A DNA stretch of 60,083 nucleotides, counting the filler, from Nitrospinae bacterium RIFCSPLOWO2_12_FULL_45_22 (GTDB lineage: Bacteria; 2-12-FULL-45-22), in NCBI GenBank assembly GCA_001803565.1. It is 2 parts of 2 records of this genome, joined end to end, with 100 filler letters (N's around TTAATTAATTAA, not from the genome) between each part and the next. Parts side by side here need not be neighbours in the genome. Positions count along the whole stretch, not along the records: positions 1 to 28,334 come from MHDQ01000127.1; 1 more part is not named here. One strand, given 5' to 3'. The notes under the pieces are model-generated. The model was not told the origin of the DNA. It saw nothing but the letters and a program-made list of their open reading frames with translations, and searched no databases. The number at the start of each line of letters is the position of its first letter. The first letter of the stretch is position 1. The translations under genes and the position numbers were made by a program. Below, in pieces: positions 1 to 60,083 of this stretch.

Positions 1-1328
1 TGATGGAGCTGGGCAATCCATTGGCAGATGCTGAGCCCCAGCCCTCCTCCATTAGCATCATGGGAGCGGGCCAGGTCTAGCCGATAAAACCGGTCAAAGA
101 TATAGGGGAGGTTTTCTCCTGGTATCCCGATACCAGTATCGGCCACTGTTACCCTGGCCTGGCTATTTACTGGTTCCAGAGAGACAGTTATATTGCCTCC
201 TTCATTAGTATACTTGATGGCATTATCCAGGAGGTTAACAAAGAGCTGCCGTAGTCTAAAGTCATCACCCAGGACAGCAATTCCCTGGGTAATATTGGCA
301 GAGAAGGTTATACCTTTGGTCTCAGCCAGGAGTTCGGCCTGCTCAGATACCTCTTCCATTATCTGATCTAATCTTATAGGTATTAGATTTAAAGTTTCTT
401 GCCCTGAGTCAGCCTTGGCCAGAAGAAAAAGATTATCTACCATCTGGGATAGCCGACAGAGGTCTTGCAGGCTATTTTTAAGAATCTGTTGGTATTCCTC
501 AACTGTCCGCTCCTGGGAAAGGGCAATCTCCAGCCCACACCTGACTGCCGCTAGCGGGCTCCTTATCTCATGAGAGGCATCGGCGGTGAATTGGGTTATT
601 CGCCTAAAGGAAGATTCCAGTCGCTCGAGCATAGAGTTTAGCACCCCTACCAGCCTCCCTATTTCATCCCGCGGATGAGGTGCTGCTAGCCGGAGCTTCA
701 AATCTTCTGCCGTGATCTTTTCCGTCTTACGTGTGATATCAGCAATAGGTTTTAAGGTTTTCCCGGCAATATACCAACCGGCCAGCCCGATAGCTAATAG
801 GATTATAGGTGAGCCTATCAGGAGGCTCAGGCGGAGTTCGTGGATAGAATTTATCATCTCTCCGGTGGATACTGCCATCTGTATCACTGTTTGAATCCCA
901 TTTTTATCTGATATAGGCATTACTATCATCCGATAGGGGCCGATAGCAGGAATGGTATTGTTTGCAAAGAAATCTTGGCCTGAAAAGGCATTCTGGAGGG
1001 TCTCGCGGTTTAAAGGCAAAGTTATTTTTTCATGCTCCAGATTTTCTGACTGGAGTATTACCTTTCCTGATTTATCTATTAACTGGATATATTTGTTTCC
1101 TTTAAACATATCCTGCTCATCCAGGAGCCGGGCAATATAGCTCGTTAGATCTATGTAGTTATAAAATCTCAGGTAATTTGCTAAACCATGGGTTTCTTCG
1201 GTAAGGAAAATATCAACCGCCCGATGAGATATATAGACAAAACCCATATAGAGCAGGATAGAACCGGTGGTAATTACCAAGGAGGTAATGACCGTATGCC
1301 ATAAGCAGATCTTTAGCCGGATAGTCAT
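1..1328 (-). CDS. Heavy-metal-type (CusS/CzcS-like) sensor histidine kinase, 3' end beyond window
   Basis: Manual translation from ATG at 1328 gives MTIRLKICLWHTVITSLVI (TM), H-box QFTADASHEIRSPL, N-box NLLDNAIKY and G-boxes DTGIGI / FDRFYR / GGGLGLSIC. Lies directly downstream of an OmpR-family regulator. Confidence 0.9.
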   Translation of the reverse strand, partial: MTIRLKICLWHTVITSLVITTGSILLYMGFVYISHRAVDIFLTEETHGLANYLRFYNYIDLTSYIARLLDEQDMFKGNKYIQLIDKSGKVILQSENLEHEKITLPLNRETLQNAFSGQDFFANNTIPAIGPYRMIVMPISDKNGIQTVIQMAVSTGEMINSIHELRLSLLIGSPIILLAIGLAGWYIAGKTLKPIADITRKTEKITAEDLKLRLAAPHPRDEIGRLVGVLNSMLERLESSFRRITQFTADASHEIRSPLAAVRCGLEIALSQERTVEEYQQILKNSLQDLCRLSQMVDNLFLLAKADSGQETLNLIPIRLDQIMEEVSEQAELLAETKGITFSANITQGIAVLGDDFRLRQLFVNLLDNAIKYTNEGGNITVSLEPVNSQARVTVADTGIGIPGENLPYIFDRFYRLDLARSHDANGGGLGLSICQWIAQLH

Positions 1329-1337
1329 CTGTAACGC

Positions 1338-2009
1338 TTACTCCTGGAGGATATAGCCTACCCCTTTTATTGTATGGATCAGCTTTTTATCAAAATCCTT
1401 ATCAATTTTGTTTCTTAAACGATTAACCAGGACATCTATGACATTAGAAGTGATATTATCGAAGCTATAATCCCAGACGTGTTCAGAGATAACAGTGCGG
1501 GTAAGGACCTTGCTGGGATTTCGCATAAAGAATTCTAAGAGGGAGAATTCCTTGCTGGTGAGAGATATGGTATTCCCTGCCCTGGTAACCTGGTGAGAGA
1601 TTAAATCCATCTCTAGGTCCCCTACTTTTAGCTTTGTTTGGGGCTCTACCTTGCCCCGGCGCAAGAGGGCCCTGACCCTGGCGCATAGCTCTATAAAAGA
1701 GAAGGGCTTGGTTAGATAATCATCGGCCCCCTGCTCAAAGGCATCTACCTTGCTACTAACGGAATCTTTGGCCGTGAGCATCAAAACCGGTGTCTGGATG
1801 CCCTTTTGTCTAATTTTCTTCAGTACCCTGATGCCATCTATCTTGGGCAGCATAATATCTAAGATGACAAGGTCATATTCCTTAGACTCTAGCATATAAG
1901 CAGCTTCCTCGCCATCAGAAGCCAGATCCACGGCAAACGAATTCTCCTCTAACCCTTTCTTGAGATAGGAAGCGAGCCTCTTCTCATCTTCGGCTACTAA
2001 AATTCTCAT
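1338..2009 (-). CDS. OmpR-family heavy-metal response regulator (CusR/CzcR-like)
   Basis: Receiver MRILVAEDE...LVILDIMLP...GADDYLTKPF; winged helix SNVIDVLVNRLRNKID...IHTIKGVGY. Confidence 0.93.
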   Translation of the reverse strand: MRILVAEDEKRLASYLKKGLEENSFAVDLASDGEEAAYMLESKEYDLVILDIMLPKIDGIRVLKKIRQKGIQTPVLMLTAKDSVSSKVDAFEQGADDYLTKPFSFIELCARVRALLRRGKVEPQTKLKVGDLEMDLISHQVTRAGNTISLTSKEFSLLEFFMRNPSKVLTRTVISEHVWDYSFDNITSNVIDVLVNRLRNKIDKDFDKKLIHTIKGVGYILQE

Positions 2010-2075
2010 ACTACTTACCAGCCAGTTTTTTCCCCTTCCCCAATCCCTTACCAGAACATGCTACCCTTGGAGGAA

Positions 2076-3089
2076 TTAAAATATCTTGGTAATCTCGTCT
2101 CTTTCAAATATGGGCAGGGGAGATGCCCCATCTCTATGCCGCAAGAGAATCTCGCCTCTCTTGGCGGTAATCCGACCAATACTAGCAGCCGGGATATTTT
2201 CCCGGGCAAGGGCAGTCAGGACTAATTCCGCTCCTGGTGGGGGTAAAGTTATGAGCAGTGCCCCGGAAGATATGGTACCTAATGGGTCCAGAGAATATTC
2301 TTTACATAATGCGGCCGATTCAGGGAAGATAGGGATATTATCTGCTTCAATCATTATTCCTACCCGGGCAGCCTGGGCCAGCTCGTGCAAAGCCGTGGCT
2401 AATCCTCCTTCAGTCGGGTCATGCATAGAGGTTACCCGGCCTGCCTGGCAGGCAGTAAGGGCATCTTTTACTACGCTGATCCCTGGGTGGAATAAAAAAT
2501 CCCGGGCCTTTTTTATTTCCTCTGGCGTATAGCCCCGTTGGCGTAAATCATCGGCCTTGGTGCGGGCAATGATAGATGTCCCCTCAATACATATCCCCTT
2601 GGTCAGGATAATAATATCTCCGGGCTTAGCCCCAGCCGTCGTCACCAGGGAGTCTTTGGCTACTTCACCTAGCATATGGCCGGAGATGATAGGCCGGTCT
2701 AAGCCATAAGTAATTTCCGTATGACCACCAACTAAAGCAATATTGAGGGCTTGACAGGCCATAGCTATCTGTCTGAATATCCCCTCTAGCATCTCTTCGG
2801 ACACCCCCTGGTCAGGCAGGAGCAGGGTTGCTAGAAACCACCTGGGGATTGCCCCACAGGTAGCAATATCATTGGCATTGACATTCACGGCATAATACCC
2901 TAAATCCTCAGTTACAAAGGTTATAGGATCAGATTTGACTACCAGATACCGGTCGCCCATATCAATCACTGCGGCATCTTCACCTACCTTTGCCCCTACT
3001 ACTATCCGGGGATCAACCCCGGCATACCGCTCCAGTAGGTTGGCTAAGAGCCCCATTGGTATCTTGCCTACATCAAATTTATGACCCAT
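2076..3089 (-). CDS. AIR synthase-related protein (PurM/HypE/ThiL superfamily)
   Basis: Motifs GEDAAV, KSDPIT, NVNANDIA, GGHTE, MHDPTEGGL. Start placed at MGHKFDVGK; the ORF track extends to 3152. Confidence 0.85.
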   Translation of the reverse strand: MGHKFDVGKIPMGLLANLLERYAGVDPRIVVGAKVGEDAAVIDMGDRYLVVKSDPITFVTEDLGYYAVNVNANDIATCGAIPRWFLATLLLPDQGVSEEMLEGIFRQIAMACQALNIALVGGHTEITYGLDRPIISGHMLGEVAKDSLVTTAGAKPGDIIILTKGICIEGTSIIARTKADDLRQRGYTPEEIKKARDFLFHPGISVVKDALTACQAGRVTSMHDPTEGGLATALHELAQAARVGIMIEADNIPIFPESAALCKEYSLDPLGTISSGALLITLPPPGAELVLTALARENIPAASIGRITAKRGEILLRHRDGASPLPIFERDEITKIF

Positions 3090-3316
3090 TCTACCCATCC
3101 TGTTGAGGTATTTCAATAATTCCATTCTATAGATTGGTAGGTTTTTTTTCAAGGGATAAACTGGGAAAGGAGGATAGGCTACTTTTTAGCAGGATTTATA
3201 TCTATTAAAAGGGGGGGTAATTATTTGCTGTTATTCTGACAAAAAATAGCCGTCCCGAAGAAAAAGTAACCTCTCCCCCTTTTTGTTGGTGGGGAAAGAG
3301 GGAGGGAGCTAGTTAG

Positions 3317-4555
3317 TTACTTAGTGCTTGATTCTGCCAGGAGGTTTTTTTCATCTCCAGCTAATTGCACTCTAATTTCCTCTTTTTTAATGACGCAAGG
3401 TTCATATAGATAAAATATATTAGCATTGGTGCTAACTTCTTCCTTAAGGGATATAGGGAAGAGAAATTCCTCCCTGCGGACCTCCTTGGGCGCTATCCGG
3501 TTATCTTTAATGATTTTGCTGCCTTTAATCAAGATATCACTCTCCTCGGATAATATATTCCTATCTTTGTCTATCACAATCTTTTCATATACCCGGCTGC
3601 TACTAAAGGCTTGATTATTGCCGGTTTTAACCTCTACCAAAAGGGCTAACTTTCGATTAGGCATGCCTGTAGGGATTTTATGGCCGGCACCATGGTTTTC
3701 TATTTCTACCACCATCGTCATTTCTTCTGGTTTCCTTACAATATCCTTAATATTAACTCTTACCGCCTCTTTCAGCATATCTAAAGTATTAACCCCTACA
3801 CAGCACAGAAGGGCTTCTTGTTTTTTTCCTTTTATAAGCTGAGGGTCTTCAAAAGCCAGGGTCCCCTTTCTCTGGGGTATATGGCAATAATGGCATTGTT
3901 TGCCATCAGCGGCATAGGGACTCTCTGTCCATTCAGAAAAGGTGCTCAGAATAGCCAACCCATGCTCGTTTTTATGCTCATGACAACCGGCACAAAAATA
4001 GGAGGTATTGAAGAGGAAGGCATATTGGGTCTCATGGGCAGGCGAGCGAGCATCTTTCAAGGGACCCCATTTGGTCAATCCTAGCTTGATCTCAAAGGGA
4101 TTCTCCTTATTAGTTAGATTCACGTCTTTGACGCTATGGCAAAAATCGCAGGTTACACCCTCTTTGGTGATTTCCTGTTTTAGATCATAATCATTATTAA
4201 TTAATACAGCCGGGGCATGGCACTTCAAGCAATTATATTTTGCTGCACCAGCAGTATTCTTATATACCTCCGCATAAGCCCCATTAAAGACAGGATCTTC
4301 TAAGGACTTAGCATGCATGGATTCTTTCCAGGTGTTATAAATGGATTGATGGCATTTGCCACAGATTTGACTACTGGTAAGAGAATCCTTCTGTAATTTA
4401 GGGATGTGTTGGGCAGTTGTTTTTTTAGTTTTGAGGTCTACGCTCTTTGTTTGGCCATGCTGGGCCTTTAGATTACGCCCCATCAAGATAAATAGAAGAG
4501 TAAGAGCAACTGCTAAGGCCCCCCCCCTATGGATCCAAAAAGGATTATTTTTCAT
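3317..4555 (-). CDS. Periplasmic pentaheme c-type cytochrome (cytochrome c554-like family)
   Basis: N-terminal hydrophobic signal; five CXXCH motifs (CGKCH, CLKCH, CDFCH, CAGCH, CHYCH); conserved GAGHKIPTG; RBS AGGAGG upstream. Confidence 0.88.
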   Translation of the reverse strand: MKNNPFWIHRGGALAVALTLLFILMGRNLKAQHGQTKSVDLKTKKTTAQHIPKLQKDSLTSSQICGKCHQSIYNTWKESMHAKSLEDPVFNGAYAEVYKNTAGAAKYNCLKCHAPAVLINNDYDLKQEITKEGVTCDFCHSVKDVNLTNKENPFEIKLGLTKWGPLKDARSPAHETQYAFLFNTSYFCAGCHEHKNEHGLAILSTFSEWTESPYAADGKQCHYCHIPQRKGTLAFEDPQLIKGKKQEALLCCVGVNTLDMLKEAVRVNIKDIVRKPEEMTMVVEIENHGAGHKIPTGMPNRKLALLVEVKTGNNQAFSSSRVYEKIVIDKDRNILSEESDILIKGSKIIKDNRIAPKEVRREEFLFPISLKEEVSTNANIFYLYEPCVIKKEEIRVQLAGDEKNLLAESSTK

Positions 4556-4683
4556 GGTGTATCCCTCCTCCTATGCTTTGGTCTCCACCTCAAAAAGACC
4601 TGAAGACCAAGATATCCTCTCCCCCATCCTTTTTCCGGGTAGAGTAGACTTTTTATTTGAATCTCTTCCGGTGAGGGGATAAT

Positions 4684-5640
4684 TTATGGTTGGTTTTTGA
4701 TAGTCACTATATCCCCGTCAGTCTTAAATTTTTGTATCGAGAGGAGATAGGCAGTTATATTGCCCATTTCCCTTTCAGAAAGCTTGACCGGGACAAGACC
4801 GCTATTTTTCATCTCTTGCTCCATTTCTGGAAAATGGTTCCACATTAAGCCTGCCACCTGTCCAACTGTCCGGGGAACGCCCTTATTAATCTGGCTGATG
4901 ATAGTAAACTCCGGCCCGGTATTTCCTCCTTTCCCACGGATAGAATGGCATCTTAGGCAAGTATTTTGCCTTATTACCTTTTCCCCTTCTTTTTGATCTC
5001 CAAGGGTAAGATAAACCTTTTCTTTCGGTGGGCTAAGTTTTTGGATATATGCCAGTAAATCGACTAAATCACCACCATTAAACTGTGGCCAGGGAATATT
5101 TGTCCTCTTCATCTCTTTTTTCATCTCCGGGGCATGGTTCCACATCCGGGCAATCCAGGAGACCGGGTTAGCGAACTTAGCCTTTGGTCTCAAATCAGGA
5201 GCAATCTTGTTATGGCACGAATTACAACTCTTCTCGGCTAAGACCTTTTCTCCTTTATCTGGATTACCCGGCCCATCCAAAGTCTGGATAAATTTGAGGA
5301 AAGAGACTAGAGCGGGAACCTCTCCCGGAGAAATCCTAATGGATAAGAGTTTATTATTACCCATCTTTATCCCTTCTTGTATGGCATGCTTCCCGTATTC
5401 AGTTGCCAGCTCTCCAAAAGGGAATCCGCTCAGATTGCTCTCTCCTTTTCCCCCCATATCCCAGATAGGGTGGCAATTTATGCACCCTTTTTCGTAAAAG
5501 ATTTTCCAACCCCGCTTAGGTTCCTCCAGAGTATAGGCATTACCCTCAGACAAAAGGAGTAAAGAGGGGCAAAATATCGATACAATAAGGAGTGAAAAGG
5601 CGATAAATCTTATTCTCTTAAGCTTCTTATCCACTTTCAT
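4684..5640 (-). CDS. Triheme class I c-type cytochrome with MWNHxPEM repeats
   Basis: Signal/TM segment; CINCH, CNSCH and CLRCH each in a cytochrome c domain; RMWNHAPEM and LMWNHFPEM. Start at MKVDKK after AGGAGG. Confidence 0.85.
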   Translation of the reverse strand: MKVDKKLKRIRFIAFSLLIVSIFCPSLLLLSEGNAYTLEEPKRGWKIFYEKGCINCHPIWDMGGKGESNLSGFPFGELATEYGKHAIQEGIKMGNNKLLSIRISPGEVPALVSFLKFIQTLDGPGNPDKGEKVLAEKSCNSCHNKIAPDLRPKAKFANPVSWIARMWNHAPEMKKEMKRTNIPWPQFNGGDLVDLLAYIQKLSPPKEKVYLTLGDQKEGEKVIRQNTCLRCHSIRGKGGNTGPEFTIISQINKGVPRTVGQVAGLMWNHFPEMEQEMKNSGLVPVKLSEREMGNITAYLLSIQKFKTDGDIVTIKNQP

Positions 5641-5660
5641 ATCACCTCCTTTTAAATTTG

Positions 5661-5829
5661 TTGGTATTGTCAAAACTTCACCACAGAGTACACAGAGAAA
5701 TCATTAAATATCAACCTGCCTGTGCCACGGCAGACAGGTAAGTTGTGAGGATTTTGATTTCCTCCCCTCTGTGCTCTCTGTGGCTTTATATTGTTCCCTC
5801 TCTTTTCATAAAACTTTTGACATTACCAA
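5661..5829. repeat. Nested palindromic REP/MITE-like element (three concentric inverted repeats)
   Basis: Outer IR ttggtattgtcaaaa 5661-5675 / ttttgacattaccaa 5815-5829; middle IR ccacagagtacacagag 5681-5697 / ctctgtgctctctgtgg 5767-5783; inner hairpin acctgcctg-tgccacgg-cagacaggt 5714-5739. Confidence 0.75.
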
Positions 5830-5910
5830 TTTGCTAGGACACAGATTTATAAATTTTTTTATCTTTTGCATATTCCGTTGCATCCTGGAAATCCGGTCAA
5901 TAAAGTGGTA

Positions 5911-6879
5911 TTAGTCTATGGCTAGTTCTTTAGCTTTTTTGAATTCCTCAGCCATGGCTGTCAACCCTGCGGCTGTGCCTAGATTCATACTATCAATCGC
6001 TGTTGATGGCACCAGCACTATAGTAGAGTTCCCTTTAAGCCCCTCAAACAGCATATTCATGGCCCTTAAATGCAGGGCAGTAGGGTTATTCACATAGACA
6101 CGGGATGCATCCTCGAAGCTCTTGGCTATCTGTCGTTCTGAATCACCCAGGATTACCCGGGCCTGACGCTCTCTTTCAGCCTGTGCTTGCATAGACATAG
6201 CATCTTGCAGCGCTAGCGGGATAATTACATCCCTTATTTCCACGGCCTCAATCTCGATCCCCCAGGGGATAACCCGGTCATGGATAAGTTTTTTGAGATC
6301 CGTGTCTAGTTGTTCCCTCCCCACTAGCATCTCTGAAAGATCATATTTGCCAATAATGTCTCGCAAGCCTGTCTGGGCTGCCCAACTCACCGCCATCGAA
6401 TAATCCTCTACCTCAAGAGCCGCCTTCATGGGGTCAGTCACCTTCCAGAAAAGTACGGCATCCACATCCACTGGCACATTATCGCGGGTCAAGGTCTCCT
6501 CTGCCCGGAAGATAGTGGTTATCACTCGAAGGTCAATCCAATACGGGATAGAGTCGATTATAGGTATAATAGTAAAGAACCCTGGTCCCTTGGTGCGATG
6601 ATATTTACCAAGCCGCAGGATGATGGCCCTTTCCCATTGATCTGCTATCTTGATCATGCTGGCAGCAATGACGGCTAATATGAGAATCATTATGCCGGGC
6701 AAGATATTTAAGGTGGCAATGGATAGCAAGATGCCTACCAGGAATATTATGCTGGCGATAAGGAAAGATAAGGGATTAAGACCAAATTTTTTCCTTGCCC
6801 GTTTGAGCAGTATCTGTTCCATTAAGGCCCTCTCCCTCTGATCTCCCCGTGCTCCTTCATTGGAAGATATATTAGCCAT
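5911..6879 (-). CDS. SPFH/band 7 (slipin/stomatin-like) membrane protein
   Basis: Two N-terminal TM segments; QWERAIILRLG, TLTRDNVPVDVDAV, AQTGLRDIIG, QAQAERERQA. Confidence 0.92.
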   Translation of the reverse strand: MANISSNEGARGDQRERALMEQILLKRARKKFGLNPLSFLIASIIFLVGILLSIATLNILPGIMILILAVIAASMIKIADQWERAIILRLGKYHRTKGPGFFTIIPIIDSIPYWIDLRVITTIFRAEETLTRDNVPVDVDAVLFWKVTDPMKAALEVEDYSMAVSWAAQTGLRDIIGKYDLSEMLVGREQLDTDLKKLIHDRVIPWGIEIEAVEIRDVIIPLALQDAMSMQAQAERERQARVILGDSERQIAKSFEDASRVYVNNPTALHLRAMNMLFEGLKGNSTIVLVPSTAIDSMNLGTAAGLTAMAEEFKKAKELAID

Positions 6880-8149
6880 ATTCGCTCCCTCCTTCTAAAA
6901 AGTGAAATGATTTATCCTTGGTATTTGTTGCCCAGGGTGGACCTAATCCAGGGATTAGCTTTCGCCCGCGGCACCGTTCACATAGCTGAAGCAATGATAA
7001 TAATAAATCTCTTTCTCCTTCCTGCCCAAGCTTATGAAGGACATAGGCCTGACCGGGTAGAGGTATGATACCTCCACACTCCTGACACCTCCTAAGGGGA
7101 CTCCTCACCAATATCTCCTTGGTGGGCTCCCGGTTATCTCCGGGAGATCCTTTTCTAAGCACCTGCAACGCCTTTTCCGGACAATTTTCAATGCAGACAA
7201 AACATCCAGAGCACCTTGCCGGATAAAAGTTAAGCTGAACTTCCTCTTCCAATAAGGATATCTCTAATGCACCATCCAGGCACTGCAGGGAGCAAATCCC
7301 ACAAAAGGAGCAATCTTCTTTTTTAATATGTAACCAAATTGTCCTCTCCTTACCTGTATGCTCCTGTTTAAGGGGCGGGCACAGAATCCCACCACCATGC
7401 CTTAACGGCATTTTTCCATCCATACCAGGAATTTGGTGGCCTTTTGTTTGGTTGTCTGGAGAGACCTTTTTTTCGCCCAATGCTCCTTCTCCTAATAAAC
7501 TTTTCAAATAGCGCAGATCAGCCTTGATCCATCTTAGAAGGAGCCTTGCCAGAGAGGGATAAAGCGGTTCTGCCGCGTGCTCTTGCAAAGAATCAACAAA
7601 AGAGGGTAGCCACCATAGAATATGGCGGGAGAGAAACTGATATTGTTTTTCCCACCACTTTTCTGGTAAGTCGGCAAAAACTTCCTGCTCACAGAGAAAA
7701 CTCATAAACTCTAACTCGAGGATTAGGTGATCCGGCAAATCGTAGAAAGTTTCAGCTATCTCCAGGCCCTCTCTCCTATAGAGCTTGAGGGCATCTATAG
7801 CGGGCTGAGCCATAACCGACTGGCCTCGGGGATGGATATATGCAGATGCATATGGAGGTATTAAGGGCCTACCGGGGCCATAAAAGAGACGATTATAGGC
7901 TACCTCTAAAGCCAATAGGCCGTGCTCTTTATATCCTTTCTTGAAAGGGCAGAGAATATCTGTGACCTCTTGCAAAATTGATTGGATTTCAACGGGTGGG
8001 GGTTGATCTTCCGAACTACCTGACCAATCTTTACACCATCTGGTAATCTGCTGCAGAAACTCCTCGAGATAGGAATCTCCTTCTGGGCGCGAGAAAGCCC
8101 GGGCCATTAGGACATAACCTCTTTGTCGGATTTCAGCTAATAAGGCCAT
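6872..8149 (-). CDS. TorD/DmsD-family molybdoenzyme chaperone fused to a 4Fe-4S dicluster ferredoxin
   Basis: N-terminal YNRLF, PPYASAY and LPDHLILELEFM (TorD/DmsD motifs). C-terminal CSFCGICSLQC, CSGCFVCIENCP, plus CQEC...CERC. Confidence 0.85.
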   Translation of the reverse strand: MALLAEIRQRGYVLMARAFSRPEGDSYLEEFLQQITRWCKDWSGSSEDQPPPVEIQSILQEVTDILCPFKKGYKEHGLLALEVAYNRLFYGPGRPLIPPYASAYIHPRGQSVMAQPAIDALKLYRREGLEIAETFYDLPDHLILELEFMSFLCEQEVFADLPEKWWEKQYQFLSRHILWWLPSFVDSLQEHAAEPLYPSLARLLLRWIKADLRYLKSLLGEGALGEKKVSPDNQTKGHQIPGMDGKMPLRHGGGILCPPLKQEHTGKERTIWLHIKKEDCSFCGICSLQCLDGALEISLLEEEVQLNFYPARCSGCFVCIENCPEKALQVLRKGSPGDNREPTKEILVRSPLRRCQECGGIIPLPGQAYVLHKLGQEGERDLLLSLLQLCERCRGRKLIPGLGPPWATNTKDKSFHFLEGGSEYG

Positions 8150-9690
8150 CGGTATCTCCTTGCTGATTCACGCTTGGGAAGGATACAGATTTGTAGAGGC
8201 AAGCTCCATAAGGTAATAATACCTAATACCCAGATAGCCGGTGCGGGTGGCGTTTCCCGAGTAATGATCCCAGTAGCTATAAGTCCTACCCCGGCTAGTA
8301 GAGTTAAAGGGATAGTAAAACGTTTTATTAATCCTAAGATGTTTTTTATCCTCTCATAAGGAGAGACATAGTAAGGTAATATTACCGGGCTATGCGTAGC
8401 TACGCGGACTTCTTCGGGCAGCTCTAAGACCGGCAATACTTTAACCAGAACGGTATAAAGGAAGGCACAGAAGATAAAGCTCCCGGCGATCAGACTCCAA
8501 TCGAAAAAAGTAGGCATATATGGGGCGATTTTATAAGGCAGGTGGGGGTGATAGAAAGAGGGTACTACAATAAGATAGCGCCAGATCCACATGGATATAA
8601 AGACCGGGATAGCTGCAAGAACTGTCAGCTTTATGCTGCATATCCGGGGATTGGCGCCCTGGATAAAAAATATCCAAAAAGGTACGACCATTCCCAGGAT
8701 AGTAGCTGGCCAGGTGATCTTGGCAAATCGGCCAAAAAGCACATCATTAAACACTACCCTTTCGGCTGCCGGTGGGGCATAGGTCCCGGTTAGCCACTCA
8801 CTGAATAGAAAATAGAGATATAGCCAGGTGACAAAACCTAGAAATACCCCCAGGCCTTTGAATATCCGCGGATAAAATATCTCTTGCCAGCCAAAGGTCT
8901 GCCGCAGGATAGCCAGGACTATAATGACAAAAGAGAAGCCTGTAACTATTGCCCCTAAGACAAAATAGGGGGCCTGGAAGGGATTAAACCATCCGGGCCT
9001 CCCGGCTTGCATCCCAAAGATATACCCATAGACTGAATGGACTGATACCATTATGGGAAGGATTATGACAGCCAGCCACCAGACCACCCGCTCATGGGTC
9101 TGACGGCTCTGGGGGGTGTCCGAATACCCCAGGGCCAGTAGTTTATATAGCCAGCGCTTATGAGAAGGCAATACCAGGGAGCAGATATATAAATCACGGC
9201 GCATAGCCAGGTATAAGTAAACACTACTACCAATAAGATATGTAGTGATGACAGTCATGGACCAGACAAAGGGGGCATGAAAGCGGCCATGCTTAACCAC
9301 ATTAAAGATAAAGCGATCTGGCCGGCCTACATCCATAGATATATTCAATACTGCTGTGGTTAAGGAAGCAAGGGTAACCAGCTCTGCTATGCGGGCTAAC
9401 TGCTTATATCGCTCTAAGTTTAATATGCGTACTACCGCAGAAATAGCGATCCCGACGTGGCTGATGCCAATAAAATGGACAATATCAGCCACCAGTATCC
9501 CCCAGATAGCACCCTGGGAGCCCTGGCCAGTAAAGTGATGCCCCTCAAAAAATTGGAGCTGAAAATTATAGAAAAGCCAGATTACCCCGGCCAGGAGCAA
9601 TCCAAAAAAGGGATAAAACATCCAACTGGTATAAATTAAGGGACGCAACAATAGTTCTAATTCTCTGTCTTCTATATATCCTCGCGCCAT
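8137..9690 (-). CDS. nrfD: NrfD/PsrC-family integral membrane quinone-interacting subunit (ActC/QrcD-like)
   Basis: About 10-12 hydrophobic helices; IGISHVG, RIAE, DVGRP, VSVHSV, PGW...PYFVLGAI. Confidence 0.9.
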   Translation of the reverse strand: MARGYIEDRELELLLRPLIYTSWMFYPFFGLLLAGVIWLFYNFQLQFFEGHHFTGQGSQGAIWGILVADIVHFIGISHVGIAISAVVRILNLERYKQLARIAELVTLASLTTAVLNISMDVGRPDRFIFNVVKHGRFHAPFVWSMTVITTYLIGSSVYLYLAMRRDLYICSLVLPSHKRWLYKLLALGYSDTPQSRQTHERVVWWLAVIILPIMVSVHSVYGYIFGMQAGRPGWFNPFQAPYFVLGAIVTGFSFVIIVLAILRQTFGWQEIFYPRIFKGLGVFLGFVTWLYLYFLFSEWLTGTYAPPAAERVVFNDVLFGRFAKITWPATILGMVVPFWIFFIQGANPRICSIKLTVLAAIPVFISMWIWRYLIVVPSFYHPHLPYKIAPYMPTFFDWSLIAGSFIFCAFLYTVLVKVLPVLELPEEVRVATHSPVILPYYVSPYERIKNILGLIKRFTIPLTLLAGVGLIATGIITRETPPAPAIWVLGIITLWSLPLQICILPKRESARRYRWPY

Positions 9691-10373
9691 TCCCCTTCTC
9701 CTAAATAGATAACCTTGGGATGAGTGCCTAGCTCTTCCAAGAGCCGGAAGGCCCGGCGGCTCCGGGCTAGCTTTGACACCATACTTTCTGGATCATCCAG
9801 GTCGCCAAAATAACGGGCCTTGGCTGGACAAGTCTGTACACAAGCAGTAACATATTCCCCCTCCCGGATAGGCCGGTCTTCTGACCGGGCCTTCTCCCGG
9901 GCCTTCTGCCAGCGATGGACACAAAAGGTACATTTTTCTACCACACCTAAGGGTCTGAGCGATACATCAGGGTTAAAAGCACTCTGCATTATTTCTGGCC
10001 AATGGCCCTTGCTCCAATTATAGAATCTCCTGCTATAGGGACAGGCACACATACAAAGCCGGCAGCCAATACAGCGGGCAAAGATCTGAAAAACTATCCC
10101 CTCTTCACTCTTATAGGTGGCCCTTACCGGGCAGACTTTTATACAGGAAGGCCGATCACAATGCATACAGGGAAGTGGGGTAAAACGTATGCGAGAATAT
10201 CCCTGCTCCCCTTCTTCCTTGAAGGGTAGTACCTGATTCCAGAAGATGGCTCTACCTTTAGAGGCATGATCGGGACCAGCAAAGGGGATATTATTCTCAT
10301 TCCGGCAAGCAATCGTACAGGCCTGACAAGCCGTACATCTATCCAGGTCTATCACCATACCCCACCTTGGCAT
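9672..10373 (-). CDS. 4Fe-4S electron-transfer subunit (QrcC/DsrO/PsrB-like)
   Basis: MPRWGMVIDLDRCTACQACTIAC, CMHCDRPSCIKVCP, CIGCRLCMCACP, VVEKCTFC...CVQTCP. Confidence 0.93.
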   Translation of the reverse strand: MPRWGMVIDLDRCTACQACTIACRNENNIPFAGPDHASKGRAIFWNQVLPFKEEGEQGYSRIRFTPLPCMHCDRPSCIKVCPVRATYKSEEGIVFQIFARCIGCRLCMCACPYSRRFYNWSKGHWPEIMQSAFNPDVSLRPLGVVEKCTFCVHRWQKAREKARSEDRPIREGEYVTACVQTCPAKARYFGDLDDPESMVSKLARSRRAFRLLEELGTHPKVIYLGEGEWREDI

Positions 10374-10391
10374 TCTACCACCTCCCTCCTT

Positions 10392-12842
10392 TTAAACTTT
10401 TACTAAACGTACCCGGGTAGAGCCCCAGGAAACATTACCCGTAAGATAATTAAATTCCGTCCCTATAATTTTATTCAGGTTTTCTCCCCTATTTCTTGCC
10501 CAGCGGCCATAAGAGCTATGGCCATATTCGAAGGGGACATTTAGGACATGCCGCTGAGCCCCTTCAAAGATCAGGGCTTTAAATTGGACCCGGCCAATAG
10601 GCGACTCTACCCATACCCGCTCTTCATCCTCTATTCCCAGAATGTGAGCATCTTCAGGGTGGATCTCCAGCCAGGGTTCCCAGCTCTTGCTATGCTGGAG
10701 GCCAAAGATTTCTTGCAGGTGGGGCTGATTGCCTCCTCTACCTTCGGCATGGGGCATAACCTTATAGGTATTGATCAAAAAAGGATATTCTTTTTCATCC
10801 CCTATGAACCGCAGGGGCTCATAATGGGGCATAAAAACCTCATCTCCCTGGCCGGATAACTGCAACTTTTCTATTAATTGCTCAAAGGCCTTTTCATGGG
10901 TTAATCCTTCTCTATCTGCGATCCTTTGTACTAGTTCATCTATCTTTAATTTCATGAGCAAAGAATAAAATTCAAACTTCCTTGAGGGGGTCCTTATAAC
11001 TTCCTGCCATTGAGCAAACGAATATGGTGGTGCCCACCAACCCCCATTATCTAAGAGGGCAGCCCAGAACTTTTGGGGTTCTTTTTCTTGGATAGAACCC
11101 CTTCCAGCGGTCCTTATTCCTTCTAAGGCATCTCTAACCATATCCAGATAATTATCTAAAAAGGCCGCCCCCACCGTTCCTCCAATGGCCTTAGCAATAG
11201 CGATCATTACATCCCCTGTATGCCTGGTATTATATAAAGGCTTAACCACAGGCTGCCTGATACCTAATAGAGGGTAGCCTGTACTCGAAGGGATCTCATC
11301 ATCTTCCCACCGCTCTAGATAAGTATGGTCCGGTAGGATTAGATCAGCCATATGGGTAGATTCATCCAAAAAGGGAGAAAAACTTACTATAAAAGGAATC
11401 TTAGTAAACGCCTCATAATATCTACTTATTTGTGGGCTAGAGAAGAGGGGATTAGTATAATATAAAAAAAGAGTATCTAATTTGTAGGGGTACCCTGCCA
11501 GGATATTATTGGGCAAGGTGGCATAGGCACTGGATGCAAAAGGAAATGTTTCTGAGCCGGCTAAGTCTATTCGAGGTTGTTTCAATCCCTTTATCGCTCC
11601 TGCATCCAAAGTCGGCTCCCACCACTCTTTGAAGGGTGGTCTTCTTTGAATCATTACCCCGCCCGGTATATCTAGAGAACCTATGAGGGCATTAAGAGAA
11701 TGGACAGCCATACAGGTATATAGCCCGTTGGATTGGCCACTAATCCCCCGGCCATATATAGCAATACCAGGTCTATGGCTGGCAAATTCCTGAGCAGTCC
11801 GTTCAATTACCTTCGTGGGGACACCGGTAATAAGGGAGACCTTTTCGGGGGGGTATTGTTCTATTACCAAATGTTTGAAGCCTACATGCTCCTTGCCAGA
11901 ATCATCCCGCCAGTCATCGAAGCCAAAGGTATAGTTTTTTACAAAAGTATGATCATAGAGATTGTCTCGGATAATGACATGGGCCAATCCTAAAGCCAGA
12001 GCCCCATCGGTACCTGGTTTTACTCCTATCCATTTATCGGCTTTGGATGCCGATATGGAATAACGGATATCTATTTGGACTAATTTAGCGCGGATTCCTG
12101 GCCGACCTCGATGCATTTGACCATACATGCGTAACCGGTAGGCAGCGGGCACTCCTGCCTCGAGTAAACTGGTGCCAAAACAGAGTATATAATTGGTATT
12201 TTCCCAATCATAGGCAAAATAGTCCTTAGCGCCTTGCATAAAATAGTGAGCTGACATGGCCCCTTCCATCCCCAGATCATGACTAATATTGTTAGGAGAC
12301 CCATAGACCTTAAGGAAGCGGTCCATGAGCGGACCCATATGGCCCCGGTAGTGACCCCCAATGACTGCTACTCTATGGCTTTCCCCCTTACTTCGGAGTT
12401 TAGCAAGTCGAGTCCCCAATTCTTTAATGGCCTGTTCCCAGGAAATGCTTTGCCATTTCCCTTCCCCTCGCTCACCAACCCGCTTCATTGGACCCCTGAT
12501 CCTGTCAGGGTCATAGAGCACCTGGAGCCCATTTTGGCCTTTGGGACAGAGCCCCCCCAGATTGGTGGGATATATAGGATTCCCTTCAATCTTTACTGCC
12601 CGGCCTTCAACTACCCTCACCTGAATGCCACACCCACCCGGGCATTGTAGACAGATACTTTTATAGTAACGCTCCTCCCCTAGCGACCATTCATCTGCCC
12701 CGGGCACTGGTGGTTTATCAATTTCATATTCTTCCGGCCATCCTTCCTCCAGGAGTTCTTCTATTCGACAGCTAGTCATGCTTCCAGCTAATAGGGCAGC
12801 ACTAGCCGATTTTAGGAAGGTTCGACGGGTAACTTTTGACAT
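10392..12842 (-). CDS. DMSO-reductase-family molybdopterin oxidoreductase subunit (ArrA/PsrA/QrcB-like), Tat-exported lipoprotein
   Basis: TRRTFLK twin-Arg motif and lipobox-like MTSC; FS0 motif CLQCPGGC...LCPKG; YDPDRI, GSPNNISH, PGTDGALALG, ADLILPDHTYLER; C-terminal molydop-binding domain. Confidence 0.92.
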   Translation of the reverse strand: MSKVTRRTFLKSASAALLAGSMTSCRIEELLEEGWPEEYEIDKPPVPGADEWSLGEERYYKSICLQCPGGCGIQVRVVEGRAVKIEGNPIYPTNLGGLCPKGQNGLQVLYDPDRIRGPMKRVGERGEGKWQSISWEQAIKELGTRLAKLRSKGESHRVAVIGGHYRGHMGPLMDRFLKVYGSPNNISHDLGMEGAMSAHYFMQGAKDYFAYDWENTNYILCFGTSLLEAGVPAAYRLRMYGQMHRGRPGIRAKLVQIDIRYSISASKADKWIGVKPGTDGALALGLAHVIIRDNLYDHTFVKNYTFGFDDWRDDSGKEHVGFKHLVIEQYPPEKVSLITGVPTKVIERTAQEFASHRPGIAIYGRGISGQSNGLYTCMAVHSLNALIGSLDIPGGVMIQRRPPFKEWWEPTLDAGAIKGLKQPRIDLAGSETFPFASSAYATLPNNILAGYPYKLDTLFLYYTNPLFSSPQISRYYEAFTKIPFIVSFSPFLDESTHMADLILPDHTYLERWEDDEIPSSTGYPLLGIRQPVVKPLYNTRHTGDVMIAIAKAIGGTVGAAFLDNYLDMVRDALEGIRTAGRGSIQEKEPQKFWAALLDNGGWWAPPYSFAQWQEVIRTPSRKFEFYSLLMKLKIDELVQRIADREGLTHEKAFEQLIEKLQLSGQGDEVFMPHYEPLRFIGDEKEYPFLINTYKVMPHAEGRGGNQPHLQEIFGLQHSKSWEPWLEIHPEDAHILGIEDEERVWVESPIGRVQFKALIFEGAQRHVLNVPFEYGHSSYGRWARNRGENLNKIIGTEFNYLTGNVSWGSTRVRLVKV

Positions 12843-12863
12843 GGTCTCCTCCTACAAGAACTT

Positions 12864-12941
12864 AGATTGCTTCGTCGCTAACGCCCCTCGCAATGACATT
12901 GAGGTCTGATTTTGTCATTGCAAGTGAAGCGCGGTTATCTC
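12864..12941. repeat. GTCATTGCGAG/AGATTGCTTCG-type palindromic repeat pair
   Basis: agattgcttcgtcgctaacgcccctcgcaatgaca (12864-12898) facing a degenerate inverted copy tgtcattgcaagtgaagcgcggttatctc (12913-12941). Confidence 0.65.
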
Positions 12942-12973
12942 AAAAAGAGAATTCCTGTTTGAGCCAACTATCA

Positions 12974-13501
12974 CTACCTGTGGCATGCAGAACAATCATT
13001 AGATACCTTCCTCTGCTCGTGGCAGTCCATACAGGTGTCCATATTCAAAGTAGCCATGATGGGCTTGTCCAAAGGTAGTTCCTTTTCTCCGATATCCCCA
13101 TGGCAGGTTTTACAAGCTATCTTGCCTATTGCCGCATGCCGTTTATGGGAGAAATAGACATGACGAGGCAACTTGTATAGCCTTATCCAGGGTATTTGGC
13201 CTCCATTGGATGAATATTTCTCCAGAATATCAAAGGGTGGCGCGGTATTCCCCTCGTGACACTCCAGGCAAATTTCTAATCTGGGTATACCGGGATCAGT
13301 CCTAGTAAAGACAAACAGATGGCAATTCTCACATTCTAATCCGCTTTCGTTATGGATCTTATGGTTGAAGGGAAAAGGTTGTTTTAAAGAGTTAGAATTA
13401 AACGGATTGATTTTTTGGACATTGGCTTGGGCCAAAATAGATAAAAATACTATTCCCCCAATAACAGTGAAAAAAAGCCCCAAGAATAAAATCTTCTTCA
13501 T
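12974..13501 (-). CDS. Membrane-anchored pentaheme cytochrome c3-family protein (QrcA/ActA-like)
   Basis: N-terminal TM; QPFPFNHKIH; CENCH, CLECH, CKTCH, CMDCH, CSACH; IPWIRLYKLP.HVYFSHKRH. Confidence 0.92.
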   Translation of the reverse strand: MKKILFLGLFFTVIGGIVFLSILAQANVQKINPFNSNSLKQPFPFNHKIHNESGLECENCHLFVFTRTDPGIPRLEICLECHEGNTAPPFDILEKYSSNGGQIPWIRLYKLPRHVYFSHKRHAAIGKIACKTCHGDIGEKELPLDKPIMATLNMDTCMDCHEQRKVSNDCSACHR

Positions 13502-13514
13502 AACCCCTCCTTTC

Positions 13515-13877
13515 TTAAGTACATGAGATCTTTTGGTTTAGCCGGTCCAGATTTAAGGGTTCCTCAAAACAATCGAAAAAATCGATCTTATTGTCCTCTA
13601 TTCCATCATCATTGAACTCCTTTCCTAGTAGTAGAATGATATGGATATTAGGATTAATCTTCTTTATTATGGGAGCTATATCATAACCGGTTAAGCCCGG
13701 TAGCTGTCCCTTTAGAATGGCGGCATCGATCCTTTCCCTAATACTAAGAGAGAGGGCTTCTTTGCTGCTCTCTGCCTGGATCACTTCGTGACCTTTGGCA
13801 GAAAAAAAATGGGCAATTTGTTCTCTCTCTTCCTTATTGTCATCTGCTATAAGGAGCCTTTTTCTTTTATCTATCAT
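13515..13877 (-). CDS. Stand-alone atypical receiver-domain protein
   Basis: CheY-like LLIADD...; phospho-acceptor position reads AAILKGQLPG instead of xxxLDxxLP. Start at MIDK after GAGG; the ORF track extends to 13925. Confidence 0.75.
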   Translation of the reverse strand: MIDKRKRLLIADDNKEEREQIAHFFSAKGHEVIQAESSKEALSLSIRERIDAAILKGQLPGLTGYDIAPIIKKINPNIHIILLLGKEFNDDGIEDNKIDFFDCFEEPLNLDRLNQKISCT

Positions 13878-14099
13878 AGCCAAACCTCTGGGCTCCAAGG
13901 ATTTATTTGATGGGCAAACCTTCATACCCTAACGGACACCACGAGGCATAAATAACTTGAACTGTAGCGTGAAAGTCTGCTTTCATAAATGCCAGCAAGC
14001 TGGTGCGCTACCTTATTTGTTAATGGAACCAAAATGCTATTTTCAGGACAAACAAATAAAGGTTTATGAAGGATTCTAAAACCAACTGAATAGAGACTG

Positions 14100-14115
14100 A
14101 GCAAATAGCGTGCCT
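14100..14115 (-). promoter_or_regulatory. Sigma54 (-24/-12) promoter of the respiratory operon
   Basis: Minus strand AGGCACGCTATTTGCT fits TGGCACG-N4-TTGCW with exact GG-N10-GC spacing; adjacent to an NtrC-family gene. Confidence 0.8.
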
Positions 14116-14130
14116 TTACCGATTTCAAGC

Positions 14131-14171
14131 AAAAAAAAAGCCACCTAATTCTTACTTAGGTGGCTTTTTTT
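14131..14171. terminator. Rho-independent (bidirectional) terminator
   Basis: A-run + gccacctaa-ttcttac-ttaggtggc + T-run, downstream of the NtrC-family gene. Confidence 0.8.
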
Positions 14172-14187
14172 GTATATGGGGTTATAT

Positions 14188-14261
14188 AACACCGAGACCC
14201 AGAGCCGAGTAAGAAAAGAATTTTTAATTTATTTCTCTAAGTCTCCCGTGCCCCGGTGGTT
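14188..14261. repeat. Degenerate CACAGAG-type inverted repeat pair
   Basis: aacaccgagacccagag ... ctcccgtgccccggtggtt; resembles the middle IR at 5681-5783. Confidence 0.4.
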
Positions 14262-14282
14262 AATTTTAATCACCTCTTCAGG

Positions 14283-14380
14283 ATCGCAATTTGAAATACC
14301 CCCTATCCCTAAGTCTAGATACCATAAAGGTTTTTAAGCCGCTATCCCAAATTTCAACACATCATTGCATTTTGCAATAC
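14283..14380. promoter_or_regulatory. Candidate upstream activator sequences for the sigma54 activator
   Basis: Related 17-mers atcgcaatttgaaatac (14283), atcccaaatttcaacac (14344) and attgcattttgcaatac (14364, palindromic TTGCA-N3-TGCAA), 170-265 bp upstream of the -24 element. Confidence 0.5.
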
Positions 14381-15765
14381 TAATCCCTCTTCTCAAGCCT
14401 TCGCCAGATAGTACTGGTACTAATTCCTAGAATCTCTGAGGCCTTCCTTCTATTCCATTTAGTGGCTTGCAGGACTTCCAAAATATAGTTCCTTTCCACT
14501 CTCTCCAGGGAGGGAAAGGATTCTAGCTGAGTACTATTTTTGGCCGTTCTTTTTTGCGAAATACTATTTTCTCGTCCTCTCTCCAGCAATTGGTTAAAAC
14601 TTTCAGGTTCGATCGAATCGCCTTCTGCCAATATAACTGCCCTCTCGACAACATTTTCTAGTTCCCGGACATTGCCAGGCCAGCTATAGTTAAGTAAAAG
14701 TGTCATAGCCTCTTCACTAAAACCCTGGATCTTCTTTTTAACTTCATTATTGTATTTTTTCAAGAAATGGTTAGCCAACAAAGGGATATCCTCTTTTCTT
14801 CCTCGGAGAGGTGGGAGAAAAACAGGAACCACATTTAACCGATAATAAAGTTCTTCCCGAAACTCACCTTTCTTTATAGCCTCTTTCAAGTCTTTATTGG
14901 TAGCGGCAATAATACGAACATCCACCGAGATACTTTTTTCGCTCCCCACTGGTTTTATTTCTCTCTCCTGTAAGGCCCGTAACAACTTAACCTGGAGATC
15001 CAAACTCATATATCCTATTTCATCCAGAAAAAGGGTACTCCCATGAGCCAGCTCAAAACTGCCTTTCCGGCTCCTCATAGCCCCAGTAAAGGCCCCTTTT
15101 TCATGACCGAACAGGTCACTTTCTAATAACTCTGCTGGGATAGCCGCGCAATTAACCGTAATCATGGGTTTATGGGAACGGTGACTCCTCTTATGGACAT
15201 CTTCGGCAACTAACTCTTTCCCGGTCCCAGTTTCTCCGAGAATCATTACGGTCGAGTTGGTCTTAGCTATTTTATTGATTAATCTATCAACCTCCCTCAT
15301 CTCCTGGCTCTCTCCCAGTAAGACCCGTTCTTCCTTATTTATCCTTAATCTTTCTCTTAAATCCCTATTCTCTATCACCAATCTCTGCTTTTCTAGGGCT
15401 TTCTTTACCAGCATTCTCAATTCTTCGGGAGTAAAGGGTTTGGGAAGATAGTCGTAGGCTCCCTCCCTCATTGATCTAACAGCGGTTTCTATGGTAGCAT
15501 AGCCAGTTATCATAATAACCTCTATCTGGGGATTGATTTTCTTTATTCTTTGCAATAATTCAATTCCATCCATCCCCGGCATCTTTATATCAGCCAATAC
15601 TACCTGATAATCTTTAGCCCCTATATTTTCTAGGGCTTCTTGGGCCCGGTTAGCAGTATCAATACTGTACCCTTCTTTAGTTAGGGCTTGGGTACAGGCA
15701 TCCAGGGTATCCTCTTCGTCATCTACTATTAATATCCATATGCCAGTTTGAGACTGTCTCTCCAT
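14380..15765 (-). CDS. Sigma54-dependent NtrC/AtoC-family response regulator
   Basis: Receiver ILIVDDE...LADIKMPG; AAA+ GETGTGKE, ESDLFGHEKGAFTGA, WPGNVRELEN; Fis-type HTH. Confidence 0.95.
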   Translation of the reverse strand: MERQSQTGIWILIVDDEEDTLDACTQALTKEGYSIDTANRAQEALENIGAKDYQVVLADIKMPGMDGIELLQRIKKINPQIEVIMITGYATIETAVRSMREGAYDYLPKPFTPEELRMLVKKALEKQRLVIENRDLRERLRINKEERVLLGESQEMREVDRLINKIAKTNSTVMILGETGTGKELVAEDVHKRSHRSHKPMITVNCAAIPAELLESDLFGHEKGAFTGAMRSRKGSFELAHGSTLFLDEIGYMSLDLQVKLLRALQEREIKPVGSEKSISVDVRIIAATNKDLKEAIKKGEFREELYYRLNVVPVFLPPLRGRKEDIPLLANHFLKKYNNEVKKKIQGFSEEAMTLLLNYSWPGNVRELENVVERAVILAEGDSIEPESFNQLLERGRENSISQKRTAKNSTQLESFPSLERVERNYILEVLQATKWNRRKASEILGISTSTIWRRLEKRD

Positions 15766-15956
15766 CCTATATCCCTTCTCCAATTATCCTGAATCCAGAG
15801 CGAATGCTCTTTATGCTAAGAAAATAGTGGATCTTTTTTAGCATTTTGTAGTAGATGCTGGATGAACTCTAGGATTTGGTGAGCTTCCTCGCCGCTCAAT
15901 AATTTGATCATCTTATGTAGTGATTCTTTAACCGAACTCATAATCGATACCTCTAA

Positions 15957-16070
15957 TTATGCACCTACTTCAAAAACCTGTTCTTCGCTAACTAACTCAG
16001 CGGCATATACATATAATAAAACAGCTTGTATATCTTCAAATTCCAATTCTGGATAATCTTCAAGCAAATT
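15957..16070 (-). pseudogene. DUF433-type antitoxin C-terminal remnant
   Basis: Manual translation NLLEDYPELEFEDIQAVLLYVYAAELVSEEQVFEVGA*; no in-frame start or N-terminal part. Confidence 0.65.
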
Positions 16071-16153
16071 TTGCTTCAATAAAGAAATCCCGCCAAATGG
16101 ATCATCTGACGGGAACTTTCTATGAGTTGAGCCATCAAAAACGCTGCCCGGCT

Positions 16154-16381
16154 TCAGTCGCCCGCCGTCATCAGCACCTGCTTTGCCTCTTCCGGAAGTT
16201 CAATAGGTGCAAACATTGATGCTGGATAAAGATAGCCGTCAGGCTCTGACTTGTCCTCATCAATGACGCGAAGCATGTTGTGCGCTTCTGCCTCCGGGTC
16301 TGACAACGTACGGTAAACTTTGCCCACGATCAGGCTTGCCGGATTGCTGTCATTGTTGATACAGATCACAAAATCGCTCAT
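16154..16381 (-). CDS. Small conserved hypothetical protein (downstream member of a putative TA-like pair)
   Basis: FVICINN...PASL...K.Y...RVIDE...YLYP...IELP; ATGA overlap with the upstream fragment. Confidence 0.7.
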   Translation of the reverse strand: MSDFVICINNDSNPASLIVGKVYRTLSDPEAEAHNMLRVIDEDKSEPDGYLYPASMFAPIELPEEAKQVLMTAGD

Positions 16382-16476
16382 CGTATCTTCCTCTTAATTT
16401 TGAAATCCTTACGACCGATGCCATGCGCTTCAAACCAGTGTATCTCAGCTTGGCAAATTGTACCATACCTCACCAC
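16378..16476 (-). pseudogene. 5'-truncated partner gene fragment (AEIHWFEAHGIG)
   Basis: Manual translation VVRYGTICQAEIHWFEAHGIGRKDFKIKRKIR*; translationally coupled to 16381. Confidence 0.6.
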
Positions 16477-16495
16477 CTCCTCTCTGGCATCGGGG

Positions 16496-16721
16496 TCAAA
16501 AAATCTGGTCTAATGGACTCTTAATTGCCATTAGATCCTTACTGGTGACATGGGTATAAATCTCAGGTGATATGCCTCTCCTCCTTCTGCCCATGAAAAA
16601 GCCATCTTTTGGGATGGGACTCAAGATAATATTCCTTCAAGGCTGCTAAGGCTACTCCTGAAAGCAAGGTATATCTATCCTTTCTACCCTTTGCCCCTTT
16701 AATATGAATCAATTTTCGCAT
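16496..16721 (-). pseudogene. Tyrosine recombinase (XerD/integron-integrase-like) remnant with frameshift and internal deletion
   Basis: MRKLIHIKGAKGRKDRYTLLS...ALKE, then a frame change to YLESHPKRWLFHGQKEERHIT, then a junction to EIYTHVTSKDLMAIKSPLDQIF*. The HxLRHS box is missing. Confidence 0.75.
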
Positions 16722-16767
16722 TATATTACACGAGCTTTATGACAAAGAATAGCCACACCCTAATGAA

Positions 16768-18273
16768 TTAACTTTTCCTGACCGTAATGGGTAAGCTAAC
16801 CTTAAAGATGGTCTTAAATTCCTTTCCCTCTGTAGGGGAAGAATTTTGTGTCTCTACCCATATCTTGCCACTATGGCGCTCAACAATTCCATAGCATATG
16901 GATAATCCCAATCCTGTTCCCTCTTCTTTGGTGGTATAGAAAGGCTCAAATATCTTATCTAAACACTCCTTCGGTATCCCAGGGCCATTATCCTTTACTC
17001 CAAAAATGATACTTTCCTTGTCCTCCCCTAAATGAGTAAATACCTCGATCTTACCACCGTTATGTAGAGATTGGATGGCATTTTGGATCAGGTTAATGAA
17101 GACTTGTTGGATCTGATTTTTATCGCAAAGGACTTGAGGTAATGCGGGATCAGTATCTAATTGAACATCTATTTGCTGGATCTCCATATGATGCCGCAGC
17201 ATCATTAGCGATTTTTCTGCAATATCATTGATATTATTCGAGGTCATAACACTTTCTGACTCTCTGGTATAATCTAATAAGGCGGAGACAATATTTTTAC
17301 TCCTTATAGTATTATCCACGATCTTTTGGGTATTCTTATATTTTATATCCCCGGGCTCTAATTCTTCTAAAAGTAGTTTAGAATAGAGCATTATATTACC
17401 TATGGGGTTATTAAGTTCATGGGCAATACCGGCCGCTAGTTGGCCAGTAGCAGCCAGCTTCTCCGACTGAACCAGGTGACGTTGAATCTCTTTTAAGTTA
17501 GTAGTCATCCGATTAAAATGGTCTGCCAGATGGGATATCTCGTCCTTGCCCGGTATCTCTATCTTCTCTTCCAGCTTCCCCTCCCCTATTAGTTTAGAGG
17601 TTTTTTCTAAAAGCTTTAGTTTTTTTATAACCAATCTATTCATCAAAGAACTTATCACCAGTATTAATAAGCCAACCATTATAACCACCAGGAGAAACAA
17701 TTTACCTAAATTAGAAGAGAGCTGTCGATTAATATCGGCTAAAGAAAAATCCATCAAAATAATCCCATTGATTTTAACCTTGGGATCATGACACTCATGG
17801 CAGGGTTCCCGATTCAAGATAGGGCTAATATTGCGCAAAAATTCTCCTCCCTGTTTATCCTTTAAAAAGATGCTCTTGGTCCTTGTCTCTGGGGCTAATT
17901 GATGACAGATCTGACAGGTAGCATCTTGCTTATTCATTATCTTTCCTATGACCCCTTTATCAGAAGAGACTTTTATAACGCCTTCTTTATTAAGAATCAC
18001 AATATTTTCTACCCCGTCTTGCCTAGCCAGCTCTTCTACCATGCCATGGAGGATAAGGGGTCGGTTCATTAGCATGGCGTATTCCAAATTGTTCTGGACC
18101 AAGCTACTTAAATAAGTGACAGAGACTTGAAAACTGCTTATAAGCTGCTCTCGATGGAAGTTATATAAAAAGTAAAAAAAGACACCAAGAAAAACTGTTA
18201 GTATAGATATAGTGGCGGAGATTATTTTGAATTTCAATCTGTTGTAAAAAGAGATATTGAGCATTACTCTCAC
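16768..18273 (-). CDS. Sensor histidine kinase with diheme-c periplasmic domain, HAMP, HisKA and HATPase
   Basis: Two TM segments flanking CQICH and CHECH; HAMP GKDEISHLADHFN; H-box AAGIAHELNNP; DNGPGI, GTGLGL. Confidence 0.93.
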   Translation of the reverse strand: MRVMLNISFYNRLKFKIISATISILTVFLGVFFYFLYNFHREQLISSFQVSVTYLSSLVQNNLEYAMLMNRPLILHGMVEELARQDGVENIVILNKEGVIKVSSDKGVIGKIMNKQDATCQICHQLAPETRTKSIFLKDKQGGEFLRNISPILNREPCHECHDPKVKINGIILMDFSLADINRQLSSNLGKLFLLVVIMVGLLILVISSLMNRLVIKKLKLLEKTSKLIGEGKLEEKIEIPGKDEISHLADHFNRMTTNLKEIQRHLVQSEKLAATGQLAAGIAHELNNPIGNIMLYSKLLLEELEPGDIKYKNTQKIVDNTIRSKNIVSALLDYTRESESVMTSNNINDIAEKSLMMLRHHMEIQQIDVQLDTDPALPQVLCDKNQIQQVFINLIQNAIQSLHNGGKIEVFTHLGEDKESIIFGVKDNGPGIPKECLDKIFEPFYTTKEEGTGLGLSICYGIVERHSGKIWVETQNSSPTEGKEFKTIFKVSLPITVRKS

Positions 18274-18428
18274 TCACTTTTCGGATCGCCTTGGGATAGG
18301 AAGCATTTAGAGAGGGGATGGTCAAAATCTATAACTTTACCGCAATAATAAAGTAAAGGGGACAGTTCTGTCAACCCAATTTGAACTGGAAAAGTAATGC
18401 CTTAATTACGTGGGTAATACCTATTTTT

Positions 18429-18505
18429 GGCAGGGCAAGGCCCTGCTGCTACAAGGTATTATAATCTAATTAGAAGGGATTGTAGCTGCAGCACCTTGTG
18501 CTGCC
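18429..18505. repeat. REPIN-like inverted pair of GTAG-type REP hairpins
   Basis: 18429-18453 (reverse strand tgtagca-gcagggc-ctt-gccctgc-c) and 18481-18505 (tgtagct-gcagcac-ctt-gtgctgc-c). Confidence 0.75.
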
Positions 18506-18528
18506 ATGCTTTTAATATCTCCTCCAGG

Positions 18529-18557
18529 TTGACCTTTATAGCATGGTATGGCATATT
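18529..18557 (+). promoter_or_regulatory. Possible sigma70 promoter of the cysteine desulfurase gene
   Basis: TTGACC-N17-CATATT with TG extension. Confidence 0.35.
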
Positions 18558-18604
18558 TTGGTAAGGATATTACTATGCTCTTAAGTTGAAGGGAGGAATA
18601 AAAT

Positions 18605-19765
18605 ATGCGGAGGGTCTATTTAGATAATAATGCTACTACGCCGATAGCCCCTGAGGTGCTGGAGGCTATGCTGCCTTTTTACCGGGATAATTTTGGTAAC
18701 CCCTCTAGTATCCATGCTTTCGGGCGGGAGGTAAAGGTGGCCATTGATGAGGCCAGGGAGCAAGTAGCTGCCCTTTTAGGCGCTGCAGCAGAAGAGATAG
18801 TCTTTACCAGCTCCGGGACAGAAGCAGATAACCTGGCTATTAAAGGCACTGCTCATGCCCTGCGGGGCAAAGGCCAGCATATTATTACCTGCAAGATAGA
18901 GCACCCGGCCGTGCTCAATACCTGCAAACACCTGGAAAAAGAGGGCTTTAAGGTCACATGCCTACCCGTGGACGAATATGGCATGATACGTCTCGAGGAA
19001 TTAGCCGGGGCGATAACTGATGAAACTATCCTGATTACTATCATGCATGGCAATAATGAGATCGGTACTATCCAGCCTATCGAAGAGATTAGCAGGATAG
19101 CTAGAGAGAGGTGTATCCGATTCCATACCGATGCCGTGCAGAGTCTAGGCAAGGTTCCTATTATAGTGCAAGAATTGGGGATAGACCTCCTATCCCTCTC
19201 TGCCCATAAGCTCCATGGCCCTAAAGGTATAGGGGCTCTTTATGTTAAGAAAGGTCTTAAGTTACAACCCATCCTGCATGGCGGCCATCAGGAACGGGGC
19301 CAGCGGGCTGGTACTGAGAATGTAGCTGGGATTGTTGCCCTGGGTAGGGCCTGCCAGTTAGCTGCCCAGCATATGGCGGACGAGGCAAAAAACCTGAGTG
19401 GGTTGAGGGACGGGCTCTTTGAAGGACTCCAGGAAAGGATACCCAGGGTAAAACTGAATGGCCACCCAACTAAACGCCTGCCTACTACTCTTAACTGTAG
19501 CTTTTATGGCATAGAAGGCGAATCCCTGTTAATGAATTTAGACCTGGCTGGCGTAGCGGTCTCGACCGGATCAGCATGCTCATCGGGCTCTATCGAGCCT
19601 TCCCATGTTTTGGTAGCCCTGGGGCTCCCACCGCAGCTATATCAAGGCTCTTTGCGCTTCAGCTTCAGCCGATATAATACCCAAGACGATATTGATTATA
19701 TCCTGGACATTCTGCCTCCTATAGTAGAGCGGCTCCGAAAGATGTCTCCCTTCTGGAAGGAATAG
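18605..19765 (+). CDS. nifS: Cysteine desulfurase (NifS/IscS family)
   Basis: YLDNNATT, FGNPSS, HTDAVQ, PLP lysine SAHKLHGPKG, catalytic STGSACSS. Confidence 0.95.
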   Translation: MRRVYLDNNATTPIAPEVLEAMLPFYRDNFGNPSSIHAFGREVKVAIDEAREQVAALLGAAAEEIVFTSSGTEADNLAIKGTAHALRGKGQHIITCKIEHPAVLNTCKHLEKEGFKVTCLPVDEYGMIRLEELAGAITDETILITIMHGNNEIGTIQPIEEISRIARERCIRFHTDAVQSLGKVPIIVQELGIDLLSLSAHKLHGPKGIGALYVKKGLKLQPILHGGHQERGQRAGTENVAGIVALGRACQLAAQHMADEAKNLSGLRDGLFEGLQERIPRVKLNGHPTKRLPTTLNCSFYGIEGESLLMNLDLAGVAVSTGSACSSGSIEPSHVLVALGLPPQLYQGSLRFSFSRYNTQDDIDYILDILPPIVERLRKMSPFWKE

Positions 19766-19885
19766 TTGCAGTAAAATAACAACGGAAACACCCAAAAATT
19801 CCTTCCCCCAACACCTTCATCTCGGTGTCCTTTGCGTGCTCTGTGGTTAGTCTCCTGCTTACCTGTTCTTCGGGTGAAATATACA

Positions 19886-19908
19886 GACAAGCGAGACGCT
19901 TGTCCTAC
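19886..19908. repeat. REP-like hairpin (ACAxGCGAGACGCxTGT family)
   Basis: gacaagcg-aga-cgcttgtc-ctac; a related copy lies at 46640-46656. Confidence 0.55.
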
Positions 19909-19970
19909 TGGAGGTTGTGGTTAAAAAATAAAATCAATCGCTATTTTAGCTATTTTAGTAGAACTTTTCG

Positions 19971-19999
19971 TTGACACAGAAAGGCTAACATGATAAGGT
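19971..19999 (+). promoter_or_regulatory. Possible sigma70 promoter of dxs-tlyA
   Basis: TTGACA-N17-TAAGGT preceded by TG. Confidence 0.35.
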
Positions 20000-20148
20000 A
20001 TATCTTTCCATAAAGGCAGGTTGATTTAACGAAATGGAAGCCTTTAAGGCTGCCAATGTCTAATGAGTGCTGGGTATCCTCACTCAGGAAAAAGGCCGGC
20101 CGGCTAAAATTTTTTAAAGCCAAAACCTATTTAGGAGATAGGGAGGGG

Positions 20149-22188
20149 ATGAACTCTTATTTAGATAAGATTAATGATCCTAAAGACTTGAAAAAGATCC
20201 CGATAAAAGAATTACCTAAATTAGCAGAGGAGATCCGGGAAGAAATCTTAGCTACGGTCTCTAATACTGGTGGTCACCTGGCCTCTAATTTAGGGGTAGT
20301 GGAGTTGACCCTGGCCCTCCATTATGTCTTCGATGCGCCAGAAGACCGCATTATCTGGGATGTAGGGCACCAGAGCTATACCCATAAACTCCTTACTGGC
20401 CGCAGAGAGCGGTTCTCCACATTACGACAATACCAGGGGTTGAACGGTTTTCCTAAGAGGGATGAAAGTATTTATGATACCTTTGATACTGGTCACAGTG
20501 GGACCAGTATCTCAGCCGCCCTGGGCATGCTGGAAGCCTTAGCGCTTAAAGAGGAAAACTGTAAGGTAATAGCTATTATCGGTGATGGTTCCATGACTTC
20601 AGGCATGGCCTTTGAGGGGGTTAACCATGCTGGGGGGAGCAAAAAAGGTCTGATTGTGATCCTGAACGATAATGAGATGTCTATCTCCCCGAATGTCGGC
20701 GCTTTAGCTTCTTATCTGAGCCGGGTCTTAACGCGTCGTCCCTATCGGCGTATCAGGCAAGTCCTAAAAGACCTTTTGAGCGGAGTTCCTCTGGTAGGCG
20801 AAGGGTTAGTAAAGGGGCTAAAGAAGTTTGAAGGGGCCTTGAAGGTACTTTTTACTCCTGGGGTCCTTTTCGAGGAATTGGGCTTCAAATATATTGGTCC
20901 TATCTCTGGCCATAGGTTAGATTATCTTATCGAGACCTTTGAGAACATCAAGGCTATAAAAGGGCCTATATTGGTTCATGTAGTTACCCAAAAGGGTAAG
21001 GGTTATTTACCGGCTGAGCGAGACCCAGTGTATTATCACGGTGTAGGGTCTTTTGATCTCAAGACTGGCCGCCCAAAGAAAGACAGTACCATACCTAGTT
21101 ATACAGAAATTTTTCAGCAAAGTATGGTTAAACTAGGATATTCAGATGATAAAATCATAGCCATTACGGCGGCTATGAGCAATGGGACAGGATTAGAAGG
21201 CTTTGGTAAGATATTTCCGAATAGATTTTTTGATGTAGGCATTGCTGAACAGCATGGGGTGACCTTTGCCGCAGGGATGGCGGCTGAAGGACTAAAACCT
21301 ATAGTAGCTATTTATTCTACCTTTCTGCAGAGGGCTTATGACCAGATCCTGCATGATGTCTGCCTACCTAATTTACCGGTTACTTTTGCCATAGATAGGG
21401 CAGGGCTAGTTGGAGAGGATGGCCCTACGCATCATGGGGCCTTTGATCTTTCTTATTTACGCTCCTTACCCAATATGGTAGTGATGTCTCCAAAGGACGA
21501 GGATGAGTTACAGCATATGCTGAAAACTGCGGTAGACTATCCTGGGCCCGCGGCGGTACGCTATCCTCGAGGGAGGGGTGTAGGAGTTCGGTTGGATAAT
21601 GATTTTAAGCGGCTGGAGATCGGGCAGGCAGAACTCCTAAAAGAGGGTCGAGATGCTGCTATTATTGCCCTGGGGCATATGGTTTATCCCGGTCTGAGGG
21701 CAGCGGAACAACTAGAACTGGAAGGGATAGACGTAGCAGTAGTAAATGCCCGCTTTGTGAAACCGCTGGACGAAGAGTTAATCCTGTCCCTGGCCCTGGA
21801 AGTAGGCACCTTGATTACGGTAGAGGAGAATGTCTTGCAAGGAGGTTTTGGTAGTGCAGTGTTAGAATTATTGGGGGAGCAGGGCCTGTCCCGGGTTCGG
21901 GTTAAGCGAATCGGTTTACCTGATATATTCATTGAGCACGGTTCGCAAGATATATTGAGAGCTAAATATGGCCTGACGGTCCGGGGTATAATAGATACAG
22001 TAAAGAGAGTAGTAGAGGGCGAATATGCCTATATTAAAATCCCTCAAAGAGAAGGGTCGCCTAGATACGTTGATGCTAGAAAAGGGGTTAGTGAAGAGCC
22101 GCCAAGAGGCCCAGGGCCTCATCCTGGCCGGCCTGATAACAGTCAATGGAGAGATTGTTACCCGCGCAGGCCAGAGGCTAAGCCCTGA
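20149..22188 (+). CDS. dxs: 1-deoxy-D-xylulose-5-phosphate synthase
   Basis: [48 protein letters not shown]. Start at MNSYL after GGGAGG; the C-terminus runs into tlyA. Confidence 0.96.
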
Positions 22189-22777
22189 ATCTACCATAAA
22201 GATATTACGAGACTATTGCCCTTATGTAAGCCGCGGCGGATTGAAGCTCCAGGCAGCATTGGATAAATTCCAGCTCCGGGTGGAGAATAAGATAGCTCTG
22301 GATGTAGGGGCATCTACCGGGGGCTTTACTGATTGCCTGCTGCAGCATGGTGCCCGAAAGGTATATGCGGTTGATGTAGGTCATGGTCAGTTGGACTGGA
22401 GATTAAGGAATGACTCCCGGGTTGTCCTTCTGGAAAGGACTAATGTACGTTATTTAAGACCTGCGGATTTACCAGAAAAGGCCGATCTAGCTACAATTGA
22501 TGTTTCATTTATCTCCTTGGTGCTGGTTCTCCCGGTAGTAAAAAATCTCCTTCATAGCCCCGGCCAAATCCTGGCCTTAATAAAACCCCAGTTTGAGGTA
22601 GGTAAGGGTGAGGTAGGTAAAGGTGGTGTAGTGAAGGACCTGGATAAGCATCAGGAAGTTATCCAAAAAATAACTGCCTGTGCCGAGAAATTAGGTCTAG
22701 TGCTGCATGGAGTAATCCAATCTCCCCTTAAAGGCCCCAAGGGCAACCTGGAATATTTTATCCATCTTTCCCAATAA
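22025..22777 (+). CDS. tlyA: TlyA family rRNA (cytidine-2'-O)-methyltransferase
   Basis: S4 domain, [34 protein letters not shown]; canonical dxs-tlyA order. Confidence 0.95.
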
Positions 22778-22821
22778 TATGGTTATGGGTGATTGGTTAA
22801 TTGGTAATTAGATCCTACTCA

Positions 22822-23892
22822 CTACTCACCACGGAAAAAGTGGGATTCTTTATATTTTCTCAGCCCCAGCGTCACAAATACATTAGCTACTGCCCCAACC
22901 GGGACCGCTAGCAGGATACCAAAAAAACCGAAGAGCTTACCACCCAAGAGGATTACTATCATCACTACTACCGGGTGCAAGCCTATCTTCTTGCCTACTA
23001 TCCTTGGGGTAATTATGGTCCCTTCTAAAACCTGTACTATCGCAAATACTGCCAGCACCAATAAAAGCGGCTCCCAGGTGCGGTATTGCAAGAAGGTCAA
23101 GAGCAATGCTGGTACCAGCCCGATTATTAAGCCCAGATAAGGTATTATAGCCATAATACCCGCTATCACACCTATCAGGAGCCCCATGGGCACCTGGCAA
23201 AGGGTCAAGCCCAAACTATATAACCCAGCCAGGATAAGGGCTACCAGGAGCTGGCCCCTAATGAATCCGCTCAGCACTTCATCTATCTCTTTGAAGACCC
23301 CGATAACTTGATCCCTTAAGCCCAGGGGTATATATGCTTGCAGCCCCCCTTTGATCTTGTCAATATCCTTAAGGAAGTATACAGTAGCTACTGGGATTAT
23401 CAGTAAATTGAGGAGCAGGATAATTAGATTAAACAGGCTAGATAAAGACCCCCAGAAGAAATTAGCAATTCCCGTTAATATTTGAGTAGGTATATCCCCC
23501 AATCTCTTTAACACTTCCTCCAGCACCAGGCGGGTGCGTTCAGGGTTCTGACGGACTATACTTCCAATAAGCGGCTCAATCCACTCCCTTATGGTTTTTA
23601 TATAGTCAGGTATATGCTCTATCAGGTTGTCCAGTTGTAGTTTTATAATGGGATACAGGATAAAGACCAGCAAGACCAGCAAAAACACCAGGAGGATTAA
23701 GAAAGATACTATTCCAACCATCCGGGGTATCTTTCTCTTCTCTAATGCATCAATAGGGGGGTCTAAGAGATAAGCCAGGAAAAAAGCTATAAAGAAAGGG
23801 GTTAGGATGGTGCGCAGTAAAAATAGCAGATAAAAGAATATTAAAACCCCTGATAATATAAGCAAGTTTCTAACGGTTTTACCTGGGATCAT
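22822..23892 (-). CDS. AI-2E family transporter
   Basis: Multi-TM; PFFIAFFLAYLLDP, GFIRGQ, IPYLG, QVLEG..ITPRIVG..IGLHP. Confidence 0.92.
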   Translation of the reverse strand: MIPGKTVRNLLILSGVLIFFYLLFLLRTILTPFFIAFFLAYLLDPPIDALEKRKIPRMVGIVSFLILLVFLLVLLVFILYPIIKLQLDNLIEHIPDYIKTIREWIEPLIGSIVRQNPERTRLVLEEVLKRLGDIPTQILTGIANFFWGSLSSLFNLIILLLNLLIIPVATVYFLKDIDKIKGGLQAYIPLGLRDQVIGVFKEIDEVLSGFIRGQLLVALILAGLYSLGLTLCQVPMGLLIGVIAGIMAIIPYLGLIIGLVPALLLTFLQYRTWEPLLLVLAVFAIVQVLEGTIITPRIVGKKIGLHPVVVMIVILLGGKLFGFFGILLAVPVGAVANVFVTLGLRKYKESHFFRGE

Positions 23893-24410
23893 AGCTTAGC
23901 TATCTCACGATAAATATAATGGAGTCCAGAGAGGATAGTAAATAAGGCTGTTAGATCATACATAAAAGAGATTAAAACCAGGTTTTTCTCTAAGGCATAA
24001 AGGCTTAAGATCAAAAGTATAGTAACAAATTGGATAAGGGTGGTTATTTTCCCCAGGATAGTAGGAGAGACCGAGAGCTTTCCGGTCAGTATATGTATGA
24101 CTAATGCCCCAATAACCAGCATCCCATCCCGGCTGACCACAATTACCATAAGCCATACTGGTATAGCTTCTACGTATGCTAAAGTAAGAAAAGAGGCAGT
24201 CAAGAACAATTTATCAGCTATAGGGTCTAATATGCTACCCAGAGCGGTCTTCTGCTGCCAGGTGCGGGCAATAAAGCCATCCAGTGCGTCACTAAGGGCG
24301 GTAATAGAAAAGAGCACCACGGGCCAGACCCTATGTCCATAAACTAGCAAAGAAATAAATAGTGGTAATAAAAAGACCCGGAGCAGGGTAATAGCATTGG
24401 GTAGATTCAT
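23889..24410 (-). CDS. pgsA: CDP-alcohol phosphatidyltransferase (PgsA-like)
   Basis: MNLPNAITLLR; DALDGFIAR...G..LDPIADK signature. Confidence 0.88.
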   Translation of the reverse strand: MNLPNAITLLRVFLLPLFISLLVYGHRVWPVVLFSITALSDALDGFIARTWQQKTALGSILDPIADKLFLTASFLTLAYVEAIPVWLMVIVVSRDGMLVIGALVIHILTGKLSVSPTILGKITTLIQFVTILLILSLYALEKNLVLISFMYDLTALFTILSGLHYIYREIAKL

Positions 24411-25138
24411 CTTTCTACTTTTTCCTCTACTATCGCCCGCAACCGCTTTATCTCATCTGGGGTTAAATACCGGTATCGTCCTGGTAATAACCCAGCCAGC
24501 CCCAAAAAGGAGAATTGCACCCGCTTCAGTTTTTGCACCGGATGGCCTATTTGCAGGAACATCCGTTTAATAAGACGATTACGTCCTTCCCAAACGGTAA
24601 TATCTACCCAGCTATTACCAGCCTTGGTGGTACCTTTACGCCTTGCAACAGCCGGCCGGGTGAGACCATCTTCCAGCCTTATGCCTCTTTTCAAGCTACT
24701 AAGCTTTTCTGCTGACGGTATCCCCTTTACTTTTACCAAATAACGCCTGGGGATATTATAACGGGGATGAGAAAGGATTTTAGCCAATTCTCCATCATTA
24801 GTAAGTAAAAGCACGCCCTCGGCATCATAATCCAGCCTCCCTACCGGAAATACCCTGATTTTTATTCTCTCAAGAAATTGCGGTATAGCCGGTCTGGAGC
24901 CCTCTTCTTTCATACTGGTTAGGCACCCTTTAGGCTTGTAGAATAAGATATAGGTGAGAGGTTCGGCTCCCTTAAGGAGTTTATTATCCAGTCTGATCTT
25001 ATCTTGCTCAGGATCAATTTGTACACCCAGAGTCGTTACCACCTGGCCATTGACTGAGACCCTACCCTCCTGCATCATCCGTTCTGCCGCCCTTCTGGAT
25101 CCTGCACCACACTGGGCAATAAATTTCTGTAGCCGCAC
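24407..25138 (-). CDS. rluB: 23S rRNA pseudouridine synthase (RluB/RsuA family)
   Basis: MRLQKFIA...SRRAAE S4 domain; VGRLDYDAEGVLLLTNDG; EGRNR. Confidence 0.9.
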   Translation of the reverse strand: MRLQKFIAQCGAGSRRAAERMMQEGRVSVNGQVVTTLGVQIDPEQDKIRLDNKLLKGAEPLTYILFYKPKGCLTSMKEEGSRPAIPQFLERIKIRVFPVGRLDYDAEGVLLLTNDGELAKILSHPRYNIPRRYLVKVKGIPSAEKLSSLKRGIRLEDGLTRPAVARRKGTTKAGNSWVDITVWEGRNRLIKRMFLQIGHPVQKLKRVQFSFLGLAGLLPGRYRYLTPDEIKRLRAIVEEKVER

Positions 25139-25324
25139 GCCATAATCTCCTCTCTCACCCTATTTTAATAGACCACCAGCTAAAAGTCTAGCCGAGTGGA
25201 CAAAAGCAAAATTTATTAGTCGTTGAAGGACCATTCTGTTATAATTTAATAGTTAGCTGGAAAGCCCTAATGCCGTGACGCGTCTCGGTGTCTGTCCGAA
25301 ACGGACAAGGCTTACGGATACGAT

Positions 25325-25349
25325 TGTAGCAGCAGAGCCTTGCTCTGCC
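25325..25349 (+). repeat. Single GTAG-type REP hairpin (third copy)
   Basis: tgtagca-gcagagc-ctt-gctctgc-c; same architecture as the copies at 18429-18505. Confidence 0.7.
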
Positions 25350-25406
25350 ACTTATATTAAACGGCAATAATAAGTACCTAAGGTCTGATATACGAAAGCA
25401 GGGGAG

Positions 25407-28334
25407 ATGCTCTCCTTGGATCACGAGCTGGTGGAGGAAAAGACTGAGGCTATTGGCAGGGAGATATTTTCCTCGATGGCCGAAGAGGGGCTTTCGTGGG
25501 AGGCCCGGGTATTGGAATGGTGCCTGGCCAATGAAGCCCTCAAATTCCAGATCCTGCGCTTTATAGATGTCCTACCTGCCCTCACTACCCCTAAAGAAGT
25601 AGCTAAACACCTGCGGGAATATTTCCCTCACCCAGACCAGCGGCTACCCATAGCCCTGCGGGTGGGGGTCACCTTTACTAGACCGGCCCTGATTACTTCC
25701 CGGGTGATAGCTGCTACTACCCGTTATATAGTTACCCGGATGGCCCGGAAGTTTATTGCCGGTGCTAGCGTCGAAGAGGCATTAAAGGCGATAAAGGGAC
25801 TCAAAGAAGGGCAGATGAGTTATACCCTGGATATTTTGGGAGAGGCTATTACCAGCGAAAAAGAAGCCGGCTTATACATGGAACGCTATATTGAGTTGAT
25901 GGAAGCGGTAGCCAGTAAAGAACCCACCAGCCAGATCAATATCTCCTTGAAACTATCTTCTTTATATTCCCAGTTCGATCCCATTGCTCCCGAAATTACA
26001 TCTGTTGTGGTAAAAAACCGGCTCCGGAAAATATTGCAGGTAGCCAGGAGATTAGGAGCCTTTGTGAACGTTGATCTGGAGCAGTATCAGTATAAAGACC
26101 TTACGCTGGAGATTTTTAAAGAACTATTAGTAGAAGAGGAATTTAGGGAATATACTCAGGTAGGAACCGTGATCCAGGCTTATCTGAGGGACGCAGAAGA
26201 AACCTTAAGGGATATCATTAATTGGGTGCAGCAGAAGCGACGAGGCCACCCTATCCAGATAAGGCTGGTCAAGGGTGCGTATTGGGATTATGAGACTATT
26301 ATAGCCAGCCAGAGGGGCTGGCCTATGCCGGTATTCACCAGGAAATGGGAGACGGATGCCAATTTTGAAAAGCTAATAGAACTCTTGCTCAAAAACTATG
26401 CCCATATCTATACGGCCGTTGCCAGCCATAATGTCAGGAGTATCGCCCATGCTATGGCAGTGGCCCATACCCTGAAGGTGCCTGAAGATAAGATAGAGTT
26501 TCAGATGCTTTATGGGATGGCGGATGAGATCAAAAAGGCCCTGATAAAGATGGGTCAGAAAGTCCGGGTCTATACGCCTTATGGAGAGCTTATCCCAGGC
26601 ATGGCTTATCTGGTACGGCGTATCCTGGAGAATACCTCTAATGAATCTTTCTTACGGCATCGGATAATTAAGGATCTTCCGCTAGAAGAGCTTATAAAAA
26701 ACCCAGGGGAAATCAAAAGCTCTGTAGTGCAAGAAGTAGAACTAAAGGATAAGCCAGAAGCTGGGGTAGTGCTGCCTTTTAAAAATTATCCGCTACTAGA
26801 CTTCTCTAAAGAAGAGAATCGCCGAAAGCTGAGACAAACTTTGCCGGCTATCCAGCGGCAATTTGCTGAACAATATCCCTTGATTATTAATAACAAAAAG
26901 GTCTGGACTAGCGATACCATCCCTTCTCTTAACCCTGCCCGGCCGCAAGAGCTGGTTGGTATAATAGCTAAGGCCAATACTGGACATGCTGCCGAAGCCC
27001 TCAGGGCTGCCCGCGAAGCCCTCCATAAATGGCGTACTGTGCCCTATAACCAACGGGCCGAGTATCTCATTAAAGCTGCCATAGCCATGGCCCGCAAGCG
27101 GATGGAACTAATGGCCTGGCAGGTGTACGAGGTAGGAAAGAGTTGGCGTGAGGCCGATGCCGATGTGGTAGAAGCCATTGATTATCTAGAATATTATGCC
27201 CGGGAGATGCTGCGTTTGGGCCCGCCACGCTTACTGGATCATATCCCCGGAGAGGTGAATCAATATAGCTATCAACCCCGGGGCGTAGGGGTGATCATTG
27301 CCCCCTGGAACTTTCCGCTGGCTATTCTTACTGGAATGACCTCTGCGGCTATTATTGCTGGTAATACCGTAATAATGAAGCCCGCAGAGCAGTCTTCAGT
27401 AGCAGGGGCCAAGCTTATGGAGATATTTCTGGAGATTGGATTACCTCCGGGTGTTGTTAATTATCTTCCTGGCATTGGTGAAGAGGTAGGAGAGTTTTTA
27501 GTAAAGAGCCCCGGGGTCAATTTTATTGCCTTTACCGGGTCAAAAGAAGTGGGCTTGCATATCAATCAGATAGCCGCTCAGACACAAGAGGGACAAGGAG
27601 GTATCAAGCGGGTAATAGCTGAGATGGGGGGCAAGAATGCCATCATTGTAGATGCCAGCGCTGACCTGGATGAAGCGGTTTTGGGGACGGTTCATTCCGC
27701 CTTTGGCTATCAAGGTCAGAAGTGTTCCGCTGCCTCCCGGGTCATTGTCCTGGAAGGAGTCTACCGGGTATTCCTTGAGCGATTGATAGAGAGTGCCCGC
27801 AGTATAAAGGTTGATTTCCCTGAAAAGCCAGATACCATTGTCGGACCCCTGATTGATGAAGCGGCCTTAAATAAGGTACGAGACTATATTGAGATAGGTA
27901 AAATAGAGGCTAAATTGGTGCTCGAGACCGATGTGTCTGGCATAGCCGGGGGAGGATATTTTGTCGGACCAACCATATTTGCCGATGTGCCATGGAGTGC
28001 TACTATTGCCCAGGAAGAGATATTCGGCCCGGTGCTGGCAGTCATTAAGGCCAGAGACTTTGCTGAAGCCCTCTCTATCGCCAATAATGTCCCTTATGGC
28101 CTTACCGGCGGAATATACTCCCGTACACCATCCCATATAGAACAGGCAAAACAGGACTTCCGGGTAGGCAATCTATATATCAATCGGAAGATTACCGGGG
28201 CGATTGTGGGCCGCCAGCCTTTTGGTGGGTTTAAGATGTCAGGGATTGGCTCCAAGGCTGGTGGGCCCGACTATCTTTTGCAATTCATGGAGCCCCAGAC
28301 TATTACAGAAAATACCATGCGGCATGGCTTTGCC
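25407..28334 (+). CDS. putA: Bifunctional proline dehydrogenase / L-glutamate gamma-semialdehyde dehydrogenase (last codons lost in gap)
   Basis: PRODH motifs IRLVKGAYWD, ASHN, FQMLYGM, AYLVRRILEN; ALDH motifs PWNFP, FTGS, AEMGGKN, GQKCSA, EEIFGP, QPFGG. Confidence 0.95.
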
Positions 28335-28434
28335 NNNNNNNNNNNNNNNNNNNNNNNNNNNNNNNNNNNNNNNNNNNNTTAATTAATTAANNNNNNNNNN
28401 NNNNNNNNNNNNNNNNNNNNNNNNNNNNNNNNNN
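28335..28434. other. Artificial contig linker
   Basis: 44 N + TTAATTAATTAA (stops in all six frames) + 44 N. Confidence 0.97.
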
Positions 28435-28541
28435 ATTATTATGCGGTGTTCTCACGTGATACTGCTACTGTCCCGAACTGGAACGATACGGTAACGGAGG
28501 GTCAGAATGCGGATACCGGTATTTCCCCGGTAGGGCCATAA
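28435..28541 (+). CDS. 3' end of a gene cut by the contig start (possibly FN3-like secreted protein)
   Basis: Manual translation YYAVFSRDTATVPNWNDTVTEGQNADTGISPVGP*. Confidence 0.4.
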
Positions 28542-28817
28542 GCTATTAGCCCAAAGTACCTGTACCGAGGGCGTTCCCACCTAATGAGGCTCAGGGAAAT
28601 GCCAGGAAGGGCCAATATCATTTAGATACATACCATACCCAGCGCTATTTTTGGCGAGGCTCATATCACTGGAACTCCGAATATTGGGTTGAGTTACCCA
28701 ATTCCCTACCTGGACAGGTATTGTGATTGATCCAGAAATCCTTATTATCTGGAGGAAATTACCGATGATATATATATTTTCTTCCAGGTATTTATAACCA
28801 TAGTAAGGAATCATTTC

Positions 28818-30056
28818 ATGAAAATATTGGTTATTGCTCCTACTCCTTTTTTTGCGGACCGGGGCTGCCATATAAGGATCTATCGCGAAATTGATTATTT
28901 GCAGTCCAAGGGGCATCAGGTAGAGCTAGTTACCTATCACCTGGGAGATAATCTGCCAGGCTTAAAAATCCACCGTACTATCAAACTCCCCTGGTATAGA
29001 AAGTTAGGTCCCGGACCATCTTTTCATAAACTCTATATTGACTTTCTCTTATTGTTTAAAGCCTTAAGAGTGATAGGCAAATTTAAACCAGACATCATTC
29101 ATGCCCATCTTCACGAAGGGGCTATAATTGCTAAAATATGTAGCTGGGTTTATAAAATACCGGTGGTCTTTGATGTACAGGGCTCCTTGGTGGGAGAGCT
29201 CAAAGCCCACAAATTTATCCGTAAAAATTCTTTTTTGGGAAAAATCTTTCTATTCATAGAAAGTTGGACTTATCATACGGCTCATATCCTTTTTGTTAAT
29301 ACCAATTATACTGCCGAAAACCTTGTTCGGGATTATTCCTTAAATCGAGGGTCTATCTTAGTAATCCCTGATGCTGCTATAGATGCCTCCCCTATGACTT
29401 TGTTTAATCCACCCGATAGGAAGAGGTCTGAGTTAGCTATTCCCCTGAATAAGAAAATGGTGGTTTATTTGGGAGTGCTGGGCGAACACCAAGGAACCGA
29501 CTTTTTGTTGCGGGTAATTCAATATGTCCTGAGAGAAAGGGACGATATCCATTTTCTTATCATGGGTTATCCCGATGAAAAGAAATATATGAACCTGGCC
29601 ACAACATATAATATCGCTAAATATGTATCATTTACCGGCAGGATACCCTTTACTCAGAGATGGGAATATCTCGCCGTAGGGGATATCGCCGTAGCACCCA
29701 AATTTATGGATGGAGGTGAAGGGAATGGCAAATTATATGATTATATGATGGCTGGCCTTCCCACTGTTGTTTTTGACCATCCGGTAAACAGGGAAATATT
29801 GGGAGATAAAGGCATATATGCCAAAACAGCCGACATTGGCTCCTTCGGAGATTGTATCTTGAGGCTGCTAGGGGACAAAAAATATTATCAAGAAATGAGG
29901 GATAAGATAAGGTGCTCCCAGTTTGAGGAGGATGTATCCGGTAGAAATTCCTTCTTTGCTTTAGAGCAAGTCTTAGAATCTATCCATAGATCAGCAAAAA
30001 ATGGCTATTTCTGTCACAAGATTCCTGAAAGTGAAGCAAATACCAGACCATATTAA
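28818..30056 (+). CDS. Glycosyltransferase family 4
   Basis: IAPTPFFADRGCH, DIIHAHLHE, KLYDYMMAGLP. Confidence 0.9.
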   Translation: MKILVIAPTPFFADRGCHIRIYREIDYLQSKGHQVELVTYHLGDNLPGLKIHRTIKLPWYRKLGPGPSFHKLYIDFLLLFKALRVIGKFKPDIIHAHLHEGAIIAKICSWVYKIPVVFDVQGSLVGELKAHKFIRKNSFLGKIFLFIESWTYHTAHILFVNTNYTAENLVRDYSLNRGSILVIPDAAIDASPMTLFNPPDRKRSELAIPLNKKMVVYLGVLGEHQGTDFLLRVIQYVLRERDDIHFLIMGYPDEKKYMNLATTYNIAKYVSFTGRIPFTQRWEYLAVGDIAVAPKFMDGGEGNGKLYDYMMAGLPTVVFDHPVNREILGDKGIYAKTADIGSFGDCILRLLGDKKYYQEMRDKIRCSQFEEDVSGRNSFFALEQVLESIHRSAKNGYFCHKIPESEANTRPY

Positions 30057-30383
30057 ACGGTGAAGACCCGGAGAGTGTCATTACTTGGTATAATGATCTG
30101 ATGCGCAAGCGGACAGAGAAACGGGCGGATCAACTCTCAAGTGGAGCAGTTCAACCCAGCTTGGTAGTTGAACACGGCAGCCGTATGGGAACACATAGGA
30201 AGCATCGATCTGTGCTGTCTACCTGTACGATACACATTGTAGGACCACTAATATCTTGCATAGTGGTAACGGTCTGATAATTGAGCTTGAATACGGCCTT
30301 ACTAAATCTCTTTCCAATATCATCTACTCCGACACAAATTAAACGGCTGAGATGAGAATGTAAAAGGTATATAAGGACAATGG

Positions 30384-32771
30384 ATGAATAGTAAAGGTCA
30401 AAATCATATCGTTGTTGTGGAAGCTTACGAAGGTTTTATCGAGTATCTTTCTGATGAGTCAGAGGAACGAAATTCCTTTCAGGGGCTTGGTCTTCCAGTC
30501 GAAGAAATTGCCGAGCATCTTGATTGTCGAATTACCATTCTTTGTTGGGATCAATGGTATCGTTATGAACTAAAGGAGACTTGGGGGTCAACACCAGCGA
30601 CACGGCCAGTATCACAACCAGATTTTAGTAACATGTCAAGAGTTTTGGAATCCAGCAGAATAAAGCGGATCCCTATTCCCGCGAGAGATCCTGAATACTG
30701 GCTTTTATTCGATGAAAAAGGTTTGAGTCCTCGTTCTCATGGGCTAATCAATGATAGCGGGTTATTATTTTTCGTTTCTTATTGTTTGAGCAAGGAACTT
30801 CGAGTATTTTATAATAATGACCCCTTCCAGGTTGTCATCCTGCCCATGTGGGGTGGCGTCGGATATGTTTCTCAGATGGCAAGGGCAACGCAGGTTTCTA
30901 ACATGGTGGATGTGCCTTTCGTAGTTGTGGCTACAGATAAATCTATTAATCGCCAGATGGCTAATCAGGAGGGAATCTGGACTCGCCAGGCGATTGTTCA
31001 ACGTCAAATGGAAGATGTTTCGCTTGCTCTGGCCGACCTTGTGCTGATCTTCGGACCGAGGGGTAATGAGATCGCTATTGATGGCAGGCTTCCCGAATCT
31101 CCTTCCCCGGTTTGTGCACCCCGTTTTGTTGAGGACTTGTTGGTCGATAAAATTGCCAATGCGTCAGCACAACCTGCTGATACTCACAGTCCTTTAGAAT
31201 TTTTTCTTCACGAACCCCAACAGGCCGCATCAGGAGTGCTGACTCTCTTAGATGCCGTTACTCTTTTGACAAATAAGGGGATAAGATTAAATAGGCCGGT
31301 GATAAGTGCCGGACCACCCATGATTTTTGCTCCCATGAAGCCAAGAACGTTTATGGATTATTGGTCGTCTCGGGGATCTGTGCGTGAACTTATCCGCGAA
31401 CACCAATGGGAATGGAGGAGAGAATATTCCTACCTTGATCAGGTTTTCCGGGTTCGTCTTTATCTTAGTTTTTTTGACTATCTTCCAAATGTTTGGGCAG
31501 AACTTGCCCGAGGTTCTTTAGTGCTTCTTTCTCCATCTGCAGCAGAGGGATTGGCTCCTGGAAAGATTCTTCCTCAGGAGGTCTTAATTCAGGGAGATCC
31601 AGTTCCTGAAAAAGTGGCAGATTCTCTGGAGAAAATCGCAGGGACAGATATCAAAAAACTCGATCAGATCAGACGAGAGTTATGTGCACGGGTTGTAGAA
31701 GCGCACCGAGGAAAGGGGCGACGGCGTCTTATCGAAAAAACTACCAAAGCCCTTGGACAGATCCTTCAGTCTCCCCCTGAACCACAAGACCTATCACGAA
31801 TCTCTCTTATGTTTTTTGATCGCCGTGTATCCCTTCGGACACTTGCACAGAAAGACAAACCACCTCCCTTGCCAGAACCAAGATCAGGCATAAAAAAAGG
31901 AACACTGTCTGTTGTTGTGATCTGCTATGAGGAGGGGTCCATGATCAAGGAAGCTCTAGATAGCGTTTGGGCTTCAGAGCGGCAACCTGATGAGGTGCTT
32001 CTCGTCGATGACGGTTCACATGGAGATGAAACCCTTACAAATATTAGAGAACTTGAAAAGGATGCATCAAAAAAAGGATTCCCTTTAAGGGTTATTCAAC
32101 AAAGGAACCGAGGATTAGCTTCGGCTAGGAATGCCGGCCTTGGGGCAGCAAAAGGAGAATTTATCTCCTTCCTCGATGGAGATGATATGATTGAACCTCA
32201 GTTCTATCGGATTGCCCTTGAAATTCTCGAGAGGTATCCGCGTTTGGGGGGGGTCGCCGCATGGGCATTACTCTTTGGTGCTGATATTACCGACGGCTTT
32301 TGGAATGCCCCGCAGCCGGAATTTCCTTTTTTATTTATTGAGAATAGTATAATCGTTCCCTGTTTGACACGTACGGAACTTTTACGGGATCTTGGCGGTT
32401 ATGATATCCGTCAACGTTATAATTACGAAGACTGGGAATTAGGTATTCGAATGCTCGTGTCGGGCTGGCCGATTGTTACTGTTCCCATGCATCTTTTAAA
32501 GTATCGTGTCCGTACAAATTCACTCTACCGGAGTATGACCTACGTGCAGAATCAAGTTATGCGAGAACTTTTGTTAAACACTCATCGGGAGACAGTTTCC
32601 AAATTCTCTGTCGAAATTGCTATGCAATTGGAAAATCAATGGATGAAATCCATCCATCCTGATTTAACACCACCCATTTCGATACAAGGCAATAACAATA
32701 CTGTTTCCTTCTGCAGAAGGCTCTCGCAAAAGGTTCGAAGGCTTCTTACGCGTACACTAATAACAAACTAA
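30384..32771 (+). CDS. Multidomain glycosyltransferase (degenerate GT-B N-terminus + GT2)
   Basis: C-terminal LSVVVICYE, VDDGS, NRGLASARNAG, FLDGDD, YEDWE. Confidence 0.85.
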   Translation: MNSKGQNHIVVVEAYEGFIEYLSDESEERNSFQGLGLPVEEIAEHLDCRITILCWDQWYRYELKETWGSTPATRPVSQPDFSNMSRVLESSRIKRIPIPARDPEYWLLFDEKGLSPRSHGLINDSGLLFFVSYCLSKELRVFYNNDPFQVVILPMWGGVGYVSQMARATQVSNMVDVPFVVVATDKSINRQMANQEGIWTRQAIVQRQMEDVSLALADLVLIFGPRGNEIAIDGRLPESPSPVCAPRFVEDLLVDKIANASAQPADTHSPLEFFLHEPQQAASGVLTLLDAVTLLTNKGIRLNRPVISAGPPMIFAPMKPRTFMDYWSSRGSVRELIREHQWEWRREYSYLDQVFRVRLYLSFFDYLPNVWAELARGSLVLLSPSAAEGLAPGKILPQEVLIQGDPVPEKVADSLEKIAGTDIKKLDQIRRELCARVVEAHRGKGRRRLIEKTTKALGQILQSPPEPQDLSRISLMFFDRRVSLRTLAQKDKPPPLPEPRSGIKKGTLSVVVICYEEGSMIKEALDSVWASERQPDEVLLVDDGSHGDETLTNIRELEKDASKKGFPLRVIQQRNRGLASARNAGLGAAKGEFISFLDGDDMIEPQFYRIALEILERYPRLGGVAAWALLFGADITDGFWNAPQPEFPFLFIENSIIVPCLTRTELLRDLGGYDIRQRYNYEDWELGIRMLVSGWPIVTVPMHLLKYRVRTNSLYRSMTYVQNQVMRELLLNTHRETVSKFSVEIAMQLENQWMKSIHPDLTPPISIQGNNNTVSFCRRLSQKVRRLLTRTLITN

Positions 32772-32787
32772 AGGATACGAGTCTTTT

Positions 32788-35034
32788 ATGAAACATCTGA
32801 TCATCTGCCGTGAATATCCTCCTGCACCTGGAGGAGGTGTTGGAACTTACGTACATAATATATCCCAATTGCTTGCCCAAAGTGGGGAGACTGTCCACAT
32901 AATTGGACAACTTTGGGAAGGAGCTGAGGAAAAAGTCGAAGAGAAGTGTCATGGAAGGTTAATCATTCACCGCGTTCATTTCGAAGACTGGAAATTATCT
33001 TCTGGCCGGATACTGGGTTCCACTAACAAGTCCAAAGAAGAGAAAGGCCTTCTTGAATCAAATTTCTATCCTCAATGTTTTTCCTGGCAATCTGGTCTTC
33101 TTGCTGAAAGGCTTGTTGATCAGGAAGGAATTGACATAATTGAAGCGCAGGAGTATGAGGCGCCCCTGTATTTTTTCCAGTTTCGACGCGCTCTGGGGCT
33201 TGGACCAAAACGGCATCCCCCTTGTATCGTACACCTACATTCTCCTACCGAATTTATCGCTCAATACAACGATTGGAATATTAGTTCGCCTGCTGTGCAA
33301 ACGGCAAAACGGCTTGAAGATTACAGCATTGCAACAGCAGATGCATTACTTTGCCCCAGCCGATATCTCGCGCATCAAGTAGAAGCTTATTATGGATTGG
33401 CAGAAAATACCGTATGGATCATTCCGTGTCCTATGGGAGACAATCCTATGCTCGAAAGGAATAAAGACACGTGGGAACATGGAACAATCTGTTATGTAGG
33501 GCGACTTGAAATGCGCAAGGGAGTAATAGAGTGGATTGATGCTGCTGTTGCGGTTGCTCGTGAATATCCGACAGCATATTTTGAATTTGTCGGCGCTAAT
33601 GTTCTCGGTAATGCTTGGATGGAGGGCGAGGAGTTTGTGGAAAGTCGGATTCCAGATGATCTACGGATGAGGTTTTACTTTCACGGCCAAAAAAAGAGAT
33701 CTGCTATCCCACAGGTCCTGGTAGGTGCCCGTATGGCTGTCGTTCCATCTCGCTGGGAGAATTTTCCTAACACTTGCATTGAGGCCATGTGTTCAGGTCT
33801 CCCAGTGATTGCGTCGCGTGATGGAGGGATGGCAGAGATGATCAAGGATGGCCAAACGGGTTGGCTGGCCAGCAAGACAGGATGTGAAGGTCTTGCAGAT
33901 GCCCTCGGACGTGCGTTGGGGACCCCGTCGGCAAAGATTGCCGAAATGGGACGTAATGCATCGTTGGACATAAGAAGGATGTGCGATAACAAGAAAATTG
34001 TGGAAAGCCATTTAGATTTCCGCAGTCAGATTGTTAATCAAGGCGCAAAACGTTCTTTGTACCTGCCATTGAATTTGCCTTGGGCCAAAAGGCCACTTTC
34101 TGATGAGTCAGAGCGCCGAACTCCAAAAAAGAATTCTGAGAAAGGTCTCGCCATTGTAATCACCTGCGCCAATAACGGCCGATTCCTCGACGAATGCTTG
34201 AGGAGTATTGAACGGCAGACTCGCAGGCCGGCGTCTGTTGTTATTGTGGATGACAAATCGACAGAGGAGTTAACATTGAAAGCTCTCAACAAAGCACAAC
34301 AAGAAGGATGGCGGATTATTCAAAAAAGAAAGGGGGATCTTTTACCTGCTAAGAATACCGGTATCGAAGCAATTCTCAGTTCTGAGCCAAATCTCCTTGG
34401 TTTTGCTTTTCTCAATACGGAGGACCGGCTGCAGCTAGGCTTTGTTGCAGCATGCGAATCGGTTCTTCAACATTGCCCTGAAGTTGGTATCGTTTCCTGC
34501 TGGACTCATTATCTCTGGAGTGATGGGAGAATCTGGATCAGACCTTGTCCCAGCTTCCCTTACCAGTGGTTATCCAACGATGCGGTTCCTTTTAGTGCCA
34601 TACGAACCGATGCATTGCGTGAAGCTGGTTACTTTCGTTCCGTAATGAGTCGAGAGTACGATGATTGGGATCTTTTTAATGCCGTAATGGCAGCAGGTTG
34701 GGTTGCTGTAACCATACCTGAGATACTTGGTGAACACTGGTTCATAGATGACTCAATGCTCCAAACGAGTCTTCATATCTATGGGAAGATGCGTCGAGAA
34801 CTTCTTGAAAGATTTCCAGATTTAGTCGCACGTGATGCCAAGGATATCATTCTTCTCTCTGTGTGTGATACAACAAGGTTATTACGCGAAAAACATTTCA
34901 AAATATGGCTACAATGTGCAATAAAACGAATGTTACCCTACTCCGCTCTATGGGTTCTTAAGAAAGTAAAAAACAAAATGCTTCGGAATGGCCCAGCTTG
35001 GATGTCTAACTTTATTTTTCGTGTGACGAGTTGA
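32788..35034 (+). CDS. GT4-GT2 fusion glycosyltransferase
   Basis: REYPP..GGGVGTY, VGRLEMRKG, PSRWENFPNTCIEAM; C-terminal GT2-like VDDKST. Confidence 0.88.
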   Translation: MKHLIICREYPPAPGGGVGTYVHNISQLLAQSGETVHIIGQLWEGAEEKVEEKCHGRLIIHRVHFEDWKLSSGRILGSTNKSKEEKGLLESNFYPQCFSWQSGLLAERLVDQEGIDIIEAQEYEAPLYFFQFRRALGLGPKRHPPCIVHLHSPTEFIAQYNDWNISSPAVQTAKRLEDYSIATADALLCPSRYLAHQVEAYYGLAENTVWIIPCPMGDNPMLERNKDTWEHGTICYVGRLEMRKGVIEWIDAAVAVAREYPTAYFEFVGANVLGNAWMEGEEFVESRIPDDLRMRFYFHGQKKRSAIPQVLVGARMAVVPSRWENFPNTCIEAMCSGLPVIASRDGGMAEMIKDGQTGWLASKTGCEGLADALGRALGTPSAKIAEMGRNASLDIRRMCDNKKIVESHLDFRSQIVNQGAKRSLYLPLNLPWAKRPLSDESERRTPKKNSEKGLAIVITCANNGRFLDECLRSIERQTRRPASVVIVDDKSTEELTLKALNKAQQEGWRIIQKRKGDLLPAKNTGIEAILSSEPNLLGFAFLNTEDRLQLGFVAACESVLQHCPEVGIVSCWTHYLWSDGRIWIRPCPSFPYQWLSNDAVPFSAIRTDALREAGYFRSVMSREYDDWDLFNAVMAAGWVAVTIPEILGEHWFIDDSMLQTSLHIYGKMRRELLERFPDLVARDAKDIILLSVCDTTRLLREKHFKIWLQCAIKRMLPYSALWVLKKVKNKMLRNGPAWMSNFIFRVTS

Positions 35035-35035
35035 T

Positions 35036-35995
35036 ATGGAAAGGTGTACAGGCATGAATATACTTATATCGGCTATAATATGCACGCATAATCGTGCTAA
35101 GTATTTGACAAAAGCAATTCAAAGCCTGGTGGATCAATGCACACCCAAAGACAAGTACGAAATCATAATAATAGACAACTGCTCAACGGATTCCACGAAA
35201 GAAGTAGTAGAACGATTTATAGGCAACAGCAATATAAAATACATCTATGAATCAACCTTGAGTCTTTCATTTGCACGGAACACTGGCTGGAGCAATGCAA
35301 AGGGAAAGTATGTTGCTTACCTGGATGATGATGCTGTTGCTTGTCCAGTTTGGCTTGACAAAATTTTAGAAGTATTTGAAACCGTAACACCGAGACCCGG
35401 TTGCGTAGGTGGGAGGGTAGAATCAATATGGGAATCTCCTAGGCCGAGATGGTTGTCAGATTGGCTTTTACATGGTCTTACCATCATAGATTGGTCAGAA
35501 ACTCCGCATGTTTTGACTAATCTTTCTGCGGAATGGCTCGTTGGAGCTAATATTGCTTTTCCGATTGAAATTCTTAAAAGCGTTGGTGGATTTACCTCAA
35601 GTCTTGACCGGGTGGGGAATAATCTCTTATCAAGTGGTGATGTATTCCTTGAAAAACAAATCACCAAAATGGGATATTCCTGCTTTTATCATCCAGACAT
35701 CGCTATCGGACATCACATATTTGAATCGCGACTTAGTCAGGCCTGGTTCATTCGTAGGTATTACTGGCAGGGCATTTCTGATGCGGTAATGCAAATACTT
35801 CAAGAAAGACCTTCAACATTAAAGCGATTACGCTTTTCTATCTCGGAGGCGGGAATCTTTTTACGATCACCAAAAAAAATAATTACTCTTATGTTGCCAA
35901 CAAGTGATCCAGAACAGTTTACTCAAAAATGTTTTGATTTAATAACATTGGGGCATATATACGGCTTATTAAGATTTGCGAACCGATGGCTATAA
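35036..35995 (+). CDS. Glycosyltransferase family 2
   Basis: ISAIICTHNR, IDNCSTD, SFARNTG, YLDDD. Start may be MNILIS at 35054. Confidence 0.92.
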   Translation: MERCTGMNILISAIICTHNRAKYLTKAIQSLVDQCTPKDKYEIIIIDNCSTDSTKEVVERFIGNSNIKYIYESTLSLSFARNTGWSNAKGKYVAYLDDDAVACPVWLDKILEVFETVTPRPGCVGGRVESIWESPRPRWLSDWLLHGLTIIDWSETPHVLTNLSAEWLVGANIAFPIEILKSVGGFTSSLDRVGNNLLSSGDVFLEKQITKMGYSCFYHPDIAIGHHIFESRLSQAWFIRRYYWQGISDAVMQILQERPSTLKRLRFSISEAGIFLRSPKKIITLMLPTSDPEQFTQKCFDLITLGHIYGLLRFANRWL

Positions 35996-37068
35996 ATATA
36001 CATCTAATTCGCACCCAACGTCCTCATTGGGGTACATACTCAGGCATAAATCAGTTTTTAAAATATGTTGATCATAACAAATATCACATAGATGTTTATG
36101 TTGCATCAGATCATGATGGAGATTTTCCAATACGAAACCGAGTGGTACAAAAATGGTTACGTTATATAGTGCAACGAAACGGTATGCAATATTATAAGCT
36201 GAGCGACCTGACTGCTGAGATCAAAGCGTTCCGTAAATGCTGGTGGAATAAAATCGATATAATCCATTATATGGATGGCGAGCACTCGGCGCAGTATTTG
36301 TCCTGGTTATGCAAACTACATCGAAGAATGAGGCCGAAAATAGTTGCTACGTATCACCAGCCTCCGGAACTGTTAGATTCACTTATTCGCAAGGATGTCA
36401 TCTCCAGGTTCGATTACATCACCGTAGTATCGCCGGAGCAAGTATCTTACTTTAAACAATTTGTGCCATCTGATAAAATACAGTTAATTCTGCATGGCAT
36501 AGACACTCACCATTTTAAGCCGGGCGGTACTCTAAAAGATAAAAATAAGTTCAAATGTATAACGACGGGCCACTGGCTAAGGGATTTCAAGGCTGTACGA
36601 GAGGTAGCAGAGAAATTGATGGCATATAAGGACATAGAGTTTTACGTTATGACGTCTAAATTAACAGGTCCTAGAGTAACCGGACTGGAAGGTCTAGCAA
36701 ACGTTACGCTATATAGAGATCATATTGATGATGCAAGATTATTAGAACTGTACCAGCAGTCAGATATATTGTTCCTGCCTTTGTTACAGTCTACGGCAAA
36801 TAATGGGATTCTTGAAGGGATTGCTTGCGGGTTACCGGTAGTGTCAACTTACTTGCCATCCGTGAAGGCATATCTACCGGGGAAGGAAGCTGTCTTGATA
36901 AAAGATAACGATCCAAAACAAATCGTAGATGCGATATTGCATTTGGTTCATAACCCGGAGGACTGTAAAAATATGGCGTTAGAAGCTCGCAAGAGGGCTG
37001 AAGAACTTGATTGGCAGAACATCGCCCCACAATATGAAGCGGTCTATTCTAAACTAAAAAGTAGTTAA
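35986..37068 (+). CDS. Glycosyltransferase family 4
   Basis: HGIDT..F.P, NNGILEGIACGLPVV. Confidence 0.88.
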   Translation: MAINIHLIRTQRPHWGTYSGINQFLKYVDHNKYHIDVYVASDHDGDFPIRNRVVQKWLRYIVQRNGMQYYKLSDLTAEIKAFRKCWWNKIDIIHYMDGEHSAQYLSWLCKLHRRMRPKIVATYHQPPELLDSLIRKDVISRFDYITVVSPEQVSYFKQFVPSDKIQLILHGIDTHHFKPGGTLKDKNKFKCITTGHWLRDFKAVREVAEKLMAYKDIEFYVMTSKLTGPRVTGLEGLANVTLYRDHIDDARLLELYQQSDILFLPLLQSTANNGILEGIACGLPVVSTYLPSVKAYLPGKEAVLIKDNDPKQIVDAILHLVHNPEDCKNMALEARKRAEELDWQNIAPQYEAVYSKLKSS

Positions 37069-37091
37069 TCCGATATTATACGGACAATGGT

Positions 37092-38156
37092 ATGGATACT
37101 ACAGTAGGACATAAAAAACTATTTTGTTCCAGACCATTTAAGTGGTTTGAAGTGACTCAGGTGAATGAAATTGGAGAAGTGTATGTGTGTTGTCCCTCAT
37201 GGCTGGATACACCCATAGGAAACCTTACGTATCAATCGGTTGAAGAAACATGGAATGGCAAAAAGGCACAAGAATTCCGACGTTCAATTCTGGATGGTTC
37301 TTTCAAATATTGTAATCGTTCCAGATGTCCTTTTTTGCAAACCATATCGGAACCAGTTGAGAGAGTTGAAGACGTTAAAGATGAAGATCTAAAAATAATA
37401 ATAGAAAAAAAACTTACAATTTTGCCATATGGGCCGAGAGAAATTAATTGTAGCTATGACAGGTCTTGCAACTTATCCTGTCCATCATGCCGTACGAAAG
37501 TAATTATAGAAAATGGGAATAAGCAGCAGATATTAAACATTCAAGGTAAAATCAACAATGAAGCTCTTAAGGATGCCCATCTTTTATATATTACAGGTTC
37601 GGGGGACCCTTTTGGTAGTCCTTTTTTTAGGAAGTGGCTGCAAACTATGAAGAGAGGAGACATGCCAAATCTTAAGAAAATACATTTACATACAAATGCA
37701 CAGTTATGGACACCACAGATGTGGTCTACAATACCAAAAGACATACAACAACTTGTAAAAACTGTTGAAATTTCAATTGATGCGGTAAGTTCAAGGACCT
37801 ATTCTATCAATCGCAGGGGCGGGAGTTTTGAAAGGCTTCTTGAAAATCTTGAATTTATTCGCATATTACGCAAGAATGTCCCATTTGAATGGTTTGGTAT
37901 AAGCATGGTTGTTCAGGAGAATAATTTTATGGAGATGCCTGCTTTTGTGCTTCTTGGCCAGCGTTTTCATGCTGATACTGTTTATTTCAGCCAATTAGTA
38001 AATTGGGGGACATATTCTAATAAGGAATTTAGCAATCGAGCAATTCATCTTCCCACTCATCCAAAACATGTAAAGTTTGTTGATCTCCTTAAGAACGAAA
38101 TTTTTAATGAACCACTTGTTTATTTGGGAAATTTAACGAACGGGAGTTTTGTATGA
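37092..38156 (+). CDS. Radical SAM protein with N-terminal SPASM/twitch-like domain
   Basis: CNLSCPSC, GSGDPF, SIDA; N-terminal CSRPF...CCPSW..PIGNL...WNG...C...CP. Confidence 0.85.
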   Translation: MDTTVGHKKLFCSRPFKWFEVTQVNEIGEVYVCCPSWLDTPIGNLTYQSVEETWNGKKAQEFRRSILDGSFKYCNRSRCPFLQTISEPVERVEDVKDEDLKIIIEKKLTILPYGPREINCSYDRSCNLSCPSCRTKVIIENGNKQQILNIQGKINNEALKDAHLLYITGSGDPFGSPFFRKWLQTMKRGDMPNLKKIHLHTNAQLWTPQMWSTIPKDIQQLVKTVEISIDAVSSRTYSINRRGGSFERLLENLEFIRILRKNVPFEWFGISMVVQENNFMEMPAFVLLGQRFHADTVYFSQLVNWGTYSNKEFSNRAIHLPTHPKHVKFVDLLKNEIFNEPLVYLGNLTNGSFV

Positions 38157-39760
38157 ATGTGTCTGTCATCATACCCGCTCATAACGCAGCAAAAACAATA
38201 TCCGAAACGCTTGAGTCTCTCCGTACCCAGACTCACCAGGGTTGGGAGGCGTTTGTTATTGATGACGGGTCGAGCGATGAAACGGCAGCTATTGCCACGA
38301 GTTTCGTAGAAAAAGATTTTCGAGTTCACACGATCAGCCAGCTACAGATGGGAGTCTGCGCAGCCAGGAATACTGGGATTAGACTAGCCAACTTCGATTG
38401 GTTGCTCTTCCTCGATGCTGACGACTGGCTCCTTCCTTTGCATCTGGAGCGATTGACGGGTAAGCTTATTTCTAACCCTAATCTTGATGCCGTCTATTGC
38501 GACTGGGCCCGCGTTGCTTCGGATGGAACACGAGTTAGCGAGGAGTTCTGTTACCTTTCGGGGGATATGTTTCCTACGTTCGCGTGCCGTGCCGTTTTTC
38601 CTATTCATGCCTGTGTTGTTCGTCGATCGATTGTCGAATCAGTCGGAGGCTTCGACACATCGTTCAGGACTTGTGAAGAATGGGATCTGTGGCAACGCAT
38701 CGCCCGTACTGGTGCTCAATTTGGTGTGATTAGTGAGGTATTTGCACTCTATCGTATGCAGCCAGTGTCTACTTCGATGGACGGTTTCCAGATGCTTGCA
38801 GACGGTCTTCGCGTGCTAGAACAAGGACACTCCCACGACACGCGTGTGCAAAATCCGCATCCAGCCCATGTAAATGGATTACCGAAAGAACAACTTATAA
38901 GCCAAAAGTTTTATTTATCTTGCTGGTGTGCCGGCCTCATACTCGGTTGTGAGAAGGATGCCAGGCCATTACTCAGGGCTCTCAAGGACAATCGCTACCC
39001 ACAACTCGACCCAAGTGGTGTTGCACGAAATATTTTTCTGGCTGCACTGTTGCCCACGTGTCAAGCTCCATCTGCTTGGGTTCAACTTTGGCCTCGCATA
39101 GAACAGTGTGTTAACGAATTTCTGCTGGCTCTCGAAGAGCAATCTAAAGCTCCTGGGTTGTACCGTCGTACTCGTGCTGTTCTGGGGCGTTTGATTCTAA
39201 AAAATTCTCCAAGTTCCCGGTCGCAGACAGTTGGGATGATTCATGAGGTTTGTGTCGAGATCACGGAACCACTCTGTGACATTAATCCTCCAAAGCCAGC
39301 CGAACGTATCCATTGCAAATTGGAGTTTGAAGGGACAAGCATTGGTACACTTGAGCTCCCGGTTTGTGATGGTGTTGTTTCTCGTTATGTATTTGCTGAT
39401 GCCATAGCGGCCGAATTTTTTTGGGTTATTATTGGGCGGTTTTTTGAGCGTACAGTCTACCCCAGCCTCAGCATCAGACATGAGCCGGATGGTGCATCGA
39501 TTTGGCGGGGAACACTGTGCCTTGCAAAATCACTTCCTGGAGATGAGTTTGCAGTCAGACAACAGCTCCACAAGCAAGTTGGCTGGACAGTTTTTTTACA
39601 GGAGATATGGGGGTGTAAGGATCAGCCACTCGATGGTTTTTACACGGATGACCGTGCAGTGTCTTTGAAGAAGGTTGGTTGGAAGACATTCTTACAGGAG
39701 TTCTATGCGAGTATTTTTAAAACGACATCAACCTCGCGGTATCCATTACAGGGGGCCTAG
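38153..39760 (+). CDS. GT2 glycosyltransferase (N-terminal part of an interrupted multidomain gene)
   Basis: VSVIIPAHN, IDDGSSD, ARNTG, FLDADD, CEEWDLW. Ends in TAG in frame with the downstream coding sequence. Confidence 0.85.
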   Translation: MNVSVIIPAHNAAKTISETLESLRTQTHQGWEAFVIDDGSSDETAAIATSFVEKDFRVHTISQLQMGVCAARNTGIRLANFDWLLFLDADDWLLPLHLERLTGKLISNPNLDAVYCDWARVASDGTRVSEEFCYLSGDMFPTFACRAVFPIHACVVRRSIVESVGGFDTSFRTCEEWDLWQRIARTGAQFGVISEVFALYRMQPVSTSMDGFQMLADGLRVLEQGHSHDTRVQNPHPAHVNGLPKEQLISQKFYLSCWCAGLILGCEKDARPLLRALKDNRYPQLDPSGVARNIFLAALLPTCQAPSAWVQLWPRIEQCVNEFLLALEEQSKAPGLYRRTRAVLGRLILKNSPSSRSQTVGMIHEVCVEITEPLCDINPPKPAERIHCKLEFEGTSIGTLELPVCDGVVSRYVFADAIAAEFFWVIIGRFFERTVYPSLSIRHEPDGASIWRGTLCLAKSLPGDEFAVRQQLHKQVGWTVFLQEIWGCKDQPLDGFYTDDRAVSLKKVGWKTFLQEFYASIFKTTSTSRYPLQGA

Positions 39761-40420
39761 ATCATAGTCGAGGTTGGTGATGAACTTCGCGATGTGGAGC
39801 TATCAGGCCAAGAACTCAATGTTGTTCTAACGCTAGGTGGGGTGATGCTTGGGGTTGTGAGCATTCCCGTTAAAAAGAACATTGTACGTGCTCAGGAACT
39901 GCGAGTGGCTCTCACAAAAGCAAGTGGCCTTGAATTGTGTCGGGCAGTTGTTCGTGAGGGTTTGCTTGGCAGGTCAGTGGTAGACATGCCAACATCGCTT
40001 CGAGATCGCTTGGTGGCTGTAAAGAAATCATTTGTACAGCGTAACCGAAATGAATCGCTCTTGAGGACGTGCACTGATGTTGTATTTGTGCCTGGAACTG
40101 ACTGCGCTCTTGATTATGTGCTTTCAGCAGGAAATTTTATCGTAATGCTCGGACGACATCTACACGGGGAGATTGGGACAAGTACCTCACGGCGTGCAAT
40201 GCTACCTGCAGCAGCCCTTACCGAACTCATCAATGCCGCTTCGGTAGTTGGTGAGCCCGTGATTCAGGCTCCAGCGACGAGTGAACAACCTAAACATATA
40301 GTTTACGCCCCAGAACTAGTCTGGCGTCCGTTGCGAGGTACGCAGGTATCTTCCACAAAAGCTAATGATCCTGGAATGGTCCAGAGAGAGCTCAGTATTC
40401 GACAACAAAAGTTATGTTGA
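39761..40420 (+). pseudogene. In-frame continuation of the GT2 gene after an amber codon
   Basis: Same frame as 38153; reads IIVEVGDELRDVELSGQELN... immediately after TAG 39758-39760; no clear RBS for GTG 39794. Confidence 0.6.
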
Positions 40421-41234
40421 GTTGGCGCAGCAACCCACGGAGCTCCTACCCGAAGTTGCCGCGCATGTTCTATGGGATGTTGGTCGTCCTAACCGTAGCT
40501 GTGATCAGCAAAACGTTGTTACCGACCGACTTCCGATCCTCATGTACCATCGCATTGCACCAAACGGCGCATCTTCGACTGCTCGTTATCGGGTAACGCC
40601 TGAGTTGTTCGAAGAGCAACTACGTTATTTGCGTGATACTGGGTATTATAGTGTTAGTCTTGAAGGGTGGCGCAAAGCAATGGAAAAGAAAAGTCCACTT
40701 CCCGGCAGGGCAGTGATAATTACCTTTGACGATGGGTATCTTGATTTTCTTACCTACGCGTGGCCATTGTTGAAGCGTTATGGCTTTTTGGCTACTGTCT
40801 TCCTGGTGGCAGAGCATGTTGGGGGAACAAATAGCTGGGACAGCATTTATGTAGAGGAGGTACCGCTCCTTGGATGGGAAGACATCAGACAACTCCGGGA
40901 TGAAGGGGTTGAATTCGAATCCCATTCGGCTAGCCACCCTTATCTTACTGCCCTTTCGCCAGAGAAGATTGTTAGTGAAGGGGCTCGATCGAGAGCGATC
41001 CTTGTGCGTGAGCTTGGGGTAACCATAAAGGCCTTTGCGTATCCTTACGGCGATGTTGATCATGTTGTTCAGCACCTTATTGGGGCATGTGGTTATATTT
41101 TTGGTCTATCCTGCCGATGTGATTTGAGCGGCTACCATGATCCTTTTCTAGCGCTACCACGGCTCGAAGTGTTTGGTTTTGATAATTTGCAAGCTTTTAT
41201 TGCAAAGCTCAGCGTTTGTGAGACGCAGGTTTAA
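40365..41234 (+). CDS. NodB-type (CE4) polysaccharide deacetylase
   Basis: LPILMYHRI, ITFDDGY, SHSASHP, FAYPYG. Confidence 0.9.
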   Translation: MILEWSRESSVFDNKSYVELAQQPTELLPEVAAHVLWDVGRPNRSCDQQNVVTDRLPILMYHRIAPNGASSTARYRVTPELFEEQLRYLRDTGYYSVSLEGWRKAMEKKSPLPGRAVIITFDDGYLDFLTYAWPLLKRYGFLATVFLVAEHVGGTNSWDSIYVEEVPLLGWEDIRQLRDEGVEFESHSASHPYLTALSPEKIVSEGARSRAILVRELGVTIKAFAYPYGDVDHVVQHLIGACGYIFGLSCRCDLSGYHDPFLALPRLEVFGFDNLQAFIAKLSVCETQV

Positions 41235-41386
41235 GGCTAGTAGTTATTAGATTAACGTTGGTTGTTATCCGAGTGATTGGATTGGGACTAGGTTTACGAT
41301 TATAACTGGCAGAGCAGGTAGGGCAGATTATAACTGTCGGAAGGTTACTGTATCAGCGGGAATTTTCTGAGGTCTTTATCCAAGTA

Positions 41387-42166
41387 ATGATTAGTCAAAT
41401 TCTAGAAACTATGCGATACCGAGAAATGATAAAGAATATGGTCATCCGTGATCTTAAAGTAAAATATCAGCGTTCCCTTTTGGGTTTCCTCTGGACCCTG
41501 CTAAATCCCTTGCTATTGTTTGTCATATACATAATAGTATTTTCTCAGGTAGTGCGGCTGGAGATACCTCATTATTGGGCCTTTTTACTCAGTGGTCTAT
41601 TTGCGTGGAATTTCTTTGCTCAGTCCATTGTAACTGCTTCTAATGCAATCCGGTATAATGCTAATCTGACTACCAGGATATATTTTCCCCAGGAAGTGCT
41701 GATAGTAAGCAGCGTGCTTTCTAAACTGGTAGAGTTTGGGCTGGAGTTATTTATATTGTTGGGGATTTTTTTAATTTTCTATCCAAAAATCTACCTTCTC
41801 AATCTATTTTTTTTACCGGTAGTAGTATTAATCCAAACCATTCTTATTATCGGACTCGTTTTTCCCCTTTCTTGTCTGATGGTTTTTTTCAAGGATATGG
41901 AGCATATCCTCTCACTTTTAATGACTGGCTGGTTTTTTTTGACCCCCATATTCTATCCCGATTTTTTAATCCCTACCGTATATTTAAAGTATTTTGAATT
42001 GAATCCCATGTTTGATCTTATTTCTCTTTACCGGTCCCTGCTCTATCAAGGAGAGTTACCTGATGTAATCCAGCTTTTCCGGAGTTGCAGCGTTTCAATC
42101 CTATTCTTTTTGGTAGGTTATAATATCTTTAATCGGTATAAAGCCCTTTTTGCAGAAGTAGCCTAG
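41387..42166 (+). CDS. wzm: Polysaccharide ABC transporter permease
   Basis: RDLKVKYQRSLLGFLWTLLNP, FFLTPIFYP, LNPM. Confidence 0.92.
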   Translation: MISQILETMRYREMIKNMVIRDLKVKYQRSLLGFLWTLLNPLLLFVIYIIVFSQVVRLEIPHYWAFLLSGLFAWNFFAQSIVTASNAIRYNANLTTRIYFPQEVLIVSSVLSKLVEFGLELFILLGIFLIFYPKIYLLNLFFLPVVVLIQTILIIGLVFPLSCLMVFFKDMEHILSLLMTGWFFLTPIFYPDFLIPTVYLKYFELNPMFDLISLYRSLLYQGELPDVIQLFRSCSVSILFFLVGYNIFNRYKALFAEVA

Positions 42167-42170
42167 CCCT

Positions 42171-42917
42171 ATGCTGCTTATAGAATGTCATTCAGTTAGT
42201 AAAAAATTCTATTATTATCATGAAAGAAGCAAAACATTAAGAGGGGCATTTCTTGACTTATTCAAAGGATGCGCAAGGTTGAACGGCGAGTGGTATACCA
42301 TAAAAGATTTTGATTTAGAAGTCCATAGGAATGAAACGGTAGGACTAATTGGCCGCAATGGTTCGGGTAAGAGCACTATCCTAAAGCTCATTTCTAAGGT
42401 CTATAGACCCACTTCGGGCTATATTAGAACCCAAGGGAAAGTTGTTGCTTTACTGGAGCTAGGGGCAGCCTTCCATCCGGAATTAACCGGTAGAGAGAAT
42501 ATATATTTGAATGGATCAATCCTGGGACTAAGCAAAAAAGAAATAGAGCAAAAATTTGATCCTATAGTATCTTTTTCCGAGTTATCTCAATTTTTAGATA
42601 CACCGGTAAAATATTATTCCTCTGGCATGTATGCCCGGTTAGGGTTTTCCATCGCTATCTTTGCTAACCCGGATATCTTATTGATAGATGAAGTCCTTGC
42701 TGTAGGAGACGAAGAATTCAAGCAAAAATGCTGGAATAAAATTGATCAATTCCAAAAGGAAGGCAAAACTATTCTGTTGGTGTCCCACGATTTAGATACC
42801 ATAAAAAAGCTCTGTTCCCGGGTAGTATGGCTGGAAAATGGTATGATTCAAAGGGAGGGAGAGCCAGAGGAAGTTATCCAAGCTTATCATACGGATATTT
42901 CTCTGAGAAATCAATAG
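42171..42917 (+). CDS. wzt: Polysaccharide ABC transporter ATPase (no C-terminal carbohydrate-binding domain)
   Basis: GRNGSGKST, YSSGMYARLGF, IDEVLAVGD; 248 aa. Confidence 0.93.
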   Translation: MLLIECHSVSKKFYYYHERSKTLRGAFLDLFKGCARLNGEWYTIKDFDLEVHRNETVGLIGRNGSGKSTILKLISKVYRPTSGYIRTQGKVVALLELGAAFHPELTGRENIYLNGSILGLSKKEIEQKFDPIVSFSELSQFLDTPVKYYSSGMYARLGFSIAIFANPDILLIDEVLAVGDEEFKQKCWNKIDQFQKEGKTILLVSHDLDTIKKLCSRVVWLENGMIQREGEPEEVIQAYHTDISLRNQ

Positions 42918-42923
42918 TTAACT

Positions 42924-43829
42924 ATGAAAATATCTTTGATAATCTGCACCAGAAATAGGATACAACTGCTAAAGACCTGTCTCCAATCTATTCCTCAAAG
43001 TTCTATTGACTTCCATGAGGTCGTAGTTATAGACCAGAGTTCTGATACCGCAAATACAGAGGAATTATTACCCATTATAAATAATCTGAGATATATTCCT
43101 ACGGAAACTCAAGGGTTATCATGGGCAAGAAATTTGGGTATTAAAGTTAGCACGGGAGATATAATAGCCTTTACTGATGATGACTGTATTATGACAGATG
43201 GTTGGGCTGAGGCAATCATTAAAGAATTTCAAAGGGATCCCCATATAATGGCAGTTTATGGAAGAGTACTCCCATTTTTTAATGGTCTTCAACCCAGAAA
43301 AATGCTGGCAATTCAGTTGAATAATCAGCACCAGGAATATAAAAAATTAGTTAATCCCTGGAAATTTCAATCTGGTAATAATATGGCCCTGCGAAGAGAG
43401 GTTTTTGCAGAGATAGGATATTTTGATGAATTATTGGGCCCAGGGGCTGAATTAAGGAATTGTGATGATGCCGATATGGCTTATAGACTCCTTCGGCATG
43501 GGCTAAGAGTTGTCTATACCCCTAAGGCTATTATATACCACCGACAGTGGAGAGGAGATGGGGAAGCTTGGCGGGTAGAGCAAGATTACCATATTGGTGC
43601 AGGGGCGTTATTCATTAAACATCTGCGTTATGGTGATGCGTATGTATTCAGATTGATCCTTGAAAGGCTCATCTATCGAGGTATTGGAAATATTATATTA
43701 GGGATCCTTAGCTGCAATAAATATAAGTTACGTAAGGGCTATTACTCCCTTTTTGTTGTCAAGGGAATGTGGCAGGGGCTCAGAAAACCCTTATCATCCA
43801 TGGACAGAATATTTATAACTCCAAATTAA
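42924..43829 (+). CDS. Glycosyltransferase family 2
   Basis: ISLIICTRNR, GLSWARN, FTDDD. Confidence 0.9.
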   Translation: MKISLIICTRNRIQLLKTCLQSIPQSSIDFHEVVVIDQSSDTANTEELLPIINNLRYIPTETQGLSWARNLGIKVSTGDIIAFTDDDCIMTDGWAEAIIKEFQRDPHIMAVYGRVLPFFNGLQPRKMLAIQLNNQHQEYKKLVNPWKFQSGNNMALRREVFAEIGYFDELLGPGAELRNCDDADMAYRLLRHGLRVVYTPKAIIYHRQWRGDGEAWRVEQDYHIGAGALFIKHLRYGDAYVFRLILERLIYRGIGNIILGILSCNKYKLRKGYYSLFVVKGMWQGLRKPLSSMDRIFITPN

Positions 43830-43851
43830 CCCTTGCAGGATTATCGGATTA

Positions 43852-44868
43852 ATGGCTCAAAAATTTGTCTCCATAGTTGTTTTAACCTCTAAGTGGGGAG
43901 AGCGAGGAAAGCACCTGGACGAATGTTTGCAGGGTATATATAGACAGAGTTTTAGAGACTTTGAGATTATCCTGGTTACCAATGGATTGGGAGAAAGTCA
44001 GGTACACTCTATTAGAAAGAAATATGACAAGCTAAAGATAATAAAGAATGAGGTAAATAAAGGCTGTGCTACCGGAAGAAACCAAGGAATCGAACAATCG
44101 CGGGGAAATTATATTGTTACCCTAGACGATGATGTTATCCCTGATGATAGCTGGTTAGAAGAACTTGTGACACCGGCATTAAATGATGAAAGCGTAGGGA
44201 TGGTGGCCTCCAAAATATTATACAGTTCGCGTCCCGATACCATAGATAGTGCAGGTATTGAAATTAGTAAAGATGGCAATGCTTACCATCGGAAAGGTTT
44301 GGCCAGAAACGGCGGGTATGAGCAAAGTGAGGAGATATTTGGTCCTTGTGGCGCTGCTGCCCTGTACAAGAGGGAGCTTTTTGAGGACATAGGGCTGTTT
44401 GATGAGGATTATTTTATCTATTACGAGGATGTTGACCTGGCATTTCGGGCGAGGCTGGCGGGTTGGCAATGCCTATATGTCCCCCAGGCCATTGCATTTC
44501 ACCACCATTCCTGGTCCTTGGGGCAGGAATCCAGCCAAAAGATTTTCTTTATCGAGAGAAATAAAATTTTAACCATCCTGAAAAACTGGCCGATAAGAGC
44601 AATGCTTTTATATGCCCCCTTAATAATAGGTTACGACCTCATGGCCGATGGTTATTATATATTATTGAAAAAGGACTTTTCCAGATTACGGGCCAAGCTC
44701 AGTGCCCTGAGGCAGTTACCCAGGGTCTTGCGAGAAAGAAGCAAAATCCATGGCAACAAAAAGATTTCTGCCCCAACTATAAGTAAATTCTTGGCCGCCC
44801 CTTATGCCCCTTGGGTCATTTATAAACGACGTTGTCGATTGAACCATATATTGTGCTTGACTGGATAA
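43852..44868 (+). CDS. Glycosyltransferase family 2 (rhamnosyltransferase-like)
   Basis: LDDD, CGAAALY, FDEDYFIYYEDVDL. Confidence 0.9.
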   Translation: MAQKFVSIVVLTSKWGERGKHLDECLQGIYRQSFRDFEIILVTNGLGESQVHSIRKKYDKLKIIKNEVNKGCATGRNQGIEQSRGNYIVTLDDDVIPDDSWLEELVTPALNDESVGMVASKILYSSRPDTIDSAGIEISKDGNAYHRKGLARNGGYEQSEEIFGPCGAAALYKRELFEDIGLFDEDYFIYYEDVDLAFRARLAGWQCLYVPQAIAFHHHSWSLGQESSQKIFFIERNKILTILKNWPIRAMLLYAPLIIGYDLMADGYYILLKKDFSRLRAKLSALRQLPRVLRERSKIHGNKKISAPTISKFLAAPYAPWVIYKRRCRLNHILCLTG

Positions 44869-44882
44869 GGAGGAAAAACAAG

Positions 44883-45077
44883 ATGCCGCAATTACAGATT
44901 GAAATAACGGTGGAAGATATAAAAAAGATATTGCCTCAATTATCAAAAACACAAATATTGGAGCTAGATCAAAAAATCCATGAATATTTAGAAACTCAAA
45001 TGATGATGGCAGCTGCTGCAACAGCCTTTTCCGAATGGGAAGATCCTGAGGAAGATATATATAATGAGTATTTATAA
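44883..45077 (+). CDS. Putative antitoxin of the PemK/MazF-like toxin
   Basis: 64 aa after AGGAGG; acidic C-terminus FSEWEDPEEDIY; overlaps the toxin start. Confidence 0.7.
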   Translation: MPQLQIEITVEDIKKILPQLSKTQILELDQKIHEYLETQMMMAAAATAFSEWEDPEEDIYNEYL

Positions 45078-45408
45078 CCCCGGAGATATTGTCTTGGTAA
45101 ACTTCCCTTTTACCGATTTATCCTCTTATAAAGTGAGACCTGCCTTAATCATTGCAACAAAAGGCGAAGACGCGATAGTGATAGGAATTTTTTCTAATGT
45201 CCCTGATTTCTTAAAAGATTCATGGATAGTGATCGAAGAAAGTTCACCATATTTTAAACAGATGGGTTTGAAGAAAAGATCAGTAATAAAGACCGAGAAA
45301 ATAGCAACTATCCATAATTCCGTGATTAAAGCGAAGATCGGTGCTATTTCCTCGGAGGCAATGAGAGAAATAAAATCAACTTTAATTAAGACTTTGGCAC
45401 TTAATTAG
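45064..45408 (+). CDS. PemK/MazF family toxin
   Basis: PGDIVLVNFPFTDLSSYKVRPALI...GLKKRSVIKTEKIATI. Confidence 0.88.
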   Translation: MSIYNPGDIVLVNFPFTDLSSYKVRPALIIATKGEDAIVIGIFSNVPDFLKDSWIVIEESSPYFKQMGLKKRSVIKTEKIATIHNSVIKAKIGAISSEAMREIKSTLIKTLALN

Positions 45409-45531
45409 TTGCCACTGAAAAATCCCTGCAAAGCAAGCTTTGTCACTACATATTGGTGCATCAGACTATTTCCACAATGTATGTAGTGGTCGAGCTTGCT
45501 CGACATACCATTTTTCAGTGGCAACTAATTA
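45402..45531. mobile_element. 130-bp MITE-like element with perfect 22-bp terminal inverted repeats enclosing a REPIN
   Basis: taattagttgccactgaaaaat 45402-45423 / atttttcagtggcaactaatta 45510-45531; internal GTAG hairpins at 45427-45450 and 45482-45505. Confidence 0.7.
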
Positions 45532-45581
45532 GCTGGGGAAGGATAAAGGGGAGGGTAAAATAATTATTTCAGAGGAAGAGC

Positions 45582-46550
45582 ATGAAAATCCTATATCTTA
45601 CCCAAACGGGACAGCTTTTGACCGGTTCAGGTACTTATCGGGACCTGGTGTTGGATGGGATGAGTAACCGGCATCATATTAAGACCTTTGCAGGACCGCA
45701 GGACTATGAACAGGACTGGGATATTGCCCATGTATTGGACTTGAAGCACGCGAGACTAAAGGATTTGCAAAGATTAGGCTGCCCGATAATCGTAGATGTC
45801 CATGATTATTACTGGACCCAATTCTATCCCTTTCCCTGCCCGGACCTGCCATTGAGATATTTTCTTCAGAAAATACGGAAATGGAGATATTCCAAAATCC
45901 TGAAAGAGAGCCAGGCAGTCATTGTCCATTCAGAATATGTGAAGAAAAAGATTCAGCACCCCCATATATTTTTCATCAGATATGCCATTGATCGGAATGG
46001 TTTTCAATCACATGCCCAAGAACGGGATAAGAACCTGATATTGTTTGTTGGCCGGGACTATTTTAGAAAGGGTATCTTGACCTTGATAAGGGCTTTGCCC
46101 TTGGTGTTAAAGGAAATCCCTGAGGCCAGGGTAGCAGTTATCGGGCCAGAGTATTTCCATTCCAGACTGGTAGCAAAATTCTTGAGCAGAAAACTCCCTA
46201 TAGAATATATCAACGGACTATCCCCGAAGGAGACCAGAGAATATTTTTTACAAGCTACTTTATTGGTCCTCCCTTCATATATAGAGGCCTTTGGCATAGT
46301 GCTCATGGAGGCCCTGGCTGCTGGATTACCCATAGTAGCCACCAGAGTGGGTGGCATCCCAGAGATTATCCAACATGGTATTAATGGGCTCCTGGTTGGG
46401 AAAGGAGACAGCCAACAACTGGCAGCCAGTATTATCACCTCCTTGAGTAATGGGGACCTGAAAAGGGAAAACTTTTGGGAAAGACTGTTTAGTCCCGAAG
46501 ATATGATAAATGAGCTGGAATTAGTATATAATAATAATAAATTTCCATAA
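45582..46550 (+). CDS. Glycosyltransferase family 4
   Basis: FVGRDYFRKG, LPSYIEAFGIVLMEALAAGLP. Confidence 0.92.
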   Translation: MKILYLTQTGQLLTGSGTYRDLVLDGMSNRHHIKTFAGPQDYEQDWDIAHVLDLKHARLKDLQRLGCPIIVDVHDYYWTQFYPFPCPDLPLRYFLQKIRKWRYSKILKESQAVIVHSEYVKKKIQHPHIFFIRYAIDRNGFQSHAQERDKNLILFVGRDYFRKGILTLIRALPLVLKEIPEARVAVIGPEYFHSRLVAKFLSRKLPIEYINGLSPKETREYFLQATLLVLPSYIEAFGIVLMEALAAGLPIVATRVGGIPEIIQHGINGLLVGKGDSQQLAASIITSLSNGDLKRENFWERLFSPEDMINELELVYNNNKFP

Positions 46551-46639
46551 GTCTTGGGCTTCAAAGGGGCATGAAAATTGGGCAAGCAGGACGTCTGGCA
46601 CACACTTTATGAAGTCGATATTCACTAATAAGTAATAAG

Positions 46640-46656
46640 ACAGACGTCTCGCCTGT
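46640..46656. repeat. REP-like hairpin related to 19886-19908
   Basis: Reverse strand acaggcg-aga-cgtctgt. Confidence 0.45.
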
Positions 46657-46699
46657 TAGAAAGGGTTTTTATGAAAATATTGTGGTACGGTTTGGCAGG

Positions 46700-47093
46700 A
46701 GTTACATCGTGGATTTGGATATGGAGGGAAGAGAAAAAATTATTAAGGGAGGTGCTAACCAACTCGTCCGCCTGCCAAATATTATTTCCCAAAAAGCGAG
46801 TGAAGCTGGAGAGGGATTTAGTGAAGGGTGTAAGGGCTTGTACCATGGATGAGGTATGGGCTTCTTTGCCCAATTGGATAAAATTGATGATAAAAGAGGA
46901 AAAGAGCTTGAAAGAGGGACTTGAAAAGAAACCACTGAACCAGGATAATATATCTTGGATATCTTGTTTGGCATTTTTGAATCTCACAGGCTGTCCTCCT
47001 TTCTGGCTATAAGATTATAAATTGGTTTTTTATTTAGCCAATTATAGGATGACAGCCTCTTTTTTTATCCTCTAAAAAAGTGCAAGAGTTTAG
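46700..47093 (-). mobile_element. Truncated IS (IS701/IS4-like) left end and transposase N-terminus
   Basis: ORF from 46987: FSGFFSSPSFKLFSSFI...SLSSFTRFL..NIW resembles IS701-type transposase N-termini; no DDE domain. IR aggctgtcctcct / aggatgacagcct overlaps the RBS; end-like CTAAACTCTTGCACTTT at 47093. Confidence 0.55.
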
Positions 47094-47223
47094 TATAATA
47101 ATTTTTCCCATATTGGGTAATTTGTTTCCCAAGTTTTCTCTACCTTTTATGTTTTTCCTAGAACTATCTCCCACAAAATACCCCTTTTTTAGGCTATTTT
47201 AAGATAAATTATGGTCATATCAA

Positions 47224-47257
47224 TAATGGCACAGACCTTAATGGCACAGACCTTGCA
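47224..47257 (+). promoter_or_regulatory. Sigma54 promoter with tandemly duplicated -24 element
   Basis: 15-bp tandem taatggcacagacct x2; the second copy forms TGGCACAGACCTTGCA (GG-N10-GC). Palindrome ttcccatattgggtaa at 47105-47120. Confidence 0.7.
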
Positions 47258-47267
47258 TATAAGAAAT

Positions 47268-47565
47268 ATGGTTCGAGCAAATCTCGTAGCAAGGCAGGAA
47301 GCGCTAAATCCTGTGTGCCTATCTAACGGAGTGGGGGCGGAGCTCTATCTCAATCTGAGCTTCGGTATTGGCAGATACTTCTATAACCATACCAGGCGGG
47401 TATACATTGGCTCCTACGCAAGTCTTTTCTATGGTCTTGCCCACCGTCGGTCTGCAGACAGGCACATACATCGCTTTTGCTGTCTTTGCTGAGCCGGGCT
47501 CTGTACAATCGGGTAATCCCCGAATAATTGACAAGATAAGCTTTTTCAGCTTTATTATTGAATAA
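47268..47565 (+). pseudogene. Probable gene remnant
   Basis: Two overlapping short frames; the last (TSITIPGGYTLAP...GTYIAFAVFAEPG...SFIIE*) looks like a beta-rich C-terminal domain without a start. Confidence 0.35.
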
Positions 47566-47602
47566 AAATTTTGGGGTATCTGCTTTATGATATGGGAGAA
47601 TC

Positions 47603-48805
47603 ATGAAAGTTGCCTATTTTTTGGATGTCTTTCCGAAGCTTTCTGAGACCTTTATCCTTAATGAGATAATTGAGTTGAAGAAGCTTGGCCTGGATATAAT
47701 TATTTTCTCTCTGGCAAGACCAGATGAAGAGGTCATGCACCAAGAAGCGGCCCAATTACTGAAGGATACCCACTATCCCGATAATATAACTCTAAGTGAA
47801 AGAGTCTATGCCCATTTAAATCTCCTCATCCACAATCCTCTTAGATACTTAAAGGCCTTTTGGTTTGCCTATAGCAGAGATGCAGCCGCTTTTTCCAAAT
47901 TTAAGAGAGCAGCTCATTATGCTTTAGAGCTAAAGAAAGTCGGGGTAGAGCATATTCATGCACATTTTGCTGCTGCTGCCTCAGAATATGCTATGTTGAT
48001 CTCTATGATATCTGGTATTCCTTATAGTTTTACCGTCCATGCCTATGATCTATTTATTAAGCCACGGTTGATAAGAGAGAAGGCTCACTTTTCAGAGTTT
48101 GTAGTCTCAAAAACCGACTTCAATAGAAGATTTATAAGAGAAAGATACGCTGGTGTTGATGAATCAAAGCTACATTTAGTGCATTTGGGAATAAATACGG
48201 AGAAATTTGCACTAGCCGGATCATGTAGAGATAAAGAGACCCCTTTTACTATCCTGTCGGTTGCTAGATTAATCGAAAAAAAGGGACTTAGATACTTATT
48301 TGAGGCCTGTAGTATCCTTGATAAGCAAGGCTTATCTAATTTTATCTGCAAGATAATCGGGGATGGCCCCCTCAAAAACGATCTTGAGGATTTGGCCTGG
48401 GGTCTTGGTTTGAAGCACAGGGTAGAATTTTTAGGGTCCCTTACTATTGACGAAGTAATTTTTAAGCTCGGTGGGGCAGATGTTTTTGTCCTTCCTTGTG
48501 TAGTTGCCAAGGATGGAGATATAGATGGAATGCCCAATGTCTTATTAGAGGCCATGGCCTTAGAAAGGCCTGTAATATCAACCTATGTCTCCGGAATTCC
48601 TGAATTGATAAGGGATGGGGCAGGGATATTAGTCCCCCCAGAGGACCCTGAAACCCTGGCCCAGGCCATAAATAAGATTTACTTAATGACTCCAGAAAGT
48701 AAAAAGGAAATGGGTCAAAAAGGACGGGAGATAATAGAAAGGGAGTTTAACATTGTTCAAGAGACAAAGAAGCTCCAAAATTTGTTTTTAGCCACCATAA
48801 AGTAA
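47603..48805 (+). CDS. Glycosyltransferase family 4 (WcaL-like)
   Basis: FPKLSETFILNEI, HIHAHFA, SVARLIEKKG, DGMPNVLLEAMA. Confidence 0.92.
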   Translation: MKVAYFLDVFPKLSETFILNEIIELKKLGLDIIIFSLARPDEEVMHQEAAQLLKDTHYPDNITLSERVYAHLNLLIHNPLRYLKAFWFAYSRDAAAFSKFKRAAHYALELKKVGVEHIHAHFAAAASEYAMLISMISGIPYSFTVHAYDLFIKPRLIREKAHFSEFVVSKTDFNRRFIRERYAGVDESKLHLVHLGINTEKFALAGSCRDKETPFTILSVARLIEKKGLRYLFEACSILDKQGLSNFICKIIGDGPLKNDLEDLAWGLGLKHRVEFLGSLTIDEVIFKLGGADVFVLPCVVAKDGDIDGMPNVLLEAMALERPVISTYVSGIPELIRDGAGILVPPEDPETLAQAINKIYLMTPESKKEMGQKGREIIEREFNIVQETKKLQNLFLATIK

Positions 48806-48838
48806 TAGAATGCTCCCACTGCACGTCCTGATCGCCTT

Positions 48839-50848
48839 ATGGTTATTGATATACTAGCAGAAATTATAAATACATGTGAGTCCAACGAAACCGAAGACCT
48901 CTTTGTTTCAACTTCCTTTAATAGGAGAATACTTAAGAGAAGCTACAATAATGGTTATCTCCTGATTATCCAGGATCGTTTCATAGGAAAGGGGTACGTT
49001 CTTTTCTATTTCTCATTCTTTTTCAATAACAATATAGACCATAAGCTCCAATTTGTTATAAAGGGGGAGGAGGTTAATCAAGAGAGCATTTTGGATAAGA
49101 CCTGGCTTCATATCCAAAAAGATAAAAAATTCTTTCTAATTCCCAGCTTACCCATAGTCCGACACTGGAACAATAAAAAGCAGATAATTGATGAAAAAAC
49201 AGATTACTATACGAGATTTGAGAATCAACGTGTTATCTTTGATGTTCAACTCTTTTCCGATGAAAGTTTTGAGCTTATCGTATTAGATGTTCCTAATCAG
49301 GGGTTTTTAAGTCTTCAAAGCATATATAAGAATAGTATGAAGAAATATACCTTAACCGGACCCTGGGTGGTTGTTTCGCCCCTGCTGGATTGCTGGAGGG
49401 TCATGGTAGATGGCCGAATTTACGAATATAGAGAAGGGCCCTCTCGAGAAGCCTCGGCCCGATTCAGCTCCCAACAAGCAGCCCTATTTCTTTATAAGCT
49501 CATTGCTATTCAAGATGATTGCCCAAGGGATCTGGTCGAAATTATTAAGGACGAAATCGCTTATTCGGTCATGCTGGATTTAGGAGCCGATGGGCGCTGG
49601 GTGCATGGATGCTGGACAGATCAGATGGAGACCCATGCCCGCTTCCAGGTTGATGGAATCCATCTTCTCCTGGATCATTTTAATGAAACTAAAGAAGATA
49701 TCTTTTTAGAAAAAGCCTTGCTTGCTATGAAATACCTTATATCCATTGCCGATACTTTAAATAACGGATCTTTATGGTTTATCCATGATACCTTAGAACT
49801 AAATCAACCCTATATTTACCCCTTAATGAAATCCAGGGCCTTTGGAAAATCCCTCACCAATACCCTTTGTCTGAATACCCATTTAAGCACCCTGTGTGCC
49901 CTGATCAGGATTTATAAACAAATACGGATCCAAGAGCTGAAGACATCTATGGAAAAGGGATTAGAAGCGGCTGAAATGGTCATGCGAGCAGAACCGGCTA
50001 CCATATTATATCAGATACTCTATTATCTTATTGATCTTTCCTTCGCTGGCTCTTATTCTACGGATATAAAATCCCCATGGCTCGCCCGGCTTTCGAAAAT
50101 ATTAGTCAGAGATAATTTAGAGCTAGTTCTCCCTTATCTGAAGAAGGCCTTTCCCAGGTTTATCATGCCTAATGGTTTTACTACCAGACATCTGGCTATC
50201 ACTCATGAGGCCTATCATTACCATATAATCAATTTATATGATATGTTAGTCCTTTATCAATTACTCTATCTCCATAAATATAGAGATCTGAGATGGTTAT
50301 GGCATCGGATAGAGAAAGGGGTAAACTATTGCTTAAACGGAAATCTTATAAAATACTTGATACGGAATAGAGACAAATTCATACCCCAGCTTGTGGAGGT
50401 GCTCATAATATATTCAGCATTTAATAGTAGTTTTGATAAAAAGATCCTGGTGGATCTAATATTGATGCTGGCTGATTACGGGTATAAGCTTACCAGTGGC
50501 AGCTATGGGTTCGACAATTTGATAACCCCTGAGGCATATCAGGTTTCAGAAACCAAAATAAGTGTGTCGAGTCCCTCCATAGAGGTAATTAATACTTCGC
50601 TCAGGGCTGACAAAAAAAGGGAGTTGCTAATTATAAATACCGGCTCGAAAAACGAGCAAATAGAGATTGCTTCAGGTAATGGTAATCCTATGGAAGCAGA
50701 AATAGAGCTATTCTCATCCAAAAAAGAAAAAATTCCATATTCGCTAGATCATACGATTCTTCCAAGGGATTATATGGCTATCATAATTCATCCCCACCCC
50801 AACCCTTCCCCCTTCGTGGGTGGGGGGTATTTTCAGGAGCAAACCTAA
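48839..50848 (+). CDS. Hypothetical protein, possible (alpha/alpha)-toroid carbohydrate-modifying enzyme
   Basis: 669-aa ORF co-oriented in the cluster; helical C-terminal half with LNTH and YHYHIINL motifs. Confidence 0.6.
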   Translation: MVIDILAEIINTCESNETEDLFVSTSFNRRILKRSYNNGYLLIIQDRFIGKGYVLFYFSFFFNNNIDHKLQFVIKGEEVNQESILDKTWLHIQKDKKFFLIPSLPIVRHWNNKKQIIDEKTDYYTRFENQRVIFDVQLFSDESFELIVLDVPNQGFLSLQSIYKNSMKKYTLTGPWVVVSPLLDCWRVMVDGRIYEYREGPSREASARFSSQQAALFLYKLIAIQDDCPRDLVEIIKDEIAYSVMLDLGADGRWVHGCWTDQMETHARFQVDGIHLLLDHFNETKEDIFLEKALLAMKYLISIADTLNNGSLWFIHDTLELNQPYIYPLMKSRAFGKSLTNTLCLNTHLSTLCALIRIYKQIRIQELKTSMEKGLEAAEMVMRAEPATILYQILYYLIDLSFAGSYSTDIKSPWLARLSKILVRDNLELVLPYLKKAFPRFIMPNGFTTRHLAITHEAYHYHIINLYDMLVLYQLLYLHKYRDLRWLWHRIEKGVNYCLNGNLIKYLIRNRDKFIPQLVEVLIIYSAFNSSFDKKILVDLILMLADYGYKLTSGSYGFDNLITPEAYQVSETKISVSSPSIEVINTSLRADKKRELLIINTGSKNEQIEIASGNGNPMEAEIELFSSKKEKIPYSLDHTILPRDYMAIIIHPHPNPSPFVGGGYFQEQT

Positions 50849-50906
50849 GGGGTTTGCCTAATAATTAGGTCTTGATTCAGATTTAACAGAGCTGGGTAAG
50901 GAAACC

Positions 50907-52439
50907 ATGGATTTAATTGCCAAGGCTAAAGCTGGTACTCTTTGGATGGCCCTGCAAGAAGTAAGCTTCAGGGTGTTATCCTTTGGAACCAATATTATAT
51001 TGGCAAGATTGCTATTTCCCAGGGATTTTGGCGTAGTTGCCCTTGCCTTGGTCGCATGGGAAATTATCAGGTTACTTGGGAATCTTGGAATTGGGGCTAA
51101 ACTCATCCACCAGCAGGACGACATAGAAGGATACGCTACCGCCGCCTTCTGGTTAAACATAACCCTGGCAATAATTTTAGCAGTCCTAACTGCCATAATA
51201 GCCCCATATATAGCTTTATTTTATAGCAATGATCTAATCCATCACATCTTATTGCTCTACTCAGCAGTTTATATAATACAGTCTTTGGGCAGTACCCACT
51301 TGGCTTTATTAAACAAAGCCCTCGCTTTTAAGAAGATTGCTCTTGTGGAATTATTAATCACCTTTCTCAGCAAGTCTATTGCTATAACGATGGCAATTAC
51401 AGGATATGGGGTATGGAGTTTAGTTATCCCCGAAGTCATCTTGTCCCCGCTGAAAGTATTGGGTCTTTGGATTATAAATCCCTGGAGACCTTCTTTGGCA
51501 TTAAATATTTCATATTGGAGAGATATATTCGTATTCGGGTTCAATTTTCTGGGGGCTGATCTGGTGCGCTATCTGAATATAAATGGCGATTATATGATTA
51601 TAGGTAAACTCCTTGGTGAGCACAGCCTGGGCCTGTATACTTTTGCCTATAATTTAGCCAATCTACCCTTTCAAGCCATAACCGCGGTTGCGGCAAAGGT
51701 AGCTTTCCCTATCCTTTCCGGGCTCCAGGATAACCTGGAGAGGTTCAGAGAGGTGTTTCTGAAAATGACTAAAGTTGTATCCCTGGTATCCTTCCCCCTG
51801 TTAATAGAGCTTTTCATATTTTCAGACCTGTTTGTTCCTCTAATTTATGGTAATAAATGGGAGGCTTCTATTCTTCCGTTAAAGATAATAATTGGTTTTG
51901 TATTATTCAGGACCTTTGCCTCTCCGGGGGGGCAGATCCTATTTGCTATGGGAAGACCAGATATTTTATTTAAATTTAACTTGGGGCAGGTACCGTTCCT
52001 CTTGACAGCCGTATTTATTGGTGCCAGATATGGCATCGTTGGTGCAGCAATAGGCATGAGCGGAGTACTCATGGTGGGCACTTTGGTCCTATTATATATC
52101 TCCTTACGTCCCATAGGCTTATCTCTCCGGACGCCCTTTCAAGCAATTTTCCCTGCTGCAGCATCATCTGGTCTGACAGCGCTCTCACTTGGGTTATTAA
52201 AAGGAATTTTTTTAACTGCTGGACTTCAGAATTATCTCATCCTGATTTCTCTTATGCCTCTCGGATTTGTAATCTATCTAATAGCCTTATCACTGTTTTT
52301 CAGGGATGATTTCAAATTTTTGCGGAATCTGTTCTGGGAAGAGTTGATCGGTCGAGCCATAACAACTTTCAGGAGCCCGGACTTTGCTTCATTTCCCGTG
52401 GGCTCTGCTTTGTTACTAAGGAAAACAAAGAAATTATGA
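50907..52439 (+). CDS. wzx: Oligosaccharide flippase (Wzx/MOP family)
   Basis: ILARLLFPRDFG, DYMIIGKLLG..SLGLYT.AY; 12-14 TM. Confidence 0.9.
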   Translation: MDLIAKAKAGTLWMALQEVSFRVLSFGTNIILARLLFPRDFGVVALALVAWEIIRLLGNLGIGAKLIHQQDDIEGYATAAFWLNITLAIILAVLTAIIAPYIALFYSNDLIHHILLLYSAVYIIQSLGSTHLALLNKALAFKKIALVELLITFLSKSIAITMAITGYGVWSLVIPEVILSPLKVLGLWIINPWRPSLALNISYWRDIFVFGFNFLGADLVRYLNINGDYMIIGKLLGEHSLGLYTFAYNLANLPFQAITAVAAKVAFPILSGLQDNLERFREVFLKMTKVVSLVSFPLLIELFIFSDLFVPLIYGNKWEASILPLKIIIGFVLFRTFASPGGQILFAMGRPDILFKFNLGQVPFLLTAVFIGARYGIVGAAIGMSGVLMVGTLVLLYISLRPIGLSLRTPFQAIFPAAASSGLTALSLGLLKGIFLTAGLQNYLILISLMPLGFVIYLIALSLFFRDDFKFLRNLFWEELIGRAITTFRSPDFASFPVGSALLLRKTKKL

Positions 52440-54343
52440 TGAAAACCCTATCACTAGACAGATTAAAATATAATCAATATCTCTGGCTCCTGATGATAAT
52501 CACCATAGGATTTCTGATGCGCTTATGGCTTTTAGACAAGCGGTGGATCAATCCCGATGAGGGGGCGCACCTCATGGATGGAAGGTTGGTATTAGATGGT
52601 TTTGTCCCCGGGGTCGATTACGATTCACGTCAGGTGATATATGTATACATTATTGCCTTATTTCTCAAGATATTCGGCGCCAGTTATCTAAATGCCCGAT
52701 TTCTTCCCCTGGTCTCAATTATGCTAGTCAGTTTATTTATTTTCTTAATTTCCAAAAAGTTGTTTAATGAAAAGATCGCGTTACTGGCATCTGCTATCTA
52801 TACCTTCCTACCCCTTTCCATTATCTGGTCAGTGGTGGTAAAGACAGAACCGATGACAACTTTGTTGAGCTGTATGGGTATCTATTTTGCCATCTGTGGT
52901 GTGAAGAATGAAAAAGGGGCCCGGTTTTTATTTCTCGCCGGTATCAGCCTTTCCCTTGCCTACTATATAAGACAATCGAGTTTAGCGATTCCGATGGCTA
53001 TTTTCCTCTTCTTTCTATTTTTTTATCAATGGAGTCTAAAAAAAGTCTTCAGAAGCTATGCTATTATGTTAGGCGGTTATATTTTGGTATGCCTCTTGGT
53101 GTCTACCTACTATAGCCAGTTTTTGAGTCTAACTCAGATTTGGCACAGCTCCCTGAATCCATCGAATATTTTCTTTGAGCAGATCCAAAATGTTTTTAAT
53201 CCCCAAATAGCCCAAGGGTCAGCGGAGATAGATAATTTCAGGTTGGCTGATCAGCCATGGAAAGTAACCATTGCGACCTTACGTTGGACCCTGAAATTAA
53301 ACTCTTTCTTAATCATTGGTCTCCTTTTTTCATTTGGTATATTAGTTTTTTCCTGGTTAACGCGAAAAAATAATGGAGAAGACTTTGATAATATTTCTCC
53401 CCCCCTGGTCCTTTTATATTCATGGTTATTCAGCTTATCTATGGGTTATTCCTATTGGATACTCCATAGAGGTTTTTTTACCCAATATTTTGGTGAGTTC
53501 CTTCCGCCTCTGACCATTATCCTGGCCTTTGTGATCTTCCATTCCTTATCAAAATTGAAGATAGAAAATAACCTAGGAAGAAATACAATTACTCTAGCAC
53601 TATTTTTGGGAATAATTTTTACCCTTCATCAGAAAATTCCTTATCTTCCATCTAGTTTATATCCCTTAATAACCATATCGGTTTTAGCAATTCTATGCTT
53701 TTTCCAAAGCCTAAATATTCAAAAGAAATCGTTCATGCTTATGGCATGTATCGGTATTCTTGCTGTCTCGTTAATTCGTTTAGAGCTAGGTTCTTTCATC
53801 CCTTACATTGCACGTGCCTTATCCTATTCCATTCTAGTTATTCTTTTGTATTCAACAATATTTATTATCTCAGGCTTGAAAATAAGAAATGCGAAATGGC
53901 CTAGCTTTATAACGGTTTCTTTTATCATTTCAGCCTTTGCCTTTTCCTTTGCCCTATCCGGAGGGAGCATGGGTGTTGCTTTCGATTGTAATTGGTCTCC
54001 AGCGACAGTTAGGAGGGTTTCAAACTATATAAAGATGAATGCCAGAGATAATGATCAGGTAATGTCTGGTGCCCTTATCTGGGAGTTTGAATCTGATCGA
54101 AGACCCTTCATGTATCAGACGCACCCGCTGGCCTATAGACCTGGTATATCTAAAGAAGAATTGAAGAAAATGGAAGAGTATTTATCCGAATACCCACCAA
54201 GATTTATTGTACTCGATGGCTATACCGAACAAACCTACTTGAGGCATGTTGAGAAACTTCAATCCATCATAGATAAAAAATACGAATTAAAAAAAGTCTT
54301 TAACGGTTCCCAAGGTCCCGTAAGAATTTATAAACAATTATAG
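52436..54343 (+). CDS. GT-C (ArnT/PMT-like, GT83/GT39) membrane glycosyltransferase
   Basis: TM then NPDEGAH (DE motif); LFIFLISKKLF...ALLAS; many TM helices. Confidence 0.78.
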   Translation: MMKTLSLDRLKYNQYLWLLMIITIGFLMRLWLLDKRWINPDEGAHLMDGRLVLDGFVPGVDYDSRQVIYVYIIALFLKIFGASYLNARFLPLVSIMLVSLFIFLISKKLFNEKIALLASAIYTFLPLSIIWSVVVKTEPMTTLLSCMGIYFAICGVKNEKGARFLFLAGISLSLAYYIRQSSLAIPMAIFLFFLFFYQWSLKKVFRSYAIMLGGYILVCLLVSTYYSQFLSLTQIWHSSLNPSNIFFEQIQNVFNPQIAQGSAEIDNFRLADQPWKVTIATLRWTLKLNSFLIIGLLFSFGILVFSWLTRKNNGEDFDNISPPLVLLYSWLFSLSMGYSYWILHRGFFTQYFGEFLPPLTIILAFVIFHSLSKLKIENNLGRNTITLALFLGIIFTLHQKIPYLPSSLYPLITISVLAILCFFQSLNIQKKSFMLMACIGILAVSLIRLELGSFIPYIARALSYSILVILLYSTIFIISGLKIRNAKWPSFITVSFIISAFAFSFALSGGSMGVAFDCNWSPATVRRVSNYIKMNARDNDQVMSGALIWEFESDRRPFMYQTHPLAYRPGISKEELKKMEEYLSEYPPRFIVLDGYTEQTYLRHVEKLQSIIDKKYELKKVFNGSQGPVRIYKQL

Positions 54344-54365
54344 TGCACCTGCTAAATCAAGGAAG

Positions 54366-55283
54366 ATGGAAAAAGACAATCACCCAATGGTAAGCATTAT
54401 AGTGCCGGTTTTTAATGGAGAAAATGCCATAGAGGAATGCATCCAGTCCCTGCTGGATCAGGATTATCCCAGAGATAAATATGAAATTATTATTGTCGAT
54501 AATAACTCCAAAGATGGGACCGGGGAAATAATAAAAAGGTATCCCGTGCTGTATCTTTTAGAAGACGAGATCCAAAGCTCCTATGCTGCCCGGAATAAAG
54601 GAATTGGATATGCCCAAGGAGAAATTTTTGCCTTTACCGATTCAGATTGTGTTGCTTCAAAAAATTGGCTCAAAGAGGCAATGCTCCTATTTAAGGAAGA
54701 TCTGGTAGGGTGTGTGACAGGCGAGGTTTATGCCTATAAACCGTTAACAGCGGTGGAAAAGCATCTCGAGAGATCAAAGGAGCTTTCTAATAAAGATAAG
54801 ATGTTTAATGGAAAAATGGATTGTGTACCTACATGTAACGCCATTTATCGAAGGAGTATTTTTGAGAAAATAGGCTTGTTTGATAGTACCATGAAGTCTG
54901 GGGGAGATGTGGATTTGGCTTGGAGAATGCACCAAAAAACCAACTACCAAATAGAGTTCTGTCCTGGAGCTGTTGTTTATCATAAACACAGGGCAGATTT
55001 GAGATCTTTATGGCGCCAAAAGGTGCTTTATGGGTATGCCCATGTTGTACTTTATAAAAAATATAGGGATAATTTGGGGAACCATTCCTTCAAAGATACG
55101 TGCCGGCATTTGAAAGTCCTGCTAGGGGCATTAAAGGCTATTCCAAAGCATTGGTTAAAATACCTGGCAGGAAATTCCAATACAGACGATTTAATAGATG
55201 CCCATCTCAATTTTCTGAAAAGCTTAGCGTACGAAGTGGGCAGGATAAAAGGATCAATTAAAGAAAGAGTCTGGTACCTATGA
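54366..55283 (+). CDS. Glycosyltransferase family 2
   Basis: VSIIVPVFN, VDNNSKD, ARNKG, FTDSD, GGDVDL. Confidence 0.92.
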   Translation: MEKDNHPMVSIIVPVFNGENAIEECIQSLLDQDYPRDKYEIIIVDNNSKDGTGEIIKRYPVLYLLEDEIQSSYAARNKGIGYAQGEIFAFTDSDCVASKNWLKEAMLLFKEDLVGCVTGEVYAYKPLTAVEKHLERSKELSNKDKMFNGKMDCVPTCNAIYRRSIFEKIGLFDSTMKSGGDVDLAWRMHQKTNYQIEFCPGAVVYHKHRADLRSLWRQKVLYGYAHVVLYKKYRDNLGNHSFKDTCRHLKVLLGALKAIPKHWLKYLAGNSNTDDLIDAHLNFLKSLAYEVGRIKGSIKERVWYL

Positions 55284-56722
55284 TAATTTCTCGATACCTC
55301 CCATTTATAAAGTCTTTAGATAAATATTCTACGGAAATAATTATAAAAATCATTTTATCAATTTCTTTATATATCGCTGCGACAGCCATCTTGAAAGAGT
55401 CCGAGATATTGGTGGTATTTCTGGTATCTGTTTGTTTTATTTTTTTAGTATTGAATATTCAAACATTTCCCATCTTATCGGCACTGGTATTTTTGGTTCC
55501 ATTCCAGCCTATTGACTCAGGATTTGGATCGATAAATATGTTCCTGGTCTATTTTTTATCAGGAGTTGTTATAACCAAAAAAATAATCAGAAAAGAGAAG
55601 CTAAAGGAAAAGACCGTAGCTGACTTACCTTTCCTATTTATACTGTTAGCTTATATTCTGTCTCTTGCCAATATCAATTCCGGATTAAAACCCCATTTAA
55701 TGTACCTCTTTGCGTTTATATCAAACATCCTCATCTTTTATCTGATAGTCTCTTCTGTGAAAACTGAAAAGGAACTTTATACCCTGGTATATATTATGGG
55801 ATTTTCCTCTATATTAGTCTTCTTATATTGCTATCTGCAGATGTTCGCTCTTGGCTCACATATTAATGTTTTGGGCTTTGAAGAACTCCGATTGAGGGAA
55901 GCAAGCCATCAACTATATGGACTTAACAGGGTGAGAGGCCCTTTTGCTGACGCTGAAATTATGTGTGAATATGCTGTCATCCAGAGTCTTATACAAATAT
56001 TTATGTTCTTTCACGAAAAAAAGACCCTCAAGAAATATTTTTGGATGACTCTATTAATACTCAATATAACGGTTTTAATTGCTACTTCTACCCGGGCCGG
56101 AATTATATGCGAAACCATTGGTCTTATCTACTTTGCCTTTATCTTTCGAAAAAGGTTCCATCTTAGAAAATTCCTTATGGTAGTACCCTTAATAATCTTA
56201 ATATTCTATTTGGGGAGTATTTTTTTGCACACCTACACCCGATCCGGTTATCTCTTTGAGAGACTTGGAAGTACTGAGATTAAGGCTGGCTCTGTTATAA
56301 AAAATCGAGGAAATTGGTTCCTGGTATTCCCCTATCTTAAGGAGCATCTTTTTATCGGCCATGGCCCTCGATATGACACGCCCTCCAATAATCTCAATTA
56401 TCCCCATAGCTTATATATATTCCTGGTTTATACCATGGGTCTCTTTGGACTAATTTCCTTTCTCTGGTTATTCTTGGAATTATTTAAATATTCCTGGAAG
56501 GGGCTTAAATTACCAAATTCAAATTTATTTCTGTGGGGTATGGTAGCTATTTTTCAGATTATCCTTGTAATCTTTTTAATAGACGAAATAAAAATAGAGT
56601 TTTTGAGGTGGCCTGACAGGAATTATCAGCATTTCATCTTCTTCCTCTTTGGGTTGTTAGTAGCTGCTGTTAATATGGTAAGGGCCGATCGAGCTAGAAT
56701 CATGACCGAAATGAATAAATAA
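55280..56722 (+). CDS. O-antigen ligase/Wzy polymerase family protein
   Basis: Multi-TM; RVRGPF, ATSTRAG, FIGHGP, YPHSLY. Confidence 0.8.
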   Translation: MIISRYLPFIKSLDKYSTEIIIKIILSISLYIAATAILKESEILVVFLVSVCFIFLVLNIQTFPILSALVFLVPFQPIDSGFGSINMFLVYFLSGVVITKKIIRKEKLKEKTVADLPFLFILLAYILSLANINSGLKPHLMYLFAFISNILIFYLIVSSVKTEKELYTLVYIMGFSSILVFLYCYLQMFALGSHINVLGFEELRLREASHQLYGLNRVRGPFADAEIMCEYAVIQSLIQIFMFFHEKKTLKKYFWMTLLILNITVLIATSTRAGIICETIGLIYFAFIFRKRFHLRKFLMVVPLIILIFYLGSIFLHTYTRSGYLFERLGSTEIKAGSVIKNRGNWFLVFPYLKEHLFIGHGPRYDTPSNNLNYPHSLYIFLVYTMGLFGLISFLWLFLELFKYSWKGLKLPNSNLFLWGMVAIFQIILVIFLIDEIKIEFLRWPDRNYQHFIFFLFGLLVAAVNMVRADRARIMTEMNK

Positions 56723-56723
56723 A

Positions 56724-57836
56724 ATGAAAAGGTCCAATATTATTAAGAAAATATATTCTAAACAACTAATCCAGCTATTGAAGGGTTTTTTCGATTACAA
56801 CATCATGGCTCATTTTAGGCCCTTACCCCCCAGGCATATACTGATGCCTATTACCTATCGGTGTAATGCCAGGTGTGTTATGTGCAATATCTGGAAAATG
56901 CCAATAAAAGCTGAATTAACAATCGGACAAATAGACCAAATACTAGCTGATGATATTTTTAGATCCGTGGAGACCCTTACTATCACTGGTGGTGAGCCTA
57001 TCTTAAGAGATGACCTGGTGGAGCTTGTTGCCCTATTCATTGGCAAATTGACCCGGCTGAATCAACTTACCATCACAACCAATGGATTGCTCCCGGACAA
57101 AACAATCCAGTTTATTCAGAAAATTGCTCAAACTTGTCTTAAAAATAATATCCACTTATCCGTTTCTGTTTCTGTTGATGGCGTGGGAGAGGTTCATGAC
57201 AGAATTAGGGGAATTCCAGGGGCTTTTGAAAAGATAGAGAAGGCCATTTCTCAGCTTAAAGAGCTTCAGAAGGAATATGGTTTTTATTTGGGTGGGGGAT
57301 GTGTAGTACAGCCCTCAAGCCTGCATAATTTGTCCGATTTAGAACAATGGCATAAAAAAAATGATTTTGATGGTAGTTTTCAACTGCTGGGATTCCATGA
57401 AACTTATGTTGCCAATTTAGAAAAAAAGGATGAGATAAGCTTTACCGAAAAAGATAAAAAAGCACTCCTGACTTTTATTGAAAAAAGGGCAAAAGATCGA
57501 TCTTTATTCAATTTTCAATCCTATTACTGGCATGACATGCTGCAGATGTATAAGCATGGTAAACCAAGAAAGACTGTCTGTCCGATGATGATGGATGCCT
57601 TTGTCTTGGATGCCTATGGCGATGTCTACTGGTGTCTTTCAGAACCAGAGGCAAAGATCGGGAATTGTCTCTCCGGCCCCTCATGTAGTGATATATATTA
57701 TAGCCCTGATAATCTAAAGGTGAGGAAATATATTAGAGAAAATAAATGTCCCAATTGTAATAGCGGTTGTTTAACCAGATTTGGAATCAGGAGTGAGATA
57801 TTTGGATATCTCTGGTATTTGCTGTTGAGACAATAG
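56724..57836 (+). CDS. Radical SAM/SPASM domain protein
   Basis: CNARCVMC, GGEP, SVDG...HDRIRG; C-terminal C...GDVYWC...CPNC...C. Confidence 0.9.
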   Translation: MKRSNIIKKIYSKQLIQLLKGFFDYNIMAHFRPLPPRHILMPITYRCNARCVMCNIWKMPIKAELTIGQIDQILADDIFRSVETLTITGGEPILRDDLVELVALFIGKLTRLNQLTITTNGLLPDKTIQFIQKIAQTCLKNNIHLSVSVSVDGVGEVHDRIRGIPGAFEKIEKAISQLKELQKEYGFYLGGGCVVQPSSLHNLSDLEQWHKKNDFDGSFQLLGFHETYVANLEKKDEISFTEKDKKALLTFIEKRAKDRSLFNFQSYYWHDMLQMYKHGKPRKTVCPMMMDAFVLDAYGDVYWCLSEPEAKIGNCLSGPSCSDIYYSPDNLKVRKYIRENKCPNCNSGCLTRFGIRSEIFGYLWYLLLRQ

Positions 57837-57875
57837 TGAAATAATTTTTTTTAAAGGTCTAGGGGGTCAACAATA

Positions 57876-58802
57876 ATGAAAAGGATTTTGGTAACCGGGG
57901 GGGCCGGGTTCATTGGTTCCCATCTGGTTAAGGCGTTAGTAAAATCAAATCATAATGTTTTGGTCGTCGATGATCTATCCTTTGGGAAAAAGGAGTTTTT
58001 GCCATTAAATGGTAGTTTGAAATTTGTTCAATTAGATATAACCAATAAGATATTGTTAGAAGAGATCTTTTTGCAATTCAAGCCTGAGATAGTGGTACAT
58101 CTTGCAGCTATTCATTTTATCCCCTATTGCAATGCTCATCCTGTAGAGACATCAAAGGTAAATATAATAGGAACTAGAAATATCCTTGATATTTGCCGTA
58201 ATACAATTCCAGAGATGGTTCTCTATGCTTCTACGGCTGCGGTATATCCTATAAGGGATGAGGCGAATGATGAGGAGTCCGAAGTAAACCCCATAGATAT
58301 TTATGGTATTACTAAATTGGCTGGTGAGGATCTTTGCAAATTGTTTTATAACGAAACAGGAATAAATACCGTAGTGATGAGGTTTTTTAATGCCTATGGC
58401 CCTAATGAAACCAATGCGCACGTTATTCCCGAGATTGTTAGGCAGCTCAAATCCGGGAAGCGAAAAATCGAGTTGGGTAATCTAGCACCCAAAAGGGATT
58501 ATATCCATGTAAAGGATAAAGCAAAGGCTATTATGGCATTGATGGAAAAAGTGAAAAATGGATACCAGGTTGTCAATATTGGATCAGGGAATGAATATTC
58601 AGTGAGTGAAATACTGCGATATTGCGAGGAAATATTGAAGGAAAATATAGAGGTCGTAAGCACAAAAGAACGAACCAGAAAGATGGAAAGAAAGCATCTT
58701 CTGGCAAACATAAATAAAATAAAGAATTTGACGGGTTGGTCGCCCAGGGTGGAGTTTAAGGCGGGGCTTCGCGACTTATTGCTTCGAGTAAATGGTAATT
58801 AA
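57876..58802 (+). CDS. NAD-dependent epimerase/dehydratase (extended SDR)
   Basis: VTGGAGFIGS, YGITK, RFFNAYGP. Confidence 0.93.
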   Translation: MKRILVTGGAGFIGSHLVKALVKSNHNVLVVDDLSFGKKEFLPLNGSLKFVQLDITNKILLEEIFLQFKPEIVVHLAAIHFIPYCNAHPVETSKVNIIGTRNILDICRNTIPEMVLYASTAAVYPIRDEANDEESEVNPIDIYGITKLAGEDLCKLFYNETGINTVVMRFFNAYGPNETNAHVIPEIVRQLKSGKRKIELGNLAPKRDYIHVKDKAKAIMALMEKVKNGYQVVNIGSGNEYSVSEILRYCEEILKENIEVVSTKERTRKMERKHLLANINKIKNLTGWSPRVEFKAGLRDLLLRVNGN

Positions 58803-58814
58803 TGTGAGGTCGGC

Positions 58815-59975
58815 ATGAAAGTATTAATGGTCACGCCTTTCCCAATCGACAGTCAAACTATAGAGGGTGGTGTGCAGGCAGTTGCCTACTATCTCTCCCA
58901 GGGGCTAACAAATACCAAAGAGATAGATCTACATGTATTGATCCCTTTAAATGGACCAGGATATTTTAAGTATAAAGAAAAAAAGGAAAATTCTGGTTTC
59001 GATTTCGACGACCGAATTAAGATTCATCTTTATAGGAATAAGAGATTTCAAACCCTAACAAATTATTTTTTGGATAAGAAGTTTCTTATTCAAAAAATAA
59101 AAAGCATTAATCCCGATATTGTCCATGCCCAGGGGAGTGGCAGAAATAGTATTGTGGCAGCCTTATCAGGATACCCGAGTGTAACAACCCTTCATGGGGT
59201 GTTCAAGAAAGAAGAAGTATTCTATAGAAATATTCATGAGAAACTCTCTCTCAAACTCAGAAGTTTGCATGAAAAGAAGATATTCAAAAAAATTAAAAAC
59301 CTAATAATAATTAATAAATACGTTGCTGAAGAAATAGATGCTAAACATAATGCTAACCTATTTTATATTAATAATCCTATAAAAAATGATTTTTTCAAGA
59401 TACAAAGAGAGCCAATAAGACAAAGGCTTTTATTTCCCAATGGCATAAGAGAAAGAAAGGATCTAGTTACCTTATTAAAAGCTATGAAGATATTAAGAAA
59501 AAAGTTTCCTTCTTTTTCTCTCCATATAACAGGTATGAATGAAGGTAAGGAGTATTTTGATAAAATTGTGCAATTAGTCAACCAATATGATCTTTCCAAT
59601 AACATAGAGATCTTGGGAACCATTAGCGAGGACAGGCTTTTTGAGGAATACCGTGATGCGGAAATATTAGTTATGAGTTCCCTGGAAGAAACGTCACCCA
59701 TGGCTATTGAACAGGCTATGGCATGTGGGCTTCCCGTTGTATCAACCCGGGCTGGCGGGGTACCTTATATGATCGAGCATAAAAAAACCGGTTTATTAGT
59801 AGATATTGGTGATGCTGGAGGCATTGCCAATATGATAGAGCTATTGTTTCATAATGAAACCCTAAAGAATGAGATAATTAAGAATACAAAGCTTAAAGCC
59901 ATGAAGGAATATCATATTGACTCAATTATTAAAGAAACTATTAATACCTATAAAACGATTTTAGAACAGAATTAG
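58815..59975 (+). CDS. Glycosyltransferase family 4
   Basis: PDIVHAQ, SSLEETSPMAIEQAMACGLPVV. Confidence 0.92.
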   Translation: MKVLMVTPFPIDSQTIEGGVQAVAYYLSQGLTNTKEIDLHVLIPLNGPGYFKYKEKKENSGFDFDDRIKIHLYRNKRFQTLTNYFLDKKFLIQKIKSINPDIVHAQGSGRNSIVAALSGYPSVTTLHGVFKKEEVFYRNIHEKLSLKLRSLHEKKIFKKIKNLIIINKYVAEEIDAKHNANLFYINNPIKNDFFKIQREPIRQRLLFPNGIRERKDLVTLLKAMKILRKKFPSFSLHITGMNEGKEYFDKIVQLVNQYDLSNNIEILGTISEDRLFEEYRDAEILVMSSLEETSPMAIEQAMACGLPVVSTRAGGVPYMIEHKKTGLLVDIGDAGGIANMIELLFHNETLKNEIIKNTKLKAMKEYHIDSIIKETINTYKTILEQN

Positions 59976-60010
59976 GTGGAGTTTTTGGTTTTTTAGGAGA
60001 ATAGGAAGTC

Positions 60011-60083
60011 ATGAAAAAAATTAATCTTCTCCTATTGCATCCCACGGCTGATATCGGGGGTACAGAGCAATATCTCTCGTCTC
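60011..60083 (+). CDS. Start of a probable GT4 glycosyltransferase (truncated by window)
   Basis: MKKINLLLLHPTADIGGTEQY after AGGA; GGxE motif typical of GT4 N-termini. Confidence 0.6.
   Translation, partial: MKKINLLLLHPTADIGGTEQYLSS

Follow-up and report, generated by a model that had tools for sequence, protein, structure and literature searches.

A putative sigma-54-dependent operon for a proposed ACIII/Qrc-type quinol:cytochrome c module in a Nitrospinae genome, with a Mo-bisPGD-family subunit lacking the Mo-ligand cysteine

A minus-strand gene run in Nitrospinae bacterium RIFCSPLOWO2_12_FULL_45_22 is best explained, although at slightly less than an even chance, as encoding a quinol:cytochrome c module of the alternative complex III (ACIII)/Qrc clade with dedicated cytochrome partners. 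Its Mo-family subunit B is far less decayed than QrcB and ActB and resembles ArrA, but has glycine at the position of the Mo-ligand cysteine. The window analysed is a 60 kb stretch of two contigs joined at positions 28434/28435, and the cluster lies wholly within the first contig (Table 1).

A reading made earlier from the sequence only had described eight genes with 13 CXXCH motifs behind a -24/-12 promoter, and both points were borne out. The eight predicted genes have the same coordinates and their domains were recovered with Pfam and NCBIfam; the motifs number 5, 3 and 5 in the three cytochromes, the sensor kinase adding two. The promoter is one of two exact GGCAC-N5-TTGC matches on both strands of the window and is placed just past the terminator-like hairpin of the activator gene, with 176 nt between it and the ORF that opens the run. 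The kinase and activator genes of that description are also present, but a receiver-only gene intervenes before the first cytochrome gene, and kinase and activator stand about 0.93–1 kb apart. The operon would read receiver, A, B, C, D, TorD-ferredoxin, SPFH, triheme cytochrome c and pentaheme cytochrome.

Table 1. Features of the gene cluster (positions in the window)
Feature	Position	Strand	Basis or remark
Terminator-like hairpin, T-rich tail, 3' of last cytochrome gene	3259–3305	-	Read by eye; missing from hairpin scan list
Pentaheme cytochrome with C-terminal non-haem domain	3317–4555	-	5 CXXCH; c552/MccSep (ExtKL) family
Triheme cytochrome, class-I-type domains	4684–5673	-	3 CXXCH; Pfam Cytochrom_C, Cytochrome_CBB3
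Dispersed 258-nt repeat between SPFH and triheme cytochrome genes	5651–5908		Hairpin at 5714–5739
SPFH/Band 7 membrane protein	5911–6879	-	Pfam Band_7, 124 bits
TorD/NarJ-family chaperone fused to 2x[4Fe-4S] ferredoxin domain	6872–8149	-	Pfam Nitrate_red_del, 97.6 bits, and Fer4 families
Subunit D, ActC-like NrfD membrane protein	8137–9690	-	PDB matches, hydrophobic segments
Subunit C, Fe-S protein	9672–10373	-	Four ferredoxin-type Cys motifs (16 Cys); no signal peptide
Subunit B, Tat-exported Mo-bisPGD-family protein	10392–12842	-	Pfam, NCBIfam, ArrA alignment, trees
Short widespread repeat in A–B spacer, beside inverted repeat	12864–12898
Subunit A, membrane-anchored pentaheme cytochrome, ActA/QrcA type	12974–13501	-	5 CXXCH, N-terminal hydrophobic segment
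Receiver-only response regulator, first operon gene	13515–13925	-	Pfam Response_reg, 49 bits
Sigma-54 (-24/-12) promoter GGCACGCTATTTGC	14101–14114	-	Exact GGCAC-N5-TTGC match
Terminator-like hairpin with T-run, 3' of activator gene	14131–14164	-	Read by eye; not listed by hairpin scan
NtrC-type sigma-54 activator	14380–15783	-	Receiver, AAA+ sigma-54 interaction domain, Fis-type HTH
Kinase–activator interval, apparent mobile-element debris	15806–16734		About 0.93–1 kb; small ORFs
Sensor histidine kinase, diheme periplasmic domain	16768–18273	-	Pfam HAMP, HisKA, HATPase

Judged from spacing and synteny, transcription of the run as a single sigma-54-dependent operon is part of this same tentative explanation. 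The reading frames of C/D, D/TorD and TorD/SPFH overlap by 8–19 nt, while receiver and A, and likewise B and C, stand 13–18 nt apart. Wider gaps of 270 nt and 128 nt precede the triheme and pentaheme cytochrome genes, the first containing a hairpin, and these would suit the view that the TorD-ferredoxin, SPFH and two cytochrome genes are mere neighbours forming no functional unit with A-B-C-D. The 270-nt gap, however, is a repeat insertion: in all four metagenome runs position 5650 was joined to 5909 across 21 other letters, which represents a variant without the 258-nt repeat, and in this uninserted form about 33 nt separate the SPFH stop codon from the cytochrome ATG. Partial copies of the repeat occur at seven other places in the genome. 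The likely start of the triheme cytochrome is the ATG at 5640, preceded by AGGAGG. The short repeat in the A–B spacer had a read depth of 23–197 against about 3–17 in the adjacent bins, and loose ends were numerous at 12862–12865 and 12897–12900, again in all four runs.

Synteny was counted in 17 family loci with at least 3 kb of downstream sequence, a set that does not include the two closest relatives of B. TorD-ferredoxin homologues lie 3' of D in 6 of them. Relatives share synteny for the downstream cytochromes; a homologue of the SPFH protein (57% identical) follows D in a single locus of the 17, that of a Planctomycetaceae member (L020). At least five other loci (L098, L101, L104, L153 and contig C290 of the same genome) have a homologue of the triheme cytochrome 3' of D or TorD, and L017 joins these when class-I cytochrome c genes in general are considered. 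The downstream pentaheme cytochrome is rarer: by tblastn, a homologue was found in 1 of the 17 loci and additionally in L153, such genes adjoining the cassettes of L098 and L153 and standing 5' of A in the latter. The rarity of the SPFH and pentaheme genes agrees with mere neighbourhood, but given the frame overlaps, the inserted repeat and the recurrent cytochromes we regard that view as very improbable.

Among solved structures, A, C and D are closest to ActA, the Fe-S half of ActB, and ActC. The best relatives of A are ActA chains (8k9e_A, 9e-22, then 6btm_A, 6lod_A and 6f0k_A); C matches the C-terminal half of ActB best (6f0k_B, 1e-59), ahead of PsrB (4.5e-35) and ArrB (1e-34). The only PDB matches of D are ActC chains (6f0k_C, 1e-24, residues 26–427), and D is extended at its C-terminus by about 90 residues, which include two additional hydrophobic segments. 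ActD and ActF of ACIII are absent, a point against the explanation given above.

Subunit B carries the Tat motif TRRTFLK and an intact FS0 cysteine motif, CX2CX3CX27C; its best structure match is ArrA (6e-93), with ActB at only about 1e-14 to 1e-15. The proposed combination of ACIII/Qrc parts with a better-preserved Mo subunit therefore stands as far as the ActA, ActB and ActC matches, FS0 and the signature residues below are concerned, and does not extend to the metal ligand. Arr and Psr enzymes carry the Mo-ligand cysteine where, in the ArrA alignment, B has Gly191. Of its two closest relatives, the 79%-identical one also has Gly and the 72%-identical one Gly or Ser by alignment. Across the clade the ligand loop is hypervariable, with any cysteine in only 15 of 126 representatives (50% clustering), while all four FS0 cysteines are kept in 108 of the same 126. 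Because the Mo-ligand cysteine is missing, B is most likely a scaffold rather than an enzyme.

In the phylogeny, B falls within a 32-row clade (UFBoot 100, SH-aLRT 100) together with three B subunits scoring above the QrcB cut-off of NCBIfam, and the fused ActB-type protein P0382, which matches 6lod_B over its full length (4.5e-111), joins the same clade in FastTree. This placement contradicts the view of B as an outlier between families. Nor is it new for a B subunit to be split and to carry the FS0 motif: PMC4643136 describes split ActB1 proteins of iron oxidisers with CX2CX3CX27C in an 'ACIII-Qrc clade'. Given the replacement of Cys by Gly, the nesting in the QrcB/ActB clade and this precedent, catalysis by B on an oxyanion or sulfur substrate is only a possibility.

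Residue conservation gives a more complex picture. B keeps 17 of 18 signature residues, a set that QrcB has lost but 23 Cys-bearing enzymes conserve. In a control set of 26 defined from outgroup enzymes only, B scores 16, level with its Cys-bearing sister group (15–17), which keeps an ArrA-like ...ESLC... motif, and far above true QrcB (0–3); the decayed B subunits of L013, L016, L098, L101 and L104 score 9–12. On 28 signature columns B scores 16, a value reached by only 2 of the 126 representatives, and branch lengths are similar (0.25 for the B clade, 0.33 for the Cys-bearing sister). From this score, the parity with the sister group and the TorD-family gene, B may still bind a pterin cofactor.

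The same data, together with the intact FS0, would accommodate a true hybrid, as the earlier reading proposed, in which B binds Mo/W-bisPGD and turns over a periplasmic substrate, the protein supplying either no ligand to the metal, like arsenite oxidase, or a neighbouring Asp or Glu, so that the quinone pool is linked to both a catalytic site and a haem wire. The presence of a TorD-family chaperone gene in the operon, as claimed from the sequence, is upheld by the Nitrate_red_del match and by NCBIfam matches to TorD and type II DMSO-reductase chaperones, all of the latter under cut-off. Since TorD genes also stand beside the five clearly decayed B subunits listed above, however, such a gene is no marker of cofactor retention, and the signature residues may persist for folding or by shared ancestry. 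B also falls below every curated NCBIfam cut-off for characterised enzymes (ArrA, 355 of 1600; PhsA, 320 of 694; TtrA, 138 of 1750), and L152, the sole Cys-bearing basal member with readable upstream DNA, has no ActA-type gene there. With the ligand position and the variable loop also against it, we consider the hybrid doubtful and retain a quinol:cytochrome c module with a scaffold-like B as the preferred reading.

Qrc itself passes electrons from cytochrome to quinone. The present complex could likewise run from periplasmic donors through the pentaheme and triheme cytochromes to A, then C and D, and into (mena)quinone, either conserving energy as in Qrc or uphill. The nesting of true QrcB in the clade of B points this way, as do the top NCBIfam names of A and C, QrcA (90 bits, cut-off 180) and QrcC (288 bits, cut-off 400), both under cut-off; PMC4643136 proposes that in iron oxidisers the split-ActB clusters drive cytochrome electrons uphill to quinone. 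Against this, the QrcD model gave no match on this contig at E ≤ 0.001 (true QrcD scores 619–683 bits), and the locus contains neither a tetraheme c3-type partner nor a Cyc2-type porin. Class-I cytochromes, to which the partners belong, are usually high-potential. In the host MAG (85% complete), searches recovered a single haem-copper oxidase and two genes for cytochrome b but no DsrA above cut-off, a set that does not fit the role of Qrc in sulfate reducers. Overall, we judge this direction unlikely, and electron flow from quinol to cytochrome c remains our preferred reading.

In the triheme cytochrome, the haem site of each domain is followed by an MWNH motif. The downstream pentaheme protein scores 75 bits against the ExtKL model (cut-off 250) and matches 5ze8_A (1.6e-13) and MccSep (9wt8_A, 6e-5) in the PDB; by alignment it differs from MccSep in having neither the catalytic Cys nor the Sec of that enzyme.

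The regulatory genes recur in the family. Two membrane segments flank the periplasmic domain of the kinase, whose CXXCH motifs at residues 120 and 158 lie 38 residues apart, and this diheme domain is found in kinases adjoining the family cassettes of L098, L018 and L016. L098 also carries an NtrC-type activator gene and a receiver-only gene, the latter in the same place as here; the likely start of the receiver-only gene in the present operon is the ATG at 13877. The activator matches Sigma54_activat (245 bits), Response_reg and HTH_8, and AtoC/NtrC-like NCBIfam models under curated cut-offs. The interval between kinase and activator is probably an insertion: its Pfam matches are weak (Phage_integrase, E 0.026; DUF433, E 1e-4), and a joint skipping 927 nt in 3 of 4 metagenome runs, with only 23 letters on its shorter side, is a weak hint of the same.

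Taken together, these data suggest that the diheme periplasmic kinase, responding to a presumed signal, would act through the NtrC-type activator to switch on expression. TorD-ferredoxin, presumably cytoplasmic because no hydrophobic segment was found, would serve as the chaperone of B, and the Tat system would export B and C together. The complex would face the periplasm, interact with quinone and transfer electrons: D would bind quinol, C would relay electrons through four Fe-S clusters, with the FS0 cluster of B as a side branch, and A would hand them outward to the operon's own cytochromes. There the anchored triheme class-I cytochrome would take the role of ActE, the c552-family pentaheme cytochrome would be a second recipient, and a putative final acceptor would follow.

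The label 'evolutionary intermediate', earlier proposed for this locus, suits it less as a unique case than it suits the ACIII/Qrc family as a whole, which overall forms a gradient of Mo-site decay.

Every component that the sequence-only reading had listed for the operon was recovered on the minus strand of the first contig, from the cytochromes, Mo-family subunit, Fe-S protein and NrfD protein to the TorD–ferredoxin and SPFH genes, and so were its diheme kinase, NtrC-type activator and −24/−12 promoter. The coordinates are collected in the table below. The CXXCH tally for the three cytochromes is 5, 3 and 5, with a further two motifs in the kinase.

Features of the respiratory locus, listed in the direction of transcription
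Feature	Position	Strand	Basis
Histidine kinase	16768–18273	minus	ORFs, Pfam, NCBIfam; 2 CXXCH in periplasmic part
Small broken-looking ORFs, ~1 kb	between kinase and activator genes		ORF calls
NtrC-type sigma-54 activator	14380–15783	minus	Pfam, NCBIfam
Hairpin and T-run	between activator gene and promoter motif	minus	
Sigma-54 motif GGCACGCTATTTGC	14101–14114	minus	exact GGCAC-N5-TTGC
Receiver-only response regulator	13515–13925	minus	Pfam
A, pentaheme cytochrome	12974–13501	minus	5 CXXCH
B, Tat-exported molybdopterin-family protein	10392–12842	minus	Pfam, NCBIfam
C, four-motif Fe-S protein	9672–10373	minus	Pfam, NCBIfam
D, NrfD protein	8137–9690	minus	Pfam, NCBIfam
TorD/NarJ domain fused to two-cluster ferredoxin domain	6872–8149	minus	Pfam, NCBIfam
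SPFH protein	5911–6879	minus	Pfam
Triheme cytochrome c, class-I-type domains	4684–5673	minus	3 CXXCH
Last gene, pentaheme cytochrome	3317–4555	minus	5 CXXCH

The promoter pattern occurs exactly only twice in the 60 kb when both strands are scanned. Permitting one mismatch raises the number of matches to 15, where 8.8 are expected, and the argument for the promoter is therefore its position and not the count. The site starts with AGGCAC and therefore falls outside the stricter pattern TGGCAC-N4-6-TTGC. The other exact match, TGGCACAGACCTTGC (47243–47256, plus strand), lies on the second contig, in an exopolysaccharide cluster, some 350 nt ahead of a gene for a GT4 glycosyltransferase (47603–48805). 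It should be noted that the window joins contigs C127 (1–28434) and C128 (28435–60083) end to end, and the joint at 28434/28435 is not interpretable.

According to the ORF coordinates, C and D overlap by 19 nt, D and the TorD gene by 13 nt, and the TorD and SPFH genes by 8 nt, while 13 nt separate the receiver gene from A and 18 nt separate B from C. The 270-nt gap ahead of the triheme cytochrome gene proved secondary. In contigs of all four independent DNA metagenome runs compared, positions 5651–5908 are swapped for 21 other letters, and in this variant without the 258 nt the SPFH stop codon stands about 33 nt from the AGGAGG-ATG of the cytochrome gene. The 258-nt element contains a hairpin and has partial copies at seven other places of the same genome (77–100% identity over 29–169 nt), which identifies it as a dispersed repeat. 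The rest of the locus is near-identical in long contigs of the same four runs, for example over 6392–16360 with 11 differences. All 20 runs listed with this stretch are DNA metagenomes and none is an RNA run; from the gene arrangement we infer that the genes would be co-transcribed.

Three neighboring stretches were also recorded. In all four runs, a 35-nt piece in the A–B spacer (12864–12898) shows a depth far above its surroundings and is flanked by numerous loose ends; it adjoins an inverted repeat and looks like a short repeat common to many unrelated contigs. The roughly 0.93 kb that separate the kinase gene from the activator gene (15806–16734) contain weak integrase and DUF433 fragments and are apparently skipped in contigs of three of the four runs; with a shorter side of only 23 letters, this hints weakly at a polymorphic insertion. 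Immediately downstream of the operon, 2076–3152 (minus strand) encodes an AIR-synthase-family protein that scores below the cut-offs for HypE (114/252), ThiL (104/184) and SelD (97/125).

The mixed architecture that had been claimed for the complex was borne out by the best matches among solved structures, which make A, C and D ACIII-like and B ArrA-like. The four best solved relatives of A, in a search of all solved structures, are all ActA chains (9e-22 to 1e-17); the top match of C is the C-terminal Fe-S half of ActB (1e-59), followed by PsrB (4.5e-35) and ArrB (1e-34); and D matches four ActC chains only (1e-24 to 6.5e-21, residues 26–427). A crude hydropathy scan of D gave 11 hydrophobic segments, two of them in an extra C-terminus of about 90 residues, compared with the 10 helices of the ActC-type NrfD subunit. 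B matches ArrA over its whole length (6e-93, 315 bits) and PsrA at 1.5e-59, and ActB only at about 1e-14 to 1e-15.

None of the four subunits reaches the cut-off of its curated Qrc model. Qrc models give A and C their best NCBIfam names, at scores below the cut-offs (90.4 of 180 bits and 287.8 of 400 bits, respectively), and B reaches 301 bits in three stretches on the QrcB model NF041783 (cut-off 440), where the true QrcB of three Desulfobacterota genomes score 503–525 bits. On the window's contig there is no match at E ≤ 0.001 to the QrcD model NF041784 (cut-off 570), on which true QrcD score 619–683 bits, and D as a QrcD was rejected. B is also below the equivalog cut-offs for ArrA (355/1600), PhsA (320/694), TtrA (138/1750) and the DmsA family (196/778). 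The ActB model TIGR04519 spans only the 45-position Tat leader.

The locus shares with ACIII (6F0K, 6BTM, 6LOD, 8K9E) a pentaheme ActA-type cytochrome, a four-cluster Fe-S module closest to the C-terminal half of ActB, an ActC-type NrfD protein, a Mo-family protein without the canonical metal ligand and a class-I cytochrome c encoded downstream. It differs in that the Mo-like and Fe-S proteins, fused in ActB, are separate genes 18 nt apart; in that no ActD-like gene and no second NrfD/ActF were found among the window ORFs; and in that the place of the monohaem ActE is taken by a triheme class-I cytochrome. B is far nearer to ArrA than to solved ActB and keeps the [4Fe-4S] motif FS0 (CX2CX3CX27C) together with most Arr/Psr signature residues, and the locus adds the TorD–ferredoxin chaperone, the SPFH protein and a c552-family pentaheme cytochrome.

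The likeness to Qrc lies in the four-subunit A-B-C-D layout with separate B and C, in the missing Mo-ligand Cys of B, and in the position of B, which a strongly supported clade unites with true QrcB. Unlike Qrc, the locus misses all four curated Qrc models, its B retains 16–17 signature residues where true QrcB retain 0–3, and its host has oxidase and cytochrome b genes and no DsrA above the cut-off, whereas QrcABCD is a menaquinone reductase of sulfate-reducing Desulfobacterota rich in cytochrome c3. With the Arr/Arx and Psr/Phs enzymes (ArrAB 6CZ7, PsrABC 2VPZ), the locus has in common the Tat signal, FS0 and ...GSPNNISH... stretch of B and a TorD-type chaperone gene; it departs from them in the Gly at the Cys ligand position, in the placement of B outside both groups in both trees, in a membrane subunit of the ActC type and not of the 8-helix PsrC/ArrC type, and in the ActA-type cytochrome. 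The likeliest reading of the locus is a quinol:cytochrome c module of the ACIII/Qrc clade, which, with the direction of electron flow and a non-catalytic B both included, comes close to an even chance without reaching it.

Relatives of B were drawn from four sources: a protein collection, one genome per species, metagenome contigs and the representatives of a 50% clustering. Reference sequences were labeled by NCBIfam score: three true QrcB lie above the cut-off, the Arr/Arx-like proteins score 754–1142 bits on the ArrA model, and the Psr/Phs-like proteins score about 400 on the PhsA model; since none of the latter two sets reaches its curated cut-off, these are group labels and not identifications. 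We built three trees, a quick one of 66 rows, a careful one of 44 rows (IQ-TREE, LG+G4) and one of 205 rows with FastTree; none of them includes the solved ActB sequences or the D. vulgaris QrcB.

In the IQ-TREE, window B falls with the three true QrcB in a 32-row clade with support 100/100, and the quick tree agrees. Outside this clade come a Tepidimonas/Enterobacteriaceae group (92/92), then the Arr/Arx-like proteins (96/90) and then the Psr/Phs-like proteins. A fused ActB-type representative of 1020 residues (P0382), which aligns over its full length to solved ActB (4.5e-111), lies inside the same clade in the 205-row tree (support 0.95). The locus had been proposed as a possible evolutionary intermediate; its B does stand apart from the Arr and Psr groups, but it is not an outlier between families, being placed inside the QrcB/ActB-type clade. 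Within the clade, the window group is sister (100/100, 44-row tree) to a group that keeps a Cys in the context ...ESLC....

Among 401 Desulfobacterota genomes sampled, 12 hold a family member, and the best of these is only 52% identical to P0010, a protein of the Cys-bearing sister group. The two closest relatives of B (79% and 72% identity) were not among the matches of the metagenome scan.

A separate, FS0-bearing B is already known: the available part of Kato et al. 2015 (PMC4643136) describes actAB1B2CDEF clusters of iron oxidisers in which the split ActB1 carries CX2CX3CX27C, and names an 'ACIII-Qrc clade', so this architecture has been published. For the Cys-bearing members of the clade, we found no prior description in the open-access literature, which did yield the iron-oxidiser ACIII-like cluster; they possibly represent, as sister and basal lineages, unrecognized enzymes. 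The MOLY cluster of sulfur disproportionators (MolyA, MolyB and a TorD-type chaperone), set aside as a counterpart, lacks an NrfD protein and an ActA-type cytochrome in the account seen in part (PMC12998232).

At the metal site of B, the ArrA stretch ...SSVCAEAH... aligns with ...HD-LGMEGA... of the window, so that the Cys, the Mo ligand of ArrA, faces Gly191; in this branch of enzymes the protein ligand is Cys or Sec. Of 18 catalytic reference sequences, at least 17 have Cys in this column, and the two closest relatives of B are likewise without it. The ligand loop is hypervariable across 126 clade representatives: only 15 contain a Cys there at all, and in about four of these the context resembles ArrA. 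The four FS0 Cys are complete in 108 of the 126 representatives, and C64, C67, C71 and C99 of B are invariant in all 41 aligned family members. All three true QrcB (L110, L111 and L112, each past the curated cut-off) also carry them, so FS0 alone does not separate window B from Qrc; QrcB is reported to be free of redox cofactors in the part of the source at hand (PMC13059093).

A better separation came from signature columns, which are conserved among 23 Cys-bearing proteins but altered in three or more of four Qrc-type B. In the first set the window keeps 17 of 18, missing only the Cys, and true QrcB keep 0–2. Because this set was partly defined by the window's own relatives, the count was repeated with 12 outgroup enzymes only. 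Of the 26 columns of this control, the window clade retains 15–16, the Cys-bearing sister group 15–17, the basal Cys-bearing members 17–19, decayed groups 9–13 and true QrcB 0–3. In the large alignment the window has 16 of 28 and the fused ActB-type protein 11, and only two of the 126 representatives reach 16. Columns conserved in all 18 catalytic references are not discriminating (window 42/45, true QrcB 37–40/45).

Given the sister position of the ...ESLC... group, the ancestor had the Cys and the ligand disappeared along a short branch; all else in B has stayed under constraint. Judged by these residues, B is not decayed in the manner of QrcB and would lie near the intact end of a series. 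On the claim of an apparently cofactor-bearing Mo subunit, FS0 and 17 of 18 signature residues speak for it, and the Gly at the position of the Mo-ligand Cys speaks against it. The presence of a TorD-family gene suggests that a cofactor is inserted or that Tat export is proofread. Clearly decayed B subunits have TorD genes beside them too, however (in the related cassettes L013, L016, L098, L101 and L104), and the gene is therefore not decisive.

We consider a still-catalytic B unlikely. B would in that event be a functional Mo/W-bisPGD protein in which, apart from the lost Cys ligand, an Arr-like site is preserved, and the locus would be a living intermediate that links catalytic reductases of the arsenate/polysulfide type with ACIII/Qrc scaffolds devoid of the cofactor; this fuller version is equally doubtful. 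If true, one complex would join the quinone pool, a haem wire and a metal–pterin site acting on some periplasmic substrate.

The gene content around related A-B-C-D cassettes bears on the extent of the putative quinol:cytochrome c module. We examined 35 cassettes, some of them near-duplicates, most with the order A-B-C-D; the Chloroflexota cassettes have class-I cytochromes in place of A. Among the 17 with at least 3 kb downstream, TorD follows D in six, a triheme-type cytochrome is present in three (L098, L101 and L104, by tblastn), and an SPFH gene (L020, Planctomycetaceae, 57% identity) and a pentaheme cytochrome (L098) occur in one each. In L017 a monohaem class-I cytochrome gene comes after D.

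L098 shares nearly the entire arrangement of the locus: a diheme kinase (41% identity), an activator (45%), a receiver-only gene, A, B, C, D, TorD and a class-I cytochrome, with the pentaheme homologue nearby on the opposite strand. The diheme sensor domain, whose two CXXCH are spaced by 38 residues, is found by the cassettes in L098, L018 and L016, where the output regulators differ. In the Desulfobacterota locus L153 (G036:C26:20000-29668), a pentaheme c552/MccSep-like homologue, A, B, C and D are followed by two four-haem cytochromes, the first of class I, with a 75-residue membrane protein between them.

The host genome (G000) itself has three cassettes, at least two of them, the present one and the one on C290, with their own sigma-54 switch. 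The C290 cassette (L122, G000:C290:1-12000) reads kinase, NtrC-type activator, the near-consensus sigma-54 promoter TGGCATAAAAATTGCT, A, B, C and D, after which comes a four-haem class-I cytochrome that shares the MWNH repeats of the window triheme cytochrome; no TorD or SPFH gene was found within 12 kb. Its kinase has CX4CH instead of two CXXCH, and the 85-residue membrane protein after its cytochrome resembles the 75-residue one of L153. The third cassette (L121, G000:C182) is of the A-B-C(-D) type. An odd combination was seen at L123 (G000:C270:1-6519), where an NrfC/NrfD-type pair (Fer4_11 and NrfD) is flanked by three glycine-cleavage-H-like protein genes.

Since the cytochromes and the diheme sensor recur beside related cassettes, we regard them as part of the system. 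The alternative that the downstream genes are mere neighbors is very improbable: the cytochromes that the sequence-only reading had assigned to the system recur in L098, L101, L104, C290 and L153. The SPFH gene, seen in one of 17 cassettes, is best regarded as a sporadic addition.

Pentaheme cytochrome c552 (5ze8, 1.6e-13) and MccSep/ExtKL belong to one family, and the last cytochrome is distantly related to both. The available part of a preprint on Geobacter describes MccSep/ExtKL as a selenoenzyme that reduces polysulfide and contains Sec325 and a haem-ligating Cys239 (bioRxiv 10.1101/2025.11.18.688581). The window protein shares with MccSep/ExtKL and c552 (5ZE8) five CXXCH followed by a C-terminal non-haem domain, and it scores 75 bits on the ExtKL model NF040886 against a cut-off of 250. 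When aligned with six sequences past this cut-off, it matches MccSep/ExtKL over the whole length and conserves the ...NHGAGH.IP.G.P... loop, but it has T-G-M-P instead of D-G-U-P, with Met at Sec325, and Ala or Ile at the position of the haem-ligating C239. An MccSep-type polysulfide reductase was rejected on account of these absent catalytic residues, and the Met at the Sec position together with the missing Cys239 makes it more likely that the protein carries electrons or is a different kind of enzyme.

The host is an uncultured groundwater and soil organism, and this DNA recurs in groundwater, soil and sediment metagenomes. Its phylum is represented by two genomes in the collection searched, and the best named relatives of its Dxs, from MAGs labeled Nitrospinota, Tectomicrobia and Nitrospirae, are only 65–67% identical, indicating a very thinly sampled lineage. 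The MAG, 85% complete, has one haem-copper oxidase, two cytochrome b genes and at least nine Mo-family genes. No DsrA was found above the cut-off (best 57 bits against 393), and in a genome of this completeness the absence is not proof.

The proposed quinol:cytochrome c module would hand electrons to the operon's own class-I and pentaheme cytochromes, and a haem sensor in the periplasm would turn on its expression via sigma-54. The same complex working from cytochrome to quinone is also an unlikely alternative.

The distribution of the family is wide. A-B-C-D cassettes extend well beyond Desulfobacterota, to MAGs labeled Chloroflexota and Planctomycetota, the named protein matches come from Rokubacteria, Nitrospinota and Nitrospiria MAGs, and own class-I cytochromes and a diheme sensor kinase are frequent among the cassettes. 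One review, in the portion available, calls QrcD restricted to Deltaproteobacteria (PMC8076601).

Taken together, the wider value of the locus is that it shows the Mo site decaying by degrees within the QrcB/ActB-type clade, where window B lies close to the intact end. ACIII and Qrc are standard examples of a respiratory complex assembled around a 'dead' molybdoenzyme subunit. The series runs from members that keep an ArrA-like Cys, through those such as window B that lack the Cys and retain nearly all the other site residues, to the strong decay of true QrcB, and it offers concrete proteins in which cofactor loss could be tested by metal analysis.

Follow-up and report, generated by a model that had tools for sequence, protein, structure and literature searches.

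A cysteine-less ArrA-like large subunit with retained cofactor residues in an alternative complex III-like gene cluster of a Nitrospinae bacterium

The window, that is, the whole stretch of DNA analysed here, comprises 60,083 nucleotides from Nitrospinae bacterium RIFCSPLOWO2_12_FULL_45_22, whose genome was binned from a metagenome and is fragmented (321 contigs, 85% complete). On the minus strand, as are all features described below, positions 10392..12842 carry a gene for an 816-amino-acid large subunit of the Mo/W-bis-pyranopterin guanine dinucleotide (bisPGD) type, which by Pfam and an AF2 model is ArrA/PsrA-like and which lacks the Cys ligand. It is a member of the Mo/W-bisPGD (DMSO reductase/MopB) superfamily, with the MopB fold and the Fe4S4, molybdopterin and dinucleotide-binding domains (PF04879, 54.6 bits; PF00384, 137.1 bits; PF01568, 50.7 bits; all above the Pfam cut-offs), and it passes none of the NCBIfam equivalogs. 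At the N-terminus of the translation, a twin-arginine signal (TRRTFLK) precedes Cys25, which may form part of a lipobox (12768..12842). Cys25 is common to three relatives of the large subunit (P0001-P0003), and Tat or lipoprotein processing is predicted from this N-terminus.

Three neighbouring genes encode putative partner subunits. A membrane-anchored, ActA/QrcA-like pentahaem cytochrome c (12974..13501; 175 amino acids, five CxxCH motifs, one N-terminal hydrophobic helix) has as its best PDB sequence matches the ActA chains of four structures of alternative complex III (ACIII; E 9e-22 to 1e-17), and scores 90.4 bits with the QrcA model, below the cut-off of 180. The four-cluster FeS subunit (9672..10373; 233 amino acids, 16 Cys in four groups) is matched best in the PDB by the C-terminal B2 half of ActB (residues 797-1023; 205 bits), with PsrB at 124 and ArrB at 123 bits, and reaches 287.8 bits with the QrcC model, below the cut-off of 400. 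For the NrfD-family membrane subunit (8137..9690; 517 amino acids, assigned by Pfam, with about 11-12 hydrophobic segments by a crude hydropathy count), ActC of ACIII provides the sole PDB sequence matches at E<=0.01 (E 1e-24 to 6.5e-21). PsrC gave no match at this threshold. Of the NCBIfam models, only DsrP and HybB matched the membrane subunit, with no QrcD family among the matches. By these scores, the partners are most similar to ActA, ActB2 and ActC of ACIII, and the Mo subunit to ArrA. This ACIII/Qrc-like operon went unremarked in the preliminary description of the locus.

Next to the NrfD gene, a TorD/NarJ-family chaperone domain (PF02613, 97.6 bits) is fused to a 2x[4Fe-4S] ferredoxin domain recognized by Fer4 families (6872..8149; 425 amino acids). 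The genome has five PF02613 genes, the other four of which lie on contigs also carrying a molybdopterin-domain gene, and the contig of a degenerate paralogue of the large subunit, C290, is without one. No TorD gene was found within the flanks of the sister-clade loci that retain Cys, and the argument from the chaperone therefore carries only moderate weight. An SPFH/Band-7 protein gene (5911..6879; Pfam) is syntenic with sister-clade loci, L003 and L005 having an SPFH gene in the corresponding place behind that for NrfD. The SPFH/Band-7 gene is followed by two c-type cytochrome genes (3317..5673; Pfam), one for a 329-amino-acid class-I type and one for a 412-amino-acid multihaem protein, with an ExtKL model score of 75 bits (cut-off 250); strand and spacing suggest that they belong to the operon. 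Upstream of the cluster are a receiver-only response regulator and a sigma-54 (NtrC-type) activator (13515..15783; Pfam and NCBIfam), the latter also being present upstream in sister locus L005. One -24/-12-like site lies at 14101-14115, though the window shows no enrichment of such sites (42 matches against 39 expected).

At the site where relatives have HSSICADG, the large subunit reads GSPNNISHDLGMEG. The ligand loop H188-D189-L190-G191-M192-E193-G194 (12261..12281) lacks one residue relative to HSSICADG, with Gly191 in the column of the canonical Cys. This was read directly from the codons (cat gat ctg ggg atg gaa for H188 to E193, positions 12281-12264), and the one-residue deletion and the placing of Gly191 were agreed by three alignments (HMMER against ArrA 6cz7; MAFFT with 256 homologues; MAFFT L-INS-i with 167 family members). 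Absence of the Cys ligand, as proposed in the preliminary description, is thus confirmed, and the register given there, which aligned the Cys roughly with Met, proves slightly off because all three alignments put Gly191 in that column. The ligand column accordingly offers no Cys, Sec, Ser or Asp side chain. In the AF2 model, a strand (184-187) leads into the loop (188-192), and a helix starts at residue 193.

A ligand from elsewhere in the protein was sought among its other Cys residues. The segment 12180..12380 had been described as free of Cys, which is true of the ligand loop but not of the last codon (12180-12182), which encodes C221, the one Cys within residues 155-221. As C221 lies 30 residues beyond the loop and is also found in 45 of 77 Cys-bearing relatives, it is no substitute ligand. 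C377, considered as a compensating Cys, seemed clade-specific, yet it occurs in 8 of the 77 Cys-bearing relatives, and a scan of the alignment columns found no Cys column specific to the large-subunit clade. Selenocysteine is excluded since the frame is open and thus without in-frame TGA, as stated earlier.

With a genome so fragmented, the missing Cys could in principle stem from faulty sequencing or assembly, or the gene could be a pseudogene. This is scarcely credible, as the frame is open over 816 codons, 96-97% of core columns are retained (see below), and an identical loop is found in P0001 (99% identical to the large subunit; a 19-member sequence cluster located on a different contig) and P0002 (79% identical). 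Being common to both, the shortened loop is not an assembly artefact. In P0003 (72% identical) the loop is of full length, and its Cys column is occupied by Ser.

The residues associated with the FeS cluster and the pterin are largely in place. The FS0 motif CX2CX3CX27C (C64, C67, C71, C99), with P100-K101 behind it (12540..12653), is invariant in 64 family sequences. K101 is kept in the large subunit; true QrcB has L or M there, and an ActB-like protein has L. By its position (Cys+2), K101 would correspond to the conserved Lys44 of FdhH (PMC12176258). KPGTDGA (12000..12020) contains D279, with GTDGAL at residues 277-282, and HAEGRGGN (residues 698-705; 10728..10751) contains E700 and R702; the latter motif is eroded in QrcB and in C290. 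All motifs quoted in the preliminary description (VIGGHYRG, YGSPNNISHDLGMEGAMSAH, CLQCPGGC...C, GTDGAL and HAEGRGGN) were found in the ORF, the second of them spanning residues 180-199, and the retention of the FS0 Cys, GTDGA and HAEGRGGN claimed there stands, with the Lys two residues past the fourth FS0 Cys also kept.

Within VIGGHYRG (residues 160-167), the stretch GGHYRG (12342..12359) departs from the family motif GGRYRG in that Arg164 is replaced by His, a change not commented on before. Arg is at least 95% conserved at this position in the 77 Cys-bearing members and retained in the other Cys-less clades checked; His164 is found in all four members of the large-subunit clade. ArrA has an (R/K)GRY motif, and in the HMMER alignment against 6cz7 position 164 falls on the Arg of its RGRY stretch, an Arg with a role in arsenate binding. 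Throughout the clade Pro408 is replaced by Trp. H164, W408 and the HDLG loop are identical in four of four members over an identity range of 72-99%, and these clade-wide changes cluster at, and remodel, the pocket.

A side chain other than Cys might bind the metal, namely Asp189, drawn nearer by the shortened loop in a NarG-like manner, or Met192, with Ser serving in P0003. Asp189 is present in all four clade members, and the residue after the His (Ser190 in ArrA) faces the substrate pocket, but Asp189 stands two columns ahead of the ligand column. The sister clade with an intact Cys also has Glu or Asp at position 189 (HESLC/HDSLC), so an acidic residue coexists with the Cys ligand there and is not a replacement that arose with Cys loss. 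Met192 is Ile in P0002, one of the three relatives. The Ser of P0003 in the Cys column and the toggling of this column between Gly and Asp in a related clade (L067, L069, L070, L079) speak for such an alternative, Ser being a known ligand in the superfamily (PMC10100899). Overall, we regard coordination by another side chain as improbable, and neither Met nor Asp as the specific replacement, both considered in the preliminary description, is borne out.

The state of the remaining cofactor site was assessed on 14 discriminating columns, which exclude the Cys column, are conserved in near and far Cys-bearing enzymes (the far set including three ArrA-like representatives) and are kept by at most one of seven true QrcB-clade proteins. 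All 14 are present in the large subunit and in P0001-P0003, and 12-14 in the ArrA-like representatives, compared with 0-1 in the QrcB clade (proteins passing the QrcB model), six in the fused ActB-like protein P0262 and seven each in the own-genome paralogues C290 and C182. Over 120 core columns, the large subunit keeps 96-97%, with 63-65% identity to the family consensus elsewhere; the corresponding values are 92-94% and 38-42% for ArrA-like proteins, and 66-75% and 36-45% for true QrcB. Along the stem branch of the clade, with a length of about 0.33 substitutions per site, none of the 14 columns changed. All other tabulated Cys-less clades of the family, including a 48-member Gly clade, keep 12-14 discriminating columns (12-14 of 15 with the Cys column). 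Erosion of the MGD-binding residues, which had been named as the finding that would speak against a working site, was thus not seen, and by these residues the large subunit has not decayed like QrcB or ActB. Motif retention is, however, no proof of cofactor occupancy, as the four FS0 Cys are also kept in QrcB-clade and ActB-like proteins, although domain B1 of ActB is free of prosthetic groups (PMC5928083) and QrcB is described as cofactor-less (PMC13059093).

The main rival explanation is that the large subunit is a non-catalytic scaffold like QrcB or the B1 domain of ActB, with the complex acting as a cytochrome c/quinone oxidoreductase, the loss of Cys as early decay and the pterin absent or functionless. 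Gene order in the operon is ACIII/Qrc-like, as are three of the four subunits, and ACIII itself functions with no cofactor in B1. More cytochrome c genes are found downstream, and the genome holds two more such clusters, whose large subunits (C290 and C182) are clearly degenerate. The ligand column is labile, changing state 3-5 times in a 40-sequence cytochrome-associated clade, in keeping with a relaxed selection for catalysis. Of the 19 Gly-column loci with 4.5 kb or more of downstream sequence, 17 carry the cytochrome gene and none a TorD gene. The loop (residues 181-200) is also less conserved than the whole protein in the large-subunit clade (0.63 vs 0.75, n = 3), the same loop of the Cys-bearing HSSIC clade being more conserved, at 0.80 vs 0.67. 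Set against the scaffold are the retention of all 14 QrcB-lost columns over the stem branch, the TorD-type chaperone in the operon, the new residues H164 and W408 fixed in the clade, and the scores below cut-off with the QrcA, QrcB and QrcC models, with no QrcD family among the matches. We therefore consider a mere scaffold unlikely, though it is the strongest competitor.

Loss of the Cys is not unique to this protein, contrary to what the preliminary description implied, as 90 of 167 sampled family sequences are without Cys in the ligand column of the MAFFT L-INS-i alignment. The lineage is isolated. A search of the window's own genome and 40 relatives, with one genome of the same order, gave no match above 45% identity outside the own genome; a metagenome scan yielded nothing above 51% identity beyond the window's own contig and a single 99% fragment, and a word-index search only three clusters above 57% identity among the matches listed. 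In the literature, no description was found of a Cys-less Arr/Psr-type subunit retaining its cofactor residues.

The explanation that we favor is a subunit that carries the cofactor but, like AioA and IdrA, offers the metal no side-chain ligand at the canonical position, within an ArrAB-to-ACIII intermediate, a reading about evenly poised between right and wrong. It draws on the 14 retained columns, unchanged over the stem, on the core-column retention, on the TorD/NarJ-family gene in the operon, and on the clade-fixed changes (H164, W408 and the HDLG loop) clustering at the pocket. The fold also supports it (pLDDT 95.1; Z 48.4 to ArrA and 37.6 to PsrA, vs 30.8-33.6 to ActB), as does the precedent of AioA and IdrA, in which the metal has no amino-acid ligand (PMC10100899, PMC5432002). 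The large subunit would be the Tat-exported member of a four-subunit periplasmic membrane complex, together with the pentahaem cytochrome, the four-cluster FeS protein and the ActC-like, quinone-binding membrane protein. It would still be built for FS0 and Mo/W-bisPGD, and the TorD-type protein would be its own chaperone, encoded in the operon. With one residue missing from the loop and Gly in place of the Cys, the metal is most likely without a side-chain ligand at the canonical position, and its coordination may be completed by oxo, hydroxo or sulfido groups. Electrons could then pass among the pterin site, the FeS wire, the haem wire and the quinone site, so that the complex would be a branched ACIII wire with its enzyme end still alive. 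The analysis directly shows the sequence features with their conservation, the fold and the gene neighbourhood, and we infer cofactor occupancy, metal coordination, the direction of electron flow and the substrate.

A Cys-less ArrA-type protein, if otherwise intact, would widen the known Mo/W coordination chemistry of the superfamily, and the conversion of catalytic Mo subunits into the B1 and QrcB modules of ACIII and Qrc, which have no cofactor, could be studied on a concrete example. The membrane complex resembles a stage midway from arsenate/polysulfide reductases to ACIII. In ACIII, the role of the FeS2-4 wire has been called elusive. More tentatively, and with doubt outweighing confidence, we suggest a second independent lineage of Mo/W-bisPGD proteins working without a side-chain ligand, within the Arr/Psr rather than the Aio/Idr branch, whose complexes would be living ArrAB-to-ACIII intermediates; the FeS2-4 wire would end at a working FS0/pterin site, and the ligand column would be tunable (Cys, Ser, Gly, Asp, Leu or deleted) within a fixed pterin cradle. 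Table 1 of PMC8076601, a 2021 catalogue of NrfD-containing complexes, has none that combines a multihaem cytochrome with a Mo-bisPGD subunit. Sequences without the expected ligand are discarded in survey pipelines (PMC10100899); such filtering would miss this ArrA-like Cys-less group, in a family of which more than half of the sampled members are without Cys.

Among known systems, ArrA of Shewanella sp. ANA-3 (6CZ7) is the best PDB sequence match to the large subunit (315 bits, E 6e-93) and, for the AF2 model, the best predicted fold match (VIA Z 48.4, rmsd 2.1 A over 734 residues, 30% identity), which upholds the ArrA-like scaffold first suggested. The two share the Tat signal, FS0, GSPNNISH and columns matching GTD and (H/N)xEGR..N, but differ in the Cys of the ligand column, in GGHY aligning with RGRY, and in the ArrA Lys five residues past the Cys, which aligns with Met196. 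The score with the ArrA model NF041714 is 355.2 bits, below its cut-off of 1600, and Arr is without a cytochrome c subunit (PMC8076601, Table 1), whereas the partners here are ACIII-like and include one. PsrA/PhsA of Thermus thermophilus (2VPZ/2VPW) is the second-best match (205 bits; fold Z 37.6) and shares the three-part layout of Mo, FeS and NrfD subunits; the large subunit differs in having no Cys ligand and an extra pentahaem cytochrome as partner, and reaches 320.4 bits with the PhsA/PsrA model NF012032 (cut-off 694).

ACIII (6F0K, 6BTM, 6LOD, 8K9E) supplies the best solved relatives of the three partner subunits in ActA, the B2 half of ActB and ActC, and its periplasmic orientation is the same. 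In ActB, however, the large and FeS parts are fused, whereas here they are separate genes; the best ActB chains give 54-60 bits to the large subunit, compared with 315 for ArrA, and the fold match is lower (Z 30.8-33.6). The TorD chaperone and the 14 retained columns, against six in the ActB-like protein, are further differences, and a second NrfD gene (ActF) was not found on the contig with Pfam. Domain B1 of ActB has no prosthetic groups (PMC5928083), and ActB has been traced to an ArrAB-like ancestor (PMC10100899). QrcABCD has the same gene order (cytochrome, Mo-like, FeS, NrfD), a Tat signal and likewise no Cys ligand, but QrcA (90.4/180), QrcB (301/440) and QrcC (287.8/400) scores all lie below the cut-offs, and true QrcB keeps 0-1 of the 14 columns present here. 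QrcB is reported to be without redox cofactor (PMC13059093, PMC6303296).

AioA and IdrA fall into another branch of the superfamily (Z about 31.5, with 15-17% identity to the large subunit), and AioA has a Rieske partner. They are the only Mo/W-bisPGD enzymes listed without an amino-acid metal ligand (PMC10100899, Table 1; PMC5432002), and PMC10100899 places a [3Fe-4S] cluster in IdrA and its AioA relatives where the large subunit has the four-Cys FS0 motif. The likeness to AioA and IdrA is one of a possible working mode and not of family membership.

The large subunit is encoded by a minus-strand ORF of 816 codons (10392-12842), whose translation contains every sequence string quoted in the preliminary description. 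Codons 12281-12264 (minus strand) encode His-Asp-Leu-Gly-Met-Glu, and selenocysteine was ruled out as a ligand since the frame is open and therefore holds no selenocysteine codon at the ligand loop. Three Mo/W-bisPGD large-subunit domains were recognised by Pfam, each over its cut-off, and none of the NCBIfam equivalogs accepts the protein (ArrA scores 355 bits against a cut-off of 1600, PhsA 320 against 694, and QrcB 301 against 440). The AlphaFold2 model, built with 146 homologues as input, has a mean pLDDT of 95.1 and matches the fold of ArrA (6CZ7) with a VIA Z of 48.4 (rmsd 2.1 Å over 734 residues), PsrA with 37.6, the ActB chains of alternative complex III (ACIII) with 30.8-33.6, and AioA with about 31.5; the top of the Foldseek ranking follows the same order. 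Cys25 (12768-12770), after a twin-arginine signal (LAGSMTSC), is common to the three close relatives, and given this residue the subunit may be a Tat-exported lipoprotein.

The ligand loop reads H-D-L-G-M-E-G and is one residue shorter than the H-S-S-I-C-A-D-G of the family, with Gly191 occupying the Cys column in three alignments (HMMER against ArrA, MAFFT with 256 homologues, and L-INS-i with 167 family members). In the predicted model the preceding strand extends to residue 187 and the next helix begins with Glu193, which places Gly191 two residues before the helix, i.e., at the position of the family Cys. The short loop is common to the window protein, P0001 (99% identical), and P0002 (79%), whereas the loop of P0003 (72%) is of normal length and carries Ser at the Cys position; judged from these sequences, the short loop thus looks like a deletion of the Cys-column residue itself. 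The observation made in the preliminary description is confirmed, and its interpretation is supported in part, in that an intact ArrA-like scaffold has lost the Cys. A word-index search of 5.8 billion clusters gave, beyond P0001-P0003, no relative above 57% identity among the matches listed, a metagenome scan none above 51% except the window's own contig and one 99% fragment, and a related-genome search none above 45% outside the window's own genome. Only one of the 40 related genomes searched belongs to the same order and the others share the domain only, so the source organism is phylogenetically isolated.

Homologues of about 50% identity belong to one uncharacterised family, recognisable by YTNPLFS, LPDHTYLERW, and HAEGRGAN, whose hosts, by record title, include Nitrospiria, Methylomirabilota/Rokubacteria, Anaerolineae, Thermodesulfobacteriota, Acidobacteria, and other groups. 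The ligand column was read in 167 non-identical sequences: the window protein, top-120 matches with a length of 740 aa or more, and locus proteins that also reach this length and score more than 750 bits. It is Cys in 77 of them, Gly in 66, Ser in 19, Leu in three, and Thr and Arg in one each. Four more loci, all of the Gly clade, carry Asp (L067, L069, L070, and L079). Loss of the Cys is a trait of the family as a whole and not peculiar to the window protein. A FastTree phylogeny with QrcB as root, in which certain internal supports are low (0.45, 0.70), pairs the four-sequence window clade (support 0.998) with a 27-sequence HESLC clade as its sister; the latter retains Cys, and a cytochrome gene is associated with its loci. 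Both belong to a 40-sequence clade (support 0.93) with three further basal Cys-less lineages and another one nested within the Cys clade, a placement that implies five losses or, alternatively, a single loss plus a regain and a second loss. Within the 48-member NPARGSEG clade, hosted mostly by Thermodesulfobacteriota, Syntrophaceae, and Deltaproteobacteria MAGs by record title, the column switches between Gly and Asp (the four Asp loci versus L036, L041, and others), and conservation of the loop exceeds that of the whole protein (0.90 versus 0.80). An Anaerolineae/Anaerolineales clade (L024, L027, L028, L038, and L039) combines Ser in the column (HDSLSVDG) with a TorD-ferredoxin gene and lacks a cytochrome gene; its members are possibly Ser-ligated enzymes on an Arr/Psr-type scaffold.

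Core columns were defined as the 120 conserved by all Cys-bearing family members and 15 distant Cys-bearing representatives (three of them ArrA-like, with one, P0227, reaching 824 bits on the ArrA model), and were set against the identity of the remaining 449 columns to the family consensus. The window clade keeps 96-97% of the core columns at 63-65% identity elsewhere, ArrA-like proteins 92-94% at 38-42%, and the QrcB clade (three proteins passing the QrcB model and four tree neighbours) 66-75% at 36-45%. Fifteen core columns (K101, D111, D113, Cys, P232, D279, N372, G373, Y607, K694, E700, R702, E726, G779, and A782) are retained by at most one of the seven QrcB-clade proteins. Without the Cys, all 14 of these discriminating columns are kept in the window protein and its three relatives, 12-14 in ArrA-like representatives, seven in each of the own-genome paralogues C290 and C182, six in the fused ActB-like P0262 (best PDB matches ActB), and 0-1 in the QrcB clade. 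With the Cys column counted, 0-11 of 15 are retained in the remaining distant representatives without Cys and 12-14 in every tabulated Cys-less clade of the family. K101 lies two residues past the last Cys of FS0, the four-Cys cluster motif, as does the conserved Lys44 of FdhH, near cofactor and cluster (PMC12176258, in excerpt). E726, G779, and A782 fall inside the Pfam dinucleotide-binding domain match (residues 719-802), and the retention pattern suggests that the discriminating columns other than K101 touch the cofactor. Of the 199 columns with 95% conservation or more among the 77 Cys-bearing members of the family, nine are altered in the window protein: Arg164 to His and Pro408 to Trp, both in all four window-clade members; Arg244 to His, Ala266 to Ser, Glu270 to Lys, and Phe589 to Pro; the missing ligand Cys, the deleted Ser preceding it, and a gap at one conserved Pro column. 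The Arg164 column aligns with the second Arg of the ArrA RGRY stretch, a residue that takes part in substrate binding.

The pattern is one of a single lost residue in an otherwise unchanged cofactor cradle; it persists along a stem branch of about 0.33 substitutions per site and is repeated in several clades. This fits a window protein that would still bind FS0 and the bis-pterin cofactor, and a QrcB-like empty shell, in which the same columns would be free to change, fits poorly. Given Gly at the ligand position, a metal without a side-chain ligand would be the simplest chemistry, for which AioA and IdrA are precedents (PMC10100899 Table 1; PMC5432002, both in excerpt). The Asp or Met coordination proposed in the preliminary description is a weak alternative that found no support, as Met192 is not conserved and the acidic residue at position 189 is older than the Cys loss; Asp coordination keeps a low probability.

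The operon (minus strand) runs from a sigma-54 activator through a receiver protein, a pentahaem cytochrome, the large subunit, an FeS subunit, an NrfD subunit, a TorD-ferredoxin fusion, and an SPFH protein to two cytochromes c. By PDB sequence search, the pentahaem cytochrome has its best relatives in ActA, the FeS subunit in the B2 half of ActB (205 bits, versus 123-124 for ArrB/PsrB), and the NrfD-type subunit matches only the ActC family, and the operon is ACIII-like; for the large subunit, ArrA gives 315 bits and the best ActB chains 54-60. The fusion (6872-8149, minus strand) joins a TorD/NarJ chaperone domain, a two-cluster ferredoxin domain, and a C-terminal Cys-rich tail, and recurs at L004:8934-10154 (Pfam). 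Longer TorD-family genes (307-438 aa) trail several family loci and are possibly similar fusions, Pfam having been checked for L004 alone. A -24/-12-like site with one mismatch, AGGCACGCTATTTGC (14101-14115, minus strand), is found upstream of the receiver gene, in a gap of 455 nt, and adjoins the sigma-54 activator gene; the window has 42 such sites versus 39 by chance, i.e., no enrichment. An AIR-synthase-family protein (2076-3152, minus strand) scores 114 bits on HypE, 104 on ThiL, and 97 on SelD, all under the cut-offs. The large-subunit gene and its operon lie on the first of the two contigs (1-28334), which an N spacer with a short linker (28335-28434) joins to the second, and the second (28435-60083) holds an unrelated glycosyltransferase/polysaccharide-synthesis cluster.

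Forty-four related loci were tabulated (at least 12 of 14 columns kept and 4.5 kb or more of sequence downstream; shorter ones and own-contig duplicates were left out). A TorD gene lay within 6 kb at 7 of 14 Cys-column loci, 5 of 6 Ser, 0 of 19 Gly, 0 of 2 Asp, and 0 of 1 Arg loci; the corresponding counts for a cytochrome gene were 2 (3 counting L003), 0, 17, 2, and 1. Both genes were present at the window locus and at the single Leu-column locus, L004 from Nitrospiria. No TorD gene was seen in the flanks of the sister-clade loci L003, L005, and L013; L003 and L005 have an SPFH gene after the NrfD gene, and L005 a sigma-54 activator upstream. Several points argue that the large subunit is not an active enzyme: the cytochrome-associated clade has a labile ligand column, conservation of the loop in the window clade falls below the protein average (0.63 versus 0.75, n = 3), and ACIII and Qrc function without cofactor in the corresponding subunit (PMC5928083, PMC13059093, and PMC6303296, in excerpt). 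QrcB- and ActB-like proteins also still have the FS0 cysteines, and the retained motif is therefore no proof of occupancy.

The window's own genome, a 3.7-Mb bin, has 23 molybdopterin-domain matches in about 19 frames and five TorD-family genes, one in the window operon and four on contigs also bearing a molybdopterin-domain gene; no TorD-family gene lies on the C290 contig (12.8 kb), which carries a degenerate paralogue cluster. A MobA-like gene scores 83 bits, under a cut-off passed by only 1 of 14 control genomes. Further Mo-like gene clusters occur on contigs C290 (L087, C290:4011-8666), C182, and C271: two are additional cytochrome/Mo-like/FeS/NrfD clusters with degenerate large subunits (no Cys, 7 of 14 discriminating columns), and one is Psr-like and adjoins a 13-CxxCH cytochrome.

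In a 2021 catalogue of NrfD complexes, none pairs a multihaem cytochrome subunit with a Mo-bisPGD subunit (PMC8076601, Table 1), and our literature searches did not find a complex like that of the window described, which is no proof of absence as most subscription papers were outside their coverage. ActB is held to derive from an ArrAB-like ancestor via fusion and cofactor loss (PMC10100899, in excerpt), the role of the ACIII clusters FeS2-4 has been termed elusive (PMC5928083, in excerpt), and iron oxidisers have split ActB1 genes bearing a CX2CX3CX27C motif (PMC4643136). The A, B2, and C parts of the window complex are ACIII-type, its large subunit is unfused and ArrA-type with cofactor residues intact, and the HESLC sister clade has the same layout with Cys retained; together, these features give the complex the look that would be expected of an intermediate between ArrAB and ACIII.
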